This document shows, one piece after another, positions 1-60,430 of a stretch of 60,430 nucleotides of DNA; position 1 is the stretch's first letter; each line of letters begins with the position of its first letter. The stretch comes from a virus. Its lineage: Duplodnaviria > Caudoviricetes. The translations under genes and the position numbers were made by a program. The notes beneath the pieces are model-generated. The model was not told the DNA's origin. It was given only the letters and a program-made list of their open reading frames with translations, and did no database searches. Where the stretch lies: the IMG/VR virus record IMGVR_UViG_3300009151_000080, positions 1 through 60,430 of that record. One strand, given 5' to 3'.

Positions 1-58
1 CTTTTTTAAGACGGATGAATTCTTTCTCTTTAAGAGAATGTTTGTTTCGTTTTTTCAT
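1..58 (-). CDS. Partial CDS (5' end, MKKRNKHSLKEKEFIRLKK...) running off the window start
   Basis: ATG at 58 with open frame to position 1. Confidence 0.45.
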   Translation of the reverse strand, partial: MKKRNKHSLKEKEFIRLKK

Positions 59-140
59 ATGTTCTGTTAGTTTTTAACTTAACAGAACTTGAGATTATGG
101 GTGAGAATATATTTTTTCATATTGTAAAGGTATATATAAT

Positions 141-908
141 TTATTTTTTATTGAAAATTTCTGAAAATATTTCATAGTTACTACCAACCGAGTTATGATC
201 GTTGATAATAGCAAATACTATATTATCATAAAGTGAATCATAACCTTCGTCAATCAATACTTGTTTAAAGAAATTAGCCATTTTAGTTGGATCGTTTTTA
301 AAAACTCCACATCCCCATGCTCCCAATACTATGTTTTTAACATCATGTTTAGCTGGTATGGTCAGCATCAATCTTATCTTATTAAGAGTTGTTTCTTCAT
401 AGGAAGAAACTTTATTCTGATCTTTATAGAAATGATGTTCCGAATTCAGATTAATAGCAGCAATAGTCATTACATCACAATCTATTGGATCCATGTAGTT
501 ATAATCCTTATCCTTAAAGAATACAGCACCTTGCGTATAAAGACAAGAGTCATCTTCTAATGGGTAGAAATCGGTTGATATAGAGTGACTTAGATTAGAA
601 CACCTAAATAAACATTCTTCTTGAGCTTTTGCTCCACGTTCAACTCCACCACCTGGTCTTTTATATGAAGCCATATTTAGGATACAAGAGTATCCTTTAT
701 CGGTTTCAAATAGCTTTTCCAAGGCGGAAACGGTGTCAGAGTTTTCTACAGTTATGTTACTGTTCTCTTTTATGTATGATAGATAAGAACCTTTTACTTC
801 ACTAAATGTATGTTTGGTTGTTTCTCCAGACCTTATTTTATAAGACTTATTAAAAGTATCAGTAAATACGTCTATTAGATCTTGGTTGGGTATTTTATGA
901 TTTATCAT
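141..908 (-). CDS. Bacterial-type poly(ADP-ribose) glycohydrolase / macrodomain (TIGR02452, DUF2263-like)
   Basis: LNMAS..PGGG.ERGAKAQEE.LFR catalytic signature (GGG-x-QEE) and LGAWGCGVF.NDP motif. Confidence 0.85.
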   Translation of the reverse strand: MINHKIPNQDLIDVFTDTFNKSYKIRSGETTKHTFSEVKGSYLSYIKENSNITVENSDTVSALEKLFETDKGYSCILNMASYKRPGGGVERGAKAQEECLFRCSNLSHSISTDFYPLEDDSCLYTQGAVFFKDKDYNYMDPIDCDVMTIAAINLNSEHHFYKDQNKVSSYEETTLNKIRLMLTIPAKHDVKNIVLGAWGCGVFKNDPTKMANFFKQVLIDEGYDSLYDNIVFAIINDHNSVGSNYEIFSEIFNKK

Positions 909-912
909 ATAA

Positions 913-920
913 CAAATATA
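913..920 (-). promoter_or_regulatory. Bacteroidota-type -7 promoter box (TATATTTG) upstream of PARG
   Basis: Matches TAnnTTTG immediately upstream of the ATG at 908. Confidence 0.5.
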
Positions 921-945
921 TGAAATATACTTAAAAGTTTAAAAT

Positions 946-974
946 AAAAAAACCAACCTAAAAGGTTGGTTTTT
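946..974. terminator. Bidirectional intrinsic terminator at the tmRNA 3' end
   Basis: A-run, ccaacct/aggttgg stem, T-run. Confidence 0.75.
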
Positions 975-978
975 GTTG

Positions 979-1329
979 TGGAGGTGTCCGGGTACGATCC
1001 GGAGTTTTCCTAGTCATCTATAAACATTCGTTCACAAGCTTAGTAAATTTTTCTTAACTCACAAAATATATGATTTTATTTTACAATTCTAAATCATCAA
1101 AATATATTGAAACTTTTACAGAGTTCTTACTGTTGGAAACTAATTAAGCTAATGCTACGGTGTTTACCTTTACCATGTTGTTGCGTAGTGTCGCTACTAA
1201 ATCTTCACGAGAACCTACTTCGTTTGTGTTGCCGTTTAAAGCGTTAATGTAATTTATTAATCGGTTGAACATCATCCGATGCTTGAATCATACTTACCTA
1301 TGTCCTAAGAGGCAAATCAGTTCACCCCC
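979..1329 (-). ncRNA. ssrA: tmRNA (phage-encoded)
   Basis: 5' GGGGGTG pairs with 3' CACCTCC-A, giving the G3:U70 alanine identity pair; TCCGG/CCGGA T-stem; internal tag frame 1233-1144 reads GNTNEVGSREDLVATLRNNMVKVNTVALA*; 351 nt; CCA not encoded. Confidence 0.9.
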
Positions 1330-1340
1330 CATTTGTTTAA

Positions 1341-1371
1341 CAAAGATATATATAATATTTGAAATATCAAA
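1341..1371 (-). promoter_or_regulatory. Bacteroidota housekeeping-type promoter for the tmRNA (TTTG-N19-TATCTTTG)
   Basis: Both -33 and -7 boxes with canonical spacing, 12 nt before the tmRNA 5' end. Confidence 0.65.
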
Positions 1372-1376
1372 ATTGT

Positions 1377-1634
1377 TTAAACTAAATTGAAATATTTTAT
1401 TAAATCCAATGTGAAGTTCTCTTCATCACTATTATTTTCTCTTCTATTAGTAGATAAAGATACATATAACTCTTTTAATTCATCATCTGATAATTTATCT
1501 ATTTTATTAAATACCTCGAATATACCCATATCAAAAGCTTTATTGTAGTTAGAGAATAAATCTATAACATCCACTACTTCTTTTGGAATTCTACTATTTG
1601 ATTTATCTTCATTAAATCTAGTTAAATGTTTCAT
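1377..1634 (-). CDS. Hypothetical protein with MKHLTRFNE leader
   Basis: 85 aa ORF with the shared N-terminal motif. Confidence 0.7.
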   Translation of the reverse strand: MKHLTRFNEDKSNSRIPKEVVDVIDLFSNYNKAFDMGIFEVFNKIDKLSDDELKELYVSLSTNRRENNSDEENFTLDLIKYFNLV

Positions 1635-1648
1635 ATATTTTATTTTTT

Positions 1649-2161
1649 TTAAAATGGTACTTCATCATCATCATAAGTTCCTTTAACACCAGCATCATAG
1701 TAGAAGTTTACAGTGAATAAAGGTTCACGTTCTTTAGTTTCCCATAGGTCGACTTCAGCATCATATTGAATAAGAATATCAGTTTGTAACTTTTTAAGAA
1801 CACCAAGTATCTTCATTATAGATTGAAGTCTTTCCTTCTTATTCAGAACAAACTGTATTGAAATATCACTTCCGTCCCAATCAACATAGAACTCACCAAC
1901 TTTTACATTAGCAATCATATTTCTTATTGTAGATGCTAAATGTCCCATTACTTCTGATTCAGAAGCATCGTCTTCATCTTCTTCAAAATCATCATCCTCA
2001 TCATCCGATCCTATCGGACTTTGGTCTTCTTCATCATCAAAGTATTCTTCACGACTGTTATAATCTTCATCATCCTTATCTTCTTCCTTTTCCCAAGGTA
2101 AGTCATTAGGAGCTTCTTCTTTAAGAAGTTGTAAATATTTCTTTAACTTCATGTTATTCAA
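1649..2161 (-). CDS. Acidic hypothetical protein (MKLKKYLQLLKE leader variant)
   Basis: 170 aa ORF, D/E-rich N-terminal half, overlaps the upstream gene stop. Confidence 0.7.
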   Translation of the reverse strand: MNNMKLKKYLQLLKEEAPNDLPWEKEEDKDDEDYNSREEYFDDEEDQSPIGSDDEDDDFEEDEDDASESEVMGHLASTIRNMIANVKVGEFYVDWDGSDISIQFVLNKKERLQSIMKILGVLKKLQTDILIQYDAEVDLWETKEREPLFTVNFYYDAGVKGTYDDDEVPF

Positions 2162-3800
2162 GTTCTATTTTTATATGATCCTCTTCAAATGTAAAATCAG
2201 GGTCTAACTTATGCGATGTAAATAACTTTTGTAAAGCTAACATATCTTTATAGAAGTGATCCAAATCCGAATCAGTTACTTCAATATCAAATACTAATCT
2301 ACCATCAACACCTTTAATTGAATCACTATTATATAAATATAACTTCTTGTATTGACGAATAAGACCTGCATATTTTCTAGCAACTTCCTCATCAAACCCT
2401 ATTTTTCTTTTAACTGAAAGGTTAGTCCAGTCAACTTCAGCACAAGCTTTGGCTAAGTTTTCCAAATATGTAATATTTTGAACCTCATCAGGGGTGTGTT
2501 CATTAAAATATCCAACTGATACATTTGTACATTCGGGAATCAATTCTATAAAGTTAGCTGAGTCTGTAAATACACCGGTTGGATCAAGATTAAGTTTCAA
2601 CCCACTTTTATTTAACTCACTACAAAGTGACTCACCAAATTCATTAGAACAACAAGTTACACCCATTTGTTCAGTAATAACTGAGTAGTAATTTCTCCTA
2701 TCAAAGGAGATCATTTTCTTTTTTCCGTCCATGAATGGATACTTACCTATTTTTTCTGCTACCTTTCCTGAACCAATACCACCACGTTCTTCACCATTAA
2801 AGAACCAATATACACCTTCAACACCCTTAGCCATCATATACATTAATACAGCAACTCCAGATTTATCATCTGCTCCTAGGATTGTTCTTCCGTCAGTTTT
2901 AATAAAGTCCTGATCATCTTTCTTGTAAGCTATCAAACCAACTTTACTCTTTGTTCTATCTACTGTATCTAAGTGGCAAGTAAATACTGTATCTGACTCA
3001 CCGATAATAGCATAATAATTTCCAAACTCATCTCTTTCAAGACCTTCTGGTAAGTATTTAACTACTTCATCTTCATGTCCGTGTGGATATGTTTCGGTCA
3101 CTAAAGATATAAATGTTTCTCTGACGTTAGTTGGTTCGAATTCAAATCTTCTTGGTTGAATAGTTTTACCAGATTTAGGTTGTCCTGAAATACCGGATAT
3201 AAGTCTATTATATTTAACTGCGAAGTCATATATATCGTCTTGGTCAGCTTTAGGGAAAAAGCTTCTACAGAACTGGGTTACTTTTATTCTACCGGACTTA
3301 CCCTTAGATATTATATCAAAATACCATTCTTTATCTGATATATCAACCTTTTGAATTTTCATCGGGTTTTTAATATCTGGATTAGAGTCAAGTGAATAAA
3401 GATCCCAAACCATTGGATCATTTTTGATCTTATCGAGCATCATCCAGAAGTCGTCGGTAAATTTAATAAGATCTTTACCACCTTCTTCTTCGTCATCCCA
3501 TTGTTTTTCGGATTGTTTTTTACTATATCCCATGTCTTCGTCCTTTTTTTCAAGTCCCATTTCAACCCTACACGCTTTGACGAATTTTTTAATCTTATCG
3601 TCTTTTACACGGTCACCTAGGACAGCTTTTATATTCTCAAAGTTTAAACTACCACTGTCTAATAATATTCTATCTTTTTGAGGTACTGAACGAGAGAAAG
3701 ATATTTTAAGTTCCTCTATAATTTTAGAGAACTCTGGTTCTTTTCTTTCAATTTCGTCAAAAATATTTAATATACTATTTGTTAGGTATGCTGCCTTCAT
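2154..3800 (-). CDS. M28/M20-family zinc peptidase with a ~220 aa N-terminal extension
   Basis: CHLDT, GADDKSG, GEERG, SFDR, TDSA and GYFNEH metal-ligand motifs. Confidence 0.8.
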   Translation of the reverse strand: MKAAYLTNSILNIFDEIERKEPEFSKIIEELKISFSRSVPQKDRILLDSGSLNFENIKAVLGDRVKDDKIKKFVKACRVEMGLEKKDEDMGYSKKQSEKQWDDEEEGGKDLIKFTDDFWMMLDKIKNDPMVWDLYSLDSNPDIKNPMKIQKVDISDKEWYFDIISKGKSGRIKVTQFCRSFFPKADQDDIYDFAVKYNRLISGISGQPKSGKTIQPRRFEFEPTNVRETFISLVTETYPHGHEDEVVKYLPEGLERDEFGNYYAIIGESDTVFTCHLDTVDRTKSKVGLIAYKKDDQDFIKTDGRTILGADDKSGVAVLMYMMAKGVEGVYWFFNGEERGGIGSGKVAEKIGKYPFMDGKKKMISFDRRNYYSVITEQMGVTCCSNEFGESLCSELNKSGLKLNLDPTGVFTDSANFIELIPECTNVSVGYFNEHTPDEVQNITYLENLAKACAEVDWTNLSVKRKIGFDEEVARKYAGLIRQYKKLYLYNSDSIKGVDGRLVFDIEVTDSDLDHFYKDMLALQKLFTSHKLDPDFTFEEDHIKIELE

Positions 3801-3810
3801 TATCTATATA

Positions 3811-4200
3811 TTATTTTTTAGATACGGTAATTTCATAAGAGTTCTTATCATCTACTCTTACTTGACCCGGATTCATACCCTGTTCTTTCTTAACAAACTT
3901 TTTCTTACAATAAACAACTAGTACATCTTCCTTATCTGATTTAGAGTTTTTTGCAGCTATTTTTGCAGCTTGTTCTATAATCTCTTTTGTTGGAACTTTA
4001 TCTTTAACTTTTATCACAACGTGAGATCCCGGAACTCCACGAGCATGGAACCAATAATCATCATCAGTCGCTAGTTCTAATGTAACATAGTCATTAGCAA
4101 TGGCATCTTTACCTTGATAGACTACAAATCCGTCTATATCTAACTTTTTATAGTTAGGTCTATCCTTTTTCGCTTCGTTAAACTTATTTAAGTATCTCAT
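3811..4200 (-). CDS. Stand-alone NFACT-R (DUF814; RqcH/NEMF C-terminal-type) RNA-binding domain protein
   Basis: GKDA.AND.VT, DYWFHARGVPGSHVVIK, AA.IAA.NSK and KFVKK..G.NPGQV motifs; N-terminal MRYLNKFNE leader. Confidence 0.85.
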   Translation of the reverse strand: MRYLNKFNEAKKDRPNYKKLDIDGFVVYQGKDAIANDYVTLELATDDDYWFHARGVPGSHVVIKVKDKVPTKEIIEQAAKIAAKNSKSDKEDVLVVYCKKKFVKKEQGMNPGQVRVDDKNSYEITVSKK

Positions 4201-4541
4201 TTGTTTAAAACTTTATTTAAATAAGATAAACCACGATAAATATCAATGATTCTTAATCTTAAAACAGCTTGAACTGCTGGTGATGTTATAGAAGTACCAG
4301 ATTTTCTAATCATAGCAGTTATATAAATAGTATCACCTCTTTTTAGTTCCTTTTGGGTTAAATCAGATGGTATGCCTATAACATTCTCGGAAACCGGAAT
4401 ATCTTTAGGATCATTGAATACATCTATGATAGATTCGATTTCGAACTTATCCTTTTTAAGATCTTCAATATTTACTTCTAAATCATGGTCTTCAATGTCT
4501 TTAGATAGTTCGTCAAATTTTTTTATCTTTTGCTCTCTCAT
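4197..4541 (-). CDS. Hypothetical protein (start reassigned to ATG 4541, MREQKIKKFDE)
   Basis: ATG just downstream of an AATATATA motif; the upstream part of the track ORF overlaps the divergent gene. Confidence 0.6.
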   Translation of the reverse strand: MREQKIKKFDELSKDIEDHDLEVNIEDLKKDKFEIESIIDVFNDPKDIPVSENVIGIPSDLTQKELKRGDTIYITAMIRKSGTSITSPAVQAVLRLRIIDIYRGLSYLNKVLNK

Positions 4542-4605
4542 ATTTTTATATATATTAAATATAGAAGTAATAAAAACAAAAATTTGACTTCTTAGTATAA
4601 AGAAT

Positions 4606-5931
4606 ATGTCTAAACTAATGAAACTTAATGATATAAAAGACGACAATATCTTAAATGATATATTTAGTAATGAAATCGTAGTCCTTGAAGATGTTCAAGG
4701 TAGTAAAATTTATATCAACTGGAACGGAACTGATTTTACAATCAAACCAAAAACACTATCAGCAGAACCAATCAATATGATTGACCTTGCTATGCAGAAC
4801 TATTATAACACTGCAATAAATTATTTCAACTCACTTGATAATCGAGTTAAAGGTCTTATAAATAAAAAATGGTGGTTTTGTTTTGAATACTTTGTAGATA
4901 GTCAACCAGCTAACATTGAATACAACCGTGTTCCTAAAAACAACTTGGTACTTACTTCTATTTGTAAAGGTAATAAATTTGATTATACTTTTGAAGAGCT
5001 GGAAGAATATGCTAGATTATTTGACGTAGAACTTATTCCAATTATATTTAGAGGTAAGTTAAATGAAAAGATTATAGAAGCTATAAAATACTTTCTTAAT
5101 ACATCAGAAGATGATTTAGAATATGTTTTCGGTGAAAAGACATTTTCATTCTTTTTCTATAAGTTACTAAACCCACAAATACAAAACTCATTCTTAATGA
5201 ATGATGACTTTCAAAAGAATCTTGAGAAGTTAATAATAAGAGTCGATGGTAAGGACGTTTCCTTTGAGATTCTGAACCCTCTTTATAAAAGAATATCAGA
5301 TACTAACTCAACAGACTTCGTTGAAATTTACACCCTTATATTAGTCAATTTCTTAAACTTTTGTCAGTCAGTTGATTTAGATCAGATAAAGATTAAGGGA
5401 TCTAAAAGGGATGAATGTTATATTTATCTCGTAAATAAACTCTTTAATATGTATATGTCCGAAGTTAAGGAAGATCTGTTAATTTTTGACTTTACGATCC
5501 CGGAGTTTTTTGATAAAGATAAGTTTAGAGTTAATATTGAACTTATACCAAATAAGCTTACCAAACAATATATTTCCGAGGATAAGAAGTTAGAGTATAT
5601 CTATAAAATAATACTTGGATCTTTTAATAAGGAAAGGAAAAAAGCTATTGGTGTTTTTAATGACGCTACTATTAGAATATTTAATCACTTTGTTAGATCT
5701 CTACAACTGAAGATAGATGAGTTTTTCAATAAAAAATCAGAAATAGAGCTCACCCGATCAAATTTGATGGATTTTGGGGATTTCTTTGACATTAAAAGTT
5801 ATGATGTGGATGGGGATAACCAAGTTTATCCAGACATCTACAAAGAAATGGAAAAAGGTTCTGACGATAAAAAGAAGAAAGATTTAGGTGGTAAGGAAGA
5901 TCTAGGAAAGGGATTTGACATGGGTAAGTAA
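4606..5931 (+). CDS. RNA ligase (Rnl2-like) nucleotidyltransferase-fold protein, apparently catalytically degenerate
   Basis: VVLEDVQGSKI at the motif I (EKxDG) position, then FCFEY, IPIIFRG, LEKLIIR and FEILNP in ligase motif order. Confidence 0.5.
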   Translation: MSKLMKLNDIKDDNILNDIFSNEIVVLEDVQGSKIYINWNGTDFTIKPKTLSAEPINMIDLAMQNYYNTAINYFNSLDNRVKGLINKKWWFCFEYFVDSQPANIEYNRVPKNNLVLTSICKGNKFDYTFEELEEYARLFDVELIPIIFRGKLNEKIIEAIKYFLNTSEDDLEYVFGEKTFSFFFYKLLNPQIQNSFLMNDDFQKNLEKLIIRVDGKDVSFEILNPLYKRISDTNSTDFVEIYTLILVNFLNFCQSVDLDQIKIKGSKRDECYIYLVNKLFNMYMSEVKEDLLIFDFTIPEFFDKDKFRVNIELIPNKLTKQYISEDKKLEYIYKIILGSFNKERKKAIGVFNDATIRIFNHFVRSLQLKIDEFFNKKSEIELTRSNLMDFGDFFDIKSYDVDGDNQVYPDIYKEMEKGSDDKKKKDLGGKEDLGKGFDMGK

Positions 5932-6807
5932 AAAATCCGATTCCCACATCGAGACCAAATTATATCCAGATTCTATAATCTTATTTTCACGTTCAATGGT
6001 TTTATTATATAACTCTCCAAATTTTAGCCCAGTTGATTTATTTAGATCATCTGGGTTATATTTTTTTGGGTTACCATGCCAATAATCACCATTAAATTCA
6101 TAGATGGTGTTTGAATCGGGATCATATCCATCTACAAGATATAGGTTATTATCTATGTATATCTTATGTTGTCTAAGCTTTACTCCAAGTGAATCCAACC
6201 AAACTAGCTCATGTTTTGATATTCTTTTACCACATTTTGGACAACCTTGTCCATTTAGATGGTGATTTGGGGTTTTGTGGAACTCACCATGTTTATCACA
6301 TATTATTTTAACCATGGTTCTGGCATTGATATATTCAACATCATCATATTTATATAGATTTTTATATAGTGTATTTGCCTTTTCTATAAATGTATCTTTA
6401 TCACTTTTTTGTATATTATGTACATTACACACTATACAACCCCCCTTTCCTCTAATATGAACCCCTGGTAGTTGCCAAAAATATCCGTGTTGGTTACATT
6501 TTATTTTTATTTTAGTGGTGATGTTGATGTATTCCGATTCGGAGTAGTCATACTTTCCATTATGTTTTTTATTGGCATTTATTATAAACTCCTCCCTTGT
6601 GTATCTTTTTTTATCCTGTCCGCATTTATAACATCCACCATTATTAAAATGGGAATTTGGTTTTTGCTCAAACATCCCATGTTTATTACATATAATTTTA
6701 ACCTTAGTATAACTATTAATATACTCTACCATAGAGTAATCATATTTATCACCATGTATTTCCTTACAATCTAAAATAAATTCTTCTTTAGTTTTTCTCC
6801 TTATCAT
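5902..6807 (-). CDS. Putative homing endonuclease with three Zn-binding repeats and a C-terminal PD-(D/E)xK/Vsr-like nuclease
   Basis: 3x FI..A...H..KYDY..VEY....VKIIC..HG.F...P..H..G.GC..C, then VDGYD...IYEFNGDYWHG...MWESDF. Confidence 0.75.
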   Translation of the reverse strand: MIRRKTKEEFILDCKEIHGDKYDYSMVEYINSYTKVKIICNKHGMFEQKPNSHFNNGGCYKCGQDKKRYTREEFIINANKKHNGKYDYSESEYINITTKIKIKCNQHGYFWQLPGVHIRGKGGCIVCNVHNIQKSDKDTFIEKANTLYKNLYKYDDVEYINARTMVKIICDKHGEFHKTPNHHLNGQGCPKCGKRISKHELVWLDSLGVKLRQHKIYIDNNLYLVDGYDPDSNTIYEFNGDYWHGNPKKYNPDDLNKSTGLKFGELYNKTIERENKIIESGYNLVSMWESDFLLTHVKSLS

Positions 6808-6860
6808 AAACTTTATATTGATGTTTTTATATAAGTATATATAAAAAATATGATGTCCCT

Positions 6861-6880
6861 TTTAGACATTTTTAGACATT
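6861..6880. repeat. Tandem 10-bp direct repeat TTTAGACATT x2 directly before the RHH-like gene
   Basis: Exact repeat at 6861-6870 and 6871-6880. Confidence 0.7.
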
Positions 6881-6881
6881 T

Positions 6882-7115
6882 ATGAAGAAAAAAACAACTA
6901 GGACTTTTAGTATCTCTGATGATATATGGGAGAAGTTTATGGAAGTCACAAGTAGGAATCAAATAAACCGTTCAAGGCTAATAGAGGATTATATTGAGAA
7001 GTATATAGAATCTAATGAAGAGGTTGATAGTATAGATTTGGTATTAGATAAAATTTCAAAATTTGGAATCAACTCTTTAAGTAAAGGTGAAAAAAGGTTA
7101 TTGGAGGATCAATAA
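6882..7115 (+). CDS. Ribbon-helix-helix-like small protein with DUF6576-like C-terminus
   Basis: RTFSISDDIWEKF...NRSRLIEDYIEKYI (RHH pattern) plus IDLVLDKISKFGINSLSKGEK. Confidence 0.6.
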   Translation: MKKKTTRTFSISDDIWEKFMEVTSRNQINRSRLIEDYIEKYIESNEEVDSIDLVLDKISKFGINSLSKGEKRLLEDQ

Positions 7116-7471
7116 CCTTTTATCTTCATATTATTTACACTTTTATATTTACTTTTAGGATTAGCTGTACATATTATCTTTGATAATAGATTAGCACTTT
7201 TCCTATTTATTAGAGTTGGGTTTTCTAATAAAGAATCTTTGTTTATGCTATATGATATGTGTTCTGTTTCGGTTGTTATAACAACTAGTTTATTCTCCAC
7301 TCCACCATATATTATGGACTTTATTTTTGAACCATTTAGTTCCTCTCCTCTAAATTTATAAAAGACGTAGTTCATAATTTTATTAGCTCTATCCATTTGA
7401 TTGTAGGATTTTGCTTTATCAACCGCTGATAAATAAGTGGTGCTGTTCAGTTCATTAAATTTTAATATCAT
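7109..7471 (-). CDS. Hypothetical protein with MILKFNE leader
   Basis: 120 aa ORF preceded by AATATATA. Confidence 0.65.
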   Translation of the reverse strand: MILKFNELNSTTYLSAVDKAKSYNQMDRANKIMNYVFYKFRGEELNGSKIKSIIYGGVENKLVVITTETEHISYSINKDSLLENPTLINRKSANLLSKIICTANPKSKYKSVNNMKIKGY

Positions 7472-7510
7472 AAAACTATATATTAAAATTCAAATATAAT
7501 TTTTATAACT

Positions 7511-7702
7511 ATGGGAAAAAAATATTTATCATTTAAGGATGCAAGAGATTTTGTACATACCCTTTCCTTAACAAAAGAGTCAGAGTGGTATGATTATAGT
7601 AAATCGGGGAAGAAACCGGATAATATACCTTCATCGCCTAGATATACATACAAATCTGAGTTTATATCAATGGGTGATTGGTTGGGCATCCATCTAAAAT
7701 AA
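7511..7702 (+). CDS. Single 'integrase repeat' (PF14882-like) unit protein
   Basis: LSFKDARDFV..L.L....EW..Y....KP.NIPSSP..TYK.EF.S.GDWLG. Confidence 0.6.
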   Translation: MGKKYLSFKDARDFVHTLSLTKESEWYDYSKSGKKPDNIPSSPRYTYKSEFISMGDWLGIHLK

Positions 7703-7766
7703 AGCAAAGGAAGGATAAGATCCGAAGACAACGGATAAGTAAGATCCAAAAAATTTTATCAGAAAT

Positions 7767-7955
7767 ATGATACATATGAAAAAAATTAGTGTAAGTACTA
7801 TCAAATTAAAGACTGAATTTACATCAGAAATGGTTGATGAGTTAAGGGATTTTAACATATCCAACTGGGAAGATGACATGGAAAGAAAAATTATTCGTGA
7901 GATGAAAGTACTATCAAGAGTAAAAAAGTTGAGTCAAATTATTGATAAATTATAA
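7767..7955 (+). CDS. Small hypothetical protein
   Basis: 62 aa ORF, co-oriented with neighbours. Confidence 0.55.
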   Translation: MIHMKKISVSTIKLKTEFTSEMVDELRDFNISNWEDDMERKIIREMKVLSRVKKLSQIIDKL

Positions 7956-7987
7956 AAAACCTTTTGGTTTTATGACTTATAATTCGT

Positions 7988-9250
7988 ATGATTGAAGTCA
8001 AGGAATATAAACCAAAAGTCAAATATAATATAACTAAGAAAGTCTCTTCAAAGAAATACAGTATTCAGTTCCTACCAGAACAACTGCAAACAGAATCACT
8101 TGTTAAAACTATAACACATAAGAATGTTAAGATAAAGTCCGCTTATCTTATTGATTTAGTTCACAACTTAATTTTAAAGTATTACCTTAAAAAGGATAAT
8201 ACTTTTAATTTATCCTCTATTATTCTTAAAGAAAAATATGGACATCGATATAACTTTTATATCGATTACCTAGTTAGTAATAATATTTTACAACTTATAC
8301 GGAATCATCAGAAGGGAAAGAATACTCGTGTATATAAACTTCGAGAAGAGGTATATGCTGGTAAAATTAACCGGTATAAAAACTGTGATAATATTTTATT
8401 AAAAAAGTATAAAACCGCAGTTACTCTTATTGAAAAAGAAGATTTAGAGAATAATACTATCGAGGTAGATATTAAACGTAAGTTGGTTGAAGATTTGTTC
8501 CATGTTGATATAGATTATGTAAGGTCACTATTCTTCCTTGATTCTACTTTACAGGACGATGATATTTATAATAAGAATAAATACAGTGTAGAATGTATAA
8601 ATGATAAACATATTTTTTATCATTTTGATAACTATGGTCGTATGCACACTAACTTCACTATTTTAAAGTCATTTATTAGAAAAAACTGTTTATTAATAGA
8701 GGGGGAGGATACAGTGGAAATAGATATTAAAAATAGTCAACCATTATTCTTATGTAAGATTATAGAATCTGATGGGTTATCTATTGTTTCACCAATAGAG
8801 TTTAACTTATATAAGTTTTTAACTAAGACTGGTAAATTTTATCAGTATATAATGGATAACTCGGATTTGAAAGATAAGAAGATGGTTAAGGAGTTAACTT
8901 ATAAAGTATTTTTTGGAAAAAACTTTAGAAGTAAAAGTGATGATATATTCAAATCTCTTTTTCCGACGATACACAATTTTATAAGAATATATAAAAAGGA
9001 ACATGGTGACTATAGAATTTTAGCACATGATCTTCAAAATTTGGAATCTAACCTAGTTTTTAACAAAATAGTAAAAGAGATTATGTATATATACCCTGAG
9101 GTTAGAATTCTAACAGTACATGATAGTTTGATTTGTCAAGAAAAATATCGTAATATTGTGGAAGATATTTTTAATAAACATTTAGACAAAGAATTCGACA
9201 AAAAAGAAAATATATATGAAACAGTACGGACTTTACACCAAGGGATTTAA
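7988..9250 (+). CDS. Minimal family-A-polymerase-like protein with a putative N-terminal winged helix
   Basis: GRMHT, EIDIKNSQP (motif A-like), K..VK...Y..FFG (motif B-like), LQNLES, LTVHDS (motif C); no exonuclease domain. Confidence 0.55.
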   Translation: MIEVKEYKPKVKYNITKKVSSKKYSIQFLPEQLQTESLVKTITHKNVKIKSAYLIDLVHNLILKYYLKKDNTFNLSSIILKEKYGHRYNFYIDYLVSNNILQLIRNHQKGKNTRVYKLREEVYAGKINRYKNCDNILLKKYKTAVTLIEKEDLENNTIEVDIKRKLVEDLFHVDIDYVRSLFFLDSTLQDDDIYNKNKYSVECINDKHIFYHFDNYGRMHTNFTILKSFIRKNCLLIEGEDTVEIDIKNSQPLFLCKIIESDGLSIVSPIEFNLYKFLTKTGKFYQYIMDNSDLKDKKMVKELTYKVFFGKNFRSKSDDIFKSLFPTIHNFIRIYKKEHGDYRILAHDLQNLESNLVFNKIVKEIMYIYPEVRILTVHDSLICQEKYRNIVEDIFNKHLDKEFDKKENIYETVRTLHQGI

Positions 9251-9386
9251 AAAGTTATCAGACGTGATTAAAAAGACACAGGCTCAGTCTTTAGAAGATG
9301 CAATCAGTATCTTTGCTTCTATTAAAAAACTTTCTAAAAAAAATATTAGTGAAATCTTTGAGGTGAGAGAAATACCCACTAAATAA
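9216..9386 (+). CDS. Small hypothetical protein (56 aa, MKQYGLYTKG...), not in the ORF track
   Basis: Hand translation; fills the gap before the next gene and follows AATATATA. Confidence 0.55.
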   Translation: MKQYGLYTKGFKKLSDVIKKTQAQSLEDAISIFASIKKLSKKNISEIFEVREIPTK

Positions 9387-9410
9387 GATTTCATTTTTTA
9401 TATATAGATT

Positions 9411-9983
9411 ATGTTTAATTTAACGGATCTTAATCTATCATATATCATAATCTCTCCAGAAGAACCCGGATCACTACCTTCGGACAATAATCATATATGT
9501 GAGAGGTTGTGTAGTATCCTATATTCAAAAGACTATACAGTTATACCTGTTAAGTCTTATAATGAGGGTATGTATGATAAGTCATTTATAGCCATAACAT
9601 CTGCTGACAACGATACATTAAGGTTTGATGCTATCTGGCTTATGGACAAGTTTTATCAACCATCTGTTATAGCTAAATATAAAGGTGAGTCAAATGCTGT
9701 TAGAATTGCTTATGATGGTTCTGAGAAACCGTTAGGTATGAATGTCTATGATTCTAACTTAGAGAATAAAGTTTATTTATATAATGGAATATCATTCACT
9801 TTTCCGGAATTAAAAAGATATTACTTCCCAAAGAGAAAAGAAGATCTTAAATCTGGTATGATTGTTGAATACTTTAACAATAATAAATGGATATCTAAAC
9901 AAGTATTTAGTGTTGATACAGAGTATGAGAAAATGTACAAACTACTAATGAAATATGAAAAAGTAAGAGTTGAATATAAATAA
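9411..9983 (+). CDS. Hypothetical protein
   Basis: 190 aa ORF followed by a terminator. Confidence 0.7.
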   Translation: MFNLTDLNLSYIIISPEEPGSLPSDNNHICERLCSILYSKDYTVIPVKSYNEGMYDKSFIAITSADNDTLRFDAIWLMDKFYQPSVIAKYKGESNAVRIAYDGSEKPLGMNVYDSNLENKVYLYNGISFTFPELKRYYFPKRKEDLKSGMIVEYFNNNKWISKQVFSVDTEYEKMYKLLMKYEKVRVEYK

Positions 9984-10007
9984 AAAGAGAGACCCTAGTC
10001 TCTCTTT
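9982..10007. terminator. Bidirectional terminator
   Basis: aaagagagac/gtctctcttt hairpin between convergent genes. Confidence 0.7.
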
Positions 10008-10165
10008 AATTTTTTCCACTCGTTACCACATTCACACTTGAATATTTGCCATACTCCCTTCCATGAAATTCTGCGTCCGTTATCTACATGATTCTTAGGT
10101 GGTAATCCTCTACCTATAGTTTCATGTACTTCAACATTAGTTGAGTTACATTTATCACACATCAT
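9995..10165 (-). CDS. Small zinc-ribbon protein (56 aa; CDKC...FKCECGNEWK), not in the ORF track
   Basis: Hand translation; TAATG coupling to the upstream glycosyltransferase stop. Confidence 0.6.
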   Translation of the reverse strand: MMCDKCNSTNVEVHETIGRGLPPKNHVDNGRRISWKGVWQIFKCECGNEWKKLKRD

Positions 10166-10914
10166 TATTGAAATTTATTTGACTGTCCAGATTTAGGTAC
10201 CGTTGTTGAAATATGTTGTTGAAGTTGTTCCAACTCTGAGTCCTTATAATGATCAAATATTTGTTTATTTCTTTGTTCTAAGGTAGAATCAGTTATTTGT
10301 GATGGATGAAATAGATGATAACCTTTATAGTCTAAAGATTTATAGTTTAACATCTTTCTAATCTTTACATCTTGGAACTTATTCTCATATCCAATGCCTA
10401 AAAAATCTTCGTTCCATCCGCCTATTTTTTGGATAGCGTCTTTCTTAAAAATAGAAATACCATCCGTAATGTTTCTACCCAAACTAAATTCTGGTCTATC
10501 TACTGATAATAATAGATTTAAGTCCTGTAATGACTCTTGTGGTGTCAATTGTATAATCTTACTTAAAGGTAAAACACAATCATAATTATCAAGTGTTTTA
10601 AGTGACTCTATTAACTCCATGGGATCCATAAAGGTATCAGCATCACCAAATATCATAACTGGTGAAATACACCTTCTAATAGCTACATTATAAGCCCAAG
10701 ATTTATTAAATGGGGCGTCACTTTTCAAGAATATCTGAGTTGCTCTTAAATTAAGATGTGATATCTTTGAGTGGGTATCTTGTTCTATTATAAGAACTTC
10801 AGCCCCTTGAAATCCACTTAACCAGTCTATTATTCTTCTAAGTGCTATTATCCTTGTTTGAGAAAATCTAAACGGAATAACATATGTAAATTTAGGTATG
10901 TAAGTATTTTGCAT
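10165..10914 (-). CDS. GT-A fold glycosyltransferase (GT2 / GT7 C-terminal-like)
   Basis: VIPFR, FNKSWAYN, DAD, IGGWNEDF.G.GYE and HLFH motifs. Confidence 0.75.
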   Translation of the reverse strand: MQNTYIPKFTYVIPFRFSQTRIIALRRIIDWLSGFQGAEVLIIEQDTHSKISHLNLRATQIFLKSDAPFNKSWAYNVAIRRCISPVMIFGDADTFMDPMELIESLKTLDNYDCVLPLSKIIQLTPQESLQDLNLLLSVDRPEFSLGRNITDGISIFKKDAIQKIGGWNEDFLGIGYENKFQDVKIRKMLNYKSLDYKGYHLFHPSQITDSTLEQRNKQIFDHYKDSELEQLQQHISTTVPKSGQSNKFQ

Positions 10915-10969
10915 ATTTTTCTTGTTTTTAATTATATTGATTATATTTGTTTTGTTTATATATAATCTT

Positions 10970-11551
10970 ATGATAAATATCCAAAAGGGTATTACCCTAT
11001 TTCTTAATAACGGAGATTCTCAAATACAAGAGGTTTCTAACTTAGTTCATTTTTTAAATAATGAATATAATTTCATTTGTATAAATACTGGTGTGGATAA
11101 GTTCGGTATGTCACCATTGATAAGATCCATAAACACTAAACCAGAGGACATATCAAAAACGATAAAAGAAAACTCTTTTAGATTAGAAGGAGTTTGTATT
11201 CATATACCTCAGAATCTAAAGGAGGATTATAAAATGGTTTGGAACCAACTCAAAGAGTATGAAAACCTTATCATATTTGTTATATGTCCTTCAGCATTTA
11301 GGTTAGATGTTATACCACATGATATGGTGGTTTTTAGGGAGATATTTGAAATAAAACAAAATCCTGAATGGGAATCAAGATTAAGTACATTTGGTGCTTT
11401 CCTAGCTAACAAAGATTCAATTGGGGAAATTCCAAGATTTTTATTTGAGGATGTCTTAATGGAAGAAGAGTTTTCTCTAGATAATTTCAAACAAACTTAT
11501 ATTAGGGATAAAAAATTAGATATATTTCTTGATGATTCCGAGGATAATTAA
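10970..11551 (+). CDS. Hypothetical protein ending IRDKKLDIFL
   Basis: Track ORF with start moved to ATG 10970. Confidence 0.6.
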   Translation: MINIQKGITLFLNNGDSQIQEVSNLVHFLNNEYNFICINTGVDKFGMSPLIRSINTKPEDISKTIKENSFRLEGVCIHIPQNLKEDYKMVWNQLKEYENLIIFVICPSAFRLDVIPHDMVVFREIFEIKQNPEWESRLSTFGAFLANKDSIGEIPRFLFEDVLMEEEFSLDNFKQTYIRDKKLDIFLDDSEDN

Positions 11552-11596
11552 AAATAATTGCATACCTTTGTGTATCAATAACTTATAAAACTTATA

Positions 11597-12676
11597 ATGA
11601 GGATAAGAAGAAAGTTTCTACAACTTACGAGACAGACCGTTCCATACGGTAACGAAATAAAACTTCGCCAGTATTTACCTAAAGGGTATAAGAATGACGA
11701 ACACGGTAATTTTTATATAACGGTTGGTGAAAACTTCACCACTATGTTTACATGCCATCTCGATACTGCTTGTTCGTATGACCGAATTGTTAAACACAAG
11801 CAAACAGAACAGTATATCTACACCGATGGTACTACCATTTTGGGGGCGGATGATAAAGCGGGTATGGTTGTTCTATTATACATGATTGAGAAACAAGTTC
11901 CTGGTCTATACTATTTCTTCATAGGTGAGGAAGTTGGTTGTGTCGGTTCGTCTCTTTTAGCTGATAAGTTCAACTGGCCAGATATAACAAAGGTAGTTTC
12001 ATTTGACCGTAGAGGTACTACATCAGTTATTACTGAGCAGTTCTATGGTAGGTGTTGCTCGGATGAGTTTGCACAAGCACTAGCAGACTCACTAAACTCG
12101 ACTGATTCTACATTGAAACTAGCTCCGGATAATACTGGTATATTAACTGACTCTGCTCAGTTTATAGAAATAGTTCCTGAGTGTACCAACATATCAGTTG
12201 GTTATTATGATGAACACACAACCAGAGAAACACAGGATATAGACTATCTTGTTAAGTTGTGCAGAGCTGTTGTAACCATTGATTGGGAGGATCTCCCTAT
12301 CGTAAGAGACCCAGAATTTGATTATGACTACGACGCTCCGGGTTGGGATGATGAACTTGGTCTTGATGATGACGCATCTGACTATGATGAAGAATTATCA
12401 ACCAACATAGTTGTTGATGGTAAAACAAAGAAGATGTTTATATCCAAAACTTGGATCGACAATGAAAAGTCTATGATCAAAGAAGTGTTGAAGAACACTG
12501 GATATAACGCTGAATGTGTTGTTTGGGATGGTAATACTTGTTGGTGTAATGAGAATGGTGATTGGGTGTATATAGGTAATCGAGACGAACTTACTGCCTT
12601 TGCTGACATTAGGTACATACCATATGAACATTTAAGGGAAACAATACCTGTTGATAAAACTAAACTTGTTTATTAA
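11597..12676 (+). CDS. M28/M20-family zinc peptidase (paralog of 2154..3800)
   Basis: CHLDT, GADDKAG, GEEVG, SFDRRG, TDSA, GYYDEH; preceded by TACCTTTG at 11563-11570. Confidence 0.8.
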   Translation: MRIRRKFLQLTRQTVPYGNEIKLRQYLPKGYKNDEHGNFYITVGENFTTMFTCHLDTACSYDRIVKHKQTEQYIYTDGTTILGADDKAGMVVLLYMIEKQVPGLYYFFIGEEVGCVGSSLLADKFNWPDITKVVSFDRRGTTSVITEQFYGRCCSDEFAQALADSLNSTDSTLKLAPDNTGILTDSAQFIEIVPECTNISVGYYDEHTTRETQDIDYLVKLCRAVVTIDWEDLPIVRDPEFDYDYDAPGWDDELGLDDDASDYDEELSTNIVVDGKTKKMFISKTWIDNEKSMIKEVLKNTGYNAECVVWDGNTCWCNENGDWVYIGNRDELTAFADIRYIPYEHLRETIPVDKTKLVY

Positions 12677-13254
12677 TGAAAACTAAAGCTATAGTATTTG
12701 ATTTGTATAATACTCTATTATACTGTTCTGTTAGGAAGAAACCTTATATGGAACTGTTTAAGAATCTTGGTTTAACAAAGGAAGAAATGAGTTTCTGGCG
12801 TGATAAAGTTATGACAGAAAACTATTCTTCTTTTGAAGAACTGAAACTAGCAATCAGACCAAATTCCTTGGTTTATACACAGAATCTTGACTATGTAGTC
12901 AAAGAGGAAAATGAACATACTCATGTATTTGACGACACATATCAGGTGTTAGAATCACTTTATAGAAAGTATGATTTGTATTTGTTATCAAATATTGCTA
13001 CTCCATATAAAGAATGTTTTTATAATCTGGACTTGGATAAGTATTTTAAGAGAGTTTTCTTTTCTTGTGATATTGGGTATAGGAAACCCCAACCAGAAGC
13101 TTTTGAAATGATTGTAAACCATTCGGGATTACAACCTCAACAACTACTAATGGTTGGGGATAGTCAACATTCTGACTATGAAGGTGCGTTAAATTCCGGT
13201 TTAAAAGCTTTACTTAAAGACAAACCTTTAAGTTTGTTATTAACCGATCTTTAA
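12676..13254 (+). CDS. HAD-family hydrolase
   Basis: FDLYNTL, LLSN, RKP and MVGDS..SD..GA motifs. Confidence 0.8.
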   Translation: MKTKAIVFDLYNTLLYCSVRKKPYMELFKNLGLTKEEMSFWRDKVMTENYSSFEELKLAIRPNSLVYTQNLDYVVKEENEHTHVFDDTYQVLESLYRKYDLYLLSNIATPYKECFYNLDLDKYFKRVFFSCDIGYRKPQPEAFEMIVNHSGLQPQQLLMVGDSQHSDYEGALNSGLKALLKDKPLSLLLTDL

Positions 13255-13445
13255 CCGTTTATTAAACCTGGATTCTTAAAACCTTTCTGTTGAACAATTT
13301 CCATTAATTGATCAGGGGAAAGGTTTGTTTTATCCCATCCTTTTTTTCTAGCATATTCAGAAATAAATCTTTCCTTCAATAATTTTTGATCATCTACTGG
13401 TAATACATTTTTTGAGGTGATTAATTTTTCGTTGTCTTTTTGCAT
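13251..13445 (-). CDS. Small hypothetical protein
   Basis: 64 aa ORF with an upstream AATATATA motif. Confidence 0.55.
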   Translation of the reverse strand: MQKDNEKLITSKNVLPVDDQKLLKERFISEYARKKGWDKTNLSPDQLMEIVQQKGFKNPGLING

Positions 13446-13533
13446 AAAATAATTTGTTTTTTATAAAATTATATATTAAAACAAAAAACCCACCTTTATT
13501 GGAATTTTCAAGGTTTTTTCGTACCTTTGTCCT

Positions 13534-14055
13534 ATGGTAATCAAGATAAAAGGTATATTGGACTTTACTCCAGAGGATGTGACTAGAAAGCACAAGTCTC
13601 AGTCTTCTTGGAAAAGAGTTGCTGTTATTAAAATGGACGGTGACTTGGATCGTTACTATGCTTGGTTCTTGAAGAAAAGATTTAATTTAGAGTTAAATAA
13701 AAACCTTCGTGGTGCTCACGTTACTTTTATTTCAGATAGACTGGAAAAAAATATATTTGATGAAGCTTCAAAACTATTCAATGGTAAGGAGATTACTTTC
13801 TACCTTGAATTAGAACCAAGGTCTAATGGTCAACACTGGTGGTTAAGAGTTCACTCACCAGAGGCTGAGTCTATTCGTGAGGCAATGGGACTTACAAGAG
13901 AACCTTACTTCGGATTACACCTAACACTAGGATTAGCAAATGAAAGAAACTTAGAACACTCTAAGTACATATTAGAAACCTGTAAAAGATTTGAGATAAT
14001 CTCAAACGAACCAAGAAAACCTATTAGTGAACATGAAATAAAAGAGTTCAAGTAA
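13534..14055 (+). CDS. 2H phosphoesterase superfamily protein
   Basis: Two HxT motifs (GAHVTFI, GLHLTLG) ~67 aa apart; TACCTTTG promoter at 13522-13529. Confidence 0.6.
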   Translation: MVIKIKGILDFTPEDVTRKHKSQSSWKRVAVIKMDGDLDRYYAWFLKKRFNLELNKNLRGAHVTFISDRLEKNIFDEASKLFNGKEITFYLELEPRSNGQHWWLRVHSPEAESIREAMGLTREPYFGLHLTLGLANERNLEHSKYILETCKRFEIISNEPRKPISEHEIKEFK

Positions 14056-14109
14056 ACAAACTTGAACTCTTCTTTTTTAATAATAAATGGAAACAAAATT
14101 TTTAACAAA

Positions 14110-14232
14110 ATGAAAAAATTATTATTCTTGTCTTTATTTGGATTATTTTCAAATAATTTACATGCACAATTTGAAGCGGATTATACTTCTACTCATAAAC
14201 TTTTTGATATTTTTTTATATATCTATATATAA
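14110..14232 (+). pseudogene. Probable truncated remnant of a secreted-protein gene (MKKLLFLSLFGLFSNNLHA|Q...)
   Basis: Signal-peptide-like start that runs into AT-rich promoter sequence and stops after 40 aa. Confidence 0.35.
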
Positions 14233-14259
14233 AATATTGTGTTCTCCAAAGTAAAAATT

Positions 14260-15033
14260 ATGCCTGAAAGCCCCGAAGTTAAAATAATGTCTGATTATAT
14301 TAATCAGAACTCAAAAGATAAGACTTTTAAGAAAGCTTTTCATGTTGCTAAGGGAAATGTACCCGAACTATTTGAAGATTGTGATTTTACTGTGAGATCC
14401 GAGTCTAATGGTAAAGAGTTACTATTATATCTAAATGATAAGAAGATACACGTTTTTATGGGTATGAGTGGTAACTGGAGATATGTACCAACATCGGATT
14501 GGAATGATACTAAATTTACTCGTTTGAGATTAGACGATAATACCGGTTATTCCCTTTTATTAAATGGTGGATTTATGGGGCCTAAGTATTCGGTTGGTAA
14601 ACCTTTTACTGGAACTAAACGTGGAGTTGATCCAACTAAAGAATTTGATACATTTAAGAAGAATATATTAGATAATATAAATAAAAAGGCATTTGATAAA
14701 CCTATTTGTGAAGTACTCTTAAATCAAGAGTATTTTAATGGAATTGGTGCGTATTTGACTGCTGAAATAGTTGGTAGGTTAGACATAAATCCTTTTAGGA
14801 ACCTTAAAAGTTTTTCGACCAATGAATTAAATAAGTTGTTTGATATGATTTTAAATTGTTGTGAAGAGTCTTATAAATTTGGTGGTGGTGAACTTAGAGA
14901 CTGGAACAATCCATTCGGTTCTTCCAGAATAGATGAGTGGATTAAATTCTACAACAAAAAGGATATATGTCTAAAGGAGAAATTTGGAACAAGAAATATA
15001 TGGATACAAAGGAAATGGAAAGTTATTACTTAG
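14260..15033 (+). CDS. Fpg/Nei family DNA glycosylase/AP lyase
   Basis: N-terminal MPESPEV, GKEL, MGMSG, H2TH motif LLNQEYFNGIGAYL.AEI; no C-terminal Zn finger. Confidence 0.85.
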   Translation: MPESPEVKIMSDYINQNSKDKTFKKAFHVAKGNVPELFEDCDFTVRSESNGKELLLYLNDKKIHVFMGMSGNWRYVPTSDWNDTKFTRLRLDDNTGYSLLLNGGFMGPKYSVGKPFTGTKRGVDPTKEFDTFKKNILDNINKKAFDKPICEVLLNQEYFNGIGAYLTAEIVGRLDINPFRNLKSFSTNELNKLFDMILNCCEESYKFGGGELRDWNNPFGSSRIDEWIKFYNKKDICLKEKFGTRNIWIQRKWKVIT

Positions 15034-15070
15034 GACGAACAATCTTTTTTATATATACTTATAAAAAGAT

Positions 15071-15919
15071 ATGAAATATTATGTTTATACTTTGAGTTAT
15101 GATGGTAAAATTTTCTATGTCGGCAAAGGAACTGGTCTCAGAATGTTTATACATGAAAAAAGAACACGAAAAGGAATCAAGTCGAACAATAATACATCTC
15201 TATTTGAAAAAATACATTCAATAATTGAATATGGGAATAGTATAGAATATACTAAAATTTTTGAAACCAATAATGAGTGTGAGGCTTATAAATTTGAATT
15301 TGAAACTATTGAAAATATTGGATTGAATAATTTGTGTAACCTGACAAAAGATTACTTGAAGACATCCGTTTCCGATATGGTAAAAGCCGCTTTAGCTAAA
15401 TCCGAAAAATGGAATGAATCTAAAATAAAGAAAAAAAGTTTAGAGGTAAGGGAATATTATAGACAAATCAATATTGGTGATAAGAATCCTAGATACGGAA
15501 AGAAAAATACGGAAGAACATATGAATGCTATCAAAAATTCTCTGATTGGAATTCCAAAATCCGAAGAGCATAAAAAAAAGATTAGTGATGCTATCAGAGG
15601 AATAATAAGAAGTGATGAATTTAAGCGGAAAGTTTCCGATTCACTTAGAAACTCATCTAAACTGAAAGAAGTGACTCAATCGGAAGAATTTAAGAACAAA
15701 CATAGGGAAAACTCTAAAAAGAGACATAAAGAATCAATTACTTACTATTATGAATATAATGGTAATATTATTATTCATAAGGGTGGATTGAAAGATATGG
15801 CTAGTCAGTATGATATATCTTTTTACTACTTGAAAAAACTAAGATATGGGAAAATTGAGGAGTATAAGGGATGGAGGTTTATTTCTATCGAAAATAAATC
15901 TTTTAAAACCAAAAACTAA
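15071..15919 (+). CDS. GIY-YIG homing endonuclease with NUMOD3 repeats
   Basis: YYVY..FYVGKG...R N-terminus; GDKNPRYGKKNTEEH and KSEEHKKKIS repeats. Confidence 0.8.
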   Translation: MKYYVYTLSYDGKIFYVGKGTGLRMFIHEKRTRKGIKSNNNTSLFEKIHSIIEYGNSIEYTKIFETNNECEAYKFEFETIENIGLNNLCNLTKDYLKTSVSDMVKAALAKSEKWNESKIKKKSLEVREYYRQINIGDKNPRYGKKNTEEHMNAIKNSLIGIPKSEEHKKKISDAIRGIIRSDEFKRKVSDSLRNSSKLKEVTQSEEFKNKHRENSKKRHKESITYYYEYNGNIIIHKGGLKDMASQYDISFYYLKKLRYGKIEEYKGWRFISIENKSFKTKN

Positions 15920-15930
15920 CCAAAATAAAT

Positions 15931-15964
15931 AAAAAAAGTCTAAATTAATTTAGACTTTTTTTTT
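15931..15964. terminator. Intrinsic terminator
   Basis: aaaagtctaaat/atttagactttt hairpin. Confidence 0.7.
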
Positions 15965-16156
15965 AGTATCAATAAAATATAAAATAAAGAAGAAGAAATG
16001 AATGATGTAGATAAACTGACCGAATTGGTGCTTTATTTTATTTATTCATGGTAAATATCAGGGTACTTTTCTGATTTTATCCTCGTCCTTATCTAGATAT
16101 ATATTAAATGGTATTACCTACTGTTGAACTTTTTTAAAAAATCATATATATAATAT

Positions 16157-16987
16157 ATGATTAAGGCGGATTTTTATTATAAACAAAATTTAAGAAGGAT
16201 TTTAGAAGAAGGTAATATGGATATAAATCCTAGGCCAAAGTACTCTGATGGAACTCCAGCAAATAGTATCTTCATAACCCAAGTATTTGAAGAATATGAT
16301 ATAAATAAAAATGAATTTCCAATAACAACATTAAGAAATACTGCTATAAAGACTGGAATAAATGAAATTCTATGGATATATCAAGATCAGGATTCTTCAT
16401 TGATATCAGCTAGAAAAAGAGGAATAAATTGGTGGGAAGAATGGAATATAGGAAATGATACTATCGGACATAGATATGGATACACTGTGGGAAAATGGGG
16501 ACTTCTAAAAAATTTATTAGAAGAATTAAAAAATAATCCATTTTCTAGAAGACATATAATAAATCTTTTACAAGAACAAGACCTATCTGAAACAGATGGT
16601 TTATATCCATGTGCTTATGAGATAATGTGTAGTGTGAGAAAAGTTAAAAATGATATGTATTTAGATTTAACTTTAAATCAAAGATCAAATGATTATTTAG
16701 TAGCTGGTTATATAAACAAGATCCAATATGTCGCATTACAAATAATGATCTGTAGCCATTTAGGTTATAAACCAGGTAAATTCTGTCATCTAATTCAGAA
16801 TCTTCATATTTATGATAGACATCTTGAAGCAGCTAAAGAAATCATGTCAAAAGAACCAATAGACATTCAACCAGTATTAGATATAAGATCTAAAAAGTCT
16901 TTTTATGAATTTAATGCAGATGACTTCATAATAAAAGACATAAAAAATATAACGAAATTAATCTCGAAATTAGAACTGGCTATATAA
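16157..16987 (+). CDS. thyA: Thymidylate synthase
   Basis: LYPCAY catalytic Cys, QRSND, conserved Asn in GYINKIQY, HIYDRH. Confidence 0.92.
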   Translation: MIKADFYYKQNLRRILEEGNMDINPRPKYSDGTPANSIFITQVFEEYDINKNEFPITTLRNTAIKTGINEILWIYQDQDSSLISARKRGINWWEEWNIGNDTIGHRYGYTVGKWGLLKNLLEELKNNPFSRRHIINLLQEQDLSETDGLYPCAYEIMCSVRKVKNDMYLDLTLNQRSNDYLVAGYINKIQYVALQIMICSHLGYKPGKFCHLIQNLHIYDRHLEAAKEIMSKEPIDIQPVLDIRSKKSFYEFNADDFIIKDIKNITKLISKLELAI

Positions 16988-16991
16988 AATT

Positions 16992-17019
16992 AAAAAAAGT
17001 CCTTAATAAGGACTTTTTT
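16992..17019. terminator. Bidirectional terminator
   Basis: aaaagtcctt/aaggactttt hairpin between convergent genes. Confidence 0.7.
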
Positions 17020-17021
17020 AT

Positions 17022-17318
17022 TTAGAATGTGAATGCGTCTCCACTATCAGGGTAGGTACCGGTATTGTATCCTAATTCTGGGAAAGAAACAACTAAATTG
17101 TAGTTACCAGATGGGGTGGCTCCACCCAATTGAGCTCTTGAGAATGTAAAAGTCTCTACGCCATTTAAGGTATTTCCAGCGATGTTAAGTGACAAACTTG
17201 AAGAAAATCCAGTAATAGTTGCTGCACCACCACCTCTTGTGTGGTATGCTTGTAAGTTAACGGTCAATACTCCAGTTGCGTAACTAGCGTTTGTAATGTG
17301 AATGTAAGGTCTTGACAT
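17022..17318 (-). CDS. Small beta-rich protein next to the capsid gene, possible capsid decoration protein
   Basis: 98 aa, G/S/T-rich, own AATATATAC motif at 17338-17346. Confidence 0.5.
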   Translation of the reverse strand: MSRPYIHITNASYATGVLTVNLQAYHTRGGGAATITGFSSSLSLNIAGNTLNGVETFTFSRAQLGGATPSGNYNLVVSFPELGYNTGTYPDSGDAFTF

Positions 17319-17387
17319 AATGAGTTATTATTTTTAAGTATATATTTTATTCCAAAAACCATTTTTTTCTATTTGGTCTTATTTAAT

Positions 17388-17415
17388 AAAAAACCCTCTC
17401 CGAAGAGAGGGTTTT
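17388..17415 (-). terminator. Terminator after the major capsid gene
   Basis: aaaaccctctc-cgaa-gagagggtttt. Confidence 0.8.
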
Positions 17416-17430
17416 ACTTTTTTTACTATC

Positions 17431-19173
17431 TTAGTTAAGTAAACCTGCAGTGTCACTAACTTTAAGAGTCATGTACTGCTTTTGTGGATACCAACCTACT
17501 TCAGATACAGCGTATCTAGAACGAAGTAACATACGTGGAGCGAAAGTCGCTTCAGAGATGATACTGATTGATTGAGCCATTAAGTATGGTACGAAGATGA
17601 TACCTGGTTGATCAGGATTGTTCTTACGTCCGATAACGATACGGTTGTCGTTATATCTCATGTATGGATCAACATAGATTTGGATATCACCGATTTGACC
17701 TACTGGATAAAGTTGACCAGAACCGTTGATTTTAGACTTAGTTGGGTTGATTGTGTAACCAGCGATGTCCATGAAAGCTGCACCTAAACCACCGTTAGTA
17801 ACTGCGAATTGTGCAGGACCTACACGACCTTCAGTTGCGATGTAGTTAGAAGCGTGAAGCATCTTAGTGATCAACTTACGTTGAACAGCGTGTGTAGTTT
17901 CACCACCAACTTGAGTTTGAGTGTAAAGTGTATCTAAGTCAAAGATTGTTTGACCAGAGATAGCTGAAGAATAAGTAGAACCAGCTGCTGGAGCACTTGA
18001 TCTGTTTGAATCACCCATTTCAAAGATTTTAGCAACGATTTGCTTAGAGATTGTTTGAGACAACTCATTAACAAGGATTGATTCCATCTTTTGAACGATA
18101 TCCATACCTGTGTTAGCTTTGATGTCCTCGATTTCAGTTCTACGTAGAGAAGAAGAGATTTCGATAGTACCTACCGCGATAGACTTAGTAGAAACCTTAG
18201 GACCAATAACACCAGAGTAAGACTGATCATCTTCAGCACGACTCATAGGGTATTTACCACCTAAAGAGTTAGTAGAGAAGTTTGTAGAGAAACCAGGTAA
18301 CTGATCTTCTAAAGCTGATATTAAGTTTATTGATATGTTAGCACCACCACTTGAGAAAGTAAGACCAGGAATAGCCACTAACTGACTAGTCATTGATGAA
18401 GTTGCACCAAATGTATTTTGTGTAGCATCAAATGCCCAGCTTTGAACTGTTCCAAGTTGTGAACCGTAAGCGTTAGCTTGTCTAAATGCTCTAAAGATTG
18501 GTAAACCATCAATACGTGAGTAACCTAAGAACTCCATAACACCTGCTTTACTAGAAGGGAGAGTTGTAGTTACAGTACCAGCGTAGTTAAAAGAACTTGT
18601 ATAAAGTCTCTTACCAGAAGCACTTTGGAAACCACCAACTGTTAATGTGATATCTGATGCTGCTGTAATAGCTGCTGCTACTACAGTACCAAATGCACCT
18701 GTTTGTAACAAACCAGCTGAGTCAGCCGCATTACTAGAAGATATCTTAAACACTTGTGGAACACCTTGTGTAGTATCAACGTCGTCATATTGGAAGTCGA
18801 TGTATAACAAGTCTAACTTTGGACCAGGAGTTGGTTTTACAGAAACAAGGTCAAGACCGATTGTTTGAGCTGCAATTTTCATAGCTACTGGAAGAAGGTT
18901 TTGACCTAAATCACCAGAACCGATGTTACCAGCTGCATTTGGAGTAGTACCTGTTATGTTAAGTGTTTGACCAGAGTAGTAACCTGGCTGTGGAGATACT
19001 ACACCACCCATACCGCCAATGCTAGCATTAACGTATGCGTTTTCATTGATTGAGTGAAATTCAGCATATTCTGACATCCAATCTAGTCTGTCTTCACCTG
19101 CTACACCCATGTTTTCTAAGACTGGACCCCATTTTTTAAGAGCCTTTTGTTTGTCTATTCTAATGTGTGACAT
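17431..19173 (-). CDS. Major capsid protein (T4 gp23-like)
   Basis: KKW.PVLE N-terminus, DLVSVKP..GP, ESILVNELSQ.I, YVDPY, IIFVPY, TFAPR..LRSRY; position next to protease and portal. Confidence 0.9.
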   Translation of the reverse strand: MSHIRIDKQKALKKWGPVLENMGVAGEDRLDWMSEYAEFHSINENAYVNASIGGMGGVVSPQPGYYSGQTLNITGTTPNAAGNIGSGDLGQNLLPVAMKIAAQTIGLDLVSVKPTPGPKLDLLYIDFQYDDVDTTQGVPQVFKISSSNAADSAGLLQTGAFGTVVAAAITAASDITLTVGGFQSASGKRLYTSSFNYAGTVTTTLPSSKAGVMEFLGYSRIDGLPIFRAFRQANAYGSQLGTVQSWAFDATQNTFGATSSMTSQLVAIPGLTFSSGGANISINLISALEDQLPGFSTNFSTNSLGGKYPMSRAEDDQSYSGVIGPKVSTKSIAVGTIEISSSLRRTEIEDIKANTGMDIVQKMESILVNELSQTISKQIVAKIFEMGDSNRSSAPAAGSTYSSAISGQTIFDLDTLYTQTQVGGETTHAVQRKLITKMLHASNYIATEGRVGPAQFAVTNGGLGAAFMDIAGYTINPTKSKINGSGQLYPVGQIGDIQIYVDPYMRYNDNRIVIGRKNNPDQPGIIFVPYLMAQSISIISEATFAPRMLLRSRYAVSEVGWYPQKQYMTLKVSDTAGLLN

Positions 19174-19259
19174 AATTTGTTTTTATTTTTTTGTTTTTTC
19201 TTATAATCTATATATATGACCCGGAAACCTAAATTTGGCAAGGGTGGATTTTTTATAGA

Positions 19260-21416
19260 TTAAAGATTTTTGAATCTTTCCATAATAGAAGTCATTTCCT
19301 TATCAGAGAGTTTATCTTCTTGAATAAGAGCTTCATGAGCAACTAATTTCTTAGAAACTGATTCGTTTTTCTTGAGACTTCTTGTTAACCAGAAATGTTC
19401 AACTTTTGATTCTGTTGTAAGATCTGAGTACAATCTAGCTTGTGATAAGATAGACTTCTTTGAAGACTCATTTAATTGTTTCCAGATTGGCTTAATGTTT
19501 TCAGGCATCAATCTGATTAGTCTTTCTTCAAGACCTTCGTTTTTAGTTGATAACGCTTCGTTGATAAGTTTTAAAACTTCAGAACTTGTAAAGTAGCTTC
19601 TTTCGTTTATGTAAAGTTTTACTTGTTCTTGCTCTTCGTTAGTTAAGCTGTAATAGCTATCTACTTGAGACTTGTTTAAGAACTTTAAGAAGTGTAGATC
19701 ATTTGTTTCAGAAACCTTACGTTTTTTAGCTTCTGCAATAAGTTTATCTATTTGTTTTGATAATTCGGTATCAGAGTTACCTTCGAATTCCTGAGTCATT
19801 TCTTCCTCTTCGTGGCCCATACCCTCTTCTTCTTCATGAGGCATCATTTCTTCTTCTTCTTCGTGTGGCATAGTTTCTTCTTCTTCATGTCCCATCATTT
19901 CGTGTGGCATCATTCCTTCTTCTTCTTCATGACCCATCATTTCGTGTGGCATCATTTCTTCTTCATGACCCATCATTTCTTCTTCAGAAGCTTCTTCAAA
20001 ACCGAACTCTTCAAGTGTTGGTAATAACTTACCTTTACCCTTGTTTTCATTTAATTTAGTACCGTTAAGTTTTTCAGAAATCATACCTGCGTAAGAAACT
20101 GTTTTGTCAAGATTTTCTGCGATATATTCAGAATAAGCAATATTGTCATCTAAGTGTTCAGCAATGTATTCAGAGTAAGCGATGTTACCTTCAACATGTT
20201 CTGCTAAGTATTCAGAATAAGCAATAGAGTTATCCAAATGTTCTGCTAAGTACTCACCATAAGAAATGTTCTTATCTAAGTTTTCAGCGATATACTCAGA
20301 ATAAGCAATGTTCTTATCTAAGTTTTCAGCTAAGTATTCAGAATAAGAGATGTTCTTATCTAAGTTTTCAGCTAAGTACTCAGAATAAGTAATATTCTTA
20401 TCCAAGTTTTCAGCTAAGTACTCAGAATAAGTAATATTCTTATCCAAGTTTTCAGCGATATACTCAGAGTAAGTGATGTTCTTATCTAGGTTTTCAGCTA
20501 AGTACTCACCGTAGTTGATAGCTTTTTCAAGGTTTTCAGCTAGGTAGTCATTGTGAGAAATAAGTTTATCAGCAGTAGTTCTTAATGATTTGTTCTCATT
20601 AACTACAATCTGAACCTTATCAGCTAAGTAGTCTAAGTACTTAACGATCTGTGTGTTAGTCTTGTTGAGGTCTTCATAATACTCAAGAAGTTGTTCTAAC
20701 TTTTTCGGATTGATGTTACCTGTTTTTAAAGCAGATTTAACATCCTTCTTAGTTGTTGCAATCTCTTTAATGAGATATTTAGAATAGTCAGTTAACTGCT
20801 GCTTGGTAACGAATTCATTCTTGTTCATGTTGAATAGTTCGTTTATTTTTGACTCGTCGGACATTTCATATATCCTATAGTTAGTTTCCTTTGTAATTGG
20901 GCGACCAAGAGACTCATTGATAGAGTGCATTCTAGCAGAAGCAAAACCAGGATCAGCAACTATGTCATATGTAAACAATTTCTTTAGAGTTACTGTACCA
21001 TCATTTTCTGTGATACCAGCCGCTCTAGAAGAAACGAATACAGGACATCCGTCATCGACTAATGTTCTTGCCTCTTTACCCCAATATGTATTAAGCAATT
21101 TGATCTGCCCGTCAACACGATTAGACTCCTTGATAAAAGAAGCCTTCTTGATAATGTGTGATGCACGTGATAATGAAGTATCAAATACATCTGGGTGATC
21201 GAATTCGCCATAAACAACTCCAAAATCAGATATACGTTGGTTCAATTCTTCTAAGCATGGTAAAAACTTATCTGCAGTATATATTCTTTCGTTACGGTTT
21301 TTTACACCGAACTCAGTAAATACACCACCCAATAAGTATTCCTTCTTAGAACCTGATCCAACAATATTCTCCACGAGTGGTTTAGTGTTGTTTTCTACGA
21401 TTAAAATTGGTTTCAT
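19260..21416 (-). CDS. Prohead protease (T4 gp21-like) fused to a scaffold/core region
   Basis: KNRNERIY, GEFDHP, VSSRAAG, DIVADPGF catalytic motifs, followed by coiled and repeat region. Confidence 0.88.
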   Translation of the reverse strand: MKPILIVENNTKPLVENIVGSGSKKEYLLGGVFTEFGVKNRNERIYTADKFLPCLEELNQRISDFGVVYGEFDHPDVFDTSLSRASHIIKKASFIKESNRVDGQIKLLNTYWGKEARTLVDDGCPVFVSSRAAGITENDGTVTLKKLFTYDIVADPGFASARMHSINESLGRPITKETNYRIYEMSDESKINELFNMNKNEFVTKQQLTDYSKYLIKEIATTKKDVKSALKTGNINPKKLEQLLEYYEDLNKTNTQIVKYLDYLADKVQIVVNENKSLRTTADKLISHNDYLAENLEKAINYGEYLAENLDKNITYSEYIAENLDKNITYSEYLAENLDKNITYSEYLAENLDKNISYSEYLAENLDKNIAYSEYIAENLDKNISYGEYLAEHLDNSIAYSEYLAEHVEGNIAYSEYIAEHLDDNIAYSEYIAENLDKTVSYAGMISEKLNGTKLNENKGKGKLLPTLEEFGFEEASEEEMMGHEEEMMPHEMMGHEEEEGMMPHEMMGHEEEETMPHEEEEEMMPHEEEEGMGHEEEEMTQEFEGNSDTELSKQIDKLIAEAKKRKVSETNDLHFLKFLNKSQVDSYYSLTNEEQEQVKLYINERSYFTSSEVLKLINEALSTKNEGLEERLIRLMPENIKPIWKQLNESSKKSILSQARLYSDLTTESKVEHFWLTRSLKKNESVSKKLVAHEALIQEDKLSDKEMTSIMERFKNL
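20088..20549 (-). repeat. 11 tandem 42-bp (14 aa) coding repeats EY[LI]AENLDKNI[STA]YS
   Basis: Counted in the translation and visible in the DNA. Confidence 0.9.
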
Positions 21417-21530
21417 CGAGTTATGTTATTTTTTGTACCTCTATATATTGGACTTAATAAATCCCATTTTTTCTAGGGGGATTTTTTATAGATAGTCTTA
21501 AAACTTTATCTGGTGAGACATGTATAACAT

Positions 21531-21953
21531 GTGATGACTTTAGAATTGGAAATAGTATCAAATGACTTAAACATAAGAAAGGCGGTGGTTTCATTCACAC
21601 AGAGAAGGTGTATCACATCATATAGAGACATCGCTCTTGATTTCCTAATAGATGAAAATAATACTTCACTTGAAAAGATATTGGTAGAGTCATCTCCAGA
21701 TAATCCTATAATTGGATGTACATATCAATCATCATTTAGAAATCAAGTCTCATTAAAAGATGTGTCTCACGTAATACAATCAATAAGAATAAGTGAAAAT
21801 AATATATACGCTATGGTTAAAATACTAGATACACCATCTGGAAGAATGTTGAAGGAGTTAACATCAGATCAAATGGTACTTAAACCAGTATATCAAAGTG
21901 ATGGACTTATTTCAACATTTGATATAGACTTTATAAATAATCAAGCAGCATGA
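21531..21953 (+). CDS. gp21 prohead-protease-like domain lacking catalytic His/Ser
   Basis: VSLKDVSHVIQSI...VKILDTPSGRMLKEL matches the gp21 core; no GE.DHP or SSR motifs. Confidence 0.5.
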   Translation: MMTLELEIVSNDLNIRKAVVSFTQRRCITSYRDIALDFLIDENNTSLEKILVESSPDNPIIGCTYQSSFRNQVSLKDVSHVIQSIRISENNIYAMVKILDTPSGRMLKELTSDQMVLKPVYQSDGLISTFDIDFINNQAA

Positions 21954-22369
21954 TACTTACTAGGGAAATAATAGTTAAAATAAATGAATCCAACTTCTCA
22001 TATTATGAGGAGCTTGGATATGATGTTGCAATTGGTGAAGCATTGATAATACCAATAGAACTATTATCAGCTGGTAGTAGGTATAAGATTGATTGTAAAT
22101 GTGATAAATGTGGAATTGTAAAGGAAGTTATATTTAGAAACTATGTTAAATATGATAATAGATGGGGAGAGTACTTCTGTAGAAAATGTTCTGAATATAA
22201 AAGAAAGAAAACTTTAATAGAAAACTATGGAGTTGAATATCCCATTCAGAATAAAGAAATAAAGAAAAGAATAAAAGAAACAATGATTGAAAAGTTTGGA
22301 GTTGATAACCCAACCAAGTCAAAGGAGATAATAGAAAGAAGAGAAATAAATAAAAAAAGTCCCAAATGA
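21950..22369 (+). CDS. Zn-ribbon / homing-endonuclease-associated protein (no nuclease domain seen)
   Basis: IPIELL..GS..KI...CDKC...CRKC and ENYGVEYP/EKFGVDNP repeats, like the N-terminus of 32664..33590. Confidence 0.55.
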   Translation: MILTREIIVKINESNFSYYEELGYDVAIGEALIIPIELLSAGSRYKIDCKCDKCGIVKEVIFRNYVKYDNRWGEYFCRKCSEYKRKKTLIENYGVEYPIQNKEIKKRIKETMIEKFGVDNPTKSKEIIERREINKKSPK

Positions 22370-22382
22370 TTGGGACTTTTTT
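22352..22382. terminator. Bidirectional terminator
   Basis: aaaagtcccaa/ttgggactttt. Confidence 0.75.
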
Positions 22383-22383
22383 A

Positions 22384-24132
22384 TTAGAATTCAAATTCAG
22401 CGGCTCCAGGAGCTTCAGGAGGAGCACCACCTTCAGGAGCACCACCTTCAGGAGGAGCACCACCTTCAGGAGGAGTTGCTTCACCACCCATTTCACCACC
22501 TGGTATCTCACCACCTGGCATTTCACCCCCAGCTTCGCCACCTGGCATTTCACCACCTTCACCACCACCTTCACCACCACCTTCACCAGCGGCACCAGCA
22601 CCGGATTTACTAGCCTTAACCCAGTATGCTTTGTTTTCCTCTTTCTCTTCAGGAGTCAGCTTCATAACCTTATCAATTAAATAATCAATGTGGAAGTAAG
22701 GTTGTCCCTCAGCTGATTGAATACCTAGTAGAGTTCCTAGAATACCCGCTCTTTTTTCCATATTACCCAGTTTCTTAAACTCTTCAAATAACTGATTAGA
22801 GTGGAACTGTATATCAATTTGATTAAGAAATACTTCATCATCCATAAGTTCAGGAAACTCGATACACATTTGAAGTTTTAGTGGTTTAACAATCAGTTCC
22901 TTGTAGTTAGCTCTTAATCTATTTACGAAGTTATTGAACTTAATCTCATCCTTTGTAAACTCATTTGCTTCAATAAACATATTACCACCACCATTGTCAT
23001 GGTCAAAACGTTGTAGTGGTATTTTTGAAGCTCTTTTAAGTATCTTAAAGAAGTAACTTAACATTATATCCTCATTAAGATCGTGTCCTTGTGGAGATAT
23101 AATTTCTAAGTTAGGTGTACCAGCATCACCATCTGGGAACCACACTTGTTTATTATACGGTAGGTGTTTTTGACCATTGATTGTTACAGTACCCAATGTA
23201 TCATCCCAAGTTATTTCCTCGGAATAATCAGCTATTAACTGACCAATTTGTTCTTCAGCACGTTGTCTTGGTAAACCCTTAATAGGTATAGTAAATTTTT
23301 GATAAAGAGTAGCGTTAATAATGTTAAACATTATTTTAGTTTGCTCAAGAATTTTTAATTGGTTATATGGTTTAATTAAACCTTCAACATAAGAAGTTTC
23401 GGTATAATCATTTTGAGTTGAATATGATATGAATATTATTTGGGAATCTAAAAATATTCTTCTAAGTTGTGGATCTTCAGGGAACTGTATCCATAAATTA
23501 CCTATCGCTGGTTCATAAGCTGGAACTAGTGTATGAGGCATTAGCTTGTTGAAGTGTATGATGTTTTTCTTTTTATCATCCCAGACTATTTCCATTGCTA
23601 TGTAACCATCAATTAGAAAGTCACGCATATAGTTATATGCGGTTATACTATCATTGAATCCATATCTATTATAAATCTTCTCAAAGAATTCTTGATACTT
23701 ATCTTTTATATCTTGTGAGTAATCATTTGAAAGTGGTTTAGGAGAACAGAAGTCTTTCTCATCGGCATGCGTTATTGCTTCTTCAGCAACCGTTGATACG
23801 AAGTCCCTAATCTCATCCTTGATAGAATACTCTCTTAGTATTCTTCTTTTATCAGCATAAGATTTATCTAGATAAGGAACTGATTTTCTATTCAAAACAG
23901 ATGCGACTGCCTTTTGAGAGAAGAAATCGTACATTGAATTATTCTTCTGTGAGTAAGGGTCTTCATTGATACCGACACCGACTGTGTTTCTCATGATCAT
24001 ATCATCATATTTCATTCCGAATGATGATAGATTTCTTAATATTTTAGAAAATAAACCTTTATTCTCCACAGCGGAAGACACAAGGTTTGTACTTTGATTT
24101 TGTTGATTTAAAGGGTTATATGAACCGGCCAT
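22384..24132 (-). CDS. Portal protein (T4 gp20-like) with G/E/P-rich tail
   Basis: FLIDG, LIKPYNQLKILE, LPRQRAE, ASKIP..RF, KDEIKF..FV.RLR motifs; head module context. Confidence 0.88.
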   Translation of the reverse strand: MAGSYNPLNQQNQSTNLVSSAVENKGLFSKILRNLSSFGMKYDDMIMRNTVGVGINEDPYSQKNNSMYDFFSQKAVASVLNRKSVPYLDKSYADKRRILREYSIKDEIRDFVSTVAEEAITHADEKDFCSPKPLSNDYSQDIKDKYQEFFEKIYNRYGFNDSITAYNYMRDFLIDGYIAMEIVWDDKKKNIIHFNKLMPHTLVPAYEPAIGNLWIQFPEDPQLRRIFLDSQIIFISYSTQNDYTETSYVEGLIKPYNQLKILEQTKIMFNIINATLYQKFTIPIKGLPRQRAEEQIGQLIADYSEEITWDDTLGTVTINGQKHLPYNKQVWFPDGDAGTPNLEIISPQGHDLNEDIMLSYFFKILKRASKIPLQRFDHDNGGGNMFIEANEFTKDEIKFNNFVNRLRANYKELIVKPLKLQMCIEFPELMDDEVFLNQIDIQFHSNQLFEEFKKLGNMEKRAGILGTLLGIQSAEGQPYFHIDYLIDKVMKLTPEEKEENKAYWVKASKSGAGAAGEGGGEGGGEGGEMPGGEAGGEMPGGEIPGGEMGGEATPPEGGAPPEGGAPEGGAPPEAPGAAEFEF

Positions 24133-24188
24133 ATATTTTTTTGATTTTTTTTATATATAAAAGAGTGGAGTTTCTCTTAAAACGAGTA

Positions 24189-24878
24189 CTATCCGTACTT
24201 TTCAACACTTCGTTGAATTCTTTGTATATGATCCTTTAAAACACTATAGTTTTCTAAAATCTCATCTGAAGCTTGGTAGAAATCTTTTATTAGAGATTTA
24301 CTCATCTCTTGGTCTCTTTCACGTCTGGTCTTGATCTTAGCTGCCCATATTTCATATAATTTCTTGAAATCATATTTATTCTTGGGATGTCCAGAATATA
24401 AGAACCGAGGGACCACCTCCATATTTATCTTATGTACTAACTCAACTTGGGATAGATTATATTCAACTAAAGCATACTCGAATCCATATTTAAGAAGTTC
24501 CCTATATATACCTTCATATGTTACTGGTAATAATGAATCTCTTTCAAAATCTTCTTCTTTGATATAGCTATCAAATATAGATACTCTTACTTCAAGGGGA
24601 ATGAAATTAAAATTTACACCCATGATAATAATCATATCTCCAAACTTTTTGAAATCAGCTGTGAATATTGGTGAGTATTTCATCCAGTTAGAATCATCTC
24701 TGTAATGTAAATGATAAAAGCCACCAATCTGCATCTTACCAACTGGCATACTTGTTACTTCTTTATCTGACTTCTGAAACTTATTATAGAAATAAAGGGA
24801 GTTATTCTTATAGTTATCGACTATACCATTCCCATAAACCAGATTGCTTAATTTTACATGTTCTAATAGATCACCCAT
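24189..24878 (-). CDS. DNA end protector protein (T4 gp2-like)
   Basis: G.FY...Y...YSPIF...MGVNFNFIP...R pattern; adjacent to gp4-like gene as in T4-like phages. Confidence 0.55.
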   Translation of the reverse strand: MGDLLEHVKLSNLVYGNGIVDNYKNNSLYFYNKFQKSDKEVTSMPVGKMQIGGFYHLHYRDDSNWMKYSPIFTADFKKFGDMIIIMGVNFNFIPLEVRVSIFDSYIKEEDFERDSLLPVTYEGIYRELLKYGFEYALVEYNLSQVELVHKINMEVVPRFLYSGHPKNKYDFKKLYEIWAAKIKTRRERDQEMSKSLIKDFYQASDEILENYSVLKDHIQRIQRSVEKYG

Positions 24879-24922
24879 GAAGACGTGTTATTTATGAATA
24901 TATATTAAAAAATAAATAACAT

Positions 24923-25429
24923 ATGTTAAACAGCGCACCAAAACAACCAGGTAAGTATAAACAAGGACTTTATATACCAAAGAATAAGGATAAGGTGATA
25001 AAACTAAATAGTCAGGGTGGATTATTTTACAGGTCCGGACTCGAACAGAAAATGATGGTTTATTTTGACAATAATGAGAATATAATCAATTGGGGGGCAG
25101 AACATCTTAGAATACCATACACAAAGACTGAATGGGTAAGTGAGTCTCAAGAATTTAAGACAACCGAACATACCTATTACCCAGACTTTTATTATGAGTT
25201 AAAAAGATCAAATGGAACGATATCAAAGGTAATAGCTGAAGTTAAGCCTAAGTCAGAGACAATGGAACCAAAGATACCAGCAACTCCAACATCAAAACAA
25301 CTGAAAAACTTTGAGTATGCTCTTAAAATGTATAATAAGAACCTAAGTAAGTGGACTTACATGATTGAGTATTGTGAAAAGAAAGGATTTGAGTTTATTA
25401 TTATTACGGAAGAGCTTTTAGGAAGATAA
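24923..25429 (+). CDS. Head completion nuclease (T4 gp4 / TnsA N-terminal-like)
   Basis: YKQG.Y.PKN..K, YRS.LE, WGAE..IPY, YYPDF, EVKP. Confidence 0.8.
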   Translation: MLNSAPKQPGKYKQGLYIPKNKDKVIKLNSQGGLFYRSGLEQKMMVYFDNNENIINWGAEHLRIPYTKTEWVSESQEFKTTEHTYYPDFYYELKRSNGTISKVIAEVKPKSETMEPKIPATPTSKQLKNFEYALKMYNKNLSKWTYMIEYCEKKGFEFIIITEELLGR

Positions 25430-25751
25430 ACCCTAATAAAAATATTGTTGATATAAGACTCAATATATCATATAAGTTTATTATAAGAGACTTTTTAGTT
25501 CCTAAAATTAGAAACTTGGATAATCCAAATGTGATAATAATCCAGAAGTATGGACTAAGATGGGTATATAACGCACCAATTATAATCCATATTAGATAAC
25601 AAATTTTCACATAGTAAAAGGATAGGTACTTTATCGGTTTATTACTGTCAACCGGTTTAAAATAAAAGGTGGATCTGTTTGAGATTTGATAAATCTCAAA
25701 CAGAATAAAAAATAAAGGAAGCCACCAAAATATACTAGTTAGATAACTCAT
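25404..25751 (-). CDS. Small multi-pass membrane protein
   Basis: 115 aa with 3-4 hydrophobic segments. Confidence 0.6.
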   Translation of the reverse strand: MSYLTSIFWWLPLFFILFEIYQISNRSTFYFKPVDSNKPIKYLSFYYVKICYLIWIIIGALYTHLSPYFWIIITFGLSKFLILGTKKSLIINLYDILSLISTIFLLGFIFLKALP

Positions 25752-26046
25752 CTTGTGATATAATATTTATTTCTTGTAACTTTCTACAGTTAGAAAGTGA
25801 AATCTGAGAAAGTCTCAAACTACCATTATCAATTTCATTGTATAAAGTTTCGCTTACTAATGCGGTTATTACACTACCACACGTTCTGTCATATTCATGG
25901 GGAACATTTTCAGGATCCCTATCTGAGTATATACTACTCACGTATTTATTATGATCCACCATTGTTACGTGTAGGGAGCAACCATCTGGTCTAACACCCC
26001 ATCCTCTTTCTGACTCTTCCCAATATTGTAGAAATACTTTCTTCAT
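25735..26046 (-). CDS. Hypothetical phage protein (WEESERGWGVRPDG motif)
   Basis: Start moved to ATG 26046; TATATTTG box at 26081-26088. Confidence 0.65.
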   Translation of the reverse strand: MKKVFLQYWEESERGWGVRPDGCSLHVTMVDHNKYVSSIYSDRDPENVPHEYDRTCGSVITALVSETLYNEIDNGSLRLSQISLSNCRKLQEINIISQDELSN

Positions 26047-26146
26047 ACTTATATTATTTAATAAAACCTTTTTTGTTTCACAAATATAATGTAAAAATCT
26101 AAAATAACTATAAGTCAGATAAAAAGAAAGCAGAAACATCATAAAT

Positions 26147-26171
26147 AAAAACCTCTCAATTGAGAGGTTTT
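26147..26171 (-). terminator. Terminator after the sigma-like gene
   Basis: aaaacctctca/tgagaggtttt. Confidence 0.75.
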
Positions 26172-26175
26172 ATTT

Positions 26176-26541
26176 TTAGAGTGAGTGAAGACCCATTCCA
26201 TCATTTGATGATTCAATACTGATTAACTTAATCAAGTGTTCGTTATCACCTTTTTTCTTATAAAGGTCGTTGAAACCTTTAGCTAGACCTCTTTTGAATA
26301 CTTCGGTGAAGTAAGCAAATGCGTTGTCTGATTTCTCTTCGTTGAAATTGTGCCAGTTGGAAAACATATCTAGTAAACCAGATTGATAACAATCCATTCT
26401 GTCATCGTTATTATAGTATCTCATCTTTTTGATGGTTCTTTTAGCTAAGATCTCTAACATTAATTTAGATTTGTTTGTTAGTTTTCCTTGAGCTTTTGAT
26501 ACAATAATTTCTACGTATAAGTCTTTGTTGTGTAAATAGAT
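26176..26541 (-). CDS. Late-transcription sigma factor (T4 gp55-like); N-terminus extends upstream of the first ATG
   Basis: NFNEEKSDNAFAYFT motif; in-frame upstream IYLHNKDLYVEIIVSKAQGKLT resembles the gp55 Y.NNK.. N-terminus. Confidence 0.65.
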   Translation of the reverse strand: MYLHNKDLYVEIIVSKAQGKLTNKSKLMLEILAKRTIKKMRYYNNDDRMDCYQSGLLDMFSNWHNFNEEKSDNAFAYFTEVFKRGLAKGFNDLYKKKGDNEHLIKLISIESSNDGMGLHSL

Positions 26542-26558
26542 AAGCGTTCGATTATTTT

Positions 26559-26840
26559 TTATAGGAAGAACATAAACCCCCTCCTTGACGCTTTCATGTT
26601 ATATGCAAGATTTGTAATTTGTTTACTATTTACACCAGTAAATTTAACAGCGTCTTTTAGTTTATCAAAAAATATTCATTTTTATCAGAGTCTACCAACT
26701 TTAACACTCTCACTATTACTTTGATTCCTTCTATCGATTGCCTCCTGTGGTATTTTTTTCCCCTTTTTTATTTCCGAAAGTTTTCTTCTGTGTTCATCAG
26801 AAAATTTCATACCAATTCTAGATTCTGATAACTTTTTCCC
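26559..26840 (-). pseudogene. Frameshifted C-terminal remnant of a homing endonuclease (NUMOD3 + NUMOD1-like)
   Basis: KKLSESRIGMKFSDEHRRKLSEIKKGKK, then after frameshifts FDKLKDAVKFTGVNSKQITNLAYNMKASRRGFMFFL*. Confidence 0.6.
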
Positions 26841-26843
26841 ATA

Positions 26844-27239
26844 TTAAAGATCCTTTTCTGTCATGCCTAATTGAGAAAGCATTTCTTGTAAATCACCTGG
26901 TTTACAAGGTTTATCATTTTGATCCACACAGTGTTTTACAACCCCATCACAACTTACAACACCAAGTACCTTACACGGAGTAACAGAGCAATCAGATATA
27001 ACAGAGAATCTACAACCTGGCTTAACATACATACTAAAGTGTCTCCCACTTTCCTTATATTTTGGTAACAGTGACCATTTAACATTATTGAATATATCGG
27101 GGTTGGCTTTTACATATCCTGAAAATTCTTCAAATGTTTCAAAGCTTTCACATTTAACATCTCCTTTAGGAGATTCTTCGATTCCATCTTCATGTGGAAA
27201 AGAGTAGAAGAACTCATTAAACTTTCTAATTTTTTTCAT
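26844..27239 (-). CDS. Cys-rich hypothetical protein with MKKIRKFNE leader
   Basis: 131 aa ORF, AATATATAC upstream. Confidence 0.65.
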   Translation of the reverse strand: MKKIRKFNEFFYSFPHEDGIEESPKGDVKCESFETFEEFSGYVKANPDIFNNVKWSLLPKYKESGRHFSMYVKPGCRFSVISDCSVTPCKVLGVVSCDGVVKHCVDQNDKPCKPGDLQEMLSQLGMTEKDL

Positions 27240-27271
27240 ACTAGTATTTATTTTTTAATAATGTATATATT

Positions 27272-27304
27272 AAAAAAAAACCTCAGAATTTCTTCTGAGG
27301 TTTT
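27272..27304. terminator. Intrinsic terminator
   Basis: aaaacctcagaa/ttctgaggtttt. Confidence 0.75.
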
Positions 27305-27322
27305 GTATTTTTATTTCTGTTA

Positions 27323-28606
27323 TTAACCTTTAATTCTTTCCTTGTATTGAAGTTGCTTAACAGCTTGTAATTCCGAGTCAAGATTTTCTTTTCTCTTAGT
27401 TAAGTTACTTAAAGCTACATTAAGTGCCTTTGATTCACCGATATATTTGATTGATGATTCTACTTTTTGAATGTTAAAATCTACGTCTTCTAATTTCAAT
27501 GTGATTTCTCTTTCCTTATCTTCTAATTTTCTCTTAGTAATTAATTCTTTACCCATTTTATTTTCATAGAAGAATGTTAAGTCATAGTTTAATTCATTTC
27601 TAACTTCATTTACTAACTCAAGTGCCGATTCATATTTAAAGAATGAATTGCCGTATCTTTCATCACAACGATATAAATATGTAGCATTTTTATAGTTGAA
27701 TGCAAAAACTTCAAGATATGGATTAATCAAGTTAGAAACTCTTTTAACCACATCCATTTCAACAAATTTATTTAAGTTATTTGATGTTTCAAGTAAAACC
27801 GGGTAGAAGTTCTTATTCACGATAGGAATAATAGGTGATGTAAATAAACTCTCAAGTGTAGTTTCTTTATTCATCTCATCATCATTGATAAAGATAACAC
27901 CTTTCTTATTTACAGCTAAACCGATTGTTAAGTTTTCAGATATTCTGAAGTTAACTCTATCTTCATAGATAGTTGCGAACTGCATACCAGTTTGAAGATT
28001 TCTCAATGTAGCTAATTTTTCATTATCAGTTACATATGTTTCAAGAAGAACCTTTTCTATATTATTCTCAGAAAGTAAGAACCAAGAATCTCTAACTAAA
28101 CAAATATAACCTTCTTCAACTTGCTCCACAATAGTGTATATTGATTCTGATTTACCACCAGAAAGAAGATTTGTTCTTTGTTGAGGAGACTTAGTTAAGT
28201 TATGAACAAACAATTTAATTTCTGGAACCCAGTCATAAATTGCTAACTCATTTAAAACCTTTGACATTCTATCTTGATCTGTCTCAAGATTGATAGTTTG
28301 AAGAAGAACATTGATAGGTTGTCTATAAATCTCTCCTTGGTTTTGGCTATTGAGAACATTGTATAAGTGCTTAAGCTCATAAACAAGCTGATATTCAGCC
28401 ATGTCATTATTAAGCGACTCTAATAAACCTTTAATACTCTTATCAAAGGTGTATGATTTTAGTTTCTCATTTAATGAATTAACTATTTGCTTCTCTGATA
28501 AGTCATTACAAGCATTTATATGTCCTTCAAGTATTACAGAAATATCTTCTTGATCCAAAGATAAATTTTTTCTAAAGTTGAATAACTCTAATTTGAGATT
28601 CTTCAT
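27323..28606 (-). CDS. Hypothetical late protein with C-terminal coiled coil (possibly head-related)
   Basis: 427 aa ORF, AATATATAC upstream, several [LI]xE sites. Confidence 0.65.
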   Translation of the reverse strand: MKNLKLELFNFRKNLSLDQEDISVILEGHINACNDLSEKQIVNSLNEKLKSYTFDKSIKGLLESLNNDMAEYQLVYELKHLYNVLNSQNQGEIYRQPINVLLQTINLETDQDRMSKVLNELAIYDWVPEIKLFVHNLTKSPQQRTNLLSGGKSESIYTIVEQVEEGYICLVRDSWFLLSENNIEKVLLETYVTDNEKLATLRNLQTGMQFATIYEDRVNFRISENLTIGLAVNKKGVIFINDDEMNKETTLESLFTSPIIPIVNKNFYPVLLETSNNLNKFVEMDVVKRVSNLINPYLEVFAFNYKNATYLYRCDERYGNSFFKYESALELVNEVRNELNYDLTFFYENKMGKELITKRKLEDKEREITLKLEDVDFNIQKVESSIKYIGESKALNVALSNLTKRKENLDSELQAVKQLQYKERIKG

Positions 28607-28747
28607 AATATCAAACGTTATTTTTTTGTTTCTTAATGTATATATTAGATTCTAAAAGTGTATTTTTTACACTTTTTTTATTTCCTTTCCTATGTTGCAA
28701 ACCATTGCCTAATCTATAAGATGTATATATAAATATTAAAAATAGCA

Positions 28748-29503
28748 TTATTTCTGATTGTTTATATCTTTGTCGTCATTTGAATTTCTATTCATGGCAT
28801 TAGCATTATTGCGTGATTGAATAATGTTACTATACCATTTCGTTTTCTTTGGAGTAGCAAATGAATCATTATCCTCCTTTTTATAAGCTGGGTAATAGGT
28901 TTGAACTTCAAATGAAACTGATAACTTAATCGTATTATCACTAGTCATATTCTTTTCTCTAGATATTTCAACCTGATTAGAATCTGGAAGAATCATGACT
29001 GCATCAATATTCATAAAGTTGTATTCAAAATACATAAACCTATATAACCAAAGTGTATCAATAATAGCCTGACTACATTTGAATGTATCAATCTCACTAT
29101 TCAATAGTATAACTAGATCATACTTAGCGGTCACCGGAACCGCTCTTACTTTAGTCAACATCTTTCTAATCTCAGTTTGGTTTTCAATAACCATTTTCAA
29201 CCATACATTGGGATTAGCAAACTCTTCTGCTCTTATATCATAAGACGTTAGAGTTATGTGTCCCCTTGGAATGATGTCTGTATTTAACTCAACATATCTA
29301 TTATTAGAAACAACATCATCCGAAAAGGAATCCAATAGAAATCTTTCGTCACCTGCTAATGAATAATAGAAGGGAACATTTACATTTACATCACCAGAAG
29401 TGAATCTATTTACCCAGTTTACTTGTCCTTCTAACGTATCAAGTACACAGACAGTTAAGTCTCTGAAAAATACGTCCTCCATATTAAATTTTTCACCTAT
29501 CAT
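28748..29503 (-). CDS. Tail terminator / sheath stabiliser (T4 gp15-like)
   Basis: VPFYY...ERFL, IIPRG, VPV...Y.L pattern and typical size. Confidence 0.6.
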   Translation of the reverse strand: MIGEKFNMEDVFFRDLTVCVLDTLEGQVNWVNRFTSGDVNVNVPFYYSLAGDERFLLDSFSDDVVSNNRYVELNTDIIPRGHITLTSYDIRAEEFANPNVWLKMVIENQTEIRKMLTKVRAVPVTAKYDLVILLNSEIDTFKCSQAIIDTLWLYRFMYFEYNFMNIDAVMILPDSNQVEISREKNMTSDNTIKLSVSFEVQTYYPAYKKEDNDSFATPKKTKWYSNIIQSRNNANAMNRNSNDDKDINNQK

Positions 29504-29520
29504 AGAAACTATATATAAAT

Positions 29521-29612
29521 TTTACAATCTCCTAAAATAATATATACCATAATGAAGTATCTGAAATTTACAATCTCCTAAAATAATATATACCATAATG
29601 AAGTATCTGAAA
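29521..29612 (+). repeat. Exact 46-bp tandem duplication containing AATATATAC and ATGAAGTATCTGAAA
   Basis: 29521-29566 is identical to 29567-29612. Confidence 0.9.
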
Positions 29613-30311
29613 TATTTTGAATCACAATCCGAACCTAATCTGAAAGAGAAAATAGATTCCATTGTTAGTATGTATCAATATCTATGGAATCTTGGAATAG
29701 GTGACTCTTTAGGTAACTTTACCGGAGAATGTTCTACTATCTTCACTGGATTTATAGATCATAATAGTGGATGGAGAAAAGGTGGAAAACCACCCTATTC
29801 TTTTAAAGTTGATGAGTTTATCGATGCGGTTAATAACGATAAGGTATATGGGATGGATCGGAAAATGGAAACAATAAACAAGTTGTATAGATTAAGTTTA
29901 TCTACTAGATATACCGATACTGAGGAAGATATTGAGAAAATGATTAGACCTATACTCGATATGAGAAATTTTGGAGAACAGATTATTAAGTCACATAAAA
30001 TAAGTAGGTATTATAATGGATGGTCTATGAAACCATGTTATAATGTTGAGATTAAATTAAACAATGAACTTTTTATTCATTCTGATGATCAAATTTATGA
30101 TTGGGGTCAAGTGTTATCATTTTCAACTAATAGAGAGGAGTATGATGACGCTAAAAGTAAACTTCGTGAGGTTGAAAAAGAACTATATCAAATAGTTAGA
30201 AGTATTAAATATAAAGCAAACACACTTAATATAAAATATGATGTGGAAGTAAATACTCGATCTTCGTTTAATGATTTTAATTCGATTTATTTATTAATGA
30301 TACCAAAGTAA
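29598..30311 (+). CDS. Hypothetical protein with MKYLKYFE leader
   Basis: 237 aa ORF. Confidence 0.7.
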   Translation: MKYLKYFESQSEPNLKEKIDSIVSMYQYLWNLGIGDSLGNFTGECSTIFTGFIDHNSGWRKGGKPPYSFKVDEFIDAVNNDKVYGMDRKMETINKLYRLSLSTRYTDTEEDIEKMIRPILDMRNFGEQIIKSHKISRYYNGWSMKPCYNVEIKLNNELFIHSDDQIYDWGQVLSFSTNREEYDDAKSKLREVEKELYQIVRSIKYKANTLNIKYDVEVNTRSSFNDFNSIYLLMIPK

Positions 30312-30356
30312 ACTTTTAAAATATAAAACTTATAAAAATTCCTATTTATAAGTTAT

Positions 30357-31337
30357 ATGAAAAATTTATTACTCTCCGAAAGATGGCGTCCTAGAACTAT
30401 AGAAGACGTTGTATTACTCCCTAGAATACGGAGAATATTTGAAAACGGACTTAACCAAAATGTTATTCTATTTGGTAATTTTGGTACAGGTAAAACCACT
30501 TTAGCCAGAATACTTATCGGTAAGTACTCCAAGGATAAACCTTATCTTGAACTTAACTCTTCATTTTATACCTCAATTGATACTCTTAGATCTAAAATAG
30601 ATGATTTCTGCTCTAGGGTTTATATGGGATTTGATTTAGAAAAAGATATAACAAGAGATTCAACAAAATATGTTTTCTTAGATGAGTTTGAAAGAACATC
30701 TACACAATACCAAGACGCTCTTAAAGCTTATATAGAAGAGTTCTCTGCTAAAAATGTTAGGTTTATTTTTACTACAAACCATATAACAAAGGTATCTCCG
30801 GGTATATTATCAAGACTTATACAAGTAAACTTTGACTGTCAAACCCCAGAAGAAGAAAGATACTTGAAAACTGAGATATACAAAAGAATAACTAATGTTA
30901 TTTGTAAGAAGGAGGAGTTTGAGATACCTAAAGAGGAGTTGATTAAGATAATCAATAAAAAGTTTCCAGACTTTAGGTCAATAATGATTGAGTTAGATCA
31001 TTACAAGCAGACCGGTAGTTCCAATATAACTAACACTACTTTAAATCTTAAACTCAGAAATGATTTATATAATCTTGTTTTTGATAAATCAAAGACCTAT
31101 GACGATACTTACCACTTTCTGATGAATAATTTCGGTGATGATAAAATAGATGAGATGATTGGACTATTCAGCAGACCATTTATAGAATGGGTCATATCGG
31201 ATAATAAATCTTATATCGATAAGTTATTCAAGGTAAACTATATTATAACAGAACACACAAAGTTACTGGAAACAAGTACAGATCCAATCGTATTAGGAAT
31301 GACTGTAGTTGGAAAGATAAAAGATTTGTTCTCTTAG
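30357..31337 (+). CDS. Clamp loader AAA+ subunit (T4 gp44 / RFC small-subunit-like)
   Basis: ERWRP, GNFGTGKTT, LDEFE, FIFTTN, ILSR, FPDFR. Confidence 0.88.
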   Translation: MKNLLLSERWRPRTIEDVVLLPRIRRIFENGLNQNVILFGNFGTGKTTLARILIGKYSKDKPYLELNSSFYTSIDTLRSKIDDFCSRVYMGFDLEKDITRDSTKYVFLDEFERTSTQYQDALKAYIEEFSAKNVRFIFTTNHITKVSPGILSRLIQVNFDCQTPEEERYLKTEIYKRITNVICKKEEFEIPKEELIKIINKKFPDFRSIMIELDHYKQTGSSNITNTTLNLKLRNDLYNLVFDKSKTYDDTYHFLMNNFGDDKIDEMIGLFSRPFIEWVISDNKSYIDKLFKVNYIITEHTKLLETSTDPIVLGMTVVGKIKDLFS

Positions 31338-31969
31338 TCGTCTATTTCATTTCCTATTACTTTAGCAATAACTATCTCAATACTAATAGTATTATCTTTA
31401 CGAATAATCTCTGTTCCTTCAAGAGATCTTCTTTGATTATTCTTAATATCAATTTTGGTTATTTGCCACTCCTTAGGTAATCTACCAGCTACGGTCATAA
31501 AGTATCTATTTATATATTTACCAGCCTCTACATGAGGAACATCCTTAACCCATATATTAAAGATAGGCTCATCACGTCTTGTAGATGATTTAGTTATTTT
31601 ATATTTATAATCATGATCCTCAAATAACTCATCTATAATATCTATAGTTAGATTATGTCTCATTCTTCTCCACATAGTATAATAGAGATCAAGAAAATCA
31701 TCTACCTTTCTACTATACCAAGAATCGTCCCTGTTATCTATTAGAATCTTAATAGAATCTACAATTTCTTGATATGACATACCATCATTCGCCACACTTT
31801 CTATATCAAGATCGTCATTTACTTTACAAAAGATTGTTTGTATATCAGTCATAACATCATCTACATCTTCATGTTCTTTACCATAATCAAGGATGAGTTT
31901 AGCTATTTGTTCCGGTGTTTCGGATTCATACCATTCTTTAGATTCTTTAAAAAGTTTAATATGTTTCAT
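31334..31969 (-). CDS. Hypothetical protein with MKHIKLFKE leader
   Basis: 211 aa ORF. Confidence 0.7.
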   Translation of the reverse strand: MKHIKLFKESKEWYESETPEQIAKLILDYGKEHEDVDDVMTDIQTIFCKVNDDLDIESVANDGMSYQEIVDSIKILIDNRDDSWYSRKVDDFLDLYYTMWRRMRHNLTIDIIDELFEDHDYKYKITKSSTRRDEPIFNIWVKDVPHVEAGKYINRYFMTVAGRLPKEWQITKIDIKNNQRRSLEGTEIIRKDNTISIEIVIAKVIGNEIDD

Positions 31970-32002
31970 AATGAGTATATATTAATTTTAATATATAACT
32001 TT

Positions 32003-32395
32003 ATGGCAGCAATAGATTTTACAGATTTTTATATTATCGGACCAGAAGACCCGTATTACGTGGCTAATGAGGTTGTTTCTTCTGAGATAATAGAAGTTAT
32101 TATACAGAAATATAAAATGGTTCTTTTCACTAATAAAGGGGAAGTAATGGGGGATTCAAACTTCGGAGCAAATCTACTAGAGCTATTATATGAGACTAAA
32201 GTATCTGAATCATATGTAAGGACTATAATAGAACAACAAATACAAGCTTATATACCAGAACTATTAAATGCTAATTATACTCTACAAATAATATTTACTC
32301 AGGATCCAAATAACTATCAAGATATGATGTTTATTTTATTATCTGTTGCTGACTACAATATATACGCTCAGTTTGGTAATATTTCAACTTACTAA
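32003..32395 (+). CDS. Baseplate wedge protein (T4 gp25-like)
   Basis: LFTNKGEV.GD.NFGANL.ELLYE...I..YIP; start moved to ATG 32003. Confidence 0.75.
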   Translation: MAAIDFTDFYIIGPEDPYYVANEVVSSEIIEVIIQKYKMVLFTNKGEVMGDSNFGANLLELLYETKVSESYVRTIIEQQIQAYIPELLNANYTLQIIFTQDPNNYQDMMFILLSVADYNIYAQFGNISTY

Positions 32396-32589
32396 TATAT
32401 TCTAGATATTAATTCTTTAACATCTAAAGTACTCTCTCTATAAAAGAATTCCTTTAATCTTCTTTCTGGAAATTTAGAATTTCTCCAAAATGAAGCAACT
32501 GATTTGTTAACTTCAAAAAAATCTTCAAGCTTCATTGAATATTTTTTCATTATATAAAATTCTATAAAATATACATCTATCACCAACAT
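32392..32589 (-). CDS. Small hypothetical protein (possible HTH)
   Basis: ORF; FEVNKSVASFWR resembles a recognition helix; start uncertain. Confidence 0.45.
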   Translation of the reverse strand: MLVIDVYFIEFYIMKKYSMKLEDFFEVNKSVASFWRNSKFPERRLKEFFYRESTLDVKELISRIY

Positions 32590-32663
32590 TATATTATATT
32601 TATACAAATAGTTTAAAAGAGGAAACGAACTTTTTTATATATAAATAAAAAAAGTTTTATTAT

Positions 32664-33590
32664 ATGATTATATCAAATACAGTAATGGTAAAAGTAAATA
32701 CAAAAAATATCAAATCACTAAAAGAACACGGATATAACAACTTAAAAATTAAAAATGAAATAGAAATAAAAGTTGAGCACCTATCAAAAGGATCACACTA
32801 CCTAATAGATGTTTGTTGCGATGTTTGCCAAAAACAAAGAAGTATAATGTATAAAGAATATCTATATAATTTAAAGAGTGGTGGGTATTATTCTTGTCAA
32901 GGAATTTGTAGCACTGGAAAAAATAAAAAAACTTGTTTAGAGAAATATGGTGTAGATAATCCAACAAAATCAGTAGAAATTTTAGAAAAAAGACATCTCA
33001 ATAATATATTAAAATATGGTTATGAATATAATACACTATTCAACGAAAAATTAAAACTATCAATAATGGATAAATATGGTGTAGATAATCTATCTAAATC
33101 AGAAGAAGTTAGAGAAAAAAGAAAGAAAACAATGATAGAAAGATATAACGTTGAGTATTATGTTTTATCAAAAGAATTTAAAAATAAGAGCGAAAAGAGT
33201 TGTATAAAAAACTATGGTAAATCACACCCAATGAAAATAAAAGAGGAAGTTAAAAAAAGATTGAATAAAATGGGATTAGACTTTGAAACTAACGATTTCA
33301 TAATTTATAGAAGATTGGTAGATAAATTCACAAAATATAATAGAAATAAATTATTAGAAAATTGGAACGGAAATGATGCATATGATGGGGAATACATTAA
33401 AGAAAACTTCAATTTAAAGGGACAACATGGGGATTATCCAACTATTGACCACATCAAATCTGTTAAAGAATGTTTTAATGAAGGATTACTACCAATATAT
33501 GTAGCAGATATTAATAATCTATGTATAACGAAAAGAAGAATAAATTCAAAAAAAGGATTTAAAAATAACATTGAGTCGCTGAGTAAGTAA
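32664..33590 (+). CDS. Putative HNH homing endonuclease with Zn ribbon and KYGVDN repeats
   Basis: CCDVC, EKYGVDNP repeats, C-terminal TIDHIKS...NL...RINSKK. Confidence 0.65.
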   Translation: MIISNTVMVKVNTKNIKSLKEHGYNNLKIKNEIEIKVEHLSKGSHYLIDVCCDVCQKQRSIMYKEYLYNLKSGGYYSCQGICSTGKNKKTCLEKYGVDNPTKSVEILEKRHLNNILKYGYEYNTLFNEKLKLSIMDKYGVDNLSKSEEVREKRKKTMIERYNVEYYVLSKEFKNKSEKSCIKNYGKSHPMKIKEEVKKRLNKMGLDFETNDFIIYRRLVDKFTKYNRNKLLENWNGNDAYDGEYIKENFNLKGQHGDYPTIDHIKSVKECFNEGLLPIYVADINNLCITKRRINSKKGFKNNIESLSK

Positions 33591-34173
33591 GAATAAAATT
33601 AGTTTTAATTACCACACCTAAAGCTTCCGCAACAACAACAACATCTTTAAGACATTCTTCTCTTGCCCCGCCCACAACCGTAACTTCTAACCCTTTCCAA
33701 CTATTCAAAAGATTTAAAAGTTTTTTAGGACACTCAAACCATTGATGGTTGTTTCCTATAAAAACTATAATAGTACCAACTTTTGTCGGAAAATACTGGC
33801 CCTTTTTTAGTTGTTTTTTATTCTCTAGATCTTTTATCTGATTGTAAACATTCTTATCAAGATTCTTTCTATAGAAATCAGCATTAACAGCATAGTTATA
33901 TCTCTTTTCAATAAGATCTTTTTGGTTTGGGAAATTATATAAATCGTTACTTATAGGTATTTTAGGGTTACTATGATATAAATAATCAGTATCAACATCT
34001 TTTCCTTCCACATGATTGTCCCACAGTTGATAAACATTTGTAAACTGATTACAAAATTTAATCAACTCGTTTAAATACATTGGTGTATAGAATTTTTTAA
34101 ATGACTTCTGTACGTCAACGATTAGAAGATTAGATACTTCATTAAGTTCTTCAAATAACTTTAAGTGTTTCAT
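33559..34173 (-). CDS. Isochorismatase-like cysteine hydrolase with MKHLKLFEE leader
   Basis: LLIVDVQ..F, IEKRY and VVGGAREECL (catalytic D-K-C pattern). Confidence 0.6.
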   Translation of the reverse strand: MKHLKLFEELNEVSNLLIVDVQKSFKKFYTPMYLNELIKFCNQFTNVYQLWDNHVEGKDVDTDYLYHSNPKIPISNDLYNFPNQKDLIEKRYNYAVNADFYRKNLDKNVYNQIKDLENKKQLKKGQYFPTKVGTIIVFIGNNHQWFECPKKLLNLLNSWKGLEVTVVGGAREECLKDVVVVAEALGVVIKTNFILTYSATQCYF

Positions 34174-34198
34174 TATAGTATATATTAAATAATTGCAT

Positions 34199-34232
34199 AA
34201 AAAAACATCAATCTTAAAGATTGATGTTTTTT
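34199..34232. terminator. Intrinsic terminator
   Basis: aaaacatcaatct/agattgatgtttt. Confidence 0.75.
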
Positions 34233-34247
34233 TATTTTAATATCTTA

Positions 34248-34868
34248 TTAAGAAGGTAATTCTTCTTCATTTTCTTCCTCTTCCTCTTCTTCTGGATTTA
34301 CTTCTTCATATCCCTGACCTTGTGCCTGAGCTTGTCCCTGAGGAGCTGCTTGACCTTGAGCTTGTCCCTGTCCTTGTGGTTGAGTCTCAGCTTGAACTTG
34401 TGGTTGAGCTTGTCCCTGAGGAGCCATTTGACCCTGAGCTTGTGGAGCTGGTTGAGCTTGTCCTTGAGGAGCCATTTGACCTTCTGGAGCCATTTGACCT
34501 TCTGGAGCCATTTGTGTTTGTGCTTGTCCTTGAGGAGCCATTTGAGCTGGAGCTTGTTGAGCACCTGATTGACCCTGTCCTTGAGCACCACCAACAAGAG
34601 CGTTAGCCGGCATCTTATCAGCGTCTAATCCGTTCTGAACCACCCATTTAATGATTTCTTCAGCTAAGTCCATATCACCAAAGAACTGTCTCAAATTCTT
34701 ACCAACGTTGTCCTTAACTTTTTTAACGTAAGCGTTTAGTAAAGATTGTGGAACATCTGCCATAATTCTTACTTTGTAGATATCATTAACTTGAAGTACA
34801 GACTCTTTAATAATGTCGTCTCTTCTTCTTTTAACTCTATAGCTTTCAAACATTCTGATGTGTTTCAT
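34248..34868 (-). CDS. Hypothetical protein with MKHIRMFE leader and Q/A/P/G repeat tail
   Basis: QMAP[QE]GQ repeats and acidic end. Confidence 0.7.
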   Translation of the reverse strand: MKHIRMFESYRVKRRRDDIIKESVLQVNDIYKVRIMADVPQSLLNAYVKKVKDNVGKNLRQFFGDMDLAEEIIKWVVQNGLDADKMPANALVGGAQGQGQSGAQQAPAQMAPQGQAQTQMAPEGQMAPEGQMAPQGQAQPAPQAQGQMAPQGQAQPQVQAETQPQGQGQAQGQAAPQGQAQAQGQGYEEVNPEEEEEEENEEELPS

Positions 34869-34935
34869 CTTGAAATTGTATTTTTTTATTGTTTTATAAG
34901 AGTATATATTATAAATAAAAACTCATTTTTTATCA

Positions 34936-35499
34936 TTAATGATGAACCAACACATGAAGTATGAAGAGACCAAACCCAAGTATTGTACCGGTTATACCAC
35001 CATACTTCCACTTATTCAATTTTGATATCATATTCTCATCATTTTTAATGATTTCATCCTTTAATTTTAACTGAGCTTCCGCTTTTTTAAGATCGGCTTG
35101 ATAATTAAGTATTTGTTGATTAAGGTTATCTATCATTTTCTTTTGACCATCCCTTACCTCTTCAAGCTTTTTAGCTTTTATTTCCAACATAGCAACTTTT
35201 CTCTCATACTTATTAACAACTATAATATAGTGTTTGATAGTAGAGTCACAACTTATCTTCATGTCTTCTAATAACTCTAGAAGTTCTTCATCATTATCTA
35301 ATTTTTGAGCCTGTTCAATTGTTAGTATTATACCCACAGTATCTCCATTGACAACATAATAACTTGGAAGGGAGTTTATTATACTGTCTTTTATAGAAAC
35401 TATCTCATGTTTAGTAGTATCTTTAACTAAAGTGTCTGTTTGTGAATAAGCACCAAAACTTAAAAGTGTAGCGAGTATTAATGTAAATATTTTTTTCAT
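34936..35499 (-). CDS. Signal peptide + coiled coil + C-terminal TM protein (possible lysis/spanin-like)
   Basis: MKKIFTLILATLLSFGAYS|Q; heptad region; hydrophobic C-terminus. Confidence 0.55.
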   Translation of the reverse strand: MKKIFTLILATLLSFGAYSQTDTLVKDTTKHEIVSIKDSIINSLPSYYVVNGDTVGIILTIEQAQKLDNDEELLELLEDMKISCDSTIKHYIIVVNKYERKVAMLEIKAKKLEEVRDGQKKMIDNLNQQILNYQADLKKAEAQLKLKDEIIKNDENMISKLNKWKYGGITGTILGFGLFILHVLVHH

Positions 35500-35500
35500 A

Positions 35501-35914
35501 TTATTTCTTTGTTTTTTCTTTCAGAGAATTTAATAACTGATCCCCAGTTCTCTTGATAGGTTCTTCTTTTAATTTATGTATTTTATATTCAATAGAATCA
35601 AATTGTGACTTATAGTGATTAACCTTTACCACAGCATCATGTAACTCGTGATTAACCTTTACTAGTTTATGATTTATTTGACTTAACTCATGTTCTTTTT
35701 TATCAACATTTAGTTTAAGTGTATCATACTTACCTTCAAGTTTTAGTCTGTCTTCTTTAAGACTATCTCTCTGAACTTGTATAGCTGTTACAGAATCTTT
35801 TAACATTCTATTCTTTTCTCGTAATTCTTTCATACTTTTACCACCAAAAAAGGTCATAAGTAGAAAACCAACTAATAAAGACCCGATAATAATCAAGTTT
35901 GTCTTGTTTTTCAT
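35501..35914 (-). CDS. N-terminal TM + coiled-coil protein (i-spanin-like architecture)
   Basis: One TM followed by a long coiled coil, directly upstream of the previous gene. Confidence 0.5.
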   Translation of the reverse strand: MKNKTNLIIIGSLLVGFLLMTFFGGKSMKELREKNRMLKDSVTAIQVQRDSLKEDRLKLEGKYDTLKLNVDKKEHELSQINHKLVKVNHELHDAVVKVNHYKSQFDSIEYKIHKLKEEPIKRTGDQLLNSLKEKTKK

Positions 35915-36003
35915 TTATTTTACATATATTTTTTTATAAGAAAAACTTTCCTTATATTTGCTATATATATTTTCTACATAACTCCCAAAATAAATATTTA
36001 AAA

Positions 36004-36510
36004 ATGATTACAAAACTTGTATGTTTCGATTTTGACGGAACCCTTATCCATACACCAACACCCGAAACTGGTCGTCCAGAGTGGGAGAAGAAAACAGGAT
36101 TATCTTGGCAGGGTAGAGGTTGGTGGGGAAACCCAGAATCTCTTAACCTAAAGATTTTCTACCCTCCAGTAAACCAGTGGGTTTATAGTAAGTATCTACA
36201 GGCTAAGTCTGATCCAGAAGCTTATGTTTTTTTGGCAACTGGTCGTTTATCTAAACTTGCTCATCATGTACAAAGGGTACTTGACTTACACGAGATTGAG
36301 ATGGATGATGTTTTCTGCAACACCGGTGGAGATACCTTGAAATTCAAGTGTTATCTTTTTGAGCAGATAATCAAGAAGCATCCAAAAGCTACAGAATTCA
36401 CTATGTATGATGACCGACAGGAACATATGGATGAGTTCGTTAGTTGGGCTAAAAGACAACCAATAAAAGTCAACATCATCGATGTTGTGAACAAAAAGCA
36501 AATTTTTTAA
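36004..36510 (+). CDS. HAD phosphatase, Swiss-Army-Knife RNA-repair-like (HAD_SAK_1)
   Basis: FDFDGTL..TP, GWW, LATGR, YDDR..H; TATATTTG box at 35953-35960. Confidence 0.7.
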   Translation: MITKLVCFDFDGTLIHTPTPETGRPEWEKKTGLSWQGRGWWGNPESLNLKIFYPPVNQWVYSKYLQAKSDPEAYVFLATGRLSKLAHHVQRVLDLHEIEMDDVFCNTGGDTLKFKCYLFEQIIKKHPKATEFTMYDDRQEHMDEFVSWAKRQPIKVNIIDVVNKKQIF

Positions 36511-36540
36511 TAAATATATACAACAAAATAATAAAAGAAT

Positions 36541-36822
36541 ATGTCAACAATTACAAGAGAACAGGTAAGTACAGACTTGGAAGAAATACTCAGTTTACCT
36601 TACATTCTTATTCTACACAATGATGACCATAATACTTTTGACCACGTAATTGAAAGCCTTATAAAGTATTGTGGACATGAACTAGAACAAGCAACTCAAT
36701 GTGCTCACATCGTACACTTCACTGGTAAGTGCGATGTTAAGCGCGGTGATAAAGAAGTTGTAATGAAAAGCTACAACAAACTCAAAGGAGTTGGACTTTC
36801 CGTAACTATTGAAGAGGCTTAA
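36541..36822 (+). CDS. clpS: ATP-dependent Clp protease adaptor ClpS
   Basis: LILHNDDHNTFDHVI..L...C.H..EQA.QCA.IVH..GKC.VK.G. Confidence 0.85.
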   Translation: MSTITREQVSTDLEEILSLPYILILHNDDHNTFDHVIESLIKYCGHELEQATQCAHIVHFTGKCDVKRGDKEVVMKSYNKLKGVGLSVTIEEA

Positions 36823-36825
36823 AAT

Positions 36826-37107
36826 ATGTCTAAGGGTAGGAAATTTAAATTCTGTCAGGATGTTCCATTTATATCAGATGAGTATGGTAAACCAGTTGAT
36901 ATAGGATCTCTTGACAGAATTTTTACTGTTTTAGATGTTAAGTATCCACATATTATTATGAAACTTAGTAGGTCGGATAAACCTAAACCAGAAAGAACAC
37001 ATTTTTATATAAAAAGTCTTGAAATACCAGATACATGGATATCAACTATTTATATAGACTTCTTAGACGATTTAAGAGATAAAAAGATAGAAGAACTTCT
37101 ATCATAG
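36826..37107 (+). CDS. Hypothetical protein ending LRDKKIEELLS
   Basis: 93 aa ORF. Confidence 0.6.
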   Translation: MSKGRKFKFCQDVPFISDEYGKPVDIGSLDRIFTVLDVKYPHIIMKLSRSDKPKPERTHFYIKSLEIPDTWISTIYIDFLDDLRDKKIEELLS

Positions 37108-39258
37108 ATTTCTACCAAACCAATTAGTACTACCAGAGGTGTTATTATTCTTATATTGATTCATAAATTTTCTTTGTTTATTTATATTAATAATAGAAGA
37201 ATAATCAGCGGTATCTTTATAATCTATCCTTTTAAGGATTTCTTTAAATCCTGATAATGTTGTCGAATCTAATATTTTATTAGCATAGTCCTCAACCATT
37301 TCTCTATAGTCAAACTTAGAGAAAGCACTAGCCCCATTAACTAGGGTCATAACCGTATCGTCATTACCAATATCAGCAGCATATCTAATATTACCATGTG
37401 AAGTAATATGCTTTACGAATGTTGTTATCTCTCGTATGTTATCCTCATTATAAATCTTGAAGTTTTTCTTATCCATTGCTTCTTGATAATCTTTAACTAA
37501 TAGGTTTTTATTCTCACCAACTTTAAGTCCTATCTTTTCTTCAGTTGAGTCAGCTCGGTGTTTATATCTAAAGAAAACACTATTACCATAATTATTATTA
37601 CCATCAAATACGTTACGGAGTTCTGATAAGAAAGTATTACCAAAAGTGTTTAGTTCAAGAACTACTTTAAAATTCTCATAGTTAAAATACTCAAACATCA
37701 GAGTATAGAAAAGTTCAGCCAGTTGTTTAACTGAAATAAAATTGGACCGATAAATAGCTATCTGTTCTAAGCAAAAGAAATCGGACATTTGTGTGTATGT
37801 ATCCTTTTGCATATCTATAACTTCTTGACTTTTTGGAGATACTTTAAAGAAGTTCATAACAGAGTAATCTTGTCCCAATCCTTCAGATATATCAATAGAC
37901 ACGACACCTTTTATTCTATTTCTCATAATAGGTGTGTATATATTATCGTCATCTATCCACTTTAAATCAGAATATGAAAACTTCAGCCTTCTATCAAGCT
38001 CTTCTATCTGCTCATATTTAAACGGTTTCTTGTTATCTAATAGATTTTCTATTATACTTTCACTAAGTAAAGATCTAGTAGCATTTACGAATCTCAATCC
38101 ATACTCCTGATTGAACTGATCCTCACCACCAATGTCTTTAATAGCTTCTTCCTTCCAAGTTGTTACTTCAGAAACCGCTTGTATCGGTACTTCTAATCCC
38201 TCGTTATTAGTGATCATTAGGGTTCTTACTAGCTTATCTGGACAAGCATCATTATTATAGATGCAGATTATATCTTTAGCTATTTCACTATTGAACTTCA
38301 TTTCAACTTTAGTAAGATGTCCAAATGTGTCTTCAGTTGCCTTTAGAATTTCCTCTTTAGTTAATTTATTCTCATATAATCTATGATTATTTAATCTAAA
38401 GTAAGTAACAAATCGACCAGGCACTTGATGCCAATAAACTCTCATTGCTCTATAGTTATTCTTGAGTGGATCCCCGTCCGGTCTTTCTGCATCGGTAAGT
38501 AACTTATGAAATAAGTTCATACCATTTGGTGTTGATGTTATAATAATCTTTGAGTTCTCAATTGCTGATACTGTTGGGAAGGCCGCTGTATAATATGGTT
38601 CAATAATAGTAGCGGGTATATGTGCAAACTCATCTAAGTATAGAAAGTCAATAGTAAAACCGATTGCTGGTGTTTTACTTCTAGCTGACGATTTTATTCT
38701 ACAACCATTTTCAAATATCATATTTCTTTGAGTCCAGTTCTTAATGGCTGGTTTTAAGAAGAATGGTAACTGAACATATATTGACTTAATCTTATCAATG
38801 ATCTCGATTGTTGTACCAGCAATGTTAGCTACAATCATTATATTCTTATCATTATTGAACGTAACAAAGTGTAACATTGTTATTGCGGCGTTGATTGTCT
38901 TACCAATCTGACGAGAACCACATAGAATACTAAATCTGCTATTTGTATATAAGTCTAATATCTTCTTTTGATAGTCTCTTAGTCTTATATTCTGAATAGA
39001 ACCATCTTCTGTTTTAATTCTACAATACTTTTCAGCGAAGTATTGAATATCAAGTTTGCATCTAATATACTCTTGTATCTCGTCTGGTGTCATTGCAAAT
39101 GTTATACCTGCTCTTTTAACACCTATTTCACTTTTAAACCATGGATTCTGATATCTCTTAACAACGACACCGTCATTAATCTTATCAGTTATTTCTTCAA
39201 CTAATTTGGTTGTAAATACAAACTTCCTTTCATCTGTCACGTTTTTCGTTACTGCCAT
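37102..39258 (-). CDS. terL: Terminase large subunit (T4 gp17-like)
   Basis: LRDYQ, SRQIGKT, LYLDEFAH, ITSTPNG, IDISEG.GQDYS, DDTVM. Confidence 0.93.
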   Translation of the reverse strand: MAVTKNVTDERKFVFTTKLVEEITDKINDGVVVKRYQNPWFKSEIGVKRAGITFAMTPDEIQEYIRCKLDIQYFAEKYCRIKTEDGSIQNIRLRDYQKKILDLYTNSRFSILCGSRQIGKTINAAITMLHFVTFNNDKNIMIVANIAGTTIEIIDKIKSIYVQLPFFLKPAIKNWTQRNMIFENGCRIKSSARSKTPAIGFTIDFLYLDEFAHIPATIIEPYYTAAFPTVSAIENSKIIITSTPNGMNLFHKLLTDAERPDGDPLKNNYRAMRVYWHQVPGRFVTYFRLNNHRLYENKLTKEEILKATEDTFGHLTKVEMKFNSEIAKDIICIYNNDACPDKLVRTLMITNNEGLEVPIQAVSEVTTWKEEAIKDIGGEDQFNQEYGLRFVNATRSLLSESIIENLLDNKKPFKYEQIEELDRRLKFSYSDLKWIDDDNIYTPIMRNRIKGVVSIDISEGLGQDYSVMNFFKVSPKSQEVIDMQKDTYTQMSDFFCLEQIAIYRSNFISVKQLAELFYTLMFEYFNYENFKVVLELNTFGNTFLSELRNVFDGNNNYGNSVFFRYKHRADSTEEKIGLKVGENKNLLVKDYQEAMDKKNFKIYNEDNIREITTFVKHITSHGNIRYAADIGNDDTVMTLVNGASAFSKFDYREMVEDYANKILDSTTLSGFKEILKRIDYKDTADYSSIININKQRKFMNQYKNNNTSGSTNWFGRNL

Positions 39259-39303
39259 AGGAATATTTATTTTTTCAATATATATAAGAAAAATAGTGTT
39301 CCT

Positions 39304-39927
39304 ATGAGTAAGAAAGAGGAAAAGCTAAATTCTTTACAAGAAGAGTTTAATAAAATACAAGAAGATAATAAAGATTTAGATGTCAGTAAATACCTTGCCA
39401 AACCAAGTGATTTGCCAGATTTGGGTGAGATACAAATCTACGACTACAATATGGATATTGAAAAGACAAAAGATGAAGCCGATGAGGTACTTGAATCAAT
39501 GGTCGATTTCTATTTAGGGGATCATCCAGATGTATCTAATCATAGATATGTTAGAGCAAAACTGAAGCAAGATTCAAAGGTATATGCTAGATCATTATTC
39601 TTAGATGAGATGACAATGAAGAACTTCCTAACACAATTAAGACAAGTTGATAATGGTGATACTTCAGCTAGAATGCATGAGGTTATTAATCAGTCTATTG
39701 GTCAAATAAGAGATAATATAAAATTCGCTCAAAGTCAAAAAAGTGAATTGGAGAAGTATTACAAAGATATGAGAAGGGATATGGGTCTTAATGAAATATC
39801 AGAATCAATGGAACAAAAGAACATTGAACAACAAACCGAAGAAGGCAGTACCAAGGAAGACAGTAAGATTGTTGATTCCAGAAGTTTAAATGATATGATT
39901 GAGAAGTATATCAAGAATAAAGATTAA
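39304..39927 (+). CDS. Probable terminase small subunit (T4 gp16-like)
   Basis: SARMHEV...IGQ resembles gp16 SPR..EV; helical; divergent from terL. Confidence 0.5.
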   Translation: MSKKEEKLNSLQEEFNKIQEDNKDLDVSKYLAKPSDLPDLGEIQIYDYNMDIEKTKDEADEVLESMVDFYLGDHPDVSNHRYVRAKLKQDSKVYARSLFLDEMTMKNFLTQLRQVDNGDTSARMHEVINQSIGQIRDNIKFAQSQKSELEKYYKDMRRDMGLNEISESMEQKNIEQQTEEGSTKEDSKIVDSRSLNDMIEKYIKNKD

Positions 39928-40772
39928 AACTTCCTATATGATTCAAAGGTCATAATAACATTAGATATGTTTATTATGACTTTTTTTTGATCAATCTTAT
40001 TTAGAATATTGTCATTTACTTTATTTATGAATAAACACGGCTTATACTCCTTGATATCTTCTTTAATAACATCTCTAATACCATTATCTGTTTTAGATAG
40101 TATTACTTCAAGTAATCCATTTATATCATCTGTTATTTTAAGAGTATCATAGTTATTATCATAATAGTATAACTTATCATATCTGGTTAGTTCTTTATCA
40201 ATAAACTTTTGATCATCGGTCTTATAACCAACTAAATGTTGAAGTAATAATCTCATTTTCTTAAACTTAACATCATCCTTATTTTGGTTATAGAAGTTTT
40301 CAGTAATGTAGTAGAAAGCTGTTACCTTAATACCTATTTCTTTTAACTTTTCTTCAAGTTTAGAAAGAAGGGTTTGGTAGTTTCTTTGGGTTTGTCTAGA
40401 ACAAATTATATAAATATCTTCGGTAGTATTCTTTAGAGTCATTAACAAATCCTCATTTATGGTAAAATCCATATTATCAATGATGTCTTTATTTAAAAAC
40501 TCTTGAAGACTTAGGGCAAAGTTAGCAAAATCAACTTTATTATTTTTTGCTTTTATTTTAAGTTTATTAACCATTTCAGTTGGTAACCAAAAGGTTTGAC
40601 CATTAAAGTCAATTTTATTTCCTTGCTTTCTATACACACCATTTTTAATCAGATTGAAGTCTGATTTTGATATTTTCATAATAGGAATATTTGGTTGGTC
40701 TTTATTAACCACCCAAGCTTGTGCATCTATATTAAGAAGTACATCTAAGTCAAAGAAGTGTCCCTTTACCAT
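39924..40772 (-). CDS. Hypothetical protein, degenerate HAD-like fold
   Basis: HFFDLD.LL, YIICSR and YYYDN in HAD motif order. Confidence 0.5.
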   Translation of the reverse strand: MVKGHFFDLDVLLNIDAQAWVVNKDQPNIPIMKISKSDFNLIKNGVYRKQGNKIDFNGQTFWLPTEMVNKLKIKAKNNKVDFANFALSLQEFLNKDIIDNMDFTINEDLLMTLKNTTEDIYIICSRQTQRNYQTLLSKLEEKLKEIGIKVTAFYYITENFYNQNKDDVKFKKMRLLLQHLVGYKTDDQKFIDKELTRYDKLYYYDNNYDTLKITDDINGLLEVILSKTDNGIRDVIKEDIKEYKPCLFINKVNDNILNKIDQKKVIINISNVIMTFESYRKF

Positions 40773-40987
40773 AGTCTTTTCTTTTCTCCAGCTTTATTAA
40801 TTTTTATATCTATTGGATGAGCCATACCGTCCATCCTAGGACCTTCATACTTTTTATCAGTCCAAGTAACACCACCCGATAACTCATTATTAAACGAATG
40901 ACATTTATAACATTGAGTGCTCTCATAATCATCCGGAACGGATACTGTTGATTTACACCATGGACTAGAACATATTATTATTTTCAT
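40766..40987 (-). CDS. Small zinc-finger-like protein
   Basis: CSSPWC...CYKC; start at ATG 40987. Confidence 0.55.
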   Translation of the reverse strand: MKIIICSSPWCKSTVSVPDDYESTQCYKCHSFNNELSGGVTWTDKKYEGPRMDGMAHPIDIKINKAGEKKRLW

Positions 40988-41006
40988 AATGTTATATATT
41001 AAAAAT

Positions 41007-41031
41007 AAAACCCTCAAATATTTGAGGGTTT
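41007..41031. terminator. Intrinsic terminator
   Basis: aaaccctcaaa/tttgagggttt. Confidence 0.7.
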
Positions 41032-41036
41032 ATAAC

Positions 41037-41483
41037 TTATCTTATTAGATTTTTACTTAATGCAAATTCATACAGATTTGGTAGGTTTAGATACTTTTGA
41101 AAACCGCTTTTAATTTCTCCAAGATTTTTTGATTTCTTTAATATGTTAATAACAATAAACCCAAACTCTTCTTGGAATTCTAAATAACATTTATTCCAAG
41201 GTTGATTATAGTTTTGTAACGTAATCCATTCATTATCACCACCGGATAACCAATAGAGAGCCTTTTGAGGCTCGATTGTTTCATAGTCGATTTGAATTTT
41301 TTTAGACCAGATAGAATTGTCTGTTCTTGGGTTTCTCATCATAATAGCAACAGCCTCAGCAACGTCTGTAGTAATTTCACTACCTACTTCGAAGAAATAC
41401 TGACCCACTTCTTCACTGATTCTGACAACGTCCGAGTCTTTAAAATTTACGTTGGTTTGCTTTGTGAAACGTTTTTTTCTCAT
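41037..41483 (-). CDS. Hypothetical protein
   Basis: 148 aa ORF. Confidence 0.65.
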   Translation of the reverse strand: MRKKRFTKQTNVNFKDSDVVRISEEVGQYFFEVGSEITTDVAEAVAIMMRNPRTDNSIWSKKIQIDYETIEPQKALYWLSGGDNEWITLQNYNQPWNKCYLEFQEEFGFIVINILKKSKNLGEIKSGFQKYLNLPNLYEFALSKNLIR

Positions 41484-41501
41484 AAAAAGAAAAGTGATTT
41501 T

Positions 41502-41795
41502 TTATATCTTATCAGATTTAATTCCGCTGATAAATTTGCCATTAAAGTTTCCTCCTTCGAGAATACCATTTTCAAACGTACCATAAAAGTTTCCACCTTT
41601 AAAAATACCATAGTACCAGTTACCTGAGTAGTAACTACCATCATGCCATATCAAAGTGTTATTTCTGATTTCGATTTTTGCATCCTCACATTCGGAGTCT
41701 ATTAACCAGTGGAACTGGTCTTTTTCGAGGATGTTTAAGATTGTATTTGGATTAACTATCTTTTTGCCGTTGTAAAGTAACTCACTAAATTTCAT
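41502..41795 (-). CDS. Hypothetical protein with short G-x-[WFY] repeats (beta-helix-like)
   Basis: WHDGSYYSGNWYYGIFKGGNFYGTFENG. Confidence 0.65.
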   Translation of the reverse strand: MKFSELLYNGKKIVNPNTILNILEKDQFHWLIDSECEDAKIEIRNNTLIWHDGSYYSGNWYYGIFKGGNFYGTFENGILEGGNFNGKFISGIKSDKI

Positions 41796-41995
41796 AAAAT
41801 TTTCTACATTTAAATCATTGTTACTGAAGTATATATTTTATTATTCTGATACAAAAACCATCATAATCAAAAATTTTGAGATTTTTTATGATTATATTTT
41901 TTTAAATCTGTAAATCGTGATTCCTATTGATAATAATTTTTTTATCATTTTTAGACTTAAAAGAATTAATATATACAGAAAATATAAAGATTAAA

Positions 41996-44900
41996 ATGAG
42001 ATACCTAAAGTCTAGGAACGATTTTCTATATAGAGAAGTTATAGTAGATAAGTCAAATATCAATGAACAGATTAAGTCATCTAGAATGATTCAAGAAAGT
42101 TTTGAGAACGATATTAGATGGGGGGACTCTCTCGTTGGTAGACTTATTAACTCAGTAATAAGATCGGTTAAAATAGGTTATAATGAAACTAAAATTCCAA
42201 AGATTTTGGAAGAGTTGCAAGGTCAATTGGATCAAATAGTATCAGAATCCTTAACTAGAGAAACCGGAGCAAAATTCAATCAATATTATATAATGGTTGC
42301 TCTTGAGGAAATGAAAGATATTTGTTTATCACCAATGTCTGATGAAGAGAAATTAGATCTCCTAATAGGATGGGATGGTTCAACACCAATGTGGGATCCT
42401 AATGATCCAAGAGCAGATATACCTGGACTAATTGAAAATAGAAGACCTATTACAAAATCTATTATGCAAAACATAATAGATAAAATAACAACAAAACTAC
42501 CTGATCTCGAAAAGTATGTAGGTAAAAATAGGGATGAATTTATAGATGACTTATGTGACTTCACTGAAGAGTTAAGAAAAATTACTATAAAAACTCCGGT
42601 TGGTGGTAACAGTGCTCAAATAAGACCATTTTCTGCAAGAATGAATTCTATACTTACTCGATTACAAAGTGTAAATGAGTCATTGAGATTGTCTAGGTAT
42701 TCCAATTTTATAAATGAAGATAATGAAACCACATCAAATATAAAACAACTAAAAGATTTAGCTTCTGAACTATCTAAGGAAATTGAAGGAAAGGAAGAAA
42801 ATGAAATAAAAGGACTTGATAAGTTTAAACAGTTTAAGGGAGTTTTCTTTAAGTTAAATGATAATGAGAAAGAAAAACTAAAAGTAAAAGTTGATGATGA
42901 AGACAAAAATCTTTATGATCTTCTAGTTGATCTTTTAGGTGAAGGTGGGGAGTCTGATAAACCCAATAATATTGAACAAATATCATGGAACAAGGTTATA
43001 CAGAGCTTTACAAAAAGTGGAGCATCTAATTTAATTGCTGATATTAAAGCAACACTCGATAATATAAATTCAAATGATTTAGAAAAGAAAAGAGTTGCTA
43101 CCGAAGTTATAAACGGTATAACTAAACAATTAGTTATTAACACATCAACTATTGGTAAGAATAGAATTAGTTACGAACAACTTATAAAGGAGGATATTTT
43201 CAGGGATAGAAATACCAGCATTAATAACATTTCCAAATCAATATCACTATTGTCAAATGTTATAATGGCTTATAAAGGTCAGGATATATTAAATAGTCAA
43301 GGACCAAAAGCAGAATTTATAAAAAACTTCATAAAGAATTATGAAGCAATAACGTTAAAGAGAAATGAAAGTATCGAGATAAATGAGGCAGATAAAAGAT
43401 CGTTAAAGTATTTCAATGATAAGAAGAATAGATCACTTAACAACCAGAATCAAAATCAAAAGAGTGGAGAACCTAATGTGAATCAAAAAAACAATCAGGA
43501 TCAAAACCAAAAGAGTGGAGAACCTAAATCAGATACTACTAAGATGGGTTCTTCACAAGTATCAGTCAATACTATTAATATACTAAAATCTATTTTGGTG
43601 TTGAATGACTTAATTTCTAAAAAAGAAAGTTGGATCTTATTGGAGAATAATTTCAATCCGGGTGGCGGTACTGGTAGTACAAATCCGACTGGTGGTATTG
43701 GTAGCTCCCCTTCAGATGATGATGATGATGACAATAAAGTCAATAAGGACAATAGTGCAGAAAGGACTGTTAAGAATCTATGGAATACTATGTGGAAACC
43801 ACATGAGGACGAAATGATGAGTAAGGGTGAAGGACCACATAGACTAACTCAAAGGATGGTCGATGACCTACAATCAATGATTGATAAAGGAGAAGATAAA
43901 AAAGTTCTGGATCTTAGTAAAAGACCAGATCCGTTGATTGCTATTGTTCGGGTTTGTAGAAAAGCTCATAATACTTATTTTACAGAAGTAATACCATCTG
44001 GTAGAAAAGATGGTATGGTTTCTAATAAAACATTTAGAGAATATGTTTATCTAGGATCAGGCTCAAGACCCAATCCAAGTAGACTAGACGGTGAAGGTCC
44101 GTGGGCTGTTAAAAGTATATGGGAAAAATGGACAGACGGTGTTACAAAAATATTAGAAGATCAGCAATATAGAAAGATACTTTCTAATGTTGAGTTCATT
44201 GTACCTGGTGCAGAAGATGTATTCAACCCAAAGAAAAATGAGTCCAAAATATATGAAGCGGAAACAGGAAATAGAGTAGATGCTGGTGAACTAACTAAGG
44301 GTAGTAAGCATGGTACTATCATTCTTGACTTCTTATCAGAAATGATTGATACGGAATCTGTTAGGGATTTTGAGGGGTCTCGTAAGAAACTTATGAAGAA
44401 ATACTTTGGAATAGTTACTGGCCCATCCGAAGATCCTAGACCAGTAAGAAGCACTGAACTCCCAGGAGCAAGTGAACAAAAAAATAGTATTAGATGGACT
44501 ACATTTAGTAAGAAAAAGTTTTCGGAGGATAATGATAAACATAAATTTTTCTTGTTCCCAGTTAAAGATGAGAGAAAGACATCTCGCCTTAAACATACAG
44601 CTATATTCCTTCAAGTTCTTGATGTTAAAAAAGAAGACGGAAAAGAATATGTGTATTTTAAATTCACATATGATAGACAAACGATGGCTAAAAAATGGAA
44701 AGACAAAGGAGGGGGTCAAACCAGAGGGTTAGACTATCATGATTGGTCCACAAAAGATTCAAGTACAGAAACCAAATATCTATATTATGGTATTATGCGA
44801 AATACATGGGATTCTGGTAGAATAGCTATAGTATACTGTAATATAAGAGATAAGTCAACTCCGGTTGTTAATATTTGGGGAGAACCACAGTCTGGAATTA

Positions 44901-45172
44901 AGTATAATTTTATTATAGATGATAATAGCTCAAAAAACCTACCAAATTCAACTTATGATACCAAAAAGGCTTTAGTTAAAATATCTAAGTTACAAAGATT
45001 TGATGCTAATGGAGTTGGATCTGATATAAAGCAAAAGGATCTAATCTGTTTTAATGAAAAAAAGGACGATGAGATCCCAATGATTGATTTCTGTGATCAA
45101 AATGGAAAACCAACTCAAGATAATTTAAATCAAAAGCTTATAAAACAAGGTAAAACTTGGGGATTTTGGTAA
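41996..45172 (+). CDS. Large hypothetical protein (MRYLKS leader), candidate internal head protein
   Basis: Start moved to ATG 41996 after AATATATAC; many [ILV]xE sites and low-complexity linkers. Confidence 0.7.
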   Translation: MRYLKSRNDFLYREVIVDKSNINEQIKSSRMIQESFENDIRWGDSLVGRLINSVIRSVKIGYNETKIPKILEELQGQLDQIVSESLTRETGAKFNQYYIMVALEEMKDICLSPMSDEEKLDLLIGWDGSTPMWDPNDPRADIPGLIENRRPITKSIMQNIIDKITTKLPDLEKYVGKNRDEFIDDLCDFTEELRKITIKTPVGGNSAQIRPFSARMNSILTRLQSVNESLRLSRYSNFINEDNETTSNIKQLKDLASELSKEIEGKEENEIKGLDKFKQFKGVFFKLNDNEKEKLKVKVDDEDKNLYDLLVDLLGEGGESDKPNNIEQISWNKVIQSFTKSGASNLIADIKATLDNINSNDLEKKRVATEVINGITKQLVINTSTIGKNRISYEQLIKEDIFRDRNTSINNISKSISLLSNVIMAYKGQDILNSQGPKAEFIKNFIKNYEAITLKRNESIEINEADKRSLKYFNDKKNRSLNNQNQNQKSGEPNVNQKNNQDQNQKSGEPKSDTTKMGSSQVSVNTINILKSILVLNDLISKKESWILLENNFNPGGGTGSTNPTGGIGSSPSDDDDDDNKVNKDNSAERTVKNLWNTMWKPHEDEMMSKGEGPHRLTQRMVDDLQSMIDKGEDKKVLDLSKRPDPLIAIVRVCRKAHNTYFTEVIPSGRKDGMVSNKTFREYVYLGSGSRPNPSRLDGEGPWAVKSIWEKWTDGVTKILEDQQYRKILSNVEFIVPGAEDVFNPKKNESKIYEAETGNRVDAGELTKGSKHGTIILDFLSEMIDTESVRDFEGSRKKLMKKYFGIVTGPSEDPRPVRSTELPGASEQKNSIRWTTFSKKKFSEDNDKHKFFLFPVKDERKTSRLKHTAIFLQVLDVKKEDGKEYVYFKFTYDRQTMAKKWKDKGGGQTRGLDYHDWSTKDSSTETKYLYYGIMRNTWDSGRIAIVYCNIRDKSTPVVNIWGEPQSGIKYNFIIDDNSSKNLPNSTYDTKKALVKISKLQRFDANGVGSDIKQKDLICFNEKKDDEIPMIDFCDQNGKPTQDNLNQKLIKQGKTWGFW

Positions 45173-45214
45173 TATGATAGAAAAGTCGTATCTTTGTATT
45201 AAATAAAAAATACA

Positions 45215-45640
45215 ATGGCCGACTTTTCTAAATTTACATACTCTGTATTTGTTATAGATTTAAGAGATTTTAAAACCATAGAGGATTTAAAATCTTTTTT
45301 AGTTGAAATGAAACTGGATGTTATAGACCCCAATTTCTTCTGGGAATGCAAAACCGGAAACCACAGGGGATATCCTCCTATGAATAAAGTATGGCTTGAT
45401 AAGGCGTCACTTTATGCAGTTGGGTACGAAACAAAAAAAGAAAGGAATTTATTTCCTTTCTTTTTGGATACTATTACTAATCTCGAACCACTTAGGAGAG
45501 GACAAACTTGTCCATTTGACTCTATTGAATTAAATAAAAAAGTTGAAGATTTATCATTAGACTCTATCTTGGAAAAGATACACGCTAATGGTATTTCATC
45601 CCTTACAAAAGAAGAGAAAGAATTCTTGGATAAAAGTTAA
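45215..45640 (+). CDS. Hypothetical protein with DUF6576-like C-terminus
   Basis: LDSILEKIHANGISSLTKEEKEFL; TTTG-N20-TATCTTTG promoter at 45165-45196. Confidence 0.65.
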   Translation: MADFSKFTYSVFVIDLRDFKTIEDLKSFLVEMKLDVIDPNFFWECKTGNHRGYPPMNKVWLDKASLYAVGYETKKERNLFPFFLDTITNLEPLRRGQTCPFDSIELNKKVEDLSLDSILEKIHANGISSLTKEEKEFLDKS

Positions 45641-46281
45641 TTTCCAATATTACTACCACCACGAGCGTCACCTGTATTACTCTTCTGTCTATTTCTATTA
45701 ATCTCATCAGCCTTTAGCCAAATCTGTTTAGCTAAAGGTTGACTACATTTTAAAACTTCTGCTTTGTTGAAAGTTCCACCAGTTCTGGTGGATGGTCCTT
45801 TTCTACCCCTTAAATGTATACCAGTTCCTAAACCCCCAAATGTTCTGTCTTTATGAACATTATCTACCTTACTAATCATAACAGTGTATTCTGGATCACC
45901 GGTAGTTCTAAAGTCAATGTGTTTCATCATATCAACTCTATATAAAGTATGATCCTTTGTAAATGGTTGACCTAAGAAGAAGAATGCATCTTTTGTAGAA
46001 GGAGTAACATTACTACCATTTCCATCAAATTGATTAAACCTACCCGATTTATTATAATCTTTACTTAATCCATTTAAGTAGGTCATTATTTCTCTTGCTA
46101 GATCTTCGTCATTATTTTCTTTTTCAGGAGTAGATGAGTTAGGACCTGTGTTAGATCTTTTTTCTTTTTCAGATCCTACTTTATCTTTTATAGCAGATCC
46201 TAATTTTCCAGCCATCCTACCTATAGTAGTAAATAACTCGTTTTGCTTGTCAAATCCACTGAATGACTCTAAATGTTTCAT
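45637..46281 (-). CDS. Hypothetical protein with MKHLESF leader
   Basis: 214 aa ORF. Confidence 0.7.
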   Translation of the reverse strand: MKHLESFSGFDKQNELFTTIGRMAGKLGSAIKDKVGSEKEKRSNTGPNSSTPEKENNDEDLAREIMTYLNGLSKDYNKSGRFNQFDGNGSNVTPSTKDAFFFLGQPFTKDHTLYRVDMMKHIDFRTTGDPEYTVMISKVDNVHKDRTFGGLGTGIHLRGRKGPSTRTGGTFNKAEVLKCSQPLAKQIWLKADEINRNRQKSNTGDARGGSNIGN

Positions 46282-46352
46282 ATATTTTTAGTATAGTTTT
46301 TATTATATATATTTATCTCTAAAAATGTATTTATGATATTAATATATATAAT

Positions 46353-46928
46353 ATGAAGTATATAAATACATATTCCAATTTCATATCTGAAAAGTTTATC
46401 CCACAAGAAACTGATCCACCTGAACAAGTTAGTGGTATGAATAATTTTAATGATATGGAAAAATGGATAAACGAGTTTAACTCAAAGAAGACAGCTTTAC
46501 AGAATATTTATGTAAACTATAAAACTGAACAAGATCTGGTAAAGACTCTTCAAACACAGAAGTACATCAACTCTCCAAATTTGAAACTAATGAAATTTAA
46601 TAACCCCCTTTTAGGTATGTGGGCTAAATCGTGTGAGATAAGAAGAGAAGTAAATGATATACAGAAAGGTATAGATGATTTAAATAATACCATAAAGGAT
46701 GATACCACTAATGTGGCTTCCAACCCAGCAACTGCTGAAAGTGGTAAGGAAAGTATTAATCTGAAGAAACAAGACCTTACGAATAAACAGAAATTACTAC
46801 AGGATAAAAATCTTGAACTTGCTAATCAAGAGAAGAAGGTTAGAGACGAGCTAAAGAAAATGATGGATAATAATAAAAAGTCCAAAACCCAAATAAACAT
46901 GTATAACGACCAAAAAGGTGAAAAGTGA
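46353..46928 (+). CDS. Coiled-coil protein with MKYINTYSNFISE leader
   Basis: 191 aa ORF. Confidence 0.7.
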   Translation: MKYINTYSNFISEKFIPQETDPPEQVSGMNNFNDMEKWINEFNSKKTALQNIYVNYKTEQDLVKTLQTQKYINSPNLKLMKFNNPLLGMWAKSCEIRREVNDIQKGIDDLNNTIKDDTTNVASNPATAESGKESINLKKQDLTNKQKLLQDKNLELANQEKKVRDELKKMMDNNKKSKTQINMYNDQKGEK

Positions 46929-46982
46929 AAAAAATAAGTTTTTACTTTTTATATATACTGTAAATAAAAAATAATAAATATT

Positions 46983-49900
46983 ATGGCAATTCAAATTGGA
47001 AAATACAAAAGACAAGGTATCTTCATAGAAGAATTTGACAATTCCGTTATCAGTTCACCAACAGTTGCTGGTATTACAACTTTAGTTATGGGTTCCTCTA
47101 GAAAAGGACCACTTAACACACCAGTTCTGTTGAATAATGTTAATGACTTACAAAGTATATTTGGAAACATTGATTCAAATTTAGAGAGAAAAGGTTCATA
47201 TTTTCACAGAACTGTAGCACAGATGTTACAGTCAAGTCCAGTTTATGCAATCAACTTAGGTTACTTATCCGATACATTGGATACAGTAGAATATAAATCA
47301 GTATCAACTAGAACAGATAAGTCTAATGACATCGAAAGAACTGGAGCTTATAGAAAGATGTTTGATACTACAGGATTTTGGAAAAGAAGTACCGAGTCTT
47401 TCATCACTCTAACTAAGAATGATCCAGATATCGCTGATAGATTATTAGCTTTCACAAACTTATCTGATAAGTATGTAACACTTTTCATTTACAAATCAAA
47501 AATGAATGGATTTGATTCTAATATGATACAGTGGTATGGTTCAGCTGATAAGGTTCCATCTTATTTAAATCAGTTAGACTATGCTTCTGACTATATGGTC
47601 GATGTAGTAGTGGTTGCTGGTGATTGGTCAAACTATCAACAACTATCTGTAGATTCTATCTGGTCAAGCTACTTTACTTCAAATGGTCTTATTAAAACAC
47701 AAGTTTCCAATTTCATAAACAATAGAAATGTTAATGTTTTAGCATACTACGAAGGTTTATCATTAATCCCTTATTTCAGAGACTCTAATGGTAAAAATAT
47801 ATTCATCGAGACAATAATAAACGCCGATACAGATAAAACTGGTATCTTCTGTTACTTTGATGCTGATAAGCTTGAAGCTTTCTATCCAGACGGTATGGTT
47901 GACTTGATTGGTAACAATCTTCTTAACACAGACGCTCTTGTTGATAATGGTCAAGCTACTATAGATTATTTATCATATTCAGCTACAATAACTGAAAACT
48001 TAACTTTCACCAATACACCACTTGATATGGTGGGTAATGTAGCGGCTTTCGGTCCTAGTATGTCTATAACTAGACAAGACTGGGGGAGTCCAACAAGAAC
48101 TACTTACTTTGCTGAAGGTTATATTAACGGTGTTACTAGATCATCTTTAAATATAGGATCAACTAGTTCAATATCAGTATCATTTAATGTAGCTGATGCT
48201 AACCTTGGTTCAGGTTCAACTGCATCATATGCTGTTATTGGAGGTTCTAAAGTATTGGTTAATAGTGGAGTTAATGGTACAACAACATTTACTATACCCT
48301 CAAGTTCAAGTAACTATACTTTATCTACTGCCACTTCATCTTATGTATCCGTATTCTATATAGAATCTTCTAGTGGTAATATTTTAAGTAAAGATAGTAC
48401 AACATCAACAAATCCAAGTCTAAGTACTAATGACTTAGTTTTAGGATATATGAATTTTAATGTAGTAAACGGATTCTTCTCATATGCTACATACTCAAAT
48501 GTAATGGTCAATAACTCTGGATATGTTGATCTACAACTAACTACAGACTTTACTATTACTAACCCTTCAGCTGGTCAGATAAAGGTAACATTCACCGATA
48601 CAGCAGCAACTGACTCGACAAATAACTATGAAAGACATAGAAGGGTAAGGTTGTTCAACTACATACTTAATATGTTAGATTCATCTAATCTTTATGAAAT
48701 GACTATGTTAAAAGATGTAACAACTTTTGAGAAACTTTCATTAGGTGGAGCATCACTTGTAACATATAATGTAGCTACAACTGCAAATAAATCATTTACC
48801 CTAAACTTAGGTACTTCTACAACACCTACCGATATTTCTTTAGGAAACCTAATGTTCTATAAAGTGGACAATGAGTTATTAATAGAAAACGACGGGTTCA
48901 ATACAAGAAGTACTATAGCTACTGCATCATTTGGTGTGGTCGGTCAATACTCTAACTTCTATACAAGTTTCTTCAATGGTGTTGTAAACACTGGTGACTA
49001 CTTCTATCAGAATGTAATAGACCCAACAATACCAACAAGAGTTGTATTCCAAAACACTGGTACTCAGAGTTATATAGTATTTGATTCCGGAACAATTAAT
49101 CCACTTGATTACCCAACAGTATCAATATCAGGATCTTCATTGAATACCGGATCTTACATCTTTGACGGAGATCATGATTATCATGCATCTTTGACTGACC
49201 CAGCTACTGGGGTAGCTTATACAGGTTCATATAACGCTTATAGAATAACAAATGCAAATCTTGTAAATGAGGATCTAAGTGGTATAACAACTGTATATGA
49301 CGCTTCAACAAAAATCTATTTACAAATGTATTTAGATAGTTCTAATAGCTTATATGTTAAGTATATGGACGAATTGTTACAAGCAACTTTACCGATCAAT
49401 GCTGTATATAATACAACTATCACACTTATATCTGATAAGTCAAACTATAAACAAACTATAGAAATATCACAACCAACTGGATATACTCCAGTAACCAATA
49501 AGATACTAGTAAACGCTACTAGATATGCTGAAGTGGTTGTAGGTGATTTCTTAGAAGCTTATGTAGATATGACTATGGTTGAAGCAGGTCAAATGCCAAG
49601 AAATCTAACAAGAATAATCAGTAAGAAGCTTTATTCTCCTGATACAACACTTGTAGAAATAACTTGTGACTCTCCTATTAATAAGGTAGTTGTGGGTGGT
49701 GGATTACAAACTATGAGATATTCAACTATCGATAACTATGTTACTACATATCAAGCTATTCCACTTAAAGGATTTAAGTTAAGAGAAGCGTCTCTTCCAG
49801 ATGGAACTGAAGCTCAACAAAGTAATATCTTAAACTTAATGGCTAAAGGTACTCCTTTATTTAAGGCAGTAACAAACAAGGAAGCTTTTGACATCAGATA

Positions 49901-50795
49901 CTTAGTTGACGCTTATGGTCTTGGTCTAACAGAAAGATCTAAACAACAGTTAGTTGATATCTGTGGTGAAAGATTAGACTGTCTTGGTTTCTTAAATATG
50001 CCTTCTATGAAGTCGTTTAAGAAGTCAACATCTCCAAGCTTCTTAAACGCTGACGGAGTTTTAGACACAGCTTATATAGCACAAGGTGGTGACTTGGAGT
50101 CGAATCCAGCTTTCTTGTACTCTTTCGGTGACGGAGTAGGTGCTAGTTCAGTAGGTTATTTCTTACCTTATGTAACTGTAAATGACAATGGTAGACCAAC
50201 TGACGTACCACCAGCTATGTTCGTAGCAACGACTTACATGAGAAAACAAAACTCAAATGTAACATCAATAACACCATGGACAATCGCAGCTGGTGTAACA
50301 AATGGTAAGGTAAATAATATCGCTGGTATTGAGATGAACTTCAACCCAACAGATATTGAGAACTTGAACGGAGCTCAAATGAACCCAATAGTTTATAAGA
50401 GAAATAGAGGTTTCGTTATTGAAACTGAAAATACCGGTCAAACTCTTTATAAATCAGCCCTTTCTTACTTACACGTAAGAGAAGTATTAATCGAACTTGA
50501 AAGAGAGTTAGCATCAATGTTACTTGACTTCCAGTGGAAATTCAACACATCTGATATCAGAGCTGAGATTAAACTTAGAGCTGACGTTATCTGTGAAAGA
50601 TACATAAGTAAAAATGGATTATATAACTATTTCAATAAATGTGATAGTGAAAATAATACAGCAACAATCATTGACAACCAAATCGGTGTTCTTGATACTT
50701 ATGTTGAACCGATCAAGGGTATGGGTATTATTGTTAATAACATCACTATCCTTAAAACAGGAGCTATTAACTCAGGTGGTTTCACTGTACAGTAA
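46983..50795 (+). CDS. Contractile tail sheath protein (T4 gp18-like) with large inserted domains
   Basis: GIFIEEFD, G.SRKGP.N.P N-terminus; PWTIAAG, NPI, LHVR.VL, KCD.ENNT..IID, YVEP.K C-terminus. Confidence 0.9.
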   Translation: MAIQIGKYKRQGIFIEEFDNSVISSPTVAGITTLVMGSSRKGPLNTPVLLNNVNDLQSIFGNIDSNLERKGSYFHRTVAQMLQSSPVYAINLGYLSDTLDTVEYKSVSTRTDKSNDIERTGAYRKMFDTTGFWKRSTESFITLTKNDPDIADRLLAFTNLSDKYVTLFIYKSKMNGFDSNMIQWYGSADKVPSYLNQLDYASDYMVDVVVVAGDWSNYQQLSVDSIWSSYFTSNGLIKTQVSNFINNRNVNVLAYYEGLSLIPYFRDSNGKNIFIETIINADTDKTGIFCYFDADKLEAFYPDGMVDLIGNNLLNTDALVDNGQATIDYLSYSATITENLTFTNTPLDMVGNVAAFGPSMSITRQDWGSPTRTTYFAEGYINGVTRSSLNIGSTSSISVSFNVADANLGSGSTASYAVIGGSKVLVNSGVNGTTTFTIPSSSSNYTLSTATSSYVSVFYIESSSGNILSKDSTTSTNPSLSTNDLVLGYMNFNVVNGFFSYATYSNVMVNNSGYVDLQLTTDFTITNPSAGQIKVTFTDTAATDSTNNYERHRRVRLFNYILNMLDSSNLYEMTMLKDVTTFEKLSLGGASLVTYNVATTANKSFTLNLGTSTTPTDISLGNLMFYKVDNELLIENDGFNTRSTIATASFGVVGQYSNFYTSFFNGVVNTGDYFYQNVIDPTIPTRVVFQNTGTQSYIVFDSGTINPLDYPTVSISGSSLNTGSYIFDGDHDYHASLTDPATGVAYTGSYNAYRITNANLVNEDLSGITTVYDASTKIYLQMYLDSSNSLYVKYMDELLQATLPINAVYNTTITLISDKSNYKQTIEISQPTGYTPVTNKILVNATRYAEVVVGDFLEAYVDMTMVEAGQMPRNLTRIISKKLYSPDTTLVEITCDSPINKVVVGGGLQTMRYSTIDNYVTTYQAIPLKGFKLREASLPDGTEAQQSNILNLMAKGTPLFKAVTNKEAFDIRYLVDAYGLGLTERSKQQLVDICGERLDCLGFLNMPSMKSFKKSTSPSFLNADGVLDTAYIAQGGDLESNPAFLYSFGDGVGASSVGYFLPYVTVNDNGRPTDVPPAMFVATTYMRKQNSNVTSITPWTIAAGVTNGKVNNIAGIEMNFNPTDIENLNGAQMNPIVYKRNRGFVIETENTGQTLYKSALSYLHVREVLIELERELASMLLDFQWKFNTSDIRAEIKLRADVICERYISKNGLYNYFNKCDSENNTATIIDNQIGVLDTYVEPIKGMGIIVNNITILKTGAINSGGFTVQ

Positions 50796-50813
50796 TAACT
50801 TGAATCAAATATT

Positions 50814-50842
50814 AAAACCCAGACCGTCAAGTCTGGGTTTTT
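50814..50842 (+). terminator. Terminator after the tail sheath gene
   Basis: aaaacccagac/gtctgggtttt. Confidence 0.8.
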
Positions 50843-50878
50843 TATTTTTAATATATACTCTATAAATATTTATAATAA

Positions 50879-52627
50879 ATGACTAAAATATTAAATACCC
50901 TCCGTGTTACTGGTACAAGTTCCACATCACAAGCATTAGGTGTTACTGGTGGATATGCTCTATTCAATGATATAAGACTTAGTAAAGGAATAACTTATTC
51001 TTCCGGATCTTATAGTGTCGCTGTTATAAACTTAACAACCGGTAGAATAGAAATGGTTTCTGTATCTTCCTTGGGTATAACCGGTGGATCTAGTGGAACA
51101 GGAGGACCTAACTATGTTAATCCAGGTTTATCTGGACAAGTTGCTTTTTATACAGGAGCTACTTCGGTATCTGGTACTTCAAGTCTTTATTTTACACAAT
51201 CAAGTATTCTTTTCAGTGGATTAACAGGAGTAAGTATAACTAATAATACAACTAACTATATACCAACATCTGTATTAGATGTAATACCATTTGGCGGATC
51301 CTCAACATACTCTGCCTTTAAAGTAAGAAATTCTACAGGTTCAAATCCAAATTCAATAAATGTTTTATATAATGGTAATGTTGGATTTGGAACAGATAAC
51401 CCCCAAACTAAACTACATATTAACTCAACACAATCTGGAGCTTTTAGATTAAATGACACAACTGAGTCTCTAGGATATTATCTAGTATCGGATGTAGATG
51501 GAGTTGGTACGTGGACACAATCTCAACAATATGAATTTGGAATAGGTCTAACATCAACCAATGAGTATCCAATATCAGTTGTATCAGTTGACTTGACTCC
51601 TTATTCTGGATTAACATTATCACCGGGATTGGGAATAGATCCTAACTTAGCTGGGTTAGGATTAACATACTCATCAGGAGTTATATCAATAGACTCAAAA
51701 GTCATTTATTGGAGTTATGGTATGGGAACAACCCTAACAATAGACCCAACCAAACTTGACTATGTTTATGTTATAACAACCGGATCATATCTAATAACGA
51801 TTGATACATCATTAGTGGATGGGATAGATGGATTTCAATTTACTTTATTGAAAGATGATAGTGATATTGGTGTAGTATATACTACAATAAATGAATATTT
51901 CTCATCAGTTAACAACTCAAGATTAACTAGACAAAATCAAGTAATACAGTATAAGTATGACTCATATGATGGAATATGGAAAGCTTATATTTTAGATGAG
52001 GGTGTTGTACCACCAATGACTGTATTGGCTAATATGGGTACCGATTATGCTCATGTTGAAGAGTTCCCAGTCATTGATATAAATGATACTATACAAAAAT
52101 CTCTAAATTATACAGAGGGATCATTTACTAATGATTGGTTAAGCGGTACTATATATTCTTGTTTTAGAAAGTTAAGTCTACCATCCGGAGGATCATCACT
52201 TGATTTAACTACAGGTAACTATATCGGAGATACAACTGTCCCAGCATACTCAATGGTTCAAGGTAAATCATTTAGAATATTTTTAACTGGTACTGTAACA
52301 ACCACCGTACCAACTACAAATATTCTAAAGATTAAATTATACATGGGGACAATACTACTAAGCAATGATTATACGTTGAGTACTTCATTAACAAATGAAC
52401 CATTTAGATTATCATATGAGATAAAAATTGGAGATGTTGGTGTATCTGGTTCAGTACATAGTAGTGGTATTTTCACATTACAAAATGATCAACTACACTT
52501 GTTCGATAATACAACTTGGGGGCAAGGAGTCGATACTACAAATAGTAATGTTATCGATGTTGTACTAGGTAGTGATGGTGACGCATCATATGAGATCTAT
52601 CACTCAACAATAGAAAGATTAGCTTAA
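50879..52627 (+). CDS. Tail fibre-like structural protein
   Basis: G/S/T-rich; GNVGFGTDNP.TKLHI and LVSD.DG.GTW fibre-type motifs. Confidence 0.55.
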   Translation: MTKILNTLRVTGTSSTSQALGVTGGYALFNDIRLSKGITYSSGSYSVAVINLTTGRIEMVSVSSLGITGGSSGTGGPNYVNPGLSGQVAFYTGATSVSGTSSLYFTQSSILFSGLTGVSITNNTTNYIPTSVLDVIPFGGSSTYSAFKVRNSTGSNPNSINVLYNGNVGFGTDNPQTKLHINSTQSGAFRLNDTTESLGYYLVSDVDGVGTWTQSQQYEFGIGLTSTNEYPISVVSVDLTPYSGLTLSPGLGIDPNLAGLGLTYSSGVISIDSKVIYWSYGMGTTLTIDPTKLDYVYVITTGSYLITIDTSLVDGIDGFQFTLLKDDSDIGVVYTTINEYFSSVNNSRLTRQNQVIQYKYDSYDGIWKAYILDEGVVPPMTVLANMGTDYAHVEEFPVIDINDTIQKSLNYTEGSFTNDWLSGTIYSCFRKLSLPSGGSSLDLTTGNYIGDTTVPAYSMVQGKSFRIFLTGTVTTTVPTTNILKIKLYMGTILLSNDYTLSTSLTNEPFRLSYEIKIGDVGVSGSVHSSGIFTLQNDQLHLFDNTTWGQGVDTTNSNVIDVVLGSDGDASYEIYHSTIERLA

Positions 52628-52629
52628 TC

Positions 52630-53421
52630 ATGACATCAGGTGGATTAAATATTATTAATAGACTATATGATAAATATGGAGAAGTACATTGGATTGATTT
52701 CAATGACATAGCTACTTATACGGATCGATCACTTCCAGTAAGTGGTGATTCTATAATTTCGTGTGCTCCAAGATTCGGAGACTCTTCAATAGTTAGTGGA
52801 ACATCTAATCCAAAATTTAGAACAACAAATAGAAACTTTATCGAAATTGGAGAGGCACCTCTTATCGCCACATTAATATCTGGTAATGAACTAGCCAGGT
52901 CAATCTACATAGTACATAGATACACAGGAACAGAATCAATATCTGGATCAAATACTTTATTCTATATAGGAGCTTTTGATTTATCACAATATATATGGTC
53001 ATACAGGAACCCAATAGAGATAGGTCTACCAAATACTGATTATAATATTGACTATTCAGGAAGCTCCACCAAAATAAAGTCCGATTATGGTTCTACTTCG
53101 ATTAACTATATCTTCTCTTCAAGGGATACCAGAGATGGTATACAGAACGCAAAACTACACACAGACCCAGAAAGTGAAGTTAATCTAAATGGGTTCTGTA
53201 GTGTATCGTCAAATAATGGTACTGCTCTATATACTTCTGGTGGTAACATTTGGTTATGGTTAGGTGGTAAACCAAATGTTGATCCATCAAACCCAGATGA
53301 CGGAGTATCTTTAGGAGACTATGATATAGGAGAAATTATTATAGTTGGTGCTTATGTATCAGATCAAGAGGATAAAGATATTATATCATACTTGAATAAT
53401 AAATGGAAAGATTGGAGTTAA
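52630..53421 (+). CDS. Putative fibre/receptor-binding beta-sandwich (LamG-like) protein
   Basis: HWIDF.DI N-terminus; IGEIII...I.SYL.NKW C-terminus, shared with the next gene. Confidence 0.5.
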   Translation: MTSGGLNIINRLYDKYGEVHWIDFNDIATYTDRSLPVSGDSIISCAPRFGDSSIVSGTSNPKFRTTNRNFIEIGEAPLIATLISGNELARSIYIVHRYTGTESISGSNTLFYIGAFDLSQYIWSYRNPIEIGLPNTDYNIDYSGSSTKIKSDYGSTSINYIFSSRDTRDGIQNAKLHTDPESEVNLNGFCSVSSNNGTALYTSGGNIWLWLGGKPNVDPSNPDDGVSLGDYDIGEIIIVGAYVSDQEDKDIISYLNNKWKDWS

Positions 53422-53422
53422 T

Positions 53423-54229
53423 ATGCCTATATACACTATATCAAGAAGACCAGACGAAATACCAGATTTAATACATTGGTTTGATGCTGCAGATATATCT
53501 ACTATAAATAATGGTAGTTCAGATACCAACCTACCATATGTTTTAAAGTTACAAGATAAAGTATCAAGTATGTTATTATCATCAGATACTCATGGTGATA
53601 TACCAACACTAGTTGGACCAAACCCTGAACTAAATTACAATACTGGTATATATTTTAGTGGACATCCCGGTACAGATACTTTAAGTGGATTCTTTCCGGA
53701 CACTAGTTTCAATACTAAAAAAACAATATTCTATGTTTTTACAACAAAACCATACATAGATGAGAGGTTCTATTGTTATAAATTTTCAATACTTAATCCA
53801 GGTAATCGATTACTATCCGGAGCCTTCGGTGGTTGGTCTAATATATCCTTATATACAAATGGAGATTCTCTATTTTATTTAGAAACTCCAGAATCTTTAT
53901 CATACGCTGATTTAGATTTTGGTAAGATACCAAAAAATAAAATCAACATAGTTTCAATAAGTACCGATGATATAGTTAAATCAGTTCGAATGGATCCTGT
54001 CGATACGGAATATTTATACACTACCCCAAATGGTATATCACTTGAAACACGATCAAAACTTATTTTAGGAGATGTCACTGATGTATCATACACACCAGAT
54101 CCCAGTAACAAACCATTTGCGAATCAGTTGGATAATATTTTTTGTGAGATGTTGATTTACAATAGAGCTTTAACGGAAGAAGAAGTAAATAAAGTAAACC
54201 AATATTTGAAAACTAAATGGATTGGTTAA
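53423..54229 (+). CDS. Putative fibre/receptor-binding beta-sandwich (LamG-like) protein
   Basis: HWFDAADI; EMLIYNRALT.EE..KV..YL.TKW. Confidence 0.55.
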   Translation: MPIYTISRRPDEIPDLIHWFDAADISTINNGSSDTNLPYVLKLQDKVSSMLLSSDTHGDIPTLVGPNPELNYNTGIYFSGHPGTDTLSGFFPDTSFNTKKTIFYVFTTKPYIDERFYCYKFSILNPGNRLLSGAFGGWSNISLYTNGDSLFYLETPESLSYADLDFGKIPKNKINIVSISTDDIVKSVRMDPVDTEYLYTTPNGISLETRSKLILGDVTDVSYTPDPSNKPFANQLDNIFCEMLIYNRALTEEEVNKVNQYLKTKWIG

Positions 54230-54488
54230 TAAGATCCAGTACTATTTGTAGGTTATTATTATTAAACCCTTCCAATGGTTTACCACCTTTTTTAAGATAA
54301 TCTTGATATAATGATTGATAATCATCATAAACATAAAAATTACCATCTTTATCCATGAGTACTTCAGTACTACTTGGTGATAAGGTAACTGGTAGTTTCT
54401 GTTCGGGATATGATGGTCCCATGTGTTGTCCGACTAATTCCCAACCACTTATTGATTCTAAGAACTGAAACCAATTTTTAATCTTCAT
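54213..54488 (-). CDS. Hypothetical protein with MKIKNWFQFLE leader
   Basis: Start moved to ATG 54488, overlapping the upstream stop. Confidence 0.6.
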   Translation of the reverse strand: MKIKNWFQFLESISGWELVGQHMGPSYPEQKLPVTLSPSSTEVLMDKDGNFYVYDDYQSLYQDYLKKGGKPLEGFNNNNLQIVLDLINQSI

Positions 54489-54945
54489 TATTAATATGTA
54501 TTTTTTCAAAGAACTCTTCTCCACTACGAAGTGAGTAAGTATCCTTTTGGAAGTTATATTTTATATCATATAAGAATCTATCATAGAGATAAGCTTTTTC
54601 ATCATGTTTAAGACTTATTATAGACTTCTCATTTTCAAAGTCATTATAAATAGAAATAATCTCATCTTCTATTCTACCATTTTTATCATAAAGATCACAT
54701 ATAACCTTTTTCTTACTTTCCAGTAGATTAGATATTTTAAGAAAAGCATCATTTTTGGATAAACCAGAAAATTCCCTAAAGTCAGATTCTAATATAGAAT
54801 CATACTTAGATAAGAAATCTTCTTCCCTTTTGGTTAGAGTAATACGATCATGAATCTTATCCAAGATAAGATTTAACTCTATATCCTTTACAGACTCACG
54901 AAGTGATAGATATTTAGACCATTTTTCGAATTTCATTATTATCAT
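54478..54945 (-). CDS. Hypothetical protein with leader variant and DUF6576-like segment
   Basis: MKFEKWSKYLSLRE; LNLILDKI....LTKREEDFL. Confidence 0.6.
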   Translation of the reverse strand: MIIMKFEKWSKYLSLRESVKDIELNLILDKIHDRITLTKREEDFLSKYDSILESDFREFSGLSKNDAFLKISNLLESKKKVICDLYDKNGRIEDEIISIYNDFENEKSIISLKHDEKAYLYDRFLYDIKYNFQKDTYSLRSGEEFFEKIHINNED

Positions 54946-55013
54946 GATATTAATATATATATTAAAGGTAAATAATATATTTATATATACCTATATAATA
55001 TTTCAAAGAAATA

Positions 55014-58000
55014 ATGGATAAGAAACTACTTGATGCTCTTAATAATTTATCGGTTGCCTTACAACAAATAGCGGATTCCTTAGATCCTAAAAAGAAGAAA
55101 ACTTCTTCTATTGGTAATGCACTTAGTACAAATAACATTGATAAAAAGTTAAAATCAATAGATGCTGGTATTAAACAGATACAAAGTGATAATAAACAAA
55201 TTATAAAAAATCAAGAAAAGATTTTAAGTGGTCAACAAACACTATTAAGTCTAAGTAAAAAACAACCAACTAAAGTTTCACCTCTAGATAAAGTAACAGA
55301 TCCAAATCAGGATAGTGGAATAAAAGGTGGATTGGGTACAGTATTAATGATCGCTGCTGGTGTACTAGCAATAGGATTAGCATTCAAGATTATCGGTAAT
55401 GTAAATGTTATGTCAGTATTAGCAATAGCCCTAGCACTACCACTAATAGCGATGGCGTTTGAGGAGATTGCAAAGATGAAAGACCTGAAACCTGAACAGA
55501 TGAAAAATCTAGTTAAAGTTTCGGTTGCGATGGCTACGGCTATAACTCTTTCATCTTGGATATTAGCATTTGTTATACCGATTAGTATTTCTCAGTTAGG
55601 TACTTCAATAGCAATAGCTGCTATGTTCACGGTTGTTTCATATGGATTAAATAATATATTAAAAAATATTAAAGACATAAAACCAGCTCAAATAAAAAAC
55701 TTAGCCTTAGTGATGGCTGCTGTATCTCTTGCAATTGTTGCCTCATCCTTGATTTTAAATTTTGTTATACCAGTTAGTCCAGGTCAATTAATAACTTCTA
55801 TTCTAATAGCTGGTATGTTTACTGCAGTATCATATGGGTTTGATAAATTATTGACCGGATTAAGAAAAGTTAAAACAACAGACTTAGCAAATCTAGCAAT
55901 ATTACCGTTAATAATGTTAGCAATATCAGTTGCGATTGTTGCCTCATCTGTAATATTACAAGGGGTAATACCAATAAGTTTACCTCAACTAGCAACCGCT
56001 ATAGTTATTGCAGCGATGTTTGGTGTAATATCATTAGGCATGGGTAAAATGTTGGAAGGACTAAGAGACATCCAACCACAAGACTATGCTATTTTAGAAG
56101 AACTACCAGTTATATTCACACTATTCTCAATAGCAATCGTTATATCATCTGCAATACTACAAGCAGTAAGACCGGTTAATCTCTTTAAGTTACTTACAGC
56201 TGTTGCTATAGCAGCTGCCTTTGTTGTTATATCATATTCTATTAAACCACTAATGGAAGGAATAAAAGGAGTTAGCCTAAAGGATATCGCAATAGGTGGA
56301 TTAGTATTAGTATCCATAACCCTAGCTATCGTTGCTGCTTCGTGGATTCTCATGGGGATGGCTCCTATTAAATTCTCAACTGTTATTTTATTTGCAACCA
56401 CAGCATTGGCTATCGCAGTATCCTCTGTTGCATTAGCAATTGCATTCAAATTAATAAATGCAATTGGAAAGCCAGTAGAATATGCGTTAGGTGGGTTATC
56501 AGTACTCATAATAGCAGGTGTAATTGCTTTATCTTCAAGAATATTATCTTTAGGTGATTATAAAGAAGGATCTTATCCAGGTATTGGATGGACACTTGGA
56601 GTTGGATTATCTCTTGTTCTATTTGGTGGAGCAACTCTTTTACTTGGTATGTTGGTTATGGAGACAGGAGGTACAGCATTAGCTGTATTAGCATTGGGTG
56701 CTCTTGCTATGGGTATGGTGGCTTTAACAATAGTAGGTATATCTCAAATATTAAAATTGGGTGATTATAAAGAAGGAAACTACCCGTCTATAGGTTGGTC
56801 AATGGGAGTTGGATTAGCTTTATATCCTTTAGCATTCTCGGCCATGTTAATAGGAGCTCTTGTTCTTACTGGAGTTGGTGCTGTAGCTTTGGGTGTTGGT
56901 TTACTAACAATGTATGGTATTGCAAAAACCGTAGTTAAAATTGCTAAGTTATTTAATGGTGTTAACTGGAGTAAATATCCGGATGTCAAGTGGGCAAAGG
57001 GTGTTGGTACATCACTATCAGCATTTGGTAAAATAATGGGAGATGTTGGACTAAAGGGCATTCTCTTAAATAAGATAGGAGCTATATTTGGTACCGGACC
57101 AGAGGATTTAGCAGACCAAATGATTAAGGTTGATAAGAAATTTGCGGATGCTGGAGATACAGCCTTCACAAAATATCCAAACCAAGATTGGGCAAATAAT
57201 GTTGGTGGTCTACTTTTAAAATTTGCAGAGTTACAAACAAGTGGTGGTGTTGGTGGATTTGTTGCAGGACTAACTGGAAATCTTAAACGCACAGCTCAAT
57301 CTATAGTAGATGTTGATAAAAAACTAGCAGAAGGTAACTATACGAAATATCCAAAATCTGATTGGTCAACAAGTGTTGCTACTTTATTAAAGTCATTTGC
57401 TGATGCTAGTAGTAGCAGTTCATTAGGTGATGCGTTAAAAAATAAATTAACAGGATCTCCATTCACTGCTATAGCTCAAAATATAGTAGATGTATCTAAA
57501 AAACTATCAGAGGGTAAATACACAAATGGTATGCCTGGTGACTACATGACCTCACTAGCTAATAATATCAAGTCATTTATAGAGGTATCAAACTTACTAG
57601 ATAATAGTAAGCTTGGTAATGTAAACAACACCGTCGATAACATTAAAAAAATATCAGATGGATATTCAGAACTAGCCAAGGGACTCAATAAGATTGGTGG
57701 TGAACTTAGTAAAATAGATACTGATAAACTACAAGCCCTAAAAAACTTAACTGGTTCCATAGTACTTATGTCCTTGATGGATTCAGATCAGTTTGAGAAA
57801 ATGATGTCTGCTTTAGAAGACAAGGCGAAGATATTTGTTGGTGTAATGAATGATCTTGATGGAGGCGAATCTAAGGGATTAAAGACTGGAACTTCTGCTG
57901 TCAAGACACCTTCTGGTGGAACAGCTAATAATCAAAAAACTATAAATGACTTATATTTAGTTATGTCATCAGTTGACGCTAGTTTATCATCAATTGCTAA

Positions 58001-58079
58001 GTCAAGTGGTAATGTCTCTAAGTATGTTGATGAGATAAGAACCGGTGAGAGTCCACTTAAAAGGGACAAGAAAAAATAA
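55014..58079 (+). CDS. Probable tape measure protein
   Basis: 1021 aa, A/I/L/G-rich with repeated hydrophobic units and YP...W repeats; ATATATAC upstream. Confidence 0.65.
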   Translation: MDKKLLDALNNLSVALQQIADSLDPKKKKTSSIGNALSTNNIDKKLKSIDAGIKQIQSDNKQIIKNQEKILSGQQTLLSLSKKQPTKVSPLDKVTDPNQDSGIKGGLGTVLMIAAGVLAIGLAFKIIGNVNVMSVLAIALALPLIAMAFEEIAKMKDLKPEQMKNLVKVSVAMATAITLSSWILAFVIPISISQLGTSIAIAAMFTVVSYGLNNILKNIKDIKPAQIKNLALVMAAVSLAIVASSLILNFVIPVSPGQLITSILIAGMFTAVSYGFDKLLTGLRKVKTTDLANLAILPLIMLAISVAIVASSVILQGVIPISLPQLATAIVIAAMFGVISLGMGKMLEGLRDIQPQDYAILEELPVIFTLFSIAIVISSAILQAVRPVNLFKLLTAVAIAAAFVVISYSIKPLMEGIKGVSLKDIAIGGLVLVSITLAIVAASWILMGMAPIKFSTVILFATTALAIAVSSVALAIAFKLINAIGKPVEYALGGLSVLIIAGVIALSSRILSLGDYKEGSYPGIGWTLGVGLSLVLFGGATLLLGMLVMETGGTALAVLALGALAMGMVALTIVGISQILKLGDYKEGNYPSIGWSMGVGLALYPLAFSAMLIGALVLTGVGAVALGVGLLTMYGIAKTVVKIAKLFNGVNWSKYPDVKWAKGVGTSLSAFGKIMGDVGLKGILLNKIGAIFGTGPEDLADQMIKVDKKFADAGDTAFTKYPNQDWANNVGGLLLKFAELQTSGGVGGFVAGLTGNLKRTAQSIVDVDKKLAEGNYTKYPKSDWSTSVATLLKSFADASSSSSLGDALKNKLTGSPFTAIAQNIVDVSKKLSEGKYTNGMPGDYMTSLANNIKSFIEVSNLLDNSKLGNVNNTVDNIKKISDGYSELAKGLNKIGGELSKIDTDKLQALKNLTGSIVLMSLMDSDQFEKMMSALEDKAKIFVGVMNDLDGGESKGLKTGTSAVKTPSGGTANNQKTINDLYLVMSSVDASLSSIAKSSGNVSKYVDEIRTGESPLKRDKKK

Positions 58080-58109
58080 ACATTAGTTTATTTTTAAATA
58101 TAAATTAAT

Positions 58110-58523
58110 ATGAAAAAAATATCACTATATTTCGAATATCGAAGATCTCTTGGTAAGATTAAGAAACAACTGATGTCACAATACTCAGCTCGTGTTGATC
58201 GAGTTGGTAGAATCTACACAGTAATAAATATACCAGTGGAGTTAGTAGAACCATATAATATGAGAAAATCTGATATCGATAGCGTGGCACAAAACTTTGT
58301 TAGAGAGTACACGTCAGCATTATCTAATTTCCTAAATTCAAATGGATTACTTGAGCTATATGACTTTTACGATATAGAAAAGGTGGAAAAGTATAGTTAC
58401 TTAATAGTATTTGGATTTTCCATATTCAATACTCAGAAGGTAGCAAAAAATCTACTTTTCTGGGGATTACCTATTTTAACAATAACTACACTTTTAACTT
58501 GGTTATATTTTAGATACCACTAA
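58110..58523 (+). CDS. Hypothetical protein with C-terminal TM
   Basis: 137 aa ORF. Confidence 0.65.
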   Translation: MKKISLYFEYRRSLGKIKKQLMSQYSARVDRVGRIYTVINIPVELVEPYNMRKSDIDSVAQNFVREYTSALSNFLNSNGLLELYDFYDIEKVEKYSYLIVFGFSIFNTQKVAKNLLFWGLPILTITTLLTWLYFRYH

Positions 58524-58566
58524 ACTTTTATCAGTTATATAGTTATAATATAAAAATATAAATATT

Positions 58567-58998
58567 ATGGCTGACGAAAGTAAGTATTATGAACTCTGTC
58601 AAGAGACAGAAAACATTTTTATGAAATGCTTTAACAAAAAAGCAATACCATTCAAGTTAGGTTTACAATTTGTGGGATGTGACCAAAAAATGTTGATTAA
58701 GATTAGTAAACTCCCTGACCAATACGCATTTCTTTTAAACAATGATTTACTTATCAGTATCAATGATAAGTTGATGAGTGTATTTGACGATGAATCTATC
58801 CAAATCCTTATGGAGCAAGAGATTGATAAAATATCAATCAATATGGATAATGGAAAAATTAAAATGGTTAAACCAGATTTAACAACTTTTTCAAGTCTTA
58901 TTAATAAATATGGTATAGACAAGATTACCAAGGCGAACCAAGTTCAGGAACTTTATGCTGAACAAAAACAAGACGCGGAAGAAGATTTTCTCGTTTAA
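58567..58998 (+). CDS. Phage metallopeptidase-like fold lacking HExxH
   Basis: DLLISIN...ILMEQEIDKI...KPD...F..LI.KYG; QEIDK sits where HEL.H is expected. Confidence 0.45.
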   Translation: MADESKYYELCQETENIFMKCFNKKAIPFKLGLQFVGCDQKMLIKISKLPDQYAFLLNNDLLISINDKLMSVFDDESIQILMEQEIDKISINMDNGKIKMVKPDLTTFSSLINKYGIDKITKANQVQELYAEQKQDAEEDFLV

Positions 58999-59018
58999 TA
59001 TAAAATAAAATAAATAAT

Positions 59019-59732
59019 ATGGAAAAACAAGTTTTAGAAACAAATGTGGTAAAACCAAGTTTATCTATCTTTGAGAACGAACAAGAACATCGTTTAATCT
59101 CAGTTGAAACTGAGACTAATCTAGATTCTAAGATCGCAGATATAGAAAACTTTATGAGTAATAATACCGGGAAAGGTAAAAGCGAACTAGAAAAGGATAA
59201 CCTTTATGGCGAAGCTAAAGAACTTTGGAATAAGTATGCTGAAGAATTAAGAAATGTAAACTACACTTTCTATCTTAACAGAAAGCAGTATCAGTTCATA
59301 ACTGACTTATTACTAGACGGTTTGGAATATGATGTTAATACTATATTCCTAGCTATTGAACTAACTGAAATGTTGGGAGAGTGGAAGAATACAGGATCTG
59401 CTAAAGATGATAAAAGCGTACAGGGATATATATCTGACGCAACTGAAATCACATACATATATCACTTAATAGCAAAACATAAAGTTAAGGGTCTAAAAAA
59501 TGCATCTTATCGTTTTGCTGAGGTTCTTAAAAGAATTGGAAACATTTCAAAGGTTATCGCTTACTACGATACTCACGCTAAGAATCTTTCTAAAGATATA
59601 CAAGACTGGGTAGCTTCTTTTGAAGACGGTGTCTTTATAGAAGGAAAGGACTGGGGTAAAACACCAGAAGCTTCTACAGAAAGTACAGAACCAAAAAAAG
59701 GTAAGAAGAAAACCGAAACAACTCAAGCATAA
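59019..59732 (+). CDS. Hypothetical helical protein
   Basis: 237 aa ORF followed by a terminator. Confidence 0.7.
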   Translation: MEKQVLETNVVKPSLSIFENEQEHRLISVETETNLDSKIADIENFMSNNTGKGKSELEKDNLYGEAKELWNKYAEELRNVNYTFYLNRKQYQFITDLLLDGLEYDVNTIFLAIELTEMLGEWKNTGSAKDDKSVQGYISDATEITYIYHLIAKHKVKGLKNASYRFAEVLKRIGNISKVIAYYDTHAKNLSKDIQDWVASFEDGVFIEGKDWGKTPEASTESTEPKKGKKKTETTQA

Positions 59733-59733
59733 T

Positions 59734-59761
59734 AAGAAACCCTCTCAATAGAGGGTTTCTT
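59734..59761. terminator. Bidirectional terminator
   Basis: aagaaaccctct/agagggtttctt. Confidence 0.75.
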
Positions 59762-59764
59762 ATT

Positions 59765-60430
59765 TTAAGGACCTGGTGTTAATATAGGTATTATTGGGAC
59801 AAACGGACCAAGTGGGTCAAGATTGGTTATACCCGTAAATAAATCATTTAATCCTCTAACTTCATAGTTCTTTTTAGAAGTATAGTTCTGACCATATCCA
59901 TTATCACTAGTTACTTCTATTGTAATGAATGGATCAATATTAGAATCTATTGTAAAGTTAAATGACTGAGTACCGGTTCTATATTCTGTTATTGTCTGAA
60001 CAGGTACGAATGGAACAAATTTCCATTCAGTAACATCCGTCCAACTGGCAAACGAACCATTGGCTAAAATATCCTGTAAAGGTGTTGTTGAAGACTGTGT
60101 ACCAACAGTATTATACCAAGACTGTGTACCTATATATTCATAGATATTTTGACTATAGTTTGTAAACTGTCCTAATATATAATCAGTATTTAGATTAAAA
60201 GAAGGTATTGACTCATACTTTCTTGGATTCTTTAACTTATTATTATCTATAACAGACTCATAAACCTTACCATAATAAGTAACATTATCACCTATACTAT
60301 AAGTATTAAATGGATACCACTCAAGATAAGTCTTATAAGTTCTTACCTTAACAGTAAAGTAATCAGGTATATTATCATCAGCTACATAGAAATCAACATG
60401 ACATGTATATACTGTACTACCACTATTAAC
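59765..60430 (-). CDS. 3' part of a probable structural protein with a CBM5/12-like motif
   Basis: Frame read by hand from the window end, stop TAA at 59765-59767; EWYPFNTYSIGDNVTYYGKVYES. Confidence 0.6.
   Translation of the reverse strand, partial: VNSGSTVYTCHVDFYVADDNIPDYFTVKVRTYKTYLEWYPFNTYSIGDNVTYYGKVYESVIDNNKLKNPRKYESIPSFNLNTDYILGQFTNYSQNIYEYIGTQSWYNTVGTQSSTTPLQDILANGSFASWTDVTEWKFVPFVPVQTITEYRTGTQSFNFTIDSNIDPFITIEVTSDNGYGQNYTSKKNYEVRGLNDLFTGITNLDPLGPFVPIIPILTPGP

Follow-up and report, generated by a model that had tools for sequence, protein, structure and literature searches.

A tmRNA with a remodelled T loop and a stand-alone NFACT-R protein in a conserved gene cluster of huge phages: a possible ribosome-rescue cluster

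A clade of huge phages carries a conserved, co-oriented gene cluster in which a tmRNA gene with a remodelled T loop lies downstream of genes for a stand-alone NFACT-R protein, a clan MH metallopeptidase and an acidic protein. The reading we prefer, with a probability of roughly one half, is that this is a rescue cluster that combines the phage's own trans-translation with NFACT-R-mediated release, and that ClpS and certain other genes of the same phages stand apart from it. The window, that is, the stretch of DNA analysed here, is a whole virus record (IMGVR_UViG_3300009151_000080, 60,430 nt) and represents about 11% of a huge phage genome. Its TerL is 64% identical to the TerL of LR745206 and LR756502, phages of 635-642 kb, and the predicted hosts of the nearest named relatives are Bacteroidetes (PMC7162821). 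The relatives compared include L002, L003, L124, L032, L074, G002, LR745206, LR756501, LR756502, LR756504, PAU and pT24; a Bacteroides genome serves as a control.

An earlier note, made from the letters of the window, had placed a tmRNA at 979-1329. This 351-nt gene is present, on the minus strand, with an acceptor stem, a tag reading frame and covarying homologues, as found by direct reading, scripted placement and alignment with 22 other distinct homologous sequences. Standard tools do not report it. ARAGORN, the tmRNA finder used for huge phages by Al-Shayeb et al. 2020 (PMC7162821), returns no genes for the window, and Rfam returns no matches at the gathering score. Within positions 700-1700, Rfam lists 12 weak matches, tmRNA not among them, and the sole match of the RF00023 model to the record (6.4 bits) is at another place. 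Both tools also miss the tmRNA gene in LR756502 and LR745206. One member of the same family, from L032, is called by ARAGORN and reaches 59.3 bits with RF00023 (cut-off 47); another, from L074, is sub-threshold at 24.2 bits (E 3.6e-6). Among the largest known phages, an entire clade thus has tmRNA genes that both tools overlook; surveys built on ARAGORN and Rfam undercount tmRNA, the published 635-642 kb genomes included. Al-Shayeb et al. 2020 report tmRNA and SmpB of huge phages in general terms (PMC7162821).

Read on the minus strand, positions 1329-1323 pair with 986-980 to form the acceptor stem (7/7 paired, with G3.U), followed by a discriminator A at 979. G3.U and complete acceptor pairing are found in all 23 sequences of the family (the window and the 22 others), and position 5 of the stem is A:T in 15 sequences, G:C in five and G.T in three. 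The T arm (1003-987) has a perfect 5-bp stem and a 7-nt loop, ATCGTAC, which is not of the TΨC type. In 19 of the 23 sequences the T stem has 6 bp and the loop is of the GGCAGTA type, and TTCGACT occurs in L032 only; the loops seen across the clade are TTCGACT, TTCGTCA, ATCGTAC, AGTCGGAG and GGCAGTA. The T stems covary, with at least eight different stem sequences. The window gene lacks about 30 nt that most relatives have. An intrinsic terminator (948..974, minus strand), a 12-bp stem followed by a T run, begins 5 nt past the tmRNA 3' end, and terminator-like hairpins also stand 3' of the gene in relatives.

Covariation across the family supports the structure as a whole. The consensus has 46 pairs, 26 of them changed on both sides, compared with 13.4 +/- 1.8 in shuffled alignments; none of 500 shuffles reaches the observed value. 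Paired cells amount to 95.3%, compared with 30-45% when the partners are slid. Compensatory changes affect 13 of the 19 pairs of P2 (helices 2, 3 and 5), and the PK1-type stem is invariant across the family. The window sequence forms 39 of the 46 consensus pairs; four of the seven missed pairs are alignment slips, and those stems pair perfectly on direct reading.

The tag reading frame (1144..1233, minus strand) has 29 codons (GNTNEVGSREDLVATLRNNMVKVNTVALA), from a resume codon GGC at 1233-1231 to a stop TAA at 1146-1144, and the tag ends in ALA. A UAA lies at -5 to -3, and a GAA in frame, four codons downstream of the GGC, is a possible other resume codon. The spacer that precedes the frame varies in length among three relatives (12, 14 or 15 nt), so the sequence upstream of the frame is non-coding. 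The frame itself is intact in all 23 sequences. In a count over 12 of them, the tag frame gives 203 synonymous pairs among 852 differing codon pairs, whereas the two shifted frames give 62 among 798 and 84 among 813; judged by these codon counts, the tag frame is selected at the peptide level.

Set beside one-piece SsrA (RF00023), the RNA shares the acceptor with G3.U and discriminator A, the long P2, the PK1-type stem, the inner tag frame with a small hydrophobic end, its own terminator and, in complete relatives, SmpB. It differs in a T loop off the TΨC type, a shortened region after the acceptor, and a long tag (about 29 codons) that is conserved over its whole length. On comparative grounds, the RNA at 979-1329 is a genuine homologue of tmRNA in which the T loop has been remodelled; because this loop is not of the TΨC type and the score falls short of the Rfam cut-off, charging and use by SmpB and EF-Tu are putative. 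SmpB genes are present in four of five large relatives and two of four outgroups, always accompanied by a tmRNA or tmRNA-like gene; Pfam finds no SmpB in the window, with its roughly 11% of the genome. The varied T loops together with the phage SmpB genes constitute a natural experiment on how far the tRNA-like domain of tmRNA can be changed and still be tolerated.

The non-canonical T loop, variable across the clade, and the roughly 30 nt missing from the window copy would also suit a decoy that inhibits host trans-translation by binding SmpB or the ribosome, or else a decaying, functionless copy. There is a precedent in the tmRNA-like RNA of phage DS6A, described as lacking a CDS (PMC11915505). 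We consider such a role very improbable, however, given a tag frame that is intact throughout the family and rich in synonymous changes, helices that covary, and phage SmpB genes that co-occur with the RNA.

The second component of the cluster is a 129-aa protein encoded at 3811..4200 (minus strand). The earlier note had called it an NFACT-R-only protein, and Pfam agrees (NFACT-R_1, PF05670, 56.4 bits, cut-off 29.8). Among PDB sequences it matches RqcH residues 456-558 (E 1.9e-16), and CCDC25 is sixth in the ranking (E 7e-5). The earlier note had also proposed comparing a predicted structure with RqcH; the model obtained (pLDDT 89.5) matches RqcH in Foldseek with a TM of 0.77 and CCDC25 with 0.72-0.74, and all 15 fold matches at E <= 0.001 are NFACT-R proteins. 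All 27 aligned sequences of the family have D48, W50 and H52, and G58-S59-H60 is invariant as well. Among the short forms searched, the NFACT-R family comprises 263 clusters of 70-226 aa. The 12 N-terminal residues are leader-like, disordered in the model and kept in orthologues; the leader motif heads 8 of 74 open reading frames and has no internal occurrence in 18,761 residues. The earlier note took this N terminus for a putative capsid leader, with which the protein could act as soon as the phage DNA is injected. H52 is the histidine of a W-x-H motif and is matched to H44 of yeast Jlp2, and to H41 of CCDC25, by that motif rather than by residue alignment. B. subtilis RqcH, which is not known to be a hydrolase, carries a histidine at this position too.

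Two known proteins can be used to frame what the solo domain might do. With the NFACT-R part of B. subtilis RqcH (PDB 7AQC, 7AS8, 8S1U) it shares sequence, fold and the D-W-H motif, mutation of which is reported to abolish binding of RqcH to the 50S subunit (10.1101/2020.09.03.281279). Unlike RqcH, the phage protein is the NFACT-R domain alone: Pfam and the model reveal no NFACT-N, HhH or coiled-coil-M domain in its 129 residues and, with these missing, neither recruitment of tRNA-Ala nor Ala tailing is expected. With Jlp2/CCDC25 (PDB 7EOE) it shares the stand-alone NFACT-R architecture, the fold at the TM values given above and, going by the motif, the W-x-H histidine, but it does not have their C-terminal coiled coil. 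Since its sequence is closer to RqcH than to CCDC25, the phage protein probably derives from bacterial RqcH, separately from Jlp2/CCDC25. A preprint on yeast Jlp2 reports that H44 is needed for peptide release and raises the possibility of a wider class of release factors, made up of NFACT-R domains that carry the histidine (10.1101/2025.09.04.673968). By analogy, the solo NFACT-R may release stuck chains from tRNA. The protein is small, abundant and easily expressed, so that the release-factor question becomes testable in bacteria.

The same features lend themselves to another interpretation. With the RqcH-docking D-W-H motif invariant and the parts used in tailing (NFACT-N, HhH, coiled coil) missing, the protein could be a blocker instead of an enzyme, sitting on free 50S subunits at the A-site finger and thereby excluding RqcH-type tailing where the host has it, or holding subunits for phage use. 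This is doubtful to us, for three reasons: Bacteroidetes are the predicted hosts of the nearest relatives; the Bacteroides control has no NFACT-R gene (and no ClpS), leaving perhaps no RqcH for the protein to block; and every family member keeps the histidine reported to be catalytic in Jlp2. The first two points likewise cast doubt on the proposal in the earlier note that the phage touches the RqcH route, and they make it more likely that NFACT-R adds an activity than that it hijacks RqcH.

The peptidase next to the NFACT-R gene (2154..3800, minus strand, 548 aa) has a paralogue at 11597..12676 (plus strand, 359 aa), outside the cluster; the two are 48% identical over 248 aa. Both had been described as M28 peptidases. 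Both are indeed present, but only the second reaches Pfam M28 (PF04389, 24.6 bits, cut-off 21.3, E 2.5e-5), the first having no Pfam match at E <= 0.01. PHROG 4191 matches both, at 1e-69 for the first and 8e-73 for the second, and both show a PepT-type signature as partial model matches. Compared with PepT (M20B) and M28, they share motifs around the presumed metal ligands of clan MH (read by eye) but fall far under equivalog cut-offs (34 bits against 274), have no detected PepT lid domain, and differ from one another in N- or C-terminal extensions. In the first, the catalytic core spans about residues 226-470, after a 225-aa N-terminal extension to which no fold is assigned. From these matches, "clan MH, M28/PepT-like" is a safer name than M28.

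The order of the cluster, all on the minus strand, is NFACT-R, PepT/M28-like peptidase, acidic protein, an 85-aa open reading frame in the window, and tmRNA. The acidic protein (1649..2161, about 167-170 aa, likely ATG at 2152) has a conserved C-terminal domain and a Pro-Phe end; Pfam and PHROG searches and the Atlas (TM <= 0.51) assign it to no family. The 85-aa frame (1377..1634, minus strand), from the frame list, has a leader-like N terminus and no family in profile searches. The same gene order is found in L002, L003 and L124, where the 85-aa frame is missing at that position. Among the 27 tmRNA-bearing records, 25 have NFACT-R on the same strand, 1.9-3.8 kb upstream of the tmRNA in the eight records for which the distance was worked out, and a peptidase orthologue directly follows NFACT-R in 19 of 20 records. 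In the window, the spacing given by the earlier note (tmRNA, NFACT-R and peptidase within 3.3 kb) agrees with the distances, and no terminator-like site was found on the cluster strand before the one past the tmRNA. The co-occurrence in relatives that it proposed to check holds for these three genes as a conserved co-oriented cluster, but ClpS and the second peptidase lie elsewhere.

Shared ancestry, and not function, may account for this linkage: every record with NFACT-R comes from a single clade in which gene order is conserved. The genes would then be functionally unconnected accessory genes of that clade, keeping an ancestral order downstream of the capsid gene. This we regard as possible though unlikely, and of the alternatives it is the one that weighs most. 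The linked records are all relatives with identical order, and in L002 and L003 the cluster merely follows the major capsid gene. The peptidase family is scattered, with one to five copies per phage genome; ClpS is retained in relatives that have no NFACT-R and lost in one that has SmpB; and in the window an extra reading frame has been inserted into the cluster. Against this stands the distribution of NFACT-R, which 25 of the 27 variant-tmRNA records carry but which is missing from G002, LR756504, LR756501, PAU and pT24, the five relatives that fall outside the clade with the variant T loop, together with the co-orientation and tight packing of the cluster genes and the lack of an earlier terminator-like site. 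The contrast group without NFACT-R is small: G002 and LR756504 have a canonical tmRNA, and LR756501 carries a gene that resembles tmRNA.

ClpS belongs to a different neighbourhood. As the earlier note had it, the 93-aa homologue at 36541..36822 (plus strand; PF02617, 60.6 bits, cut-off 23, E 1.3e-16) directly follows an RNA-repair-type HAD phosphatase at 35899..36510 (plus strand; Pfam HAD_SAK_1, 41.7 bits, cut-off 25.6, E 1.5e-10). Aligned to E. coli ClpS chains, it keeps the residues at N34, D35, D36 and H66, and M40 is replaced by Phe. ClpS is present in 15 of 20 related records, with TerL as its neighbour. The HAD_SAK_1-ClpS order is also found in LR756502 and LR745206, but in G002 and LR756504, which have ClpS without NFACT-R, HAD_SAK_1 is not beside it; LR756501, which has SmpB, lacks ClpS. 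Jumbo phages are described as encoding ClpS and ClpP (Iyer et al. 2021, PMC7824862). Relative to that description, the common features are the small ClpS with its N-degron pocket residues kept and, in the relatives, ClpP; the differences are that ClpS here always neighbours TerL, joined by the HAD_SAK_1 phosphatase in the near clade, and that the relatives have a ClpA/C-like ATPase without detectable Clp_N. This ATPase, a 707-aa two-ring AAA+ protein, shows Clp_N in none of five records, with none found by Pfam either, and the window contains no ClpA/ClpC partner with Clp_N. As the relatives' own Clp ATPase has no N domain, the partner of ClpS is probably the N domain of host ClpA/ClpC.

The idea of one hijack set stands in part: the phage has its own tmRNA, the cluster and RNA-repair-type genes nearby, but ClpS is 32 kb and the second peptidase 7 kb away, each in another conserved neighbourhood. 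The RNA-repair-type genes around the cluster are HAD_SAK_1, 2H-SAK and an RNA-ligase-like protein. The last, a 441-aa protein from a divergently transcribed gene (4606..5931, plus strand) whose homologue also neighbours the cluster in L124, is a lead only: it has no Pfam, PHROG or NCBIfam match, and Atlas feature matches of 0.93-0.95 link it to clusters with PF09414 RNA_ligase. ClpS with HAD_SAK_1, the second peptidase and the RNA-repair-type genes each stand apart from the cluster as genes of the clade. They may serve the same general purpose, sustaining translation and proteostasis when infection is prolonged or when RNA-cleaving defences are at work.

In the preferred reading, a rescue cluster, the phage would run trans-translation on host ribosomes stalled at broken or cleaved mRNA, appending a tag specific to the phage, some 30 residues long and with a small hydrophobic end. 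NFACT-R would dock at the 50S A-site finger through D-W-H, as RqcH does, and its invariant histidine might hydrolyse peptidyl-tRNA on split large subunits in the manner of yeast Jlp2, thus offering a second exit for stalled chains in a host without RqcH. The adjacent peptidase could then trim released or tagged peptides, which is the weakest step. So read, the cluster suggests that ribosome rescue is among the resources that giant phages carry with them. A bolder version, which we think improbable, is a private route for disposing of nascent chains: the remodelled tmRNA would pair with the phage SmpB rather than, or better than, with that of the host; the tag of about 30 residues would be a conserved, phage-specific degron read by the clan MH peptidases or by the phage Clp ATPase with ClpP, bypassing the usual host tag readers; and NFACT-R would be a histidine-dependent peptidyl-tRNA release factor, the first of Jlp2 type outside eukaryotes.

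One marine RNA library was searched for transcripts. It gives no read-out on the tmRNA gene, and a single contig of 231 nt lies on the gene for the acidic protein, at 1864-2094.

The best-supported reading of this region is a ribosome-rescue cluster run by the phage itself, comprising a tmRNA, a solo NFACT-R protein and an SmpB encoded elsewhere in the genome. All four genes of the cluster lie on the minus strand: the NFACT-R protein (3811-4200), a peptidase (2154-3800), an acidic protein (1649-2161) and the tmRNA (979-1329). In the proposed scheme, the tmRNA would act with SmpB, the solo NFACT-R protein would dock on the 50S subunit and may hydrolyse peptidyl-tRNA, and the adjoining peptidase possibly clears the products of rescue.

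The tmRNA is not called by the usual programs. ARAGORN reported 0 genes in the window, and Rfam returned 0 matches at gathering score; the 12 weak matches in 700-1700 include no tmRNA, and the single match of the tmRNA model RF00023 on the record scored 6.4 bits and lay elsewhere. Direct reading of the minus strand from 1329 to 979 reveals a 7-bp acceptor stem carrying G3.U, discriminator A and a 5-bp T stem closing a 7-nt loop, ATCGTAC. A tag frame of 29 codons (GNTNEVGSREDLVATLRNNMVKVNTVALA) opens with GGC at 1233 and closes with TAA at 1146-1144; UAA occupies -5 to -3. An in-frame GAA, 4 codons after the GGC, is a possible alternative resume codon. A 12-bp terminator follows at 974-948 (minus strand).

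Upstream, a box of the TA-n-n-TTTG type stands at 1341-1350 (minus strand), 12 nt before the 5' end of the tmRNA, and similar boxes precede the tmRNA gene in relatives. It resembles the -7 promoter element of Bacteroidota. Neither this pattern (9 found versus 9.1 expected) nor sigma-70-type sites (24 versus 23.7 in shuffled sequences) are in excess in the window. In one marine metatranscriptome run, searched as contigs, 6% of sampled words were present; one contig of 231 nt matched at 1864-2094, and elsewhere there were just scraps of 19-45 nt, a result uninformative on tmRNA expression.

The closest named relatives are two huge phages, LR756502.1 (642 kb; 63.8% identity in the large terminase, TerL) and LR745206.1 (635 kb; 64.2%). 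Two further huge phages, LR756504 and LR756501, have TerL identities of ~42% and were used as outgroups together with phages PAU and pT24; all four LR genomes are huge phages of Al-Shayeb et al. 2020 (PMC7162821), a study that assigned tmRNAs with ARAGORN. In LR756502 and LR745206, blastn gives partial matches to the window tmRNA at syntenic positions. A conserved 15-base box was found at at least 118 loci in IMG/VR, 25 of which carry the tmRNA gene; adding the window and the two GenBank loci brings the family, among the matches listed, to 28 copies, or 23 distinct sequences.

Across these 23 listed sequences, the acceptor is 7/7 paired with G3.U in every one, while its position 5 is A:T in 15, G:C in 5 and G.T in 3; the T-stem sequences vary, yet pairing is kept. 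The RNAalifold consensus is tmRNA-like: besides the acceptor and the T arm it contains a long P2 helix, a PK1-type stem that is invariant, and two hairpins, one within the tag region and one on the 3' side. Changes on both sides are seen in 26 of 46 consensus pairs versus 13.4 +/- 1.8 in shuffled alignments (0/500 shuffles reach the observed value), a comparison biased in the structure's favour, since the consensus was derived from the same alignment. Paired cells make up 95.3% of the alignment versus 30-45% with slid partners. The window tmRNA forms 39 of the 46 pairs; 4 of the 7 missed are misalignments by MAFFT, the stems concerned being perfectly paired when read directly.

The T loop varies by sub-lineage within one phage clade (TTCGACT, TTCGTCA, ATCGTAC, AGTCGGAG and GGCAGTA), the stem always being paired. 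A 6-bp T stem with a GGCAGTA-type loop is found in 19 of the 23 listed sequences and TTCGACT in one relative's locus only, L032. Two nearer relatives of the window have other loops again, TTCGTCA and AGTCGGAG, and ARAGORN gives no tmRNA in either. Besides the family loci, T-loop variation is located at L124 8630-8982 and L125 10768-11129, both from relatives. ARAGORN calls a tmRNA in L032, whose RF00023 score is 59.3 bits (cut-off 47); another relative, L074, gives a weak match (24.2 bits, E 3.6e-6). The family is linked to canonical tmRNA because L032 passes and L074 weakly matches this model. The other 9 of the 11 family sources searched had no ARAGORN or RF00023 match; ARAGORN found no tmRNA at the two GenBank loci, and no RF00023 match in LR756502 or LR745206 reached the cut-off. 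The portions of the phage tmRNA and SmpB literature consulted contain no description of a tmRNA variant with an altered T loop.

A rival reading takes the tmRNA-like RNA for a decoy; the tag frame speaks against it. The spacer between the conserved box and the tag frame is 12, 14 or 15 nt in three relatives; therefore, translation cannot pass through it. In 12 of the 23 sequences, those with a 29-codon tag under the rule of our script, synonymous changes account for 203 of 852 differing codon pairs in the tag frame, and for 62/798 and 84/813 in the other frames. With its acceptor, tag frame and covarying family, the tmRNA that the earlier note had picked out holds up.

Among the outgroups, LR756504 has a canonical tmRNA (LR756504.1 280507-280863; RF00023 65.2 bits). 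At this locus ARAGORN reports two tRNAs only, one with a 4-base anticodon call, and no tmRNA despite that score. LR756501 (735 kb) has a full-length, sub-threshold RF00023 match of 21.1 bits at 718388-718731 of LR756501.1 (locus L133, 1501-1844, minus strand); it shares the family's conserved box region, and no normal acceptor stem was seen there by eye.

The second component had been described as an NFACT-R-only protein, and both sequence and predicted structure agree. Pfam NFACT-R_1 scores 56.4 bits, and the best solved relatives in a PDB sequence search are Bacillus subtilis RqcH (residues 456-558, E 1.9e-16), Streptococcus suis FBPS and, in sixth place, CCDC25 (E 7e-5). The AlphaFold model (pLDDT 89.5, pTM 0.82; residues 1-3 and 5-12 below 50) matched NFACT-R proteins in 15 of 15 Foldseek hits at E <= 0.001, with TM scores of 0.77 for RqcH, 0.72-0.74 for CCDC25, 0.72 for Rqc2 and 0.64 for NEMF. 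A cluster search covering forms of 70-226 aa gave 263 matching clusters (E <= 1e-5); identity is 59-96% among the 120 listed. D48, W50, H52, G58, S59 and H60 are invariant in the window protein and 26 proteins picked from those 120 clusters. The Bacteroides thetaiotaomicron control genome has no NFACT-R. The parts consulted of Burroughs and Aravind 2014 give solo NFACT-R for eukaryotes only, and the NFACT-R/DUF814 phage literature, as far as consulted, has no description of a phage-encoded one.

According to the sections consulted of 10.1101/2020.09.03.281279, the NFACT-R domain of RqcH touches the A-site finger and DWH mutants lack 50S binding. A preprint (10.1101/2025.09.04.673968, consulted in part) describes a solo NFACT-R protein of yeast, Jlp2, that frees peptides from peptidyl-tRNA on 60S subunits; H44 is reported to be needed for release, with H41 as its counterpart in CCDC25, and whether other histidine-bearing NFACT-R domains have the same activity is a question the preprint raises. 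In a less likely rival reading, the window protein would be a blocker.

The earlier note proposed co-occurrence of its genes across relatives as a check, and linkage holds for part of the set. Among the matches listed, NFACT-R is present in 25 of 27 tmRNA-bearing records; the two lacking it are a 14-kb contig ending before the expected place and the large relative G002, which has a canonical tmRNA. None of the four outgroups has NFACT-R. NFACT-R is co-oriented with the tmRNA and, in the eight records measured, lies 1.9-3.8 kb upstream; the cluster peptidase directly follows NFACT-R in 19 of 20 records. Loci L002 and L003 have the order major capsid gene, NFACT-R, peptidase, acidic protein, tmRNA, terminator and NADAR-type gene; L124 has the same cluster and, like the window, a divergent 441-aa protein upstream of it. 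The tmRNA of G002 occupies this post-capsid region too, beside NADAR, without NFACT-R, peptidase or acidic protein. SmpB was found in LR756502, LR745206, G001 and G002 (4/5 large relatives; G003 has none), and in the outgroups LR756504 and LR756501 (2/4; not PAU or pT24). Few independent contrasts are available, because all positive records are relatives, and a rival reading is that the genes are adjacent by inherited order, without a functional tie.

Just past the tmRNA terminator, the window has a microbial-type PARG (macrodomain) gene at 141-908 (minus strand); in LR756502, LR745206 and G002 a NADAR-type gene adjoins the tmRNA instead. Both types strip ADP-ribose marks. The acidic protein (also at L002 4309-4827, L003 4340-4849 and L124 8046-8561) matches no Pfam, PHROG or NCBIfam family, and its Atlas matches are too weak to assign one. 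Its first half is very rich in Asp and Glu, and its C-terminus is always an acidic run followed by Pro-Phe, resembling the bacterial SSB C-terminal tip.

ClpS (36541-36822, plus strand), the second peptidase (11597-12676, plus strand) and the RNA-repair-type genes are separate genes of the clade, outside the cluster. ClpS (Pfam 60.6 bits) keeps N34, D35, D36 and H66 of the Escherichia coli protein, with M40 replaced by Phe. It occurs in 15 of 20 related records and in LR756504, and was not found in LR756501, PAU or pT24. Its placement next to a HAD phosphatase is borne out, the order HAD_SAK_1, ClpS, TerL being the same in the window, LR756502 and LR745206; in G002 and LR756504, the 2.8-3.1 kb examined near ClpS contain no HAD gene of this kind. 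ClpP was found in 5/5 relatives searched and a 707-aa two-ring AAA+ protein in 4/5; the Clp_N domain was found in 0/5 records, and the AAA+ protein also lacks it by Pfam. ClpS and ClpP have been noted in jumbo phages before (PMC7824862, consulted in part).

The candidate RNA-repair set is scattered: an RNA-ligase-like protein (an Atlas lead only), a HAD hydrolase, a 2H-SAK phosphoesterase (24.6 bits, under the cut-off of 27) and the HAD_SAK_1 phosphatase, with genes at 4606-5931 (plus strand), 12676-13254, 13534-14055 and 35899-36510. The two window peptidases share 48% identity over 248 aa, as well as the motifs surrounding their presumed metal ligands. Both match PHROG 4191, the shorter copy alone passes Pfam M28, and the PepT-type matches of both are partial and far under cut-offs. 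Records have 1-5 paralogues, and G002 none.

The window is an entire IMG/VR virus record, whose 60,430 bases (GC ~30%) represent an estimated 11% of the genome. T4-type structural genes identified by Pfam include Gp23 capsid, Gp20 portal, large terminase, an S77-type prohead protease domain and sheath. The protease match at 19260-21416 (minus strand) is weak (E 6e-4, 19.8 bits, cut-off 27) and spans only about the first 140 residues of a 718-aa protein, the remainder being acidic and repeat-like. Homing-endonuclease-type genes (HNH, GIY-YIG, DUF7487, TnsA-like) are scattered among the core genes at 5902-6807 (minus strand) and, on the plus strand, 15071-15919, 21950-22369, 32664-33590 and 24923-25429; one separates the cluster from the rest of the window.

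An N-terminal leader, M-[KR]-[HYFK]-[LI]-x-x-[FY]-x-[ES], begins 8 of 74 window ORFs (N termini at 1634, 4200, 27239, 29598, 31969, 34173, 34868 and 58110), and across 18,761 residues it has no match at an internal position. In the NFACT-R protein this stretch is disordered in the model yet kept in orthologues (M1 invariant, E9 and K11 nearly so), which fits a linear signal. Looser versions occur on further ORFs, for example at 2152, 7471, 45637-46281 and 46353. A DUF6576 motif ends two otherwise unrelated small proteins, at 6882-7115 (E 7e-8) and 45215-45640 (E 1.5e-8), both on the plus strand.

Follow-up and report, generated by a model that had tools for sequence, protein, structure and literature searches.

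The closest described counterpart of the leader analysed below is the capsid-targeting sequence of phage T4, MKTYQEFIAE (PMC8442874). Its targeting depends on residues 4 and 7 and its processing on residues 8 and 10 (PMC9026906), and in the T4 genome we located it on two genes, ipII and ipIII. The same sources describe T4 propeptides of 10–19 residues and name only a few further T4 proteins that have such propeptides (PMC9026906), describe the T4 internal proteins as highly basic (PMC8442874), and report that gp21-type proteases cut after Glu with a short motif preceding it (PMC9026906, PMC5694885). In phiKZ, 201phi2-1 and SPN3US, many head proteins are described as processed, with multiple sites per propeptide (PMC5694885, PMC9026906), and the hyperplastic internal-protein loci of T-even phages are described as holding diverse, poorly conserved proteins that retain just a capsid-targeting-like N-terminus and as being read as arms-race effectors (PMC3012670, PMC9026906).

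The window, i.e., the whole stretch of 60,430 nt that was analysed, is a 60-kb fragment, ~11% complete, from a huge phage of the Mahaphage type and includes T4-like head genes for capsid, portal and prohead protease. Its ORFs were taken from a crude greedy caller (minimum 50 aa), and LR756502 (complete, 642 kb, 907 ORFs) served as the reference relative, and LR756501 (499 ORFs) was included in the count of T4-like cores reported below. A preliminary description of the window had listed 15 ORFs sharing one N-terminal leader. The leader exists, though on fewer ORFs than had been listed: ten of the starts are supported by a matrix, a gapped HMM and shuffled controls and five are not. The supported leader begins at Met1, spans ~10 residues at the protein start and follows the consensus M-K-[HY]-[LI]-[KR]-x-[YF]-[NKE]-x-[FS]-E; its main dialect has L/I at position 4, Y/F at position 7 and Glu at position 8, 9 or 11, which refines the motif first described. 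The ten supported ORFs are:

1377..1634, minus strand, start 1634: leader ORF opening MKHLTRFNEDKS (85 aa; matrix 19.4, HMM 17.1 bits)
3811..4200, minus strand, start 4200: leader ORF opening MRYLNKFNEAKK (129 aa; NFACT-R RNA-binding domain from residue 22)
26844..27239, minus strand, start 27239: leader ORF opening MKKIRKFNEFFY (131 aa; matrix 18.3, HMM 16.7 bits)
29598..30311, plus strand, start 29598: leader ORF opening MKYLKYFESQSE (237 aa; matrix 16.3, HMM 14.6 bits)
31334..31969, minus strand, start 31969: leader ORF opening MKHIKLFKESKE (211 aa; matrix 21.6, HMM 18.9 bits)
33559..34173, minus strand, start 34173: leader ORF opening MKHLKLFEELNE (204 aa; isochorismatase/nicotinamidase-like fold from ~residue 10)
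34248..34868, minus strand, start 34868: leader ORF opening MKHIRMFESYRV (206 aa; matrix 14.4, HMM 10.6 bits)
41996..45172, plus strand, start 41996: leader ORF opening MRYLKSRNDFLY (1058 aa; matrix 15.4, HMM 14.6 bits)
45637..46281, minus strand, start 46281: leader ORF opening MKHLESFSGFDK (214 aa; matrix 16.4, HMM 14.4 bits)
46353..46928, plus strand, start 46353: leader ORF opening MKYINTYSNFISEK (191 aa; matches the T4-like core regex)

The matrix was trained on LR756502 only and applied, with a cut-off of 8 bits, to the 68 Met-start ORFs of the window. Ten N-termini passed, a statistically solid excess, whereas 2000 rounds of shuffled window N-termini yielded 0.07 on average and never more than 2. 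None of 1056 other six-frame ATGs in the window exceeded 8 bits on the same matrix, the ten leaders scored 10.6–18.9 bits on a gapped HMM built from LR756502 sequences alone, and the regex ^M[KR].[LI]..F matched 8 of 2141 six-frame window ATGs, all eight being called gene starts. The frequency in LR756502 is 135 of 907 ORFs (~15%, about one gene in seven), and 7 of 3714 internal-Met control windows matched the matrix. The first Glu falls at positions 8–14 in 138 of 145 leaders compared to 318 of 892 other N-termini. Among the supported ORFs, 1377..1634 has no Pfam or PHROG match and no known family, the LR756502 orthologue of 34248..34868 (57% identity) also carries the leader, and the leader of 41996..45172 is atypical, with Arg at position 7. 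A 797-aa ORF of LR756502 starting MRYLKQREEF adjoins the orthologue of window ORF 46353, near which 41996..45172 also lies; orthology of these two long ORFs is inferred by position only because BLAST finds no link between their bodies.

The five starts that fell away are indistinguishable from chance:

7109..7471, minus strand, start 7471: doubtful member opening MILKFNELNS (HMM 6.9 bits, decoy range)
4197..4541, minus strand, start 4541: doubtful member opening MREQKIKKFDELSK (HMM 5.7 bits, decoy range)
54213..54488, minus strand, start 54488: listed earlier, unsupported, MKIKNWFQFLES (matrix −10.4)
54478..54936, minus strand, start 54936: listed earlier, unsupported, MKFEKWSKYLSLRE (matrix −12.5)
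1649..2152, minus strand, start 2152: listed earlier, unsupported, MKLKKYLQLLKE (matrix −9.5)

The last three are absent from the best 60 HMM matches, the weakest of which scored 5.2 bits. The start at 7471 (MILKFNE) resembles a shorter “B-type” dialect found in relatives, and 7109..7471 may therefore be a divergent member.

The genes had also been described as otherwise unrelated, which is borne out at the BLAST level: with residues 1–13 removed, the bodies of 145 leader proteins fell into 123 clusters (E ≤ 1e-3), 111 of them singletons, which argues that the leader is a portable tag on unrelated mature proteins. The carriers include NFACT-R, isochorismatase-like, SET, lysozyme, GNAT, HNH and Rnl1 bodies as well as a PQ-loop membrane protein, and are small and mostly orphan, with Pfam matches at E ≤ 1e-5 for 8 of 135 leader proteins compared to 28 of 140 size-matched others. 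The NFACT-R assignment of 3811..4200 was confirmed (PF05670, E 5e-15); 112 of its best 120 homologues have the leader at their start, the other eight retain [FY]-N-E-[SAG]-K-K, and in fused NFACT-R homologues the leader opens an extra N-terminal domain. For 33559..34173, the leader opens 115 of 120 homologues, the remaining five being over-extended calls with an internal Met-leader. Its description as isochorismatase-like holds at the fold level (VIA-align Z up to 9.5) but not in Pfam, where there is no match. Of two lysozymes, the one with the leader is extended by 110 residues at its N-terminus and the other lacks both the extension and the leader. An HExxH protein has a paralogue that is leaderless and shorter at its N-terminus.

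Predicted structures place the leader outside the folded part of the protein. In the AlphaFold model of 33559..34173, pLDDT is below 50 at residues 1–11 and the first strand spans residues 15–21; VIA-align against 28 isochorismatase-type chains gives Z from 7.5 to 9.5 in alignments that begin at model residues 7–13, several solved cellular chains aligning from their own residues 0–2. The model of 46353..46928 has a long helical hairpin as its body and a mean pLDDT of 91.5 overall, against 48 for residues 1–10. The leader is thus modelled as unstructured. In the family of 46353 (53 sequences, mean identity 33%), Glu13 is nearly invariant. Within the leader, the choice among synonymous codons is close to that of the whole genome, and residues interchange (L/I, K/R, Y/F) at positions 4, 5 and 7–11, which points to selection on the peptide itself; codons 2 and 3 show a mild skew (AAA 0.82 vs. 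0.61, CAC 0.52 vs. 0.33).

The window has a head module of the T4 type:

19260..21416, minus strand: prohead protease (residues ~5–245) fused to a scaffold-like region (phrog_207)
17431..19173, minus strand: gp23-like major capsid protein (PF07068, E 8e-26)
22384..24132, minus strand: gp20-like portal protein (PF07230, E 2e-55)

The protease ORF matches phrog_207 (“head maturation protease”, E 2.6e-30) and stays below the cut-off of the Peptidase S77 profile PF03420 (19.8–22.4 bits against 27), which argues for a distant gp21 relative and not a Pfam-level member. H74, S129 and S130, candidate catalytic residues, are invariant among 30 homologues, and phmmer of the protease against the PDB gave no match. 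Directly after the protease domain stands S-I-N-E-S, within which N167-E168-S169 is invariant, and the scaffold-like region contains ~11 tandem repeats YSEYLAENLDKNIx and is rich in [LI]-A-E sites (~11 tandem [LI]-A-E-[NH]). Near the N-terminus of the capsid protein, S-I-N-E-N is conserved (eight capsid proteins aligned), with [IM]-[NH]-E-N at this site in five of the eight. In the leaders, a hydrophobic residue stands two before the Glu in 110 of 138 cases and Ser directly follows it in 54 of 138. A hydrophobic-x-Glu ending thus appears to be common to the leaders, the capsid-protein site and the protease site, and judged by its sequence it resembles T4 gp21 cleavage sites; the presumed processing enzyme is the protease of 19260..21416.

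The likeness to T4 extends further. Both the T4 targeting sequence (IPI, IPII, IPIII, Alt) and the leader occupy ~10 N-terminal residues of otherwise unrelated, hypervariable accessory proteins. Position 4 is aromatic or hydrophobic in both and position 7 is Phe/Tyr, and in a subset of the leaders [ILV]-x-Glu comes next with the T4 spacing. In both phages the protease belongs to the gp21 family and the head genes are of the gp20/gp23 type. The main dialect, MKHLKxY..., is unlike MKTYQEFIAE in sequence. A variant leader, M-x-K-x-[YF]-x-x-F-I-x-E (e.g., MIKTFDEFINE), almost repeats it, with 12 matches in four of five megaphage genomes and none in reversed controls, and the core T-Y-x-x-F-I-x-E at 46353 (TYSNFISE) has a spacing identical to that of T4. 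A looser T4-like core occurs in 1 of 68 window ORFs, 19 of 907 in LR756502 (1 of 3294 in controls) and 21 of 499 in LR756501 (2 of 2044 in controls). Small, mostly orphan leader proteins in arrays would also fit a cargo profile like that of the T4 internal proteins. In LR756502, 58 of 135 leader genes lie in arrays within the first 100 kb, recalling the T-even loci, yet unlike these loci there are tens of leader genes per array and others are dispersed among core genes, as in the window. The exact T4 decapeptide is on two genes (ipII and ipIII), compared to 10 of 68 and 135 of 907 ORFs for the leader. With phiKZ, 201phi2-1 and SPN3US there is a shared gp21-related protease cutting after Glu at a short motif (PMC5694885, PMC9026906), but their propeptides mostly exceed 100 residues and are not a common portable decapeptide, and 8–19 proteins are processed per phage against >100 leader carriers. 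The T4 cargo is described as basic (PMC8442874) and the leader cargo is acidic (median body pI 5.1, other proteins 5.8), and the position of the Glu varies, unlike in T4. A more distant likeness is to the cargo-loading peptides of encapsulins, cellular nanocompartments in which short terminal peptides steer unrelated enzymes into an HK97-fold shell; these are usually C-terminal and uncleaved and bind shell rather than scaffold.

On balance we lean, by a modest measure, towards the leader being a greatly expanded T4-type capsid-targeting propeptide in one lineage of Mahaphage-clade huge phages. The short peptide, basic then acidic and amphipathic (M-K-[HY]-[LI]-K-x-[YF]...E), would attach new proteins to the prohead's scaffolding core as the head assembles. 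The gp21-family protease, which shares its ORF with the scaffold, would cut after the Glu of hydrophobic-x-Glu, and the mature proteins would remain in the head, probably to be carried into the host along with the DNA. The cargo reading of the preliminary description is borne out in part: the sequence supports portability, protein-level selection, position outside the fold, the hydrophobic-x-Glu ending, the protease with its scaffold and the T4-like variant, and five of the 15 members fall away. If the reading is true, the proteins that the leader labels for delivery together with the DNA may be very numerous, with ~15% of all genes encoding capsid cargo. To our knowledge this is far above any known case, and it counts against the capsid reading, as do the acidic bodies, a Glu at no single fixed position (8, 9 or 11), and the PQ-loop, HNH and Rnl1-type RNA ligase carriers, which one would not readily expect inside a head. 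The strict pattern was found in none of five further genomes (Lak-A2 and the cultured relatives PTm1, pT24, MaF61 and MA9V-1), which weighs on the same side; the annotations of PTm1, pT24 and MA9V-1 nevertheless place a gene for a prohead core scaffold or a protease beside the capsid gene.

The number and kind of carriers (135 of 907 ORFs, PQ-loop, Rnl1 and HNH among them) would sit more easily with a portable address or docking tag, cleaved or not, for a non-capsid target such as a phage chaperone/AAA+ machine, a membrane-proximal assembly site or another phage compartment, and a portable, conserved and unstructured N-terminal peptide fits such a tag equally well. We nevertheless regard it as unlikely, as it leaves unexplained both why the variant leaders come so close to being identical with the capsid-targeting sequence of T4 and the ending held in common with the capsid-protein and protease sites, and no candidate receptor was identified.

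Most leader genes had been described as lying behind an ATATATA motif, in a promoter-plus-leader cassette. The motif precedes eight of the ten leader ORFs in the window (at 29598..30311 the ATG follows its end by 5 nt), but specificity was lost, as 31 of 60 other ORFs also have it, among them thyA, Fpg and ClpS. The promoter-like motif thus does not single out leader genes. It stands before many structural and metabolic non-leader genes too and so need not indicate late expression, a further point against the capsid reading. What remains of the cassette is proximity: in 70 of the 145 leader genes, against 84 of 892 others, the end of ATATATA and the ATG are 0–10 nt apart, a strong tie that a capsid role does not explain and that counts against it as well. 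This proximity, the skew at codons 2 and 3 and the tandem arrays would suit an origin in gene-start mechanics, either as a preferred opening for (near-)leaderless mRNAs from the ATATATA promoter or as a “landing pad” of promoter plus first codons that is spread by recombination and tolerated. We find such an origin decidedly improbable: the motif is missing within 60 nt of the start in 62 of the 145 leader genes, 84 non-leader genes have an equally close promoter, the leader is kept across hundreds of diverged orthologues, and the near genome-wide codon use and residue interchange described above argue for constraint on the peptide.

Least probable of all is one very old paralogous family with the leader as its best-conserved N-terminal remnant, for although a sub-family of ten carries a second downstream motif (D-I-L-x-D-L-x-D-D-G type) and BLAST is insensitive to small, fast-evolving proteins, the leader sits on distinct folds and families (NFACT-R, isochorismatase-like, SET, lysozyme, GNAT, HNH, Rnl1, helical hairpin), leaderless paralogues exist, and similarity beyond the leader is lacking at the BLAST level for the 111 singletons among 145 bodies.

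A Sec/Tat-type signal peptide was also considered and rejected, since the consensus is charged or polar with isolated aromatics and has no hydrophobic core after its basic start. A transmembrane-like stretch of 19 residues is present in 5 of the 145 leader carriers.

The window covers an entire IMG/VR virus record (60,430 bases), with an estimated completeness of ~11% and a GC content of 26-37%. Besides a T4-type large terminase and a 1270-aa sheath, it encodes the following head genes:

17431-19173, minus strand: gp23-like major capsid protein
19260-21416, minus strand: 718-aa protease ORF, of which residues 1-245 match a PHROG of head maturation proteases (E 2.6e-30)
22384-24132, minus strand: gp20-like portal

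The Pfam Peptidase_S77 match of the protease ORF was below threshold, and phmmer against PDB sequences gave no match for this protein or for the capsid protein. By capsid protein identity, the closest relatives are the uncultured huge phages LR745206 (66%) and LR756502 (64%; complete, 642 kb), followed by LR756504 and LR756501 (50%), LR756500 (34%), the Lak phages (29%) and cultured Bacteroidota jumbo phages such as PTm1 (27%). For the Mahaphage clade, Al-Shayeb et al. 2020 (PMC7162821, in the sections drawn on here) describe complete genomes of 634, 636, 642 and 735 kb and predict Bacteroidetes hosts. The sequencing runs listed for the window were all freshwater and aquatic DNA metagenomes, with no RNA run among them.

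A tag of about ten residues (the leader) opens many proteins of these phages, with the consensus M-K-[HY]-[LI]-[KR]-x-[YF] followed by N-E-S, K-I-F-E-S or E-x-F. A simple greedy caller with a 50-aa minimum gave 70 ORFs in the window and 967 in LR756502, and an iterated position matrix retrieved 145 carriers, namely 10 of the 68 Met-start ORFs of the window and 135 of 907 in LR756502, against 7 of 3714 internal-Met windows of the same proteins, part of which are probably true starts within over-extended calls. The matrix scores were bimodal, exceeding 0 in 157 N-termini and 12 in 134. When the matrix was trained solely on LR756502, 10 of 68 window N-termini scored above 8 bits. Over 2000 rounds of shuffling, the comparison that the preliminary description had proposed, the number of such N-termini averaged 0.07 and never exceeded 2, and none of 1056 other six-frame ATGs passed that threshold. 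Likewise, the regular expression ^M[KR].[LI]..F matched 8 of the 2141 six-frame ATGs of the window, all eight of them called gene starts. These regex, matrix, shuffle and other-ATG counts rule out a chance origin. The leader is without doubt genuine: a portable peptide at the N-terminus, kept under selection. Ten of the fifteen leader starts first listed were supported by both the matrix and a gapped HMM built from LR756502 alone (10.6-18.9 bits); the remainder were not, as the ORFs starting at 7471 (6.9 bits) and 4541 (5.7 bits) fell among HMM decoys and those at 2152, 54488 and 54936 were absent from the best 60 HMM rows.

The leader is retained by homologues of individual carriers. Among the best 120 homologues found for the isochorismatase-like protein (33559-34173, minus strand), 115 keep it and the remaining five are over-extended calls with an internal Met-leader. 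For the NFACT-R carrier, 112 of the best 120 keep it, and [FY]-N-E-[SAG]-K-K is kept in the other eight. In the family of the 191-aa protein (46353-46928, plus strand), whose mean identity is 33%, Glu13 is among only seven nearly invariant positions.

Structural models place the leader outside the fold. As modelled by AlphaFold from a 37-sequence alignment (mean pLDDT 76.5), the isochorismatase-like protein begins with coil of pLDDT <50 over residues 1-11, ahead of a first strand at 15-21. Its VIA-align results were headed by 28 entries for isochorismatases, nicotinamidases or cysteine hydrolases, at Z 7.5-9.5 over 115-132 aligned residues; a few of these we take to belong to the isochorismatase superfamily. 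Since these alignments begin at model residues 7-13, and several of the solved chains at their own residues 0-2, these cellular enzymes lack the leader extension, a comparison that the preliminary description had called for. The 191-aa protein is modelled as long helical hairpins (pLDDT 91.5), with a mean of 48 for residues 1-10 and then a Pro-rich linker. Foldseek against PDB returned nothing at E<=0.001 for either model, its rows for the helical protein being generic coiled-coils only, and a protein atlas search with 46353-46925 gave no usable match. Natural contrasts within LR756502 point the same way: one lysozyme bears the leader on a 110-residue N-terminal extension while a second has neither, and a HExxH protein with the leader has a shorter paralogue without it.

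Phage T4 offers a parallel: for its internal proteins, the portions of a 2022 review used here (PMC9026906) describe propeptides of 10-19 residues that target them to the prohead core. Ten residues of IPIII suffice, targeting is affected by residues 4 and 7 and processing by residues 8 and 10, and the tag brings foreign proteins into heads. An Asp at position 10 stops the T4 tag from being processed but leaves targeting intact, according to the same review. The T4 capsid-targeting sequence is quoted as MKTYQEFIAE in the relevant passages of PMC8442874, and we found it twice in the T4 genome, in ipII and ipIII. The megaphage variant pattern M-x-K-x-[YF]-x-x-F-I-x-E, seen for example in MIKTFDEFINE and MIKKYIQFINE, comes close to this tag; at the DNA level it gave 12 matches in four of five megaphage genomes and none in reversed controls. 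The looser T4-like core ^M.{1,6}[YF]..F[ILV].E, which also matches MKTYQEFIAE, was found in 19 of 907 ORFs of LR756502 (control 1 of 3294), in 21 of 499 of LR756501 (control 2 of 2044) and in one of 68 in the window (the ORF at 46353, T-Y-S-N-F-I-S-E).

The leader also resembles a processing site. Proteases of the gp21 type in T4 and giant phages cut after a Glu behind a short motif, according to the parts consulted of PMC5694885 and PMC9026906. Of the 145 leaders, 138 have a Glu between positions 8 and 14, as do 318 of 892 N-termini without the leader. Two residues ahead of this Glu, 110 of the 138 have F, I, L, Y, V or M, and 54 have Ser directly behind it; these counts are partly circular because the positions concerned entered the matrix. 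Comparable sites occur in the head proteins themselves. Directly behind the protease domain lies 'SINES', in which N167-E168-S169 is invariant in 30 homologues with a mean identity of 72%. At residues 42-45, five of eight aligned capsid proteins carry [IM]-[NH]-E-N, with L-Y-E-N in LR756500, T-I-N-E-N in PTm1 and no such site in Lak-A2. The scaffold-like part of the protease ORF contains ~11 copies of a 14-residue tandem repeat, YSEYLAENLDKNIx, every copy having [LI]-A-E-[NH]:

19260-21416, minus strand, residues ~285-445 and 470-540: protease-ORF repeats and a Glu/His/Met-rich low-complexity stretch

This region resembles an integral scaffold that would be broken down at its own recurring cleavage motif.

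The strict main form of the leader (MKHLKxY-type), was counted at the DNA level as forward and reverse matches against matches in reversed controls: window 4 and 0, LR756502 71 and 2, LR745206 64 and 0, LR756504 34 and 3, LR756500 14 and 0. It gave 0 and 1 in LR756501 (735 kb), where the matrix recovered seven weak matches among the 499 ORFs of the first 400 kb, and 0 and 0 in each of Lak-A2, PTm1, pT24, MaF61 and MA9V-1. LR756501 uses a form shorter by two residues, M-I-K-K-[YF]-x-x-[FY], in 22 of 499 ORFs (internal controls 0 of 2044), which LR756502 has in 4 of 907; single orthologous families contain both forms. The exact string M-K-H-L-K-x-Y-K-I-F-E was found at 30 IMG/VR loci on contigs of up to 476 kb, and once among 185,579 species genomes. 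That single match lies on an 18-kb MAG contig (titled Rickettsiaceae, 30% GC) that carries MKHLKTYKIFES and probably represents phage DNA binned wrongly. Together, this contig and the short IMG/VR loci hold 62 leader ORFs.

The best-supported reading, which we regard as slightly more likely than not, is that the leader acts as a capsid-targeting propeptide. It is favoured because the pattern is nearly identical to the T4 tag, a T4-type protease and scaffold are encoded, hydrophobic-x-Glu sites are shared, the extension is disordered, and the carriers are small, orphan and arrayed. Against it count the unprecedented number of carriers, the unlikely cargo among them (a PQ-loop membrane protein, HNH, RNA ligase), their acidic bodies (median pI 5.1 vs 5.8 for other proteins), the variable Glu position and the absence of the main form from Lak and cultured relatives. 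A tag for another destination or partner is a fairly unlikely account. Under a wider proposal, held to be somewhat less likely than not, a T4-derived tag at the N-terminus would route more than 100 different proteins of each Mahaphage-type huge phage into its capsid, for delivery along with the DNA.

The preliminary description had placed most leader genes behind the same ATATATA motif as the structural genes. The window has 44 copies of T[AT]ATATATA where 10.3 ± 3.4 are expected (for example at 24899-24907, 39279-39287 and 46303-46351), and ATATATA does lie within 60 nt upstream of 8 of the 10 leader ORFs. It also precedes 31 of the 60 other ORFs, among them the capsid, protease, portal, sheath, terminase, thyA, Fpg, ClpS and homing-endonuclease genes. 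This rules it out as a marker restricted to structural or late genes, and it is instead a promoter-like element in general use by the phage. Its copies fall into two classes by spacing, the ATG following at 2-8 nt or at 18-35 nt, and several lie between divergent gene pairs. A gap of 0-10 nt separates the motif from the ATG in 70 of 145 leader genes vs 84 of 892 others, and one of 11-53 nt in 13 vs 111. The association of leader genes with the close class is real and lends some support to a promoter-plus-leader unit, although 62 of 145 leader genes lack the motif; the close spacing itself suggests leaderless mRNAs. Gene-start mechanics or a recombination landing pad would be an improbable explanation of the leader: this spacing and a modest codon skew confined to codons 2 and 3 lean towards it, while at positions 4, 5 and 7-11 synonymous codon usage is close to genome-wide and L/I, K/R and Y/F interchange. 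A 94-aa ORF (26176-26460, minus strand) that matches Sigma70 region 2 weakly (E 0.0018, below cut-off) could encode a late sigma-like factor for the ATATATA promoters.

Descent of the carriers from a single old paralogous family is very unlikely, their bodies without residues 1-13 forming 123 BLASTP clusters (E<=1e-3) from 145 carriers, with 111 singletons and a largest family of 10, in agreement with the earlier view that they are otherwise unrelated. Pfam (E<=1e-5) recognised 8 of 135 LR756502 carriers (SET, phage lysozyme, HNH, PQ-loop, DUF6576 twice, GNAT and T4-type RNA ligase 1) vs 28 of 140 random non-carriers of 60-370 aa, a sample containing one variant-leader carrier. Among the ten window carriers, NFACT-R and the isochorismatase-like fold were the only assignments, and PHROGs matched none of the ten. 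Several groups of proteins stand out:

LR756502 loci L005 16658, L007 15990, L030 4849, L032 926: membrane-type carriers with leader, N-E-E-[IV] and a Gly/Ala-rich hydrophobic segment, one with a PQ-loop domain
LR756502 locus L014 9253-9942; proteins P0144, P0159, P0166, P0172: NFACT-R fusions with a ~90-residue extra domain in front, opened by the leader, the junction keeping ...N-E-S-K-K-D-K-P-N...
Window 6882-7115 and 45215-45640, plus strand; LR756502 loci L007 6786-7484 and L008 18691-19167: DUF6576 proteins

Three of these four otherwise different small proteins have the short DUF6576 motif at or near the C-terminus, and the remaining one has it at residues 13-44. Two of them carry the leader, and the motif may be a second portable module.

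Knowledge of huge phages comes almost entirely from metagenomes, and the majority of their genes are orphans. If the leader is a capsid-targeting propeptide, ~15% of genes would be classed at once as virion-delivered cargo, the tag would point to very many candidate host-takeover and anti-defence effectors, and a large protein payload would be suggested for a large capsid; a mechanism known from a few T4 proteins would extend to a different scale and yield a testable ten-residue tag for capsid loading. Should the wider proposal hold, the cargo would include an isochorismatase/nicotinamidase-like hydrolase, NFACT-R, SET, GNAT and lysozyme, and the tag would give a sequence-only read-out of the injected proteome in uncultured megaphages and be part of the reason for their large capsids and genomes. 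Even with a non-capsid destination, a portable address tag on one-seventh of a virus's genes would be unusual. Literature searches on huge phages and capsid targeting found no account of such a leader, those on capsid-targeting sequences in jumbo phages gave none on megaphages by title or abstract, and the available main-text portions of the Mahaphage paper (PMC7162821) and a jumbo-phage survey (PMC7824862) do not mention one.

Other genes of the window include the following:

141-908, minus strand: microbial-type poly(ADP-ribose) glycohydrolase domain (PF10021, E 2.9e-22)
36541-36822, plus strand: ClpS adaptor homologue (PF02617, E 1.3e-16)
15071-15919, 21950-22369, 24923-25429 and 32664-33590: GIY-YIG, two DUF7487 paralogues and TnsA-like endonuclease

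The phage ClpS might be connected with N-end-rule degradation of processed proteins. The GIY-YIG, DUF7487 and TnsA-like genes are scattered between head and replication genes and are likely homing-endonuclease-type insertions.
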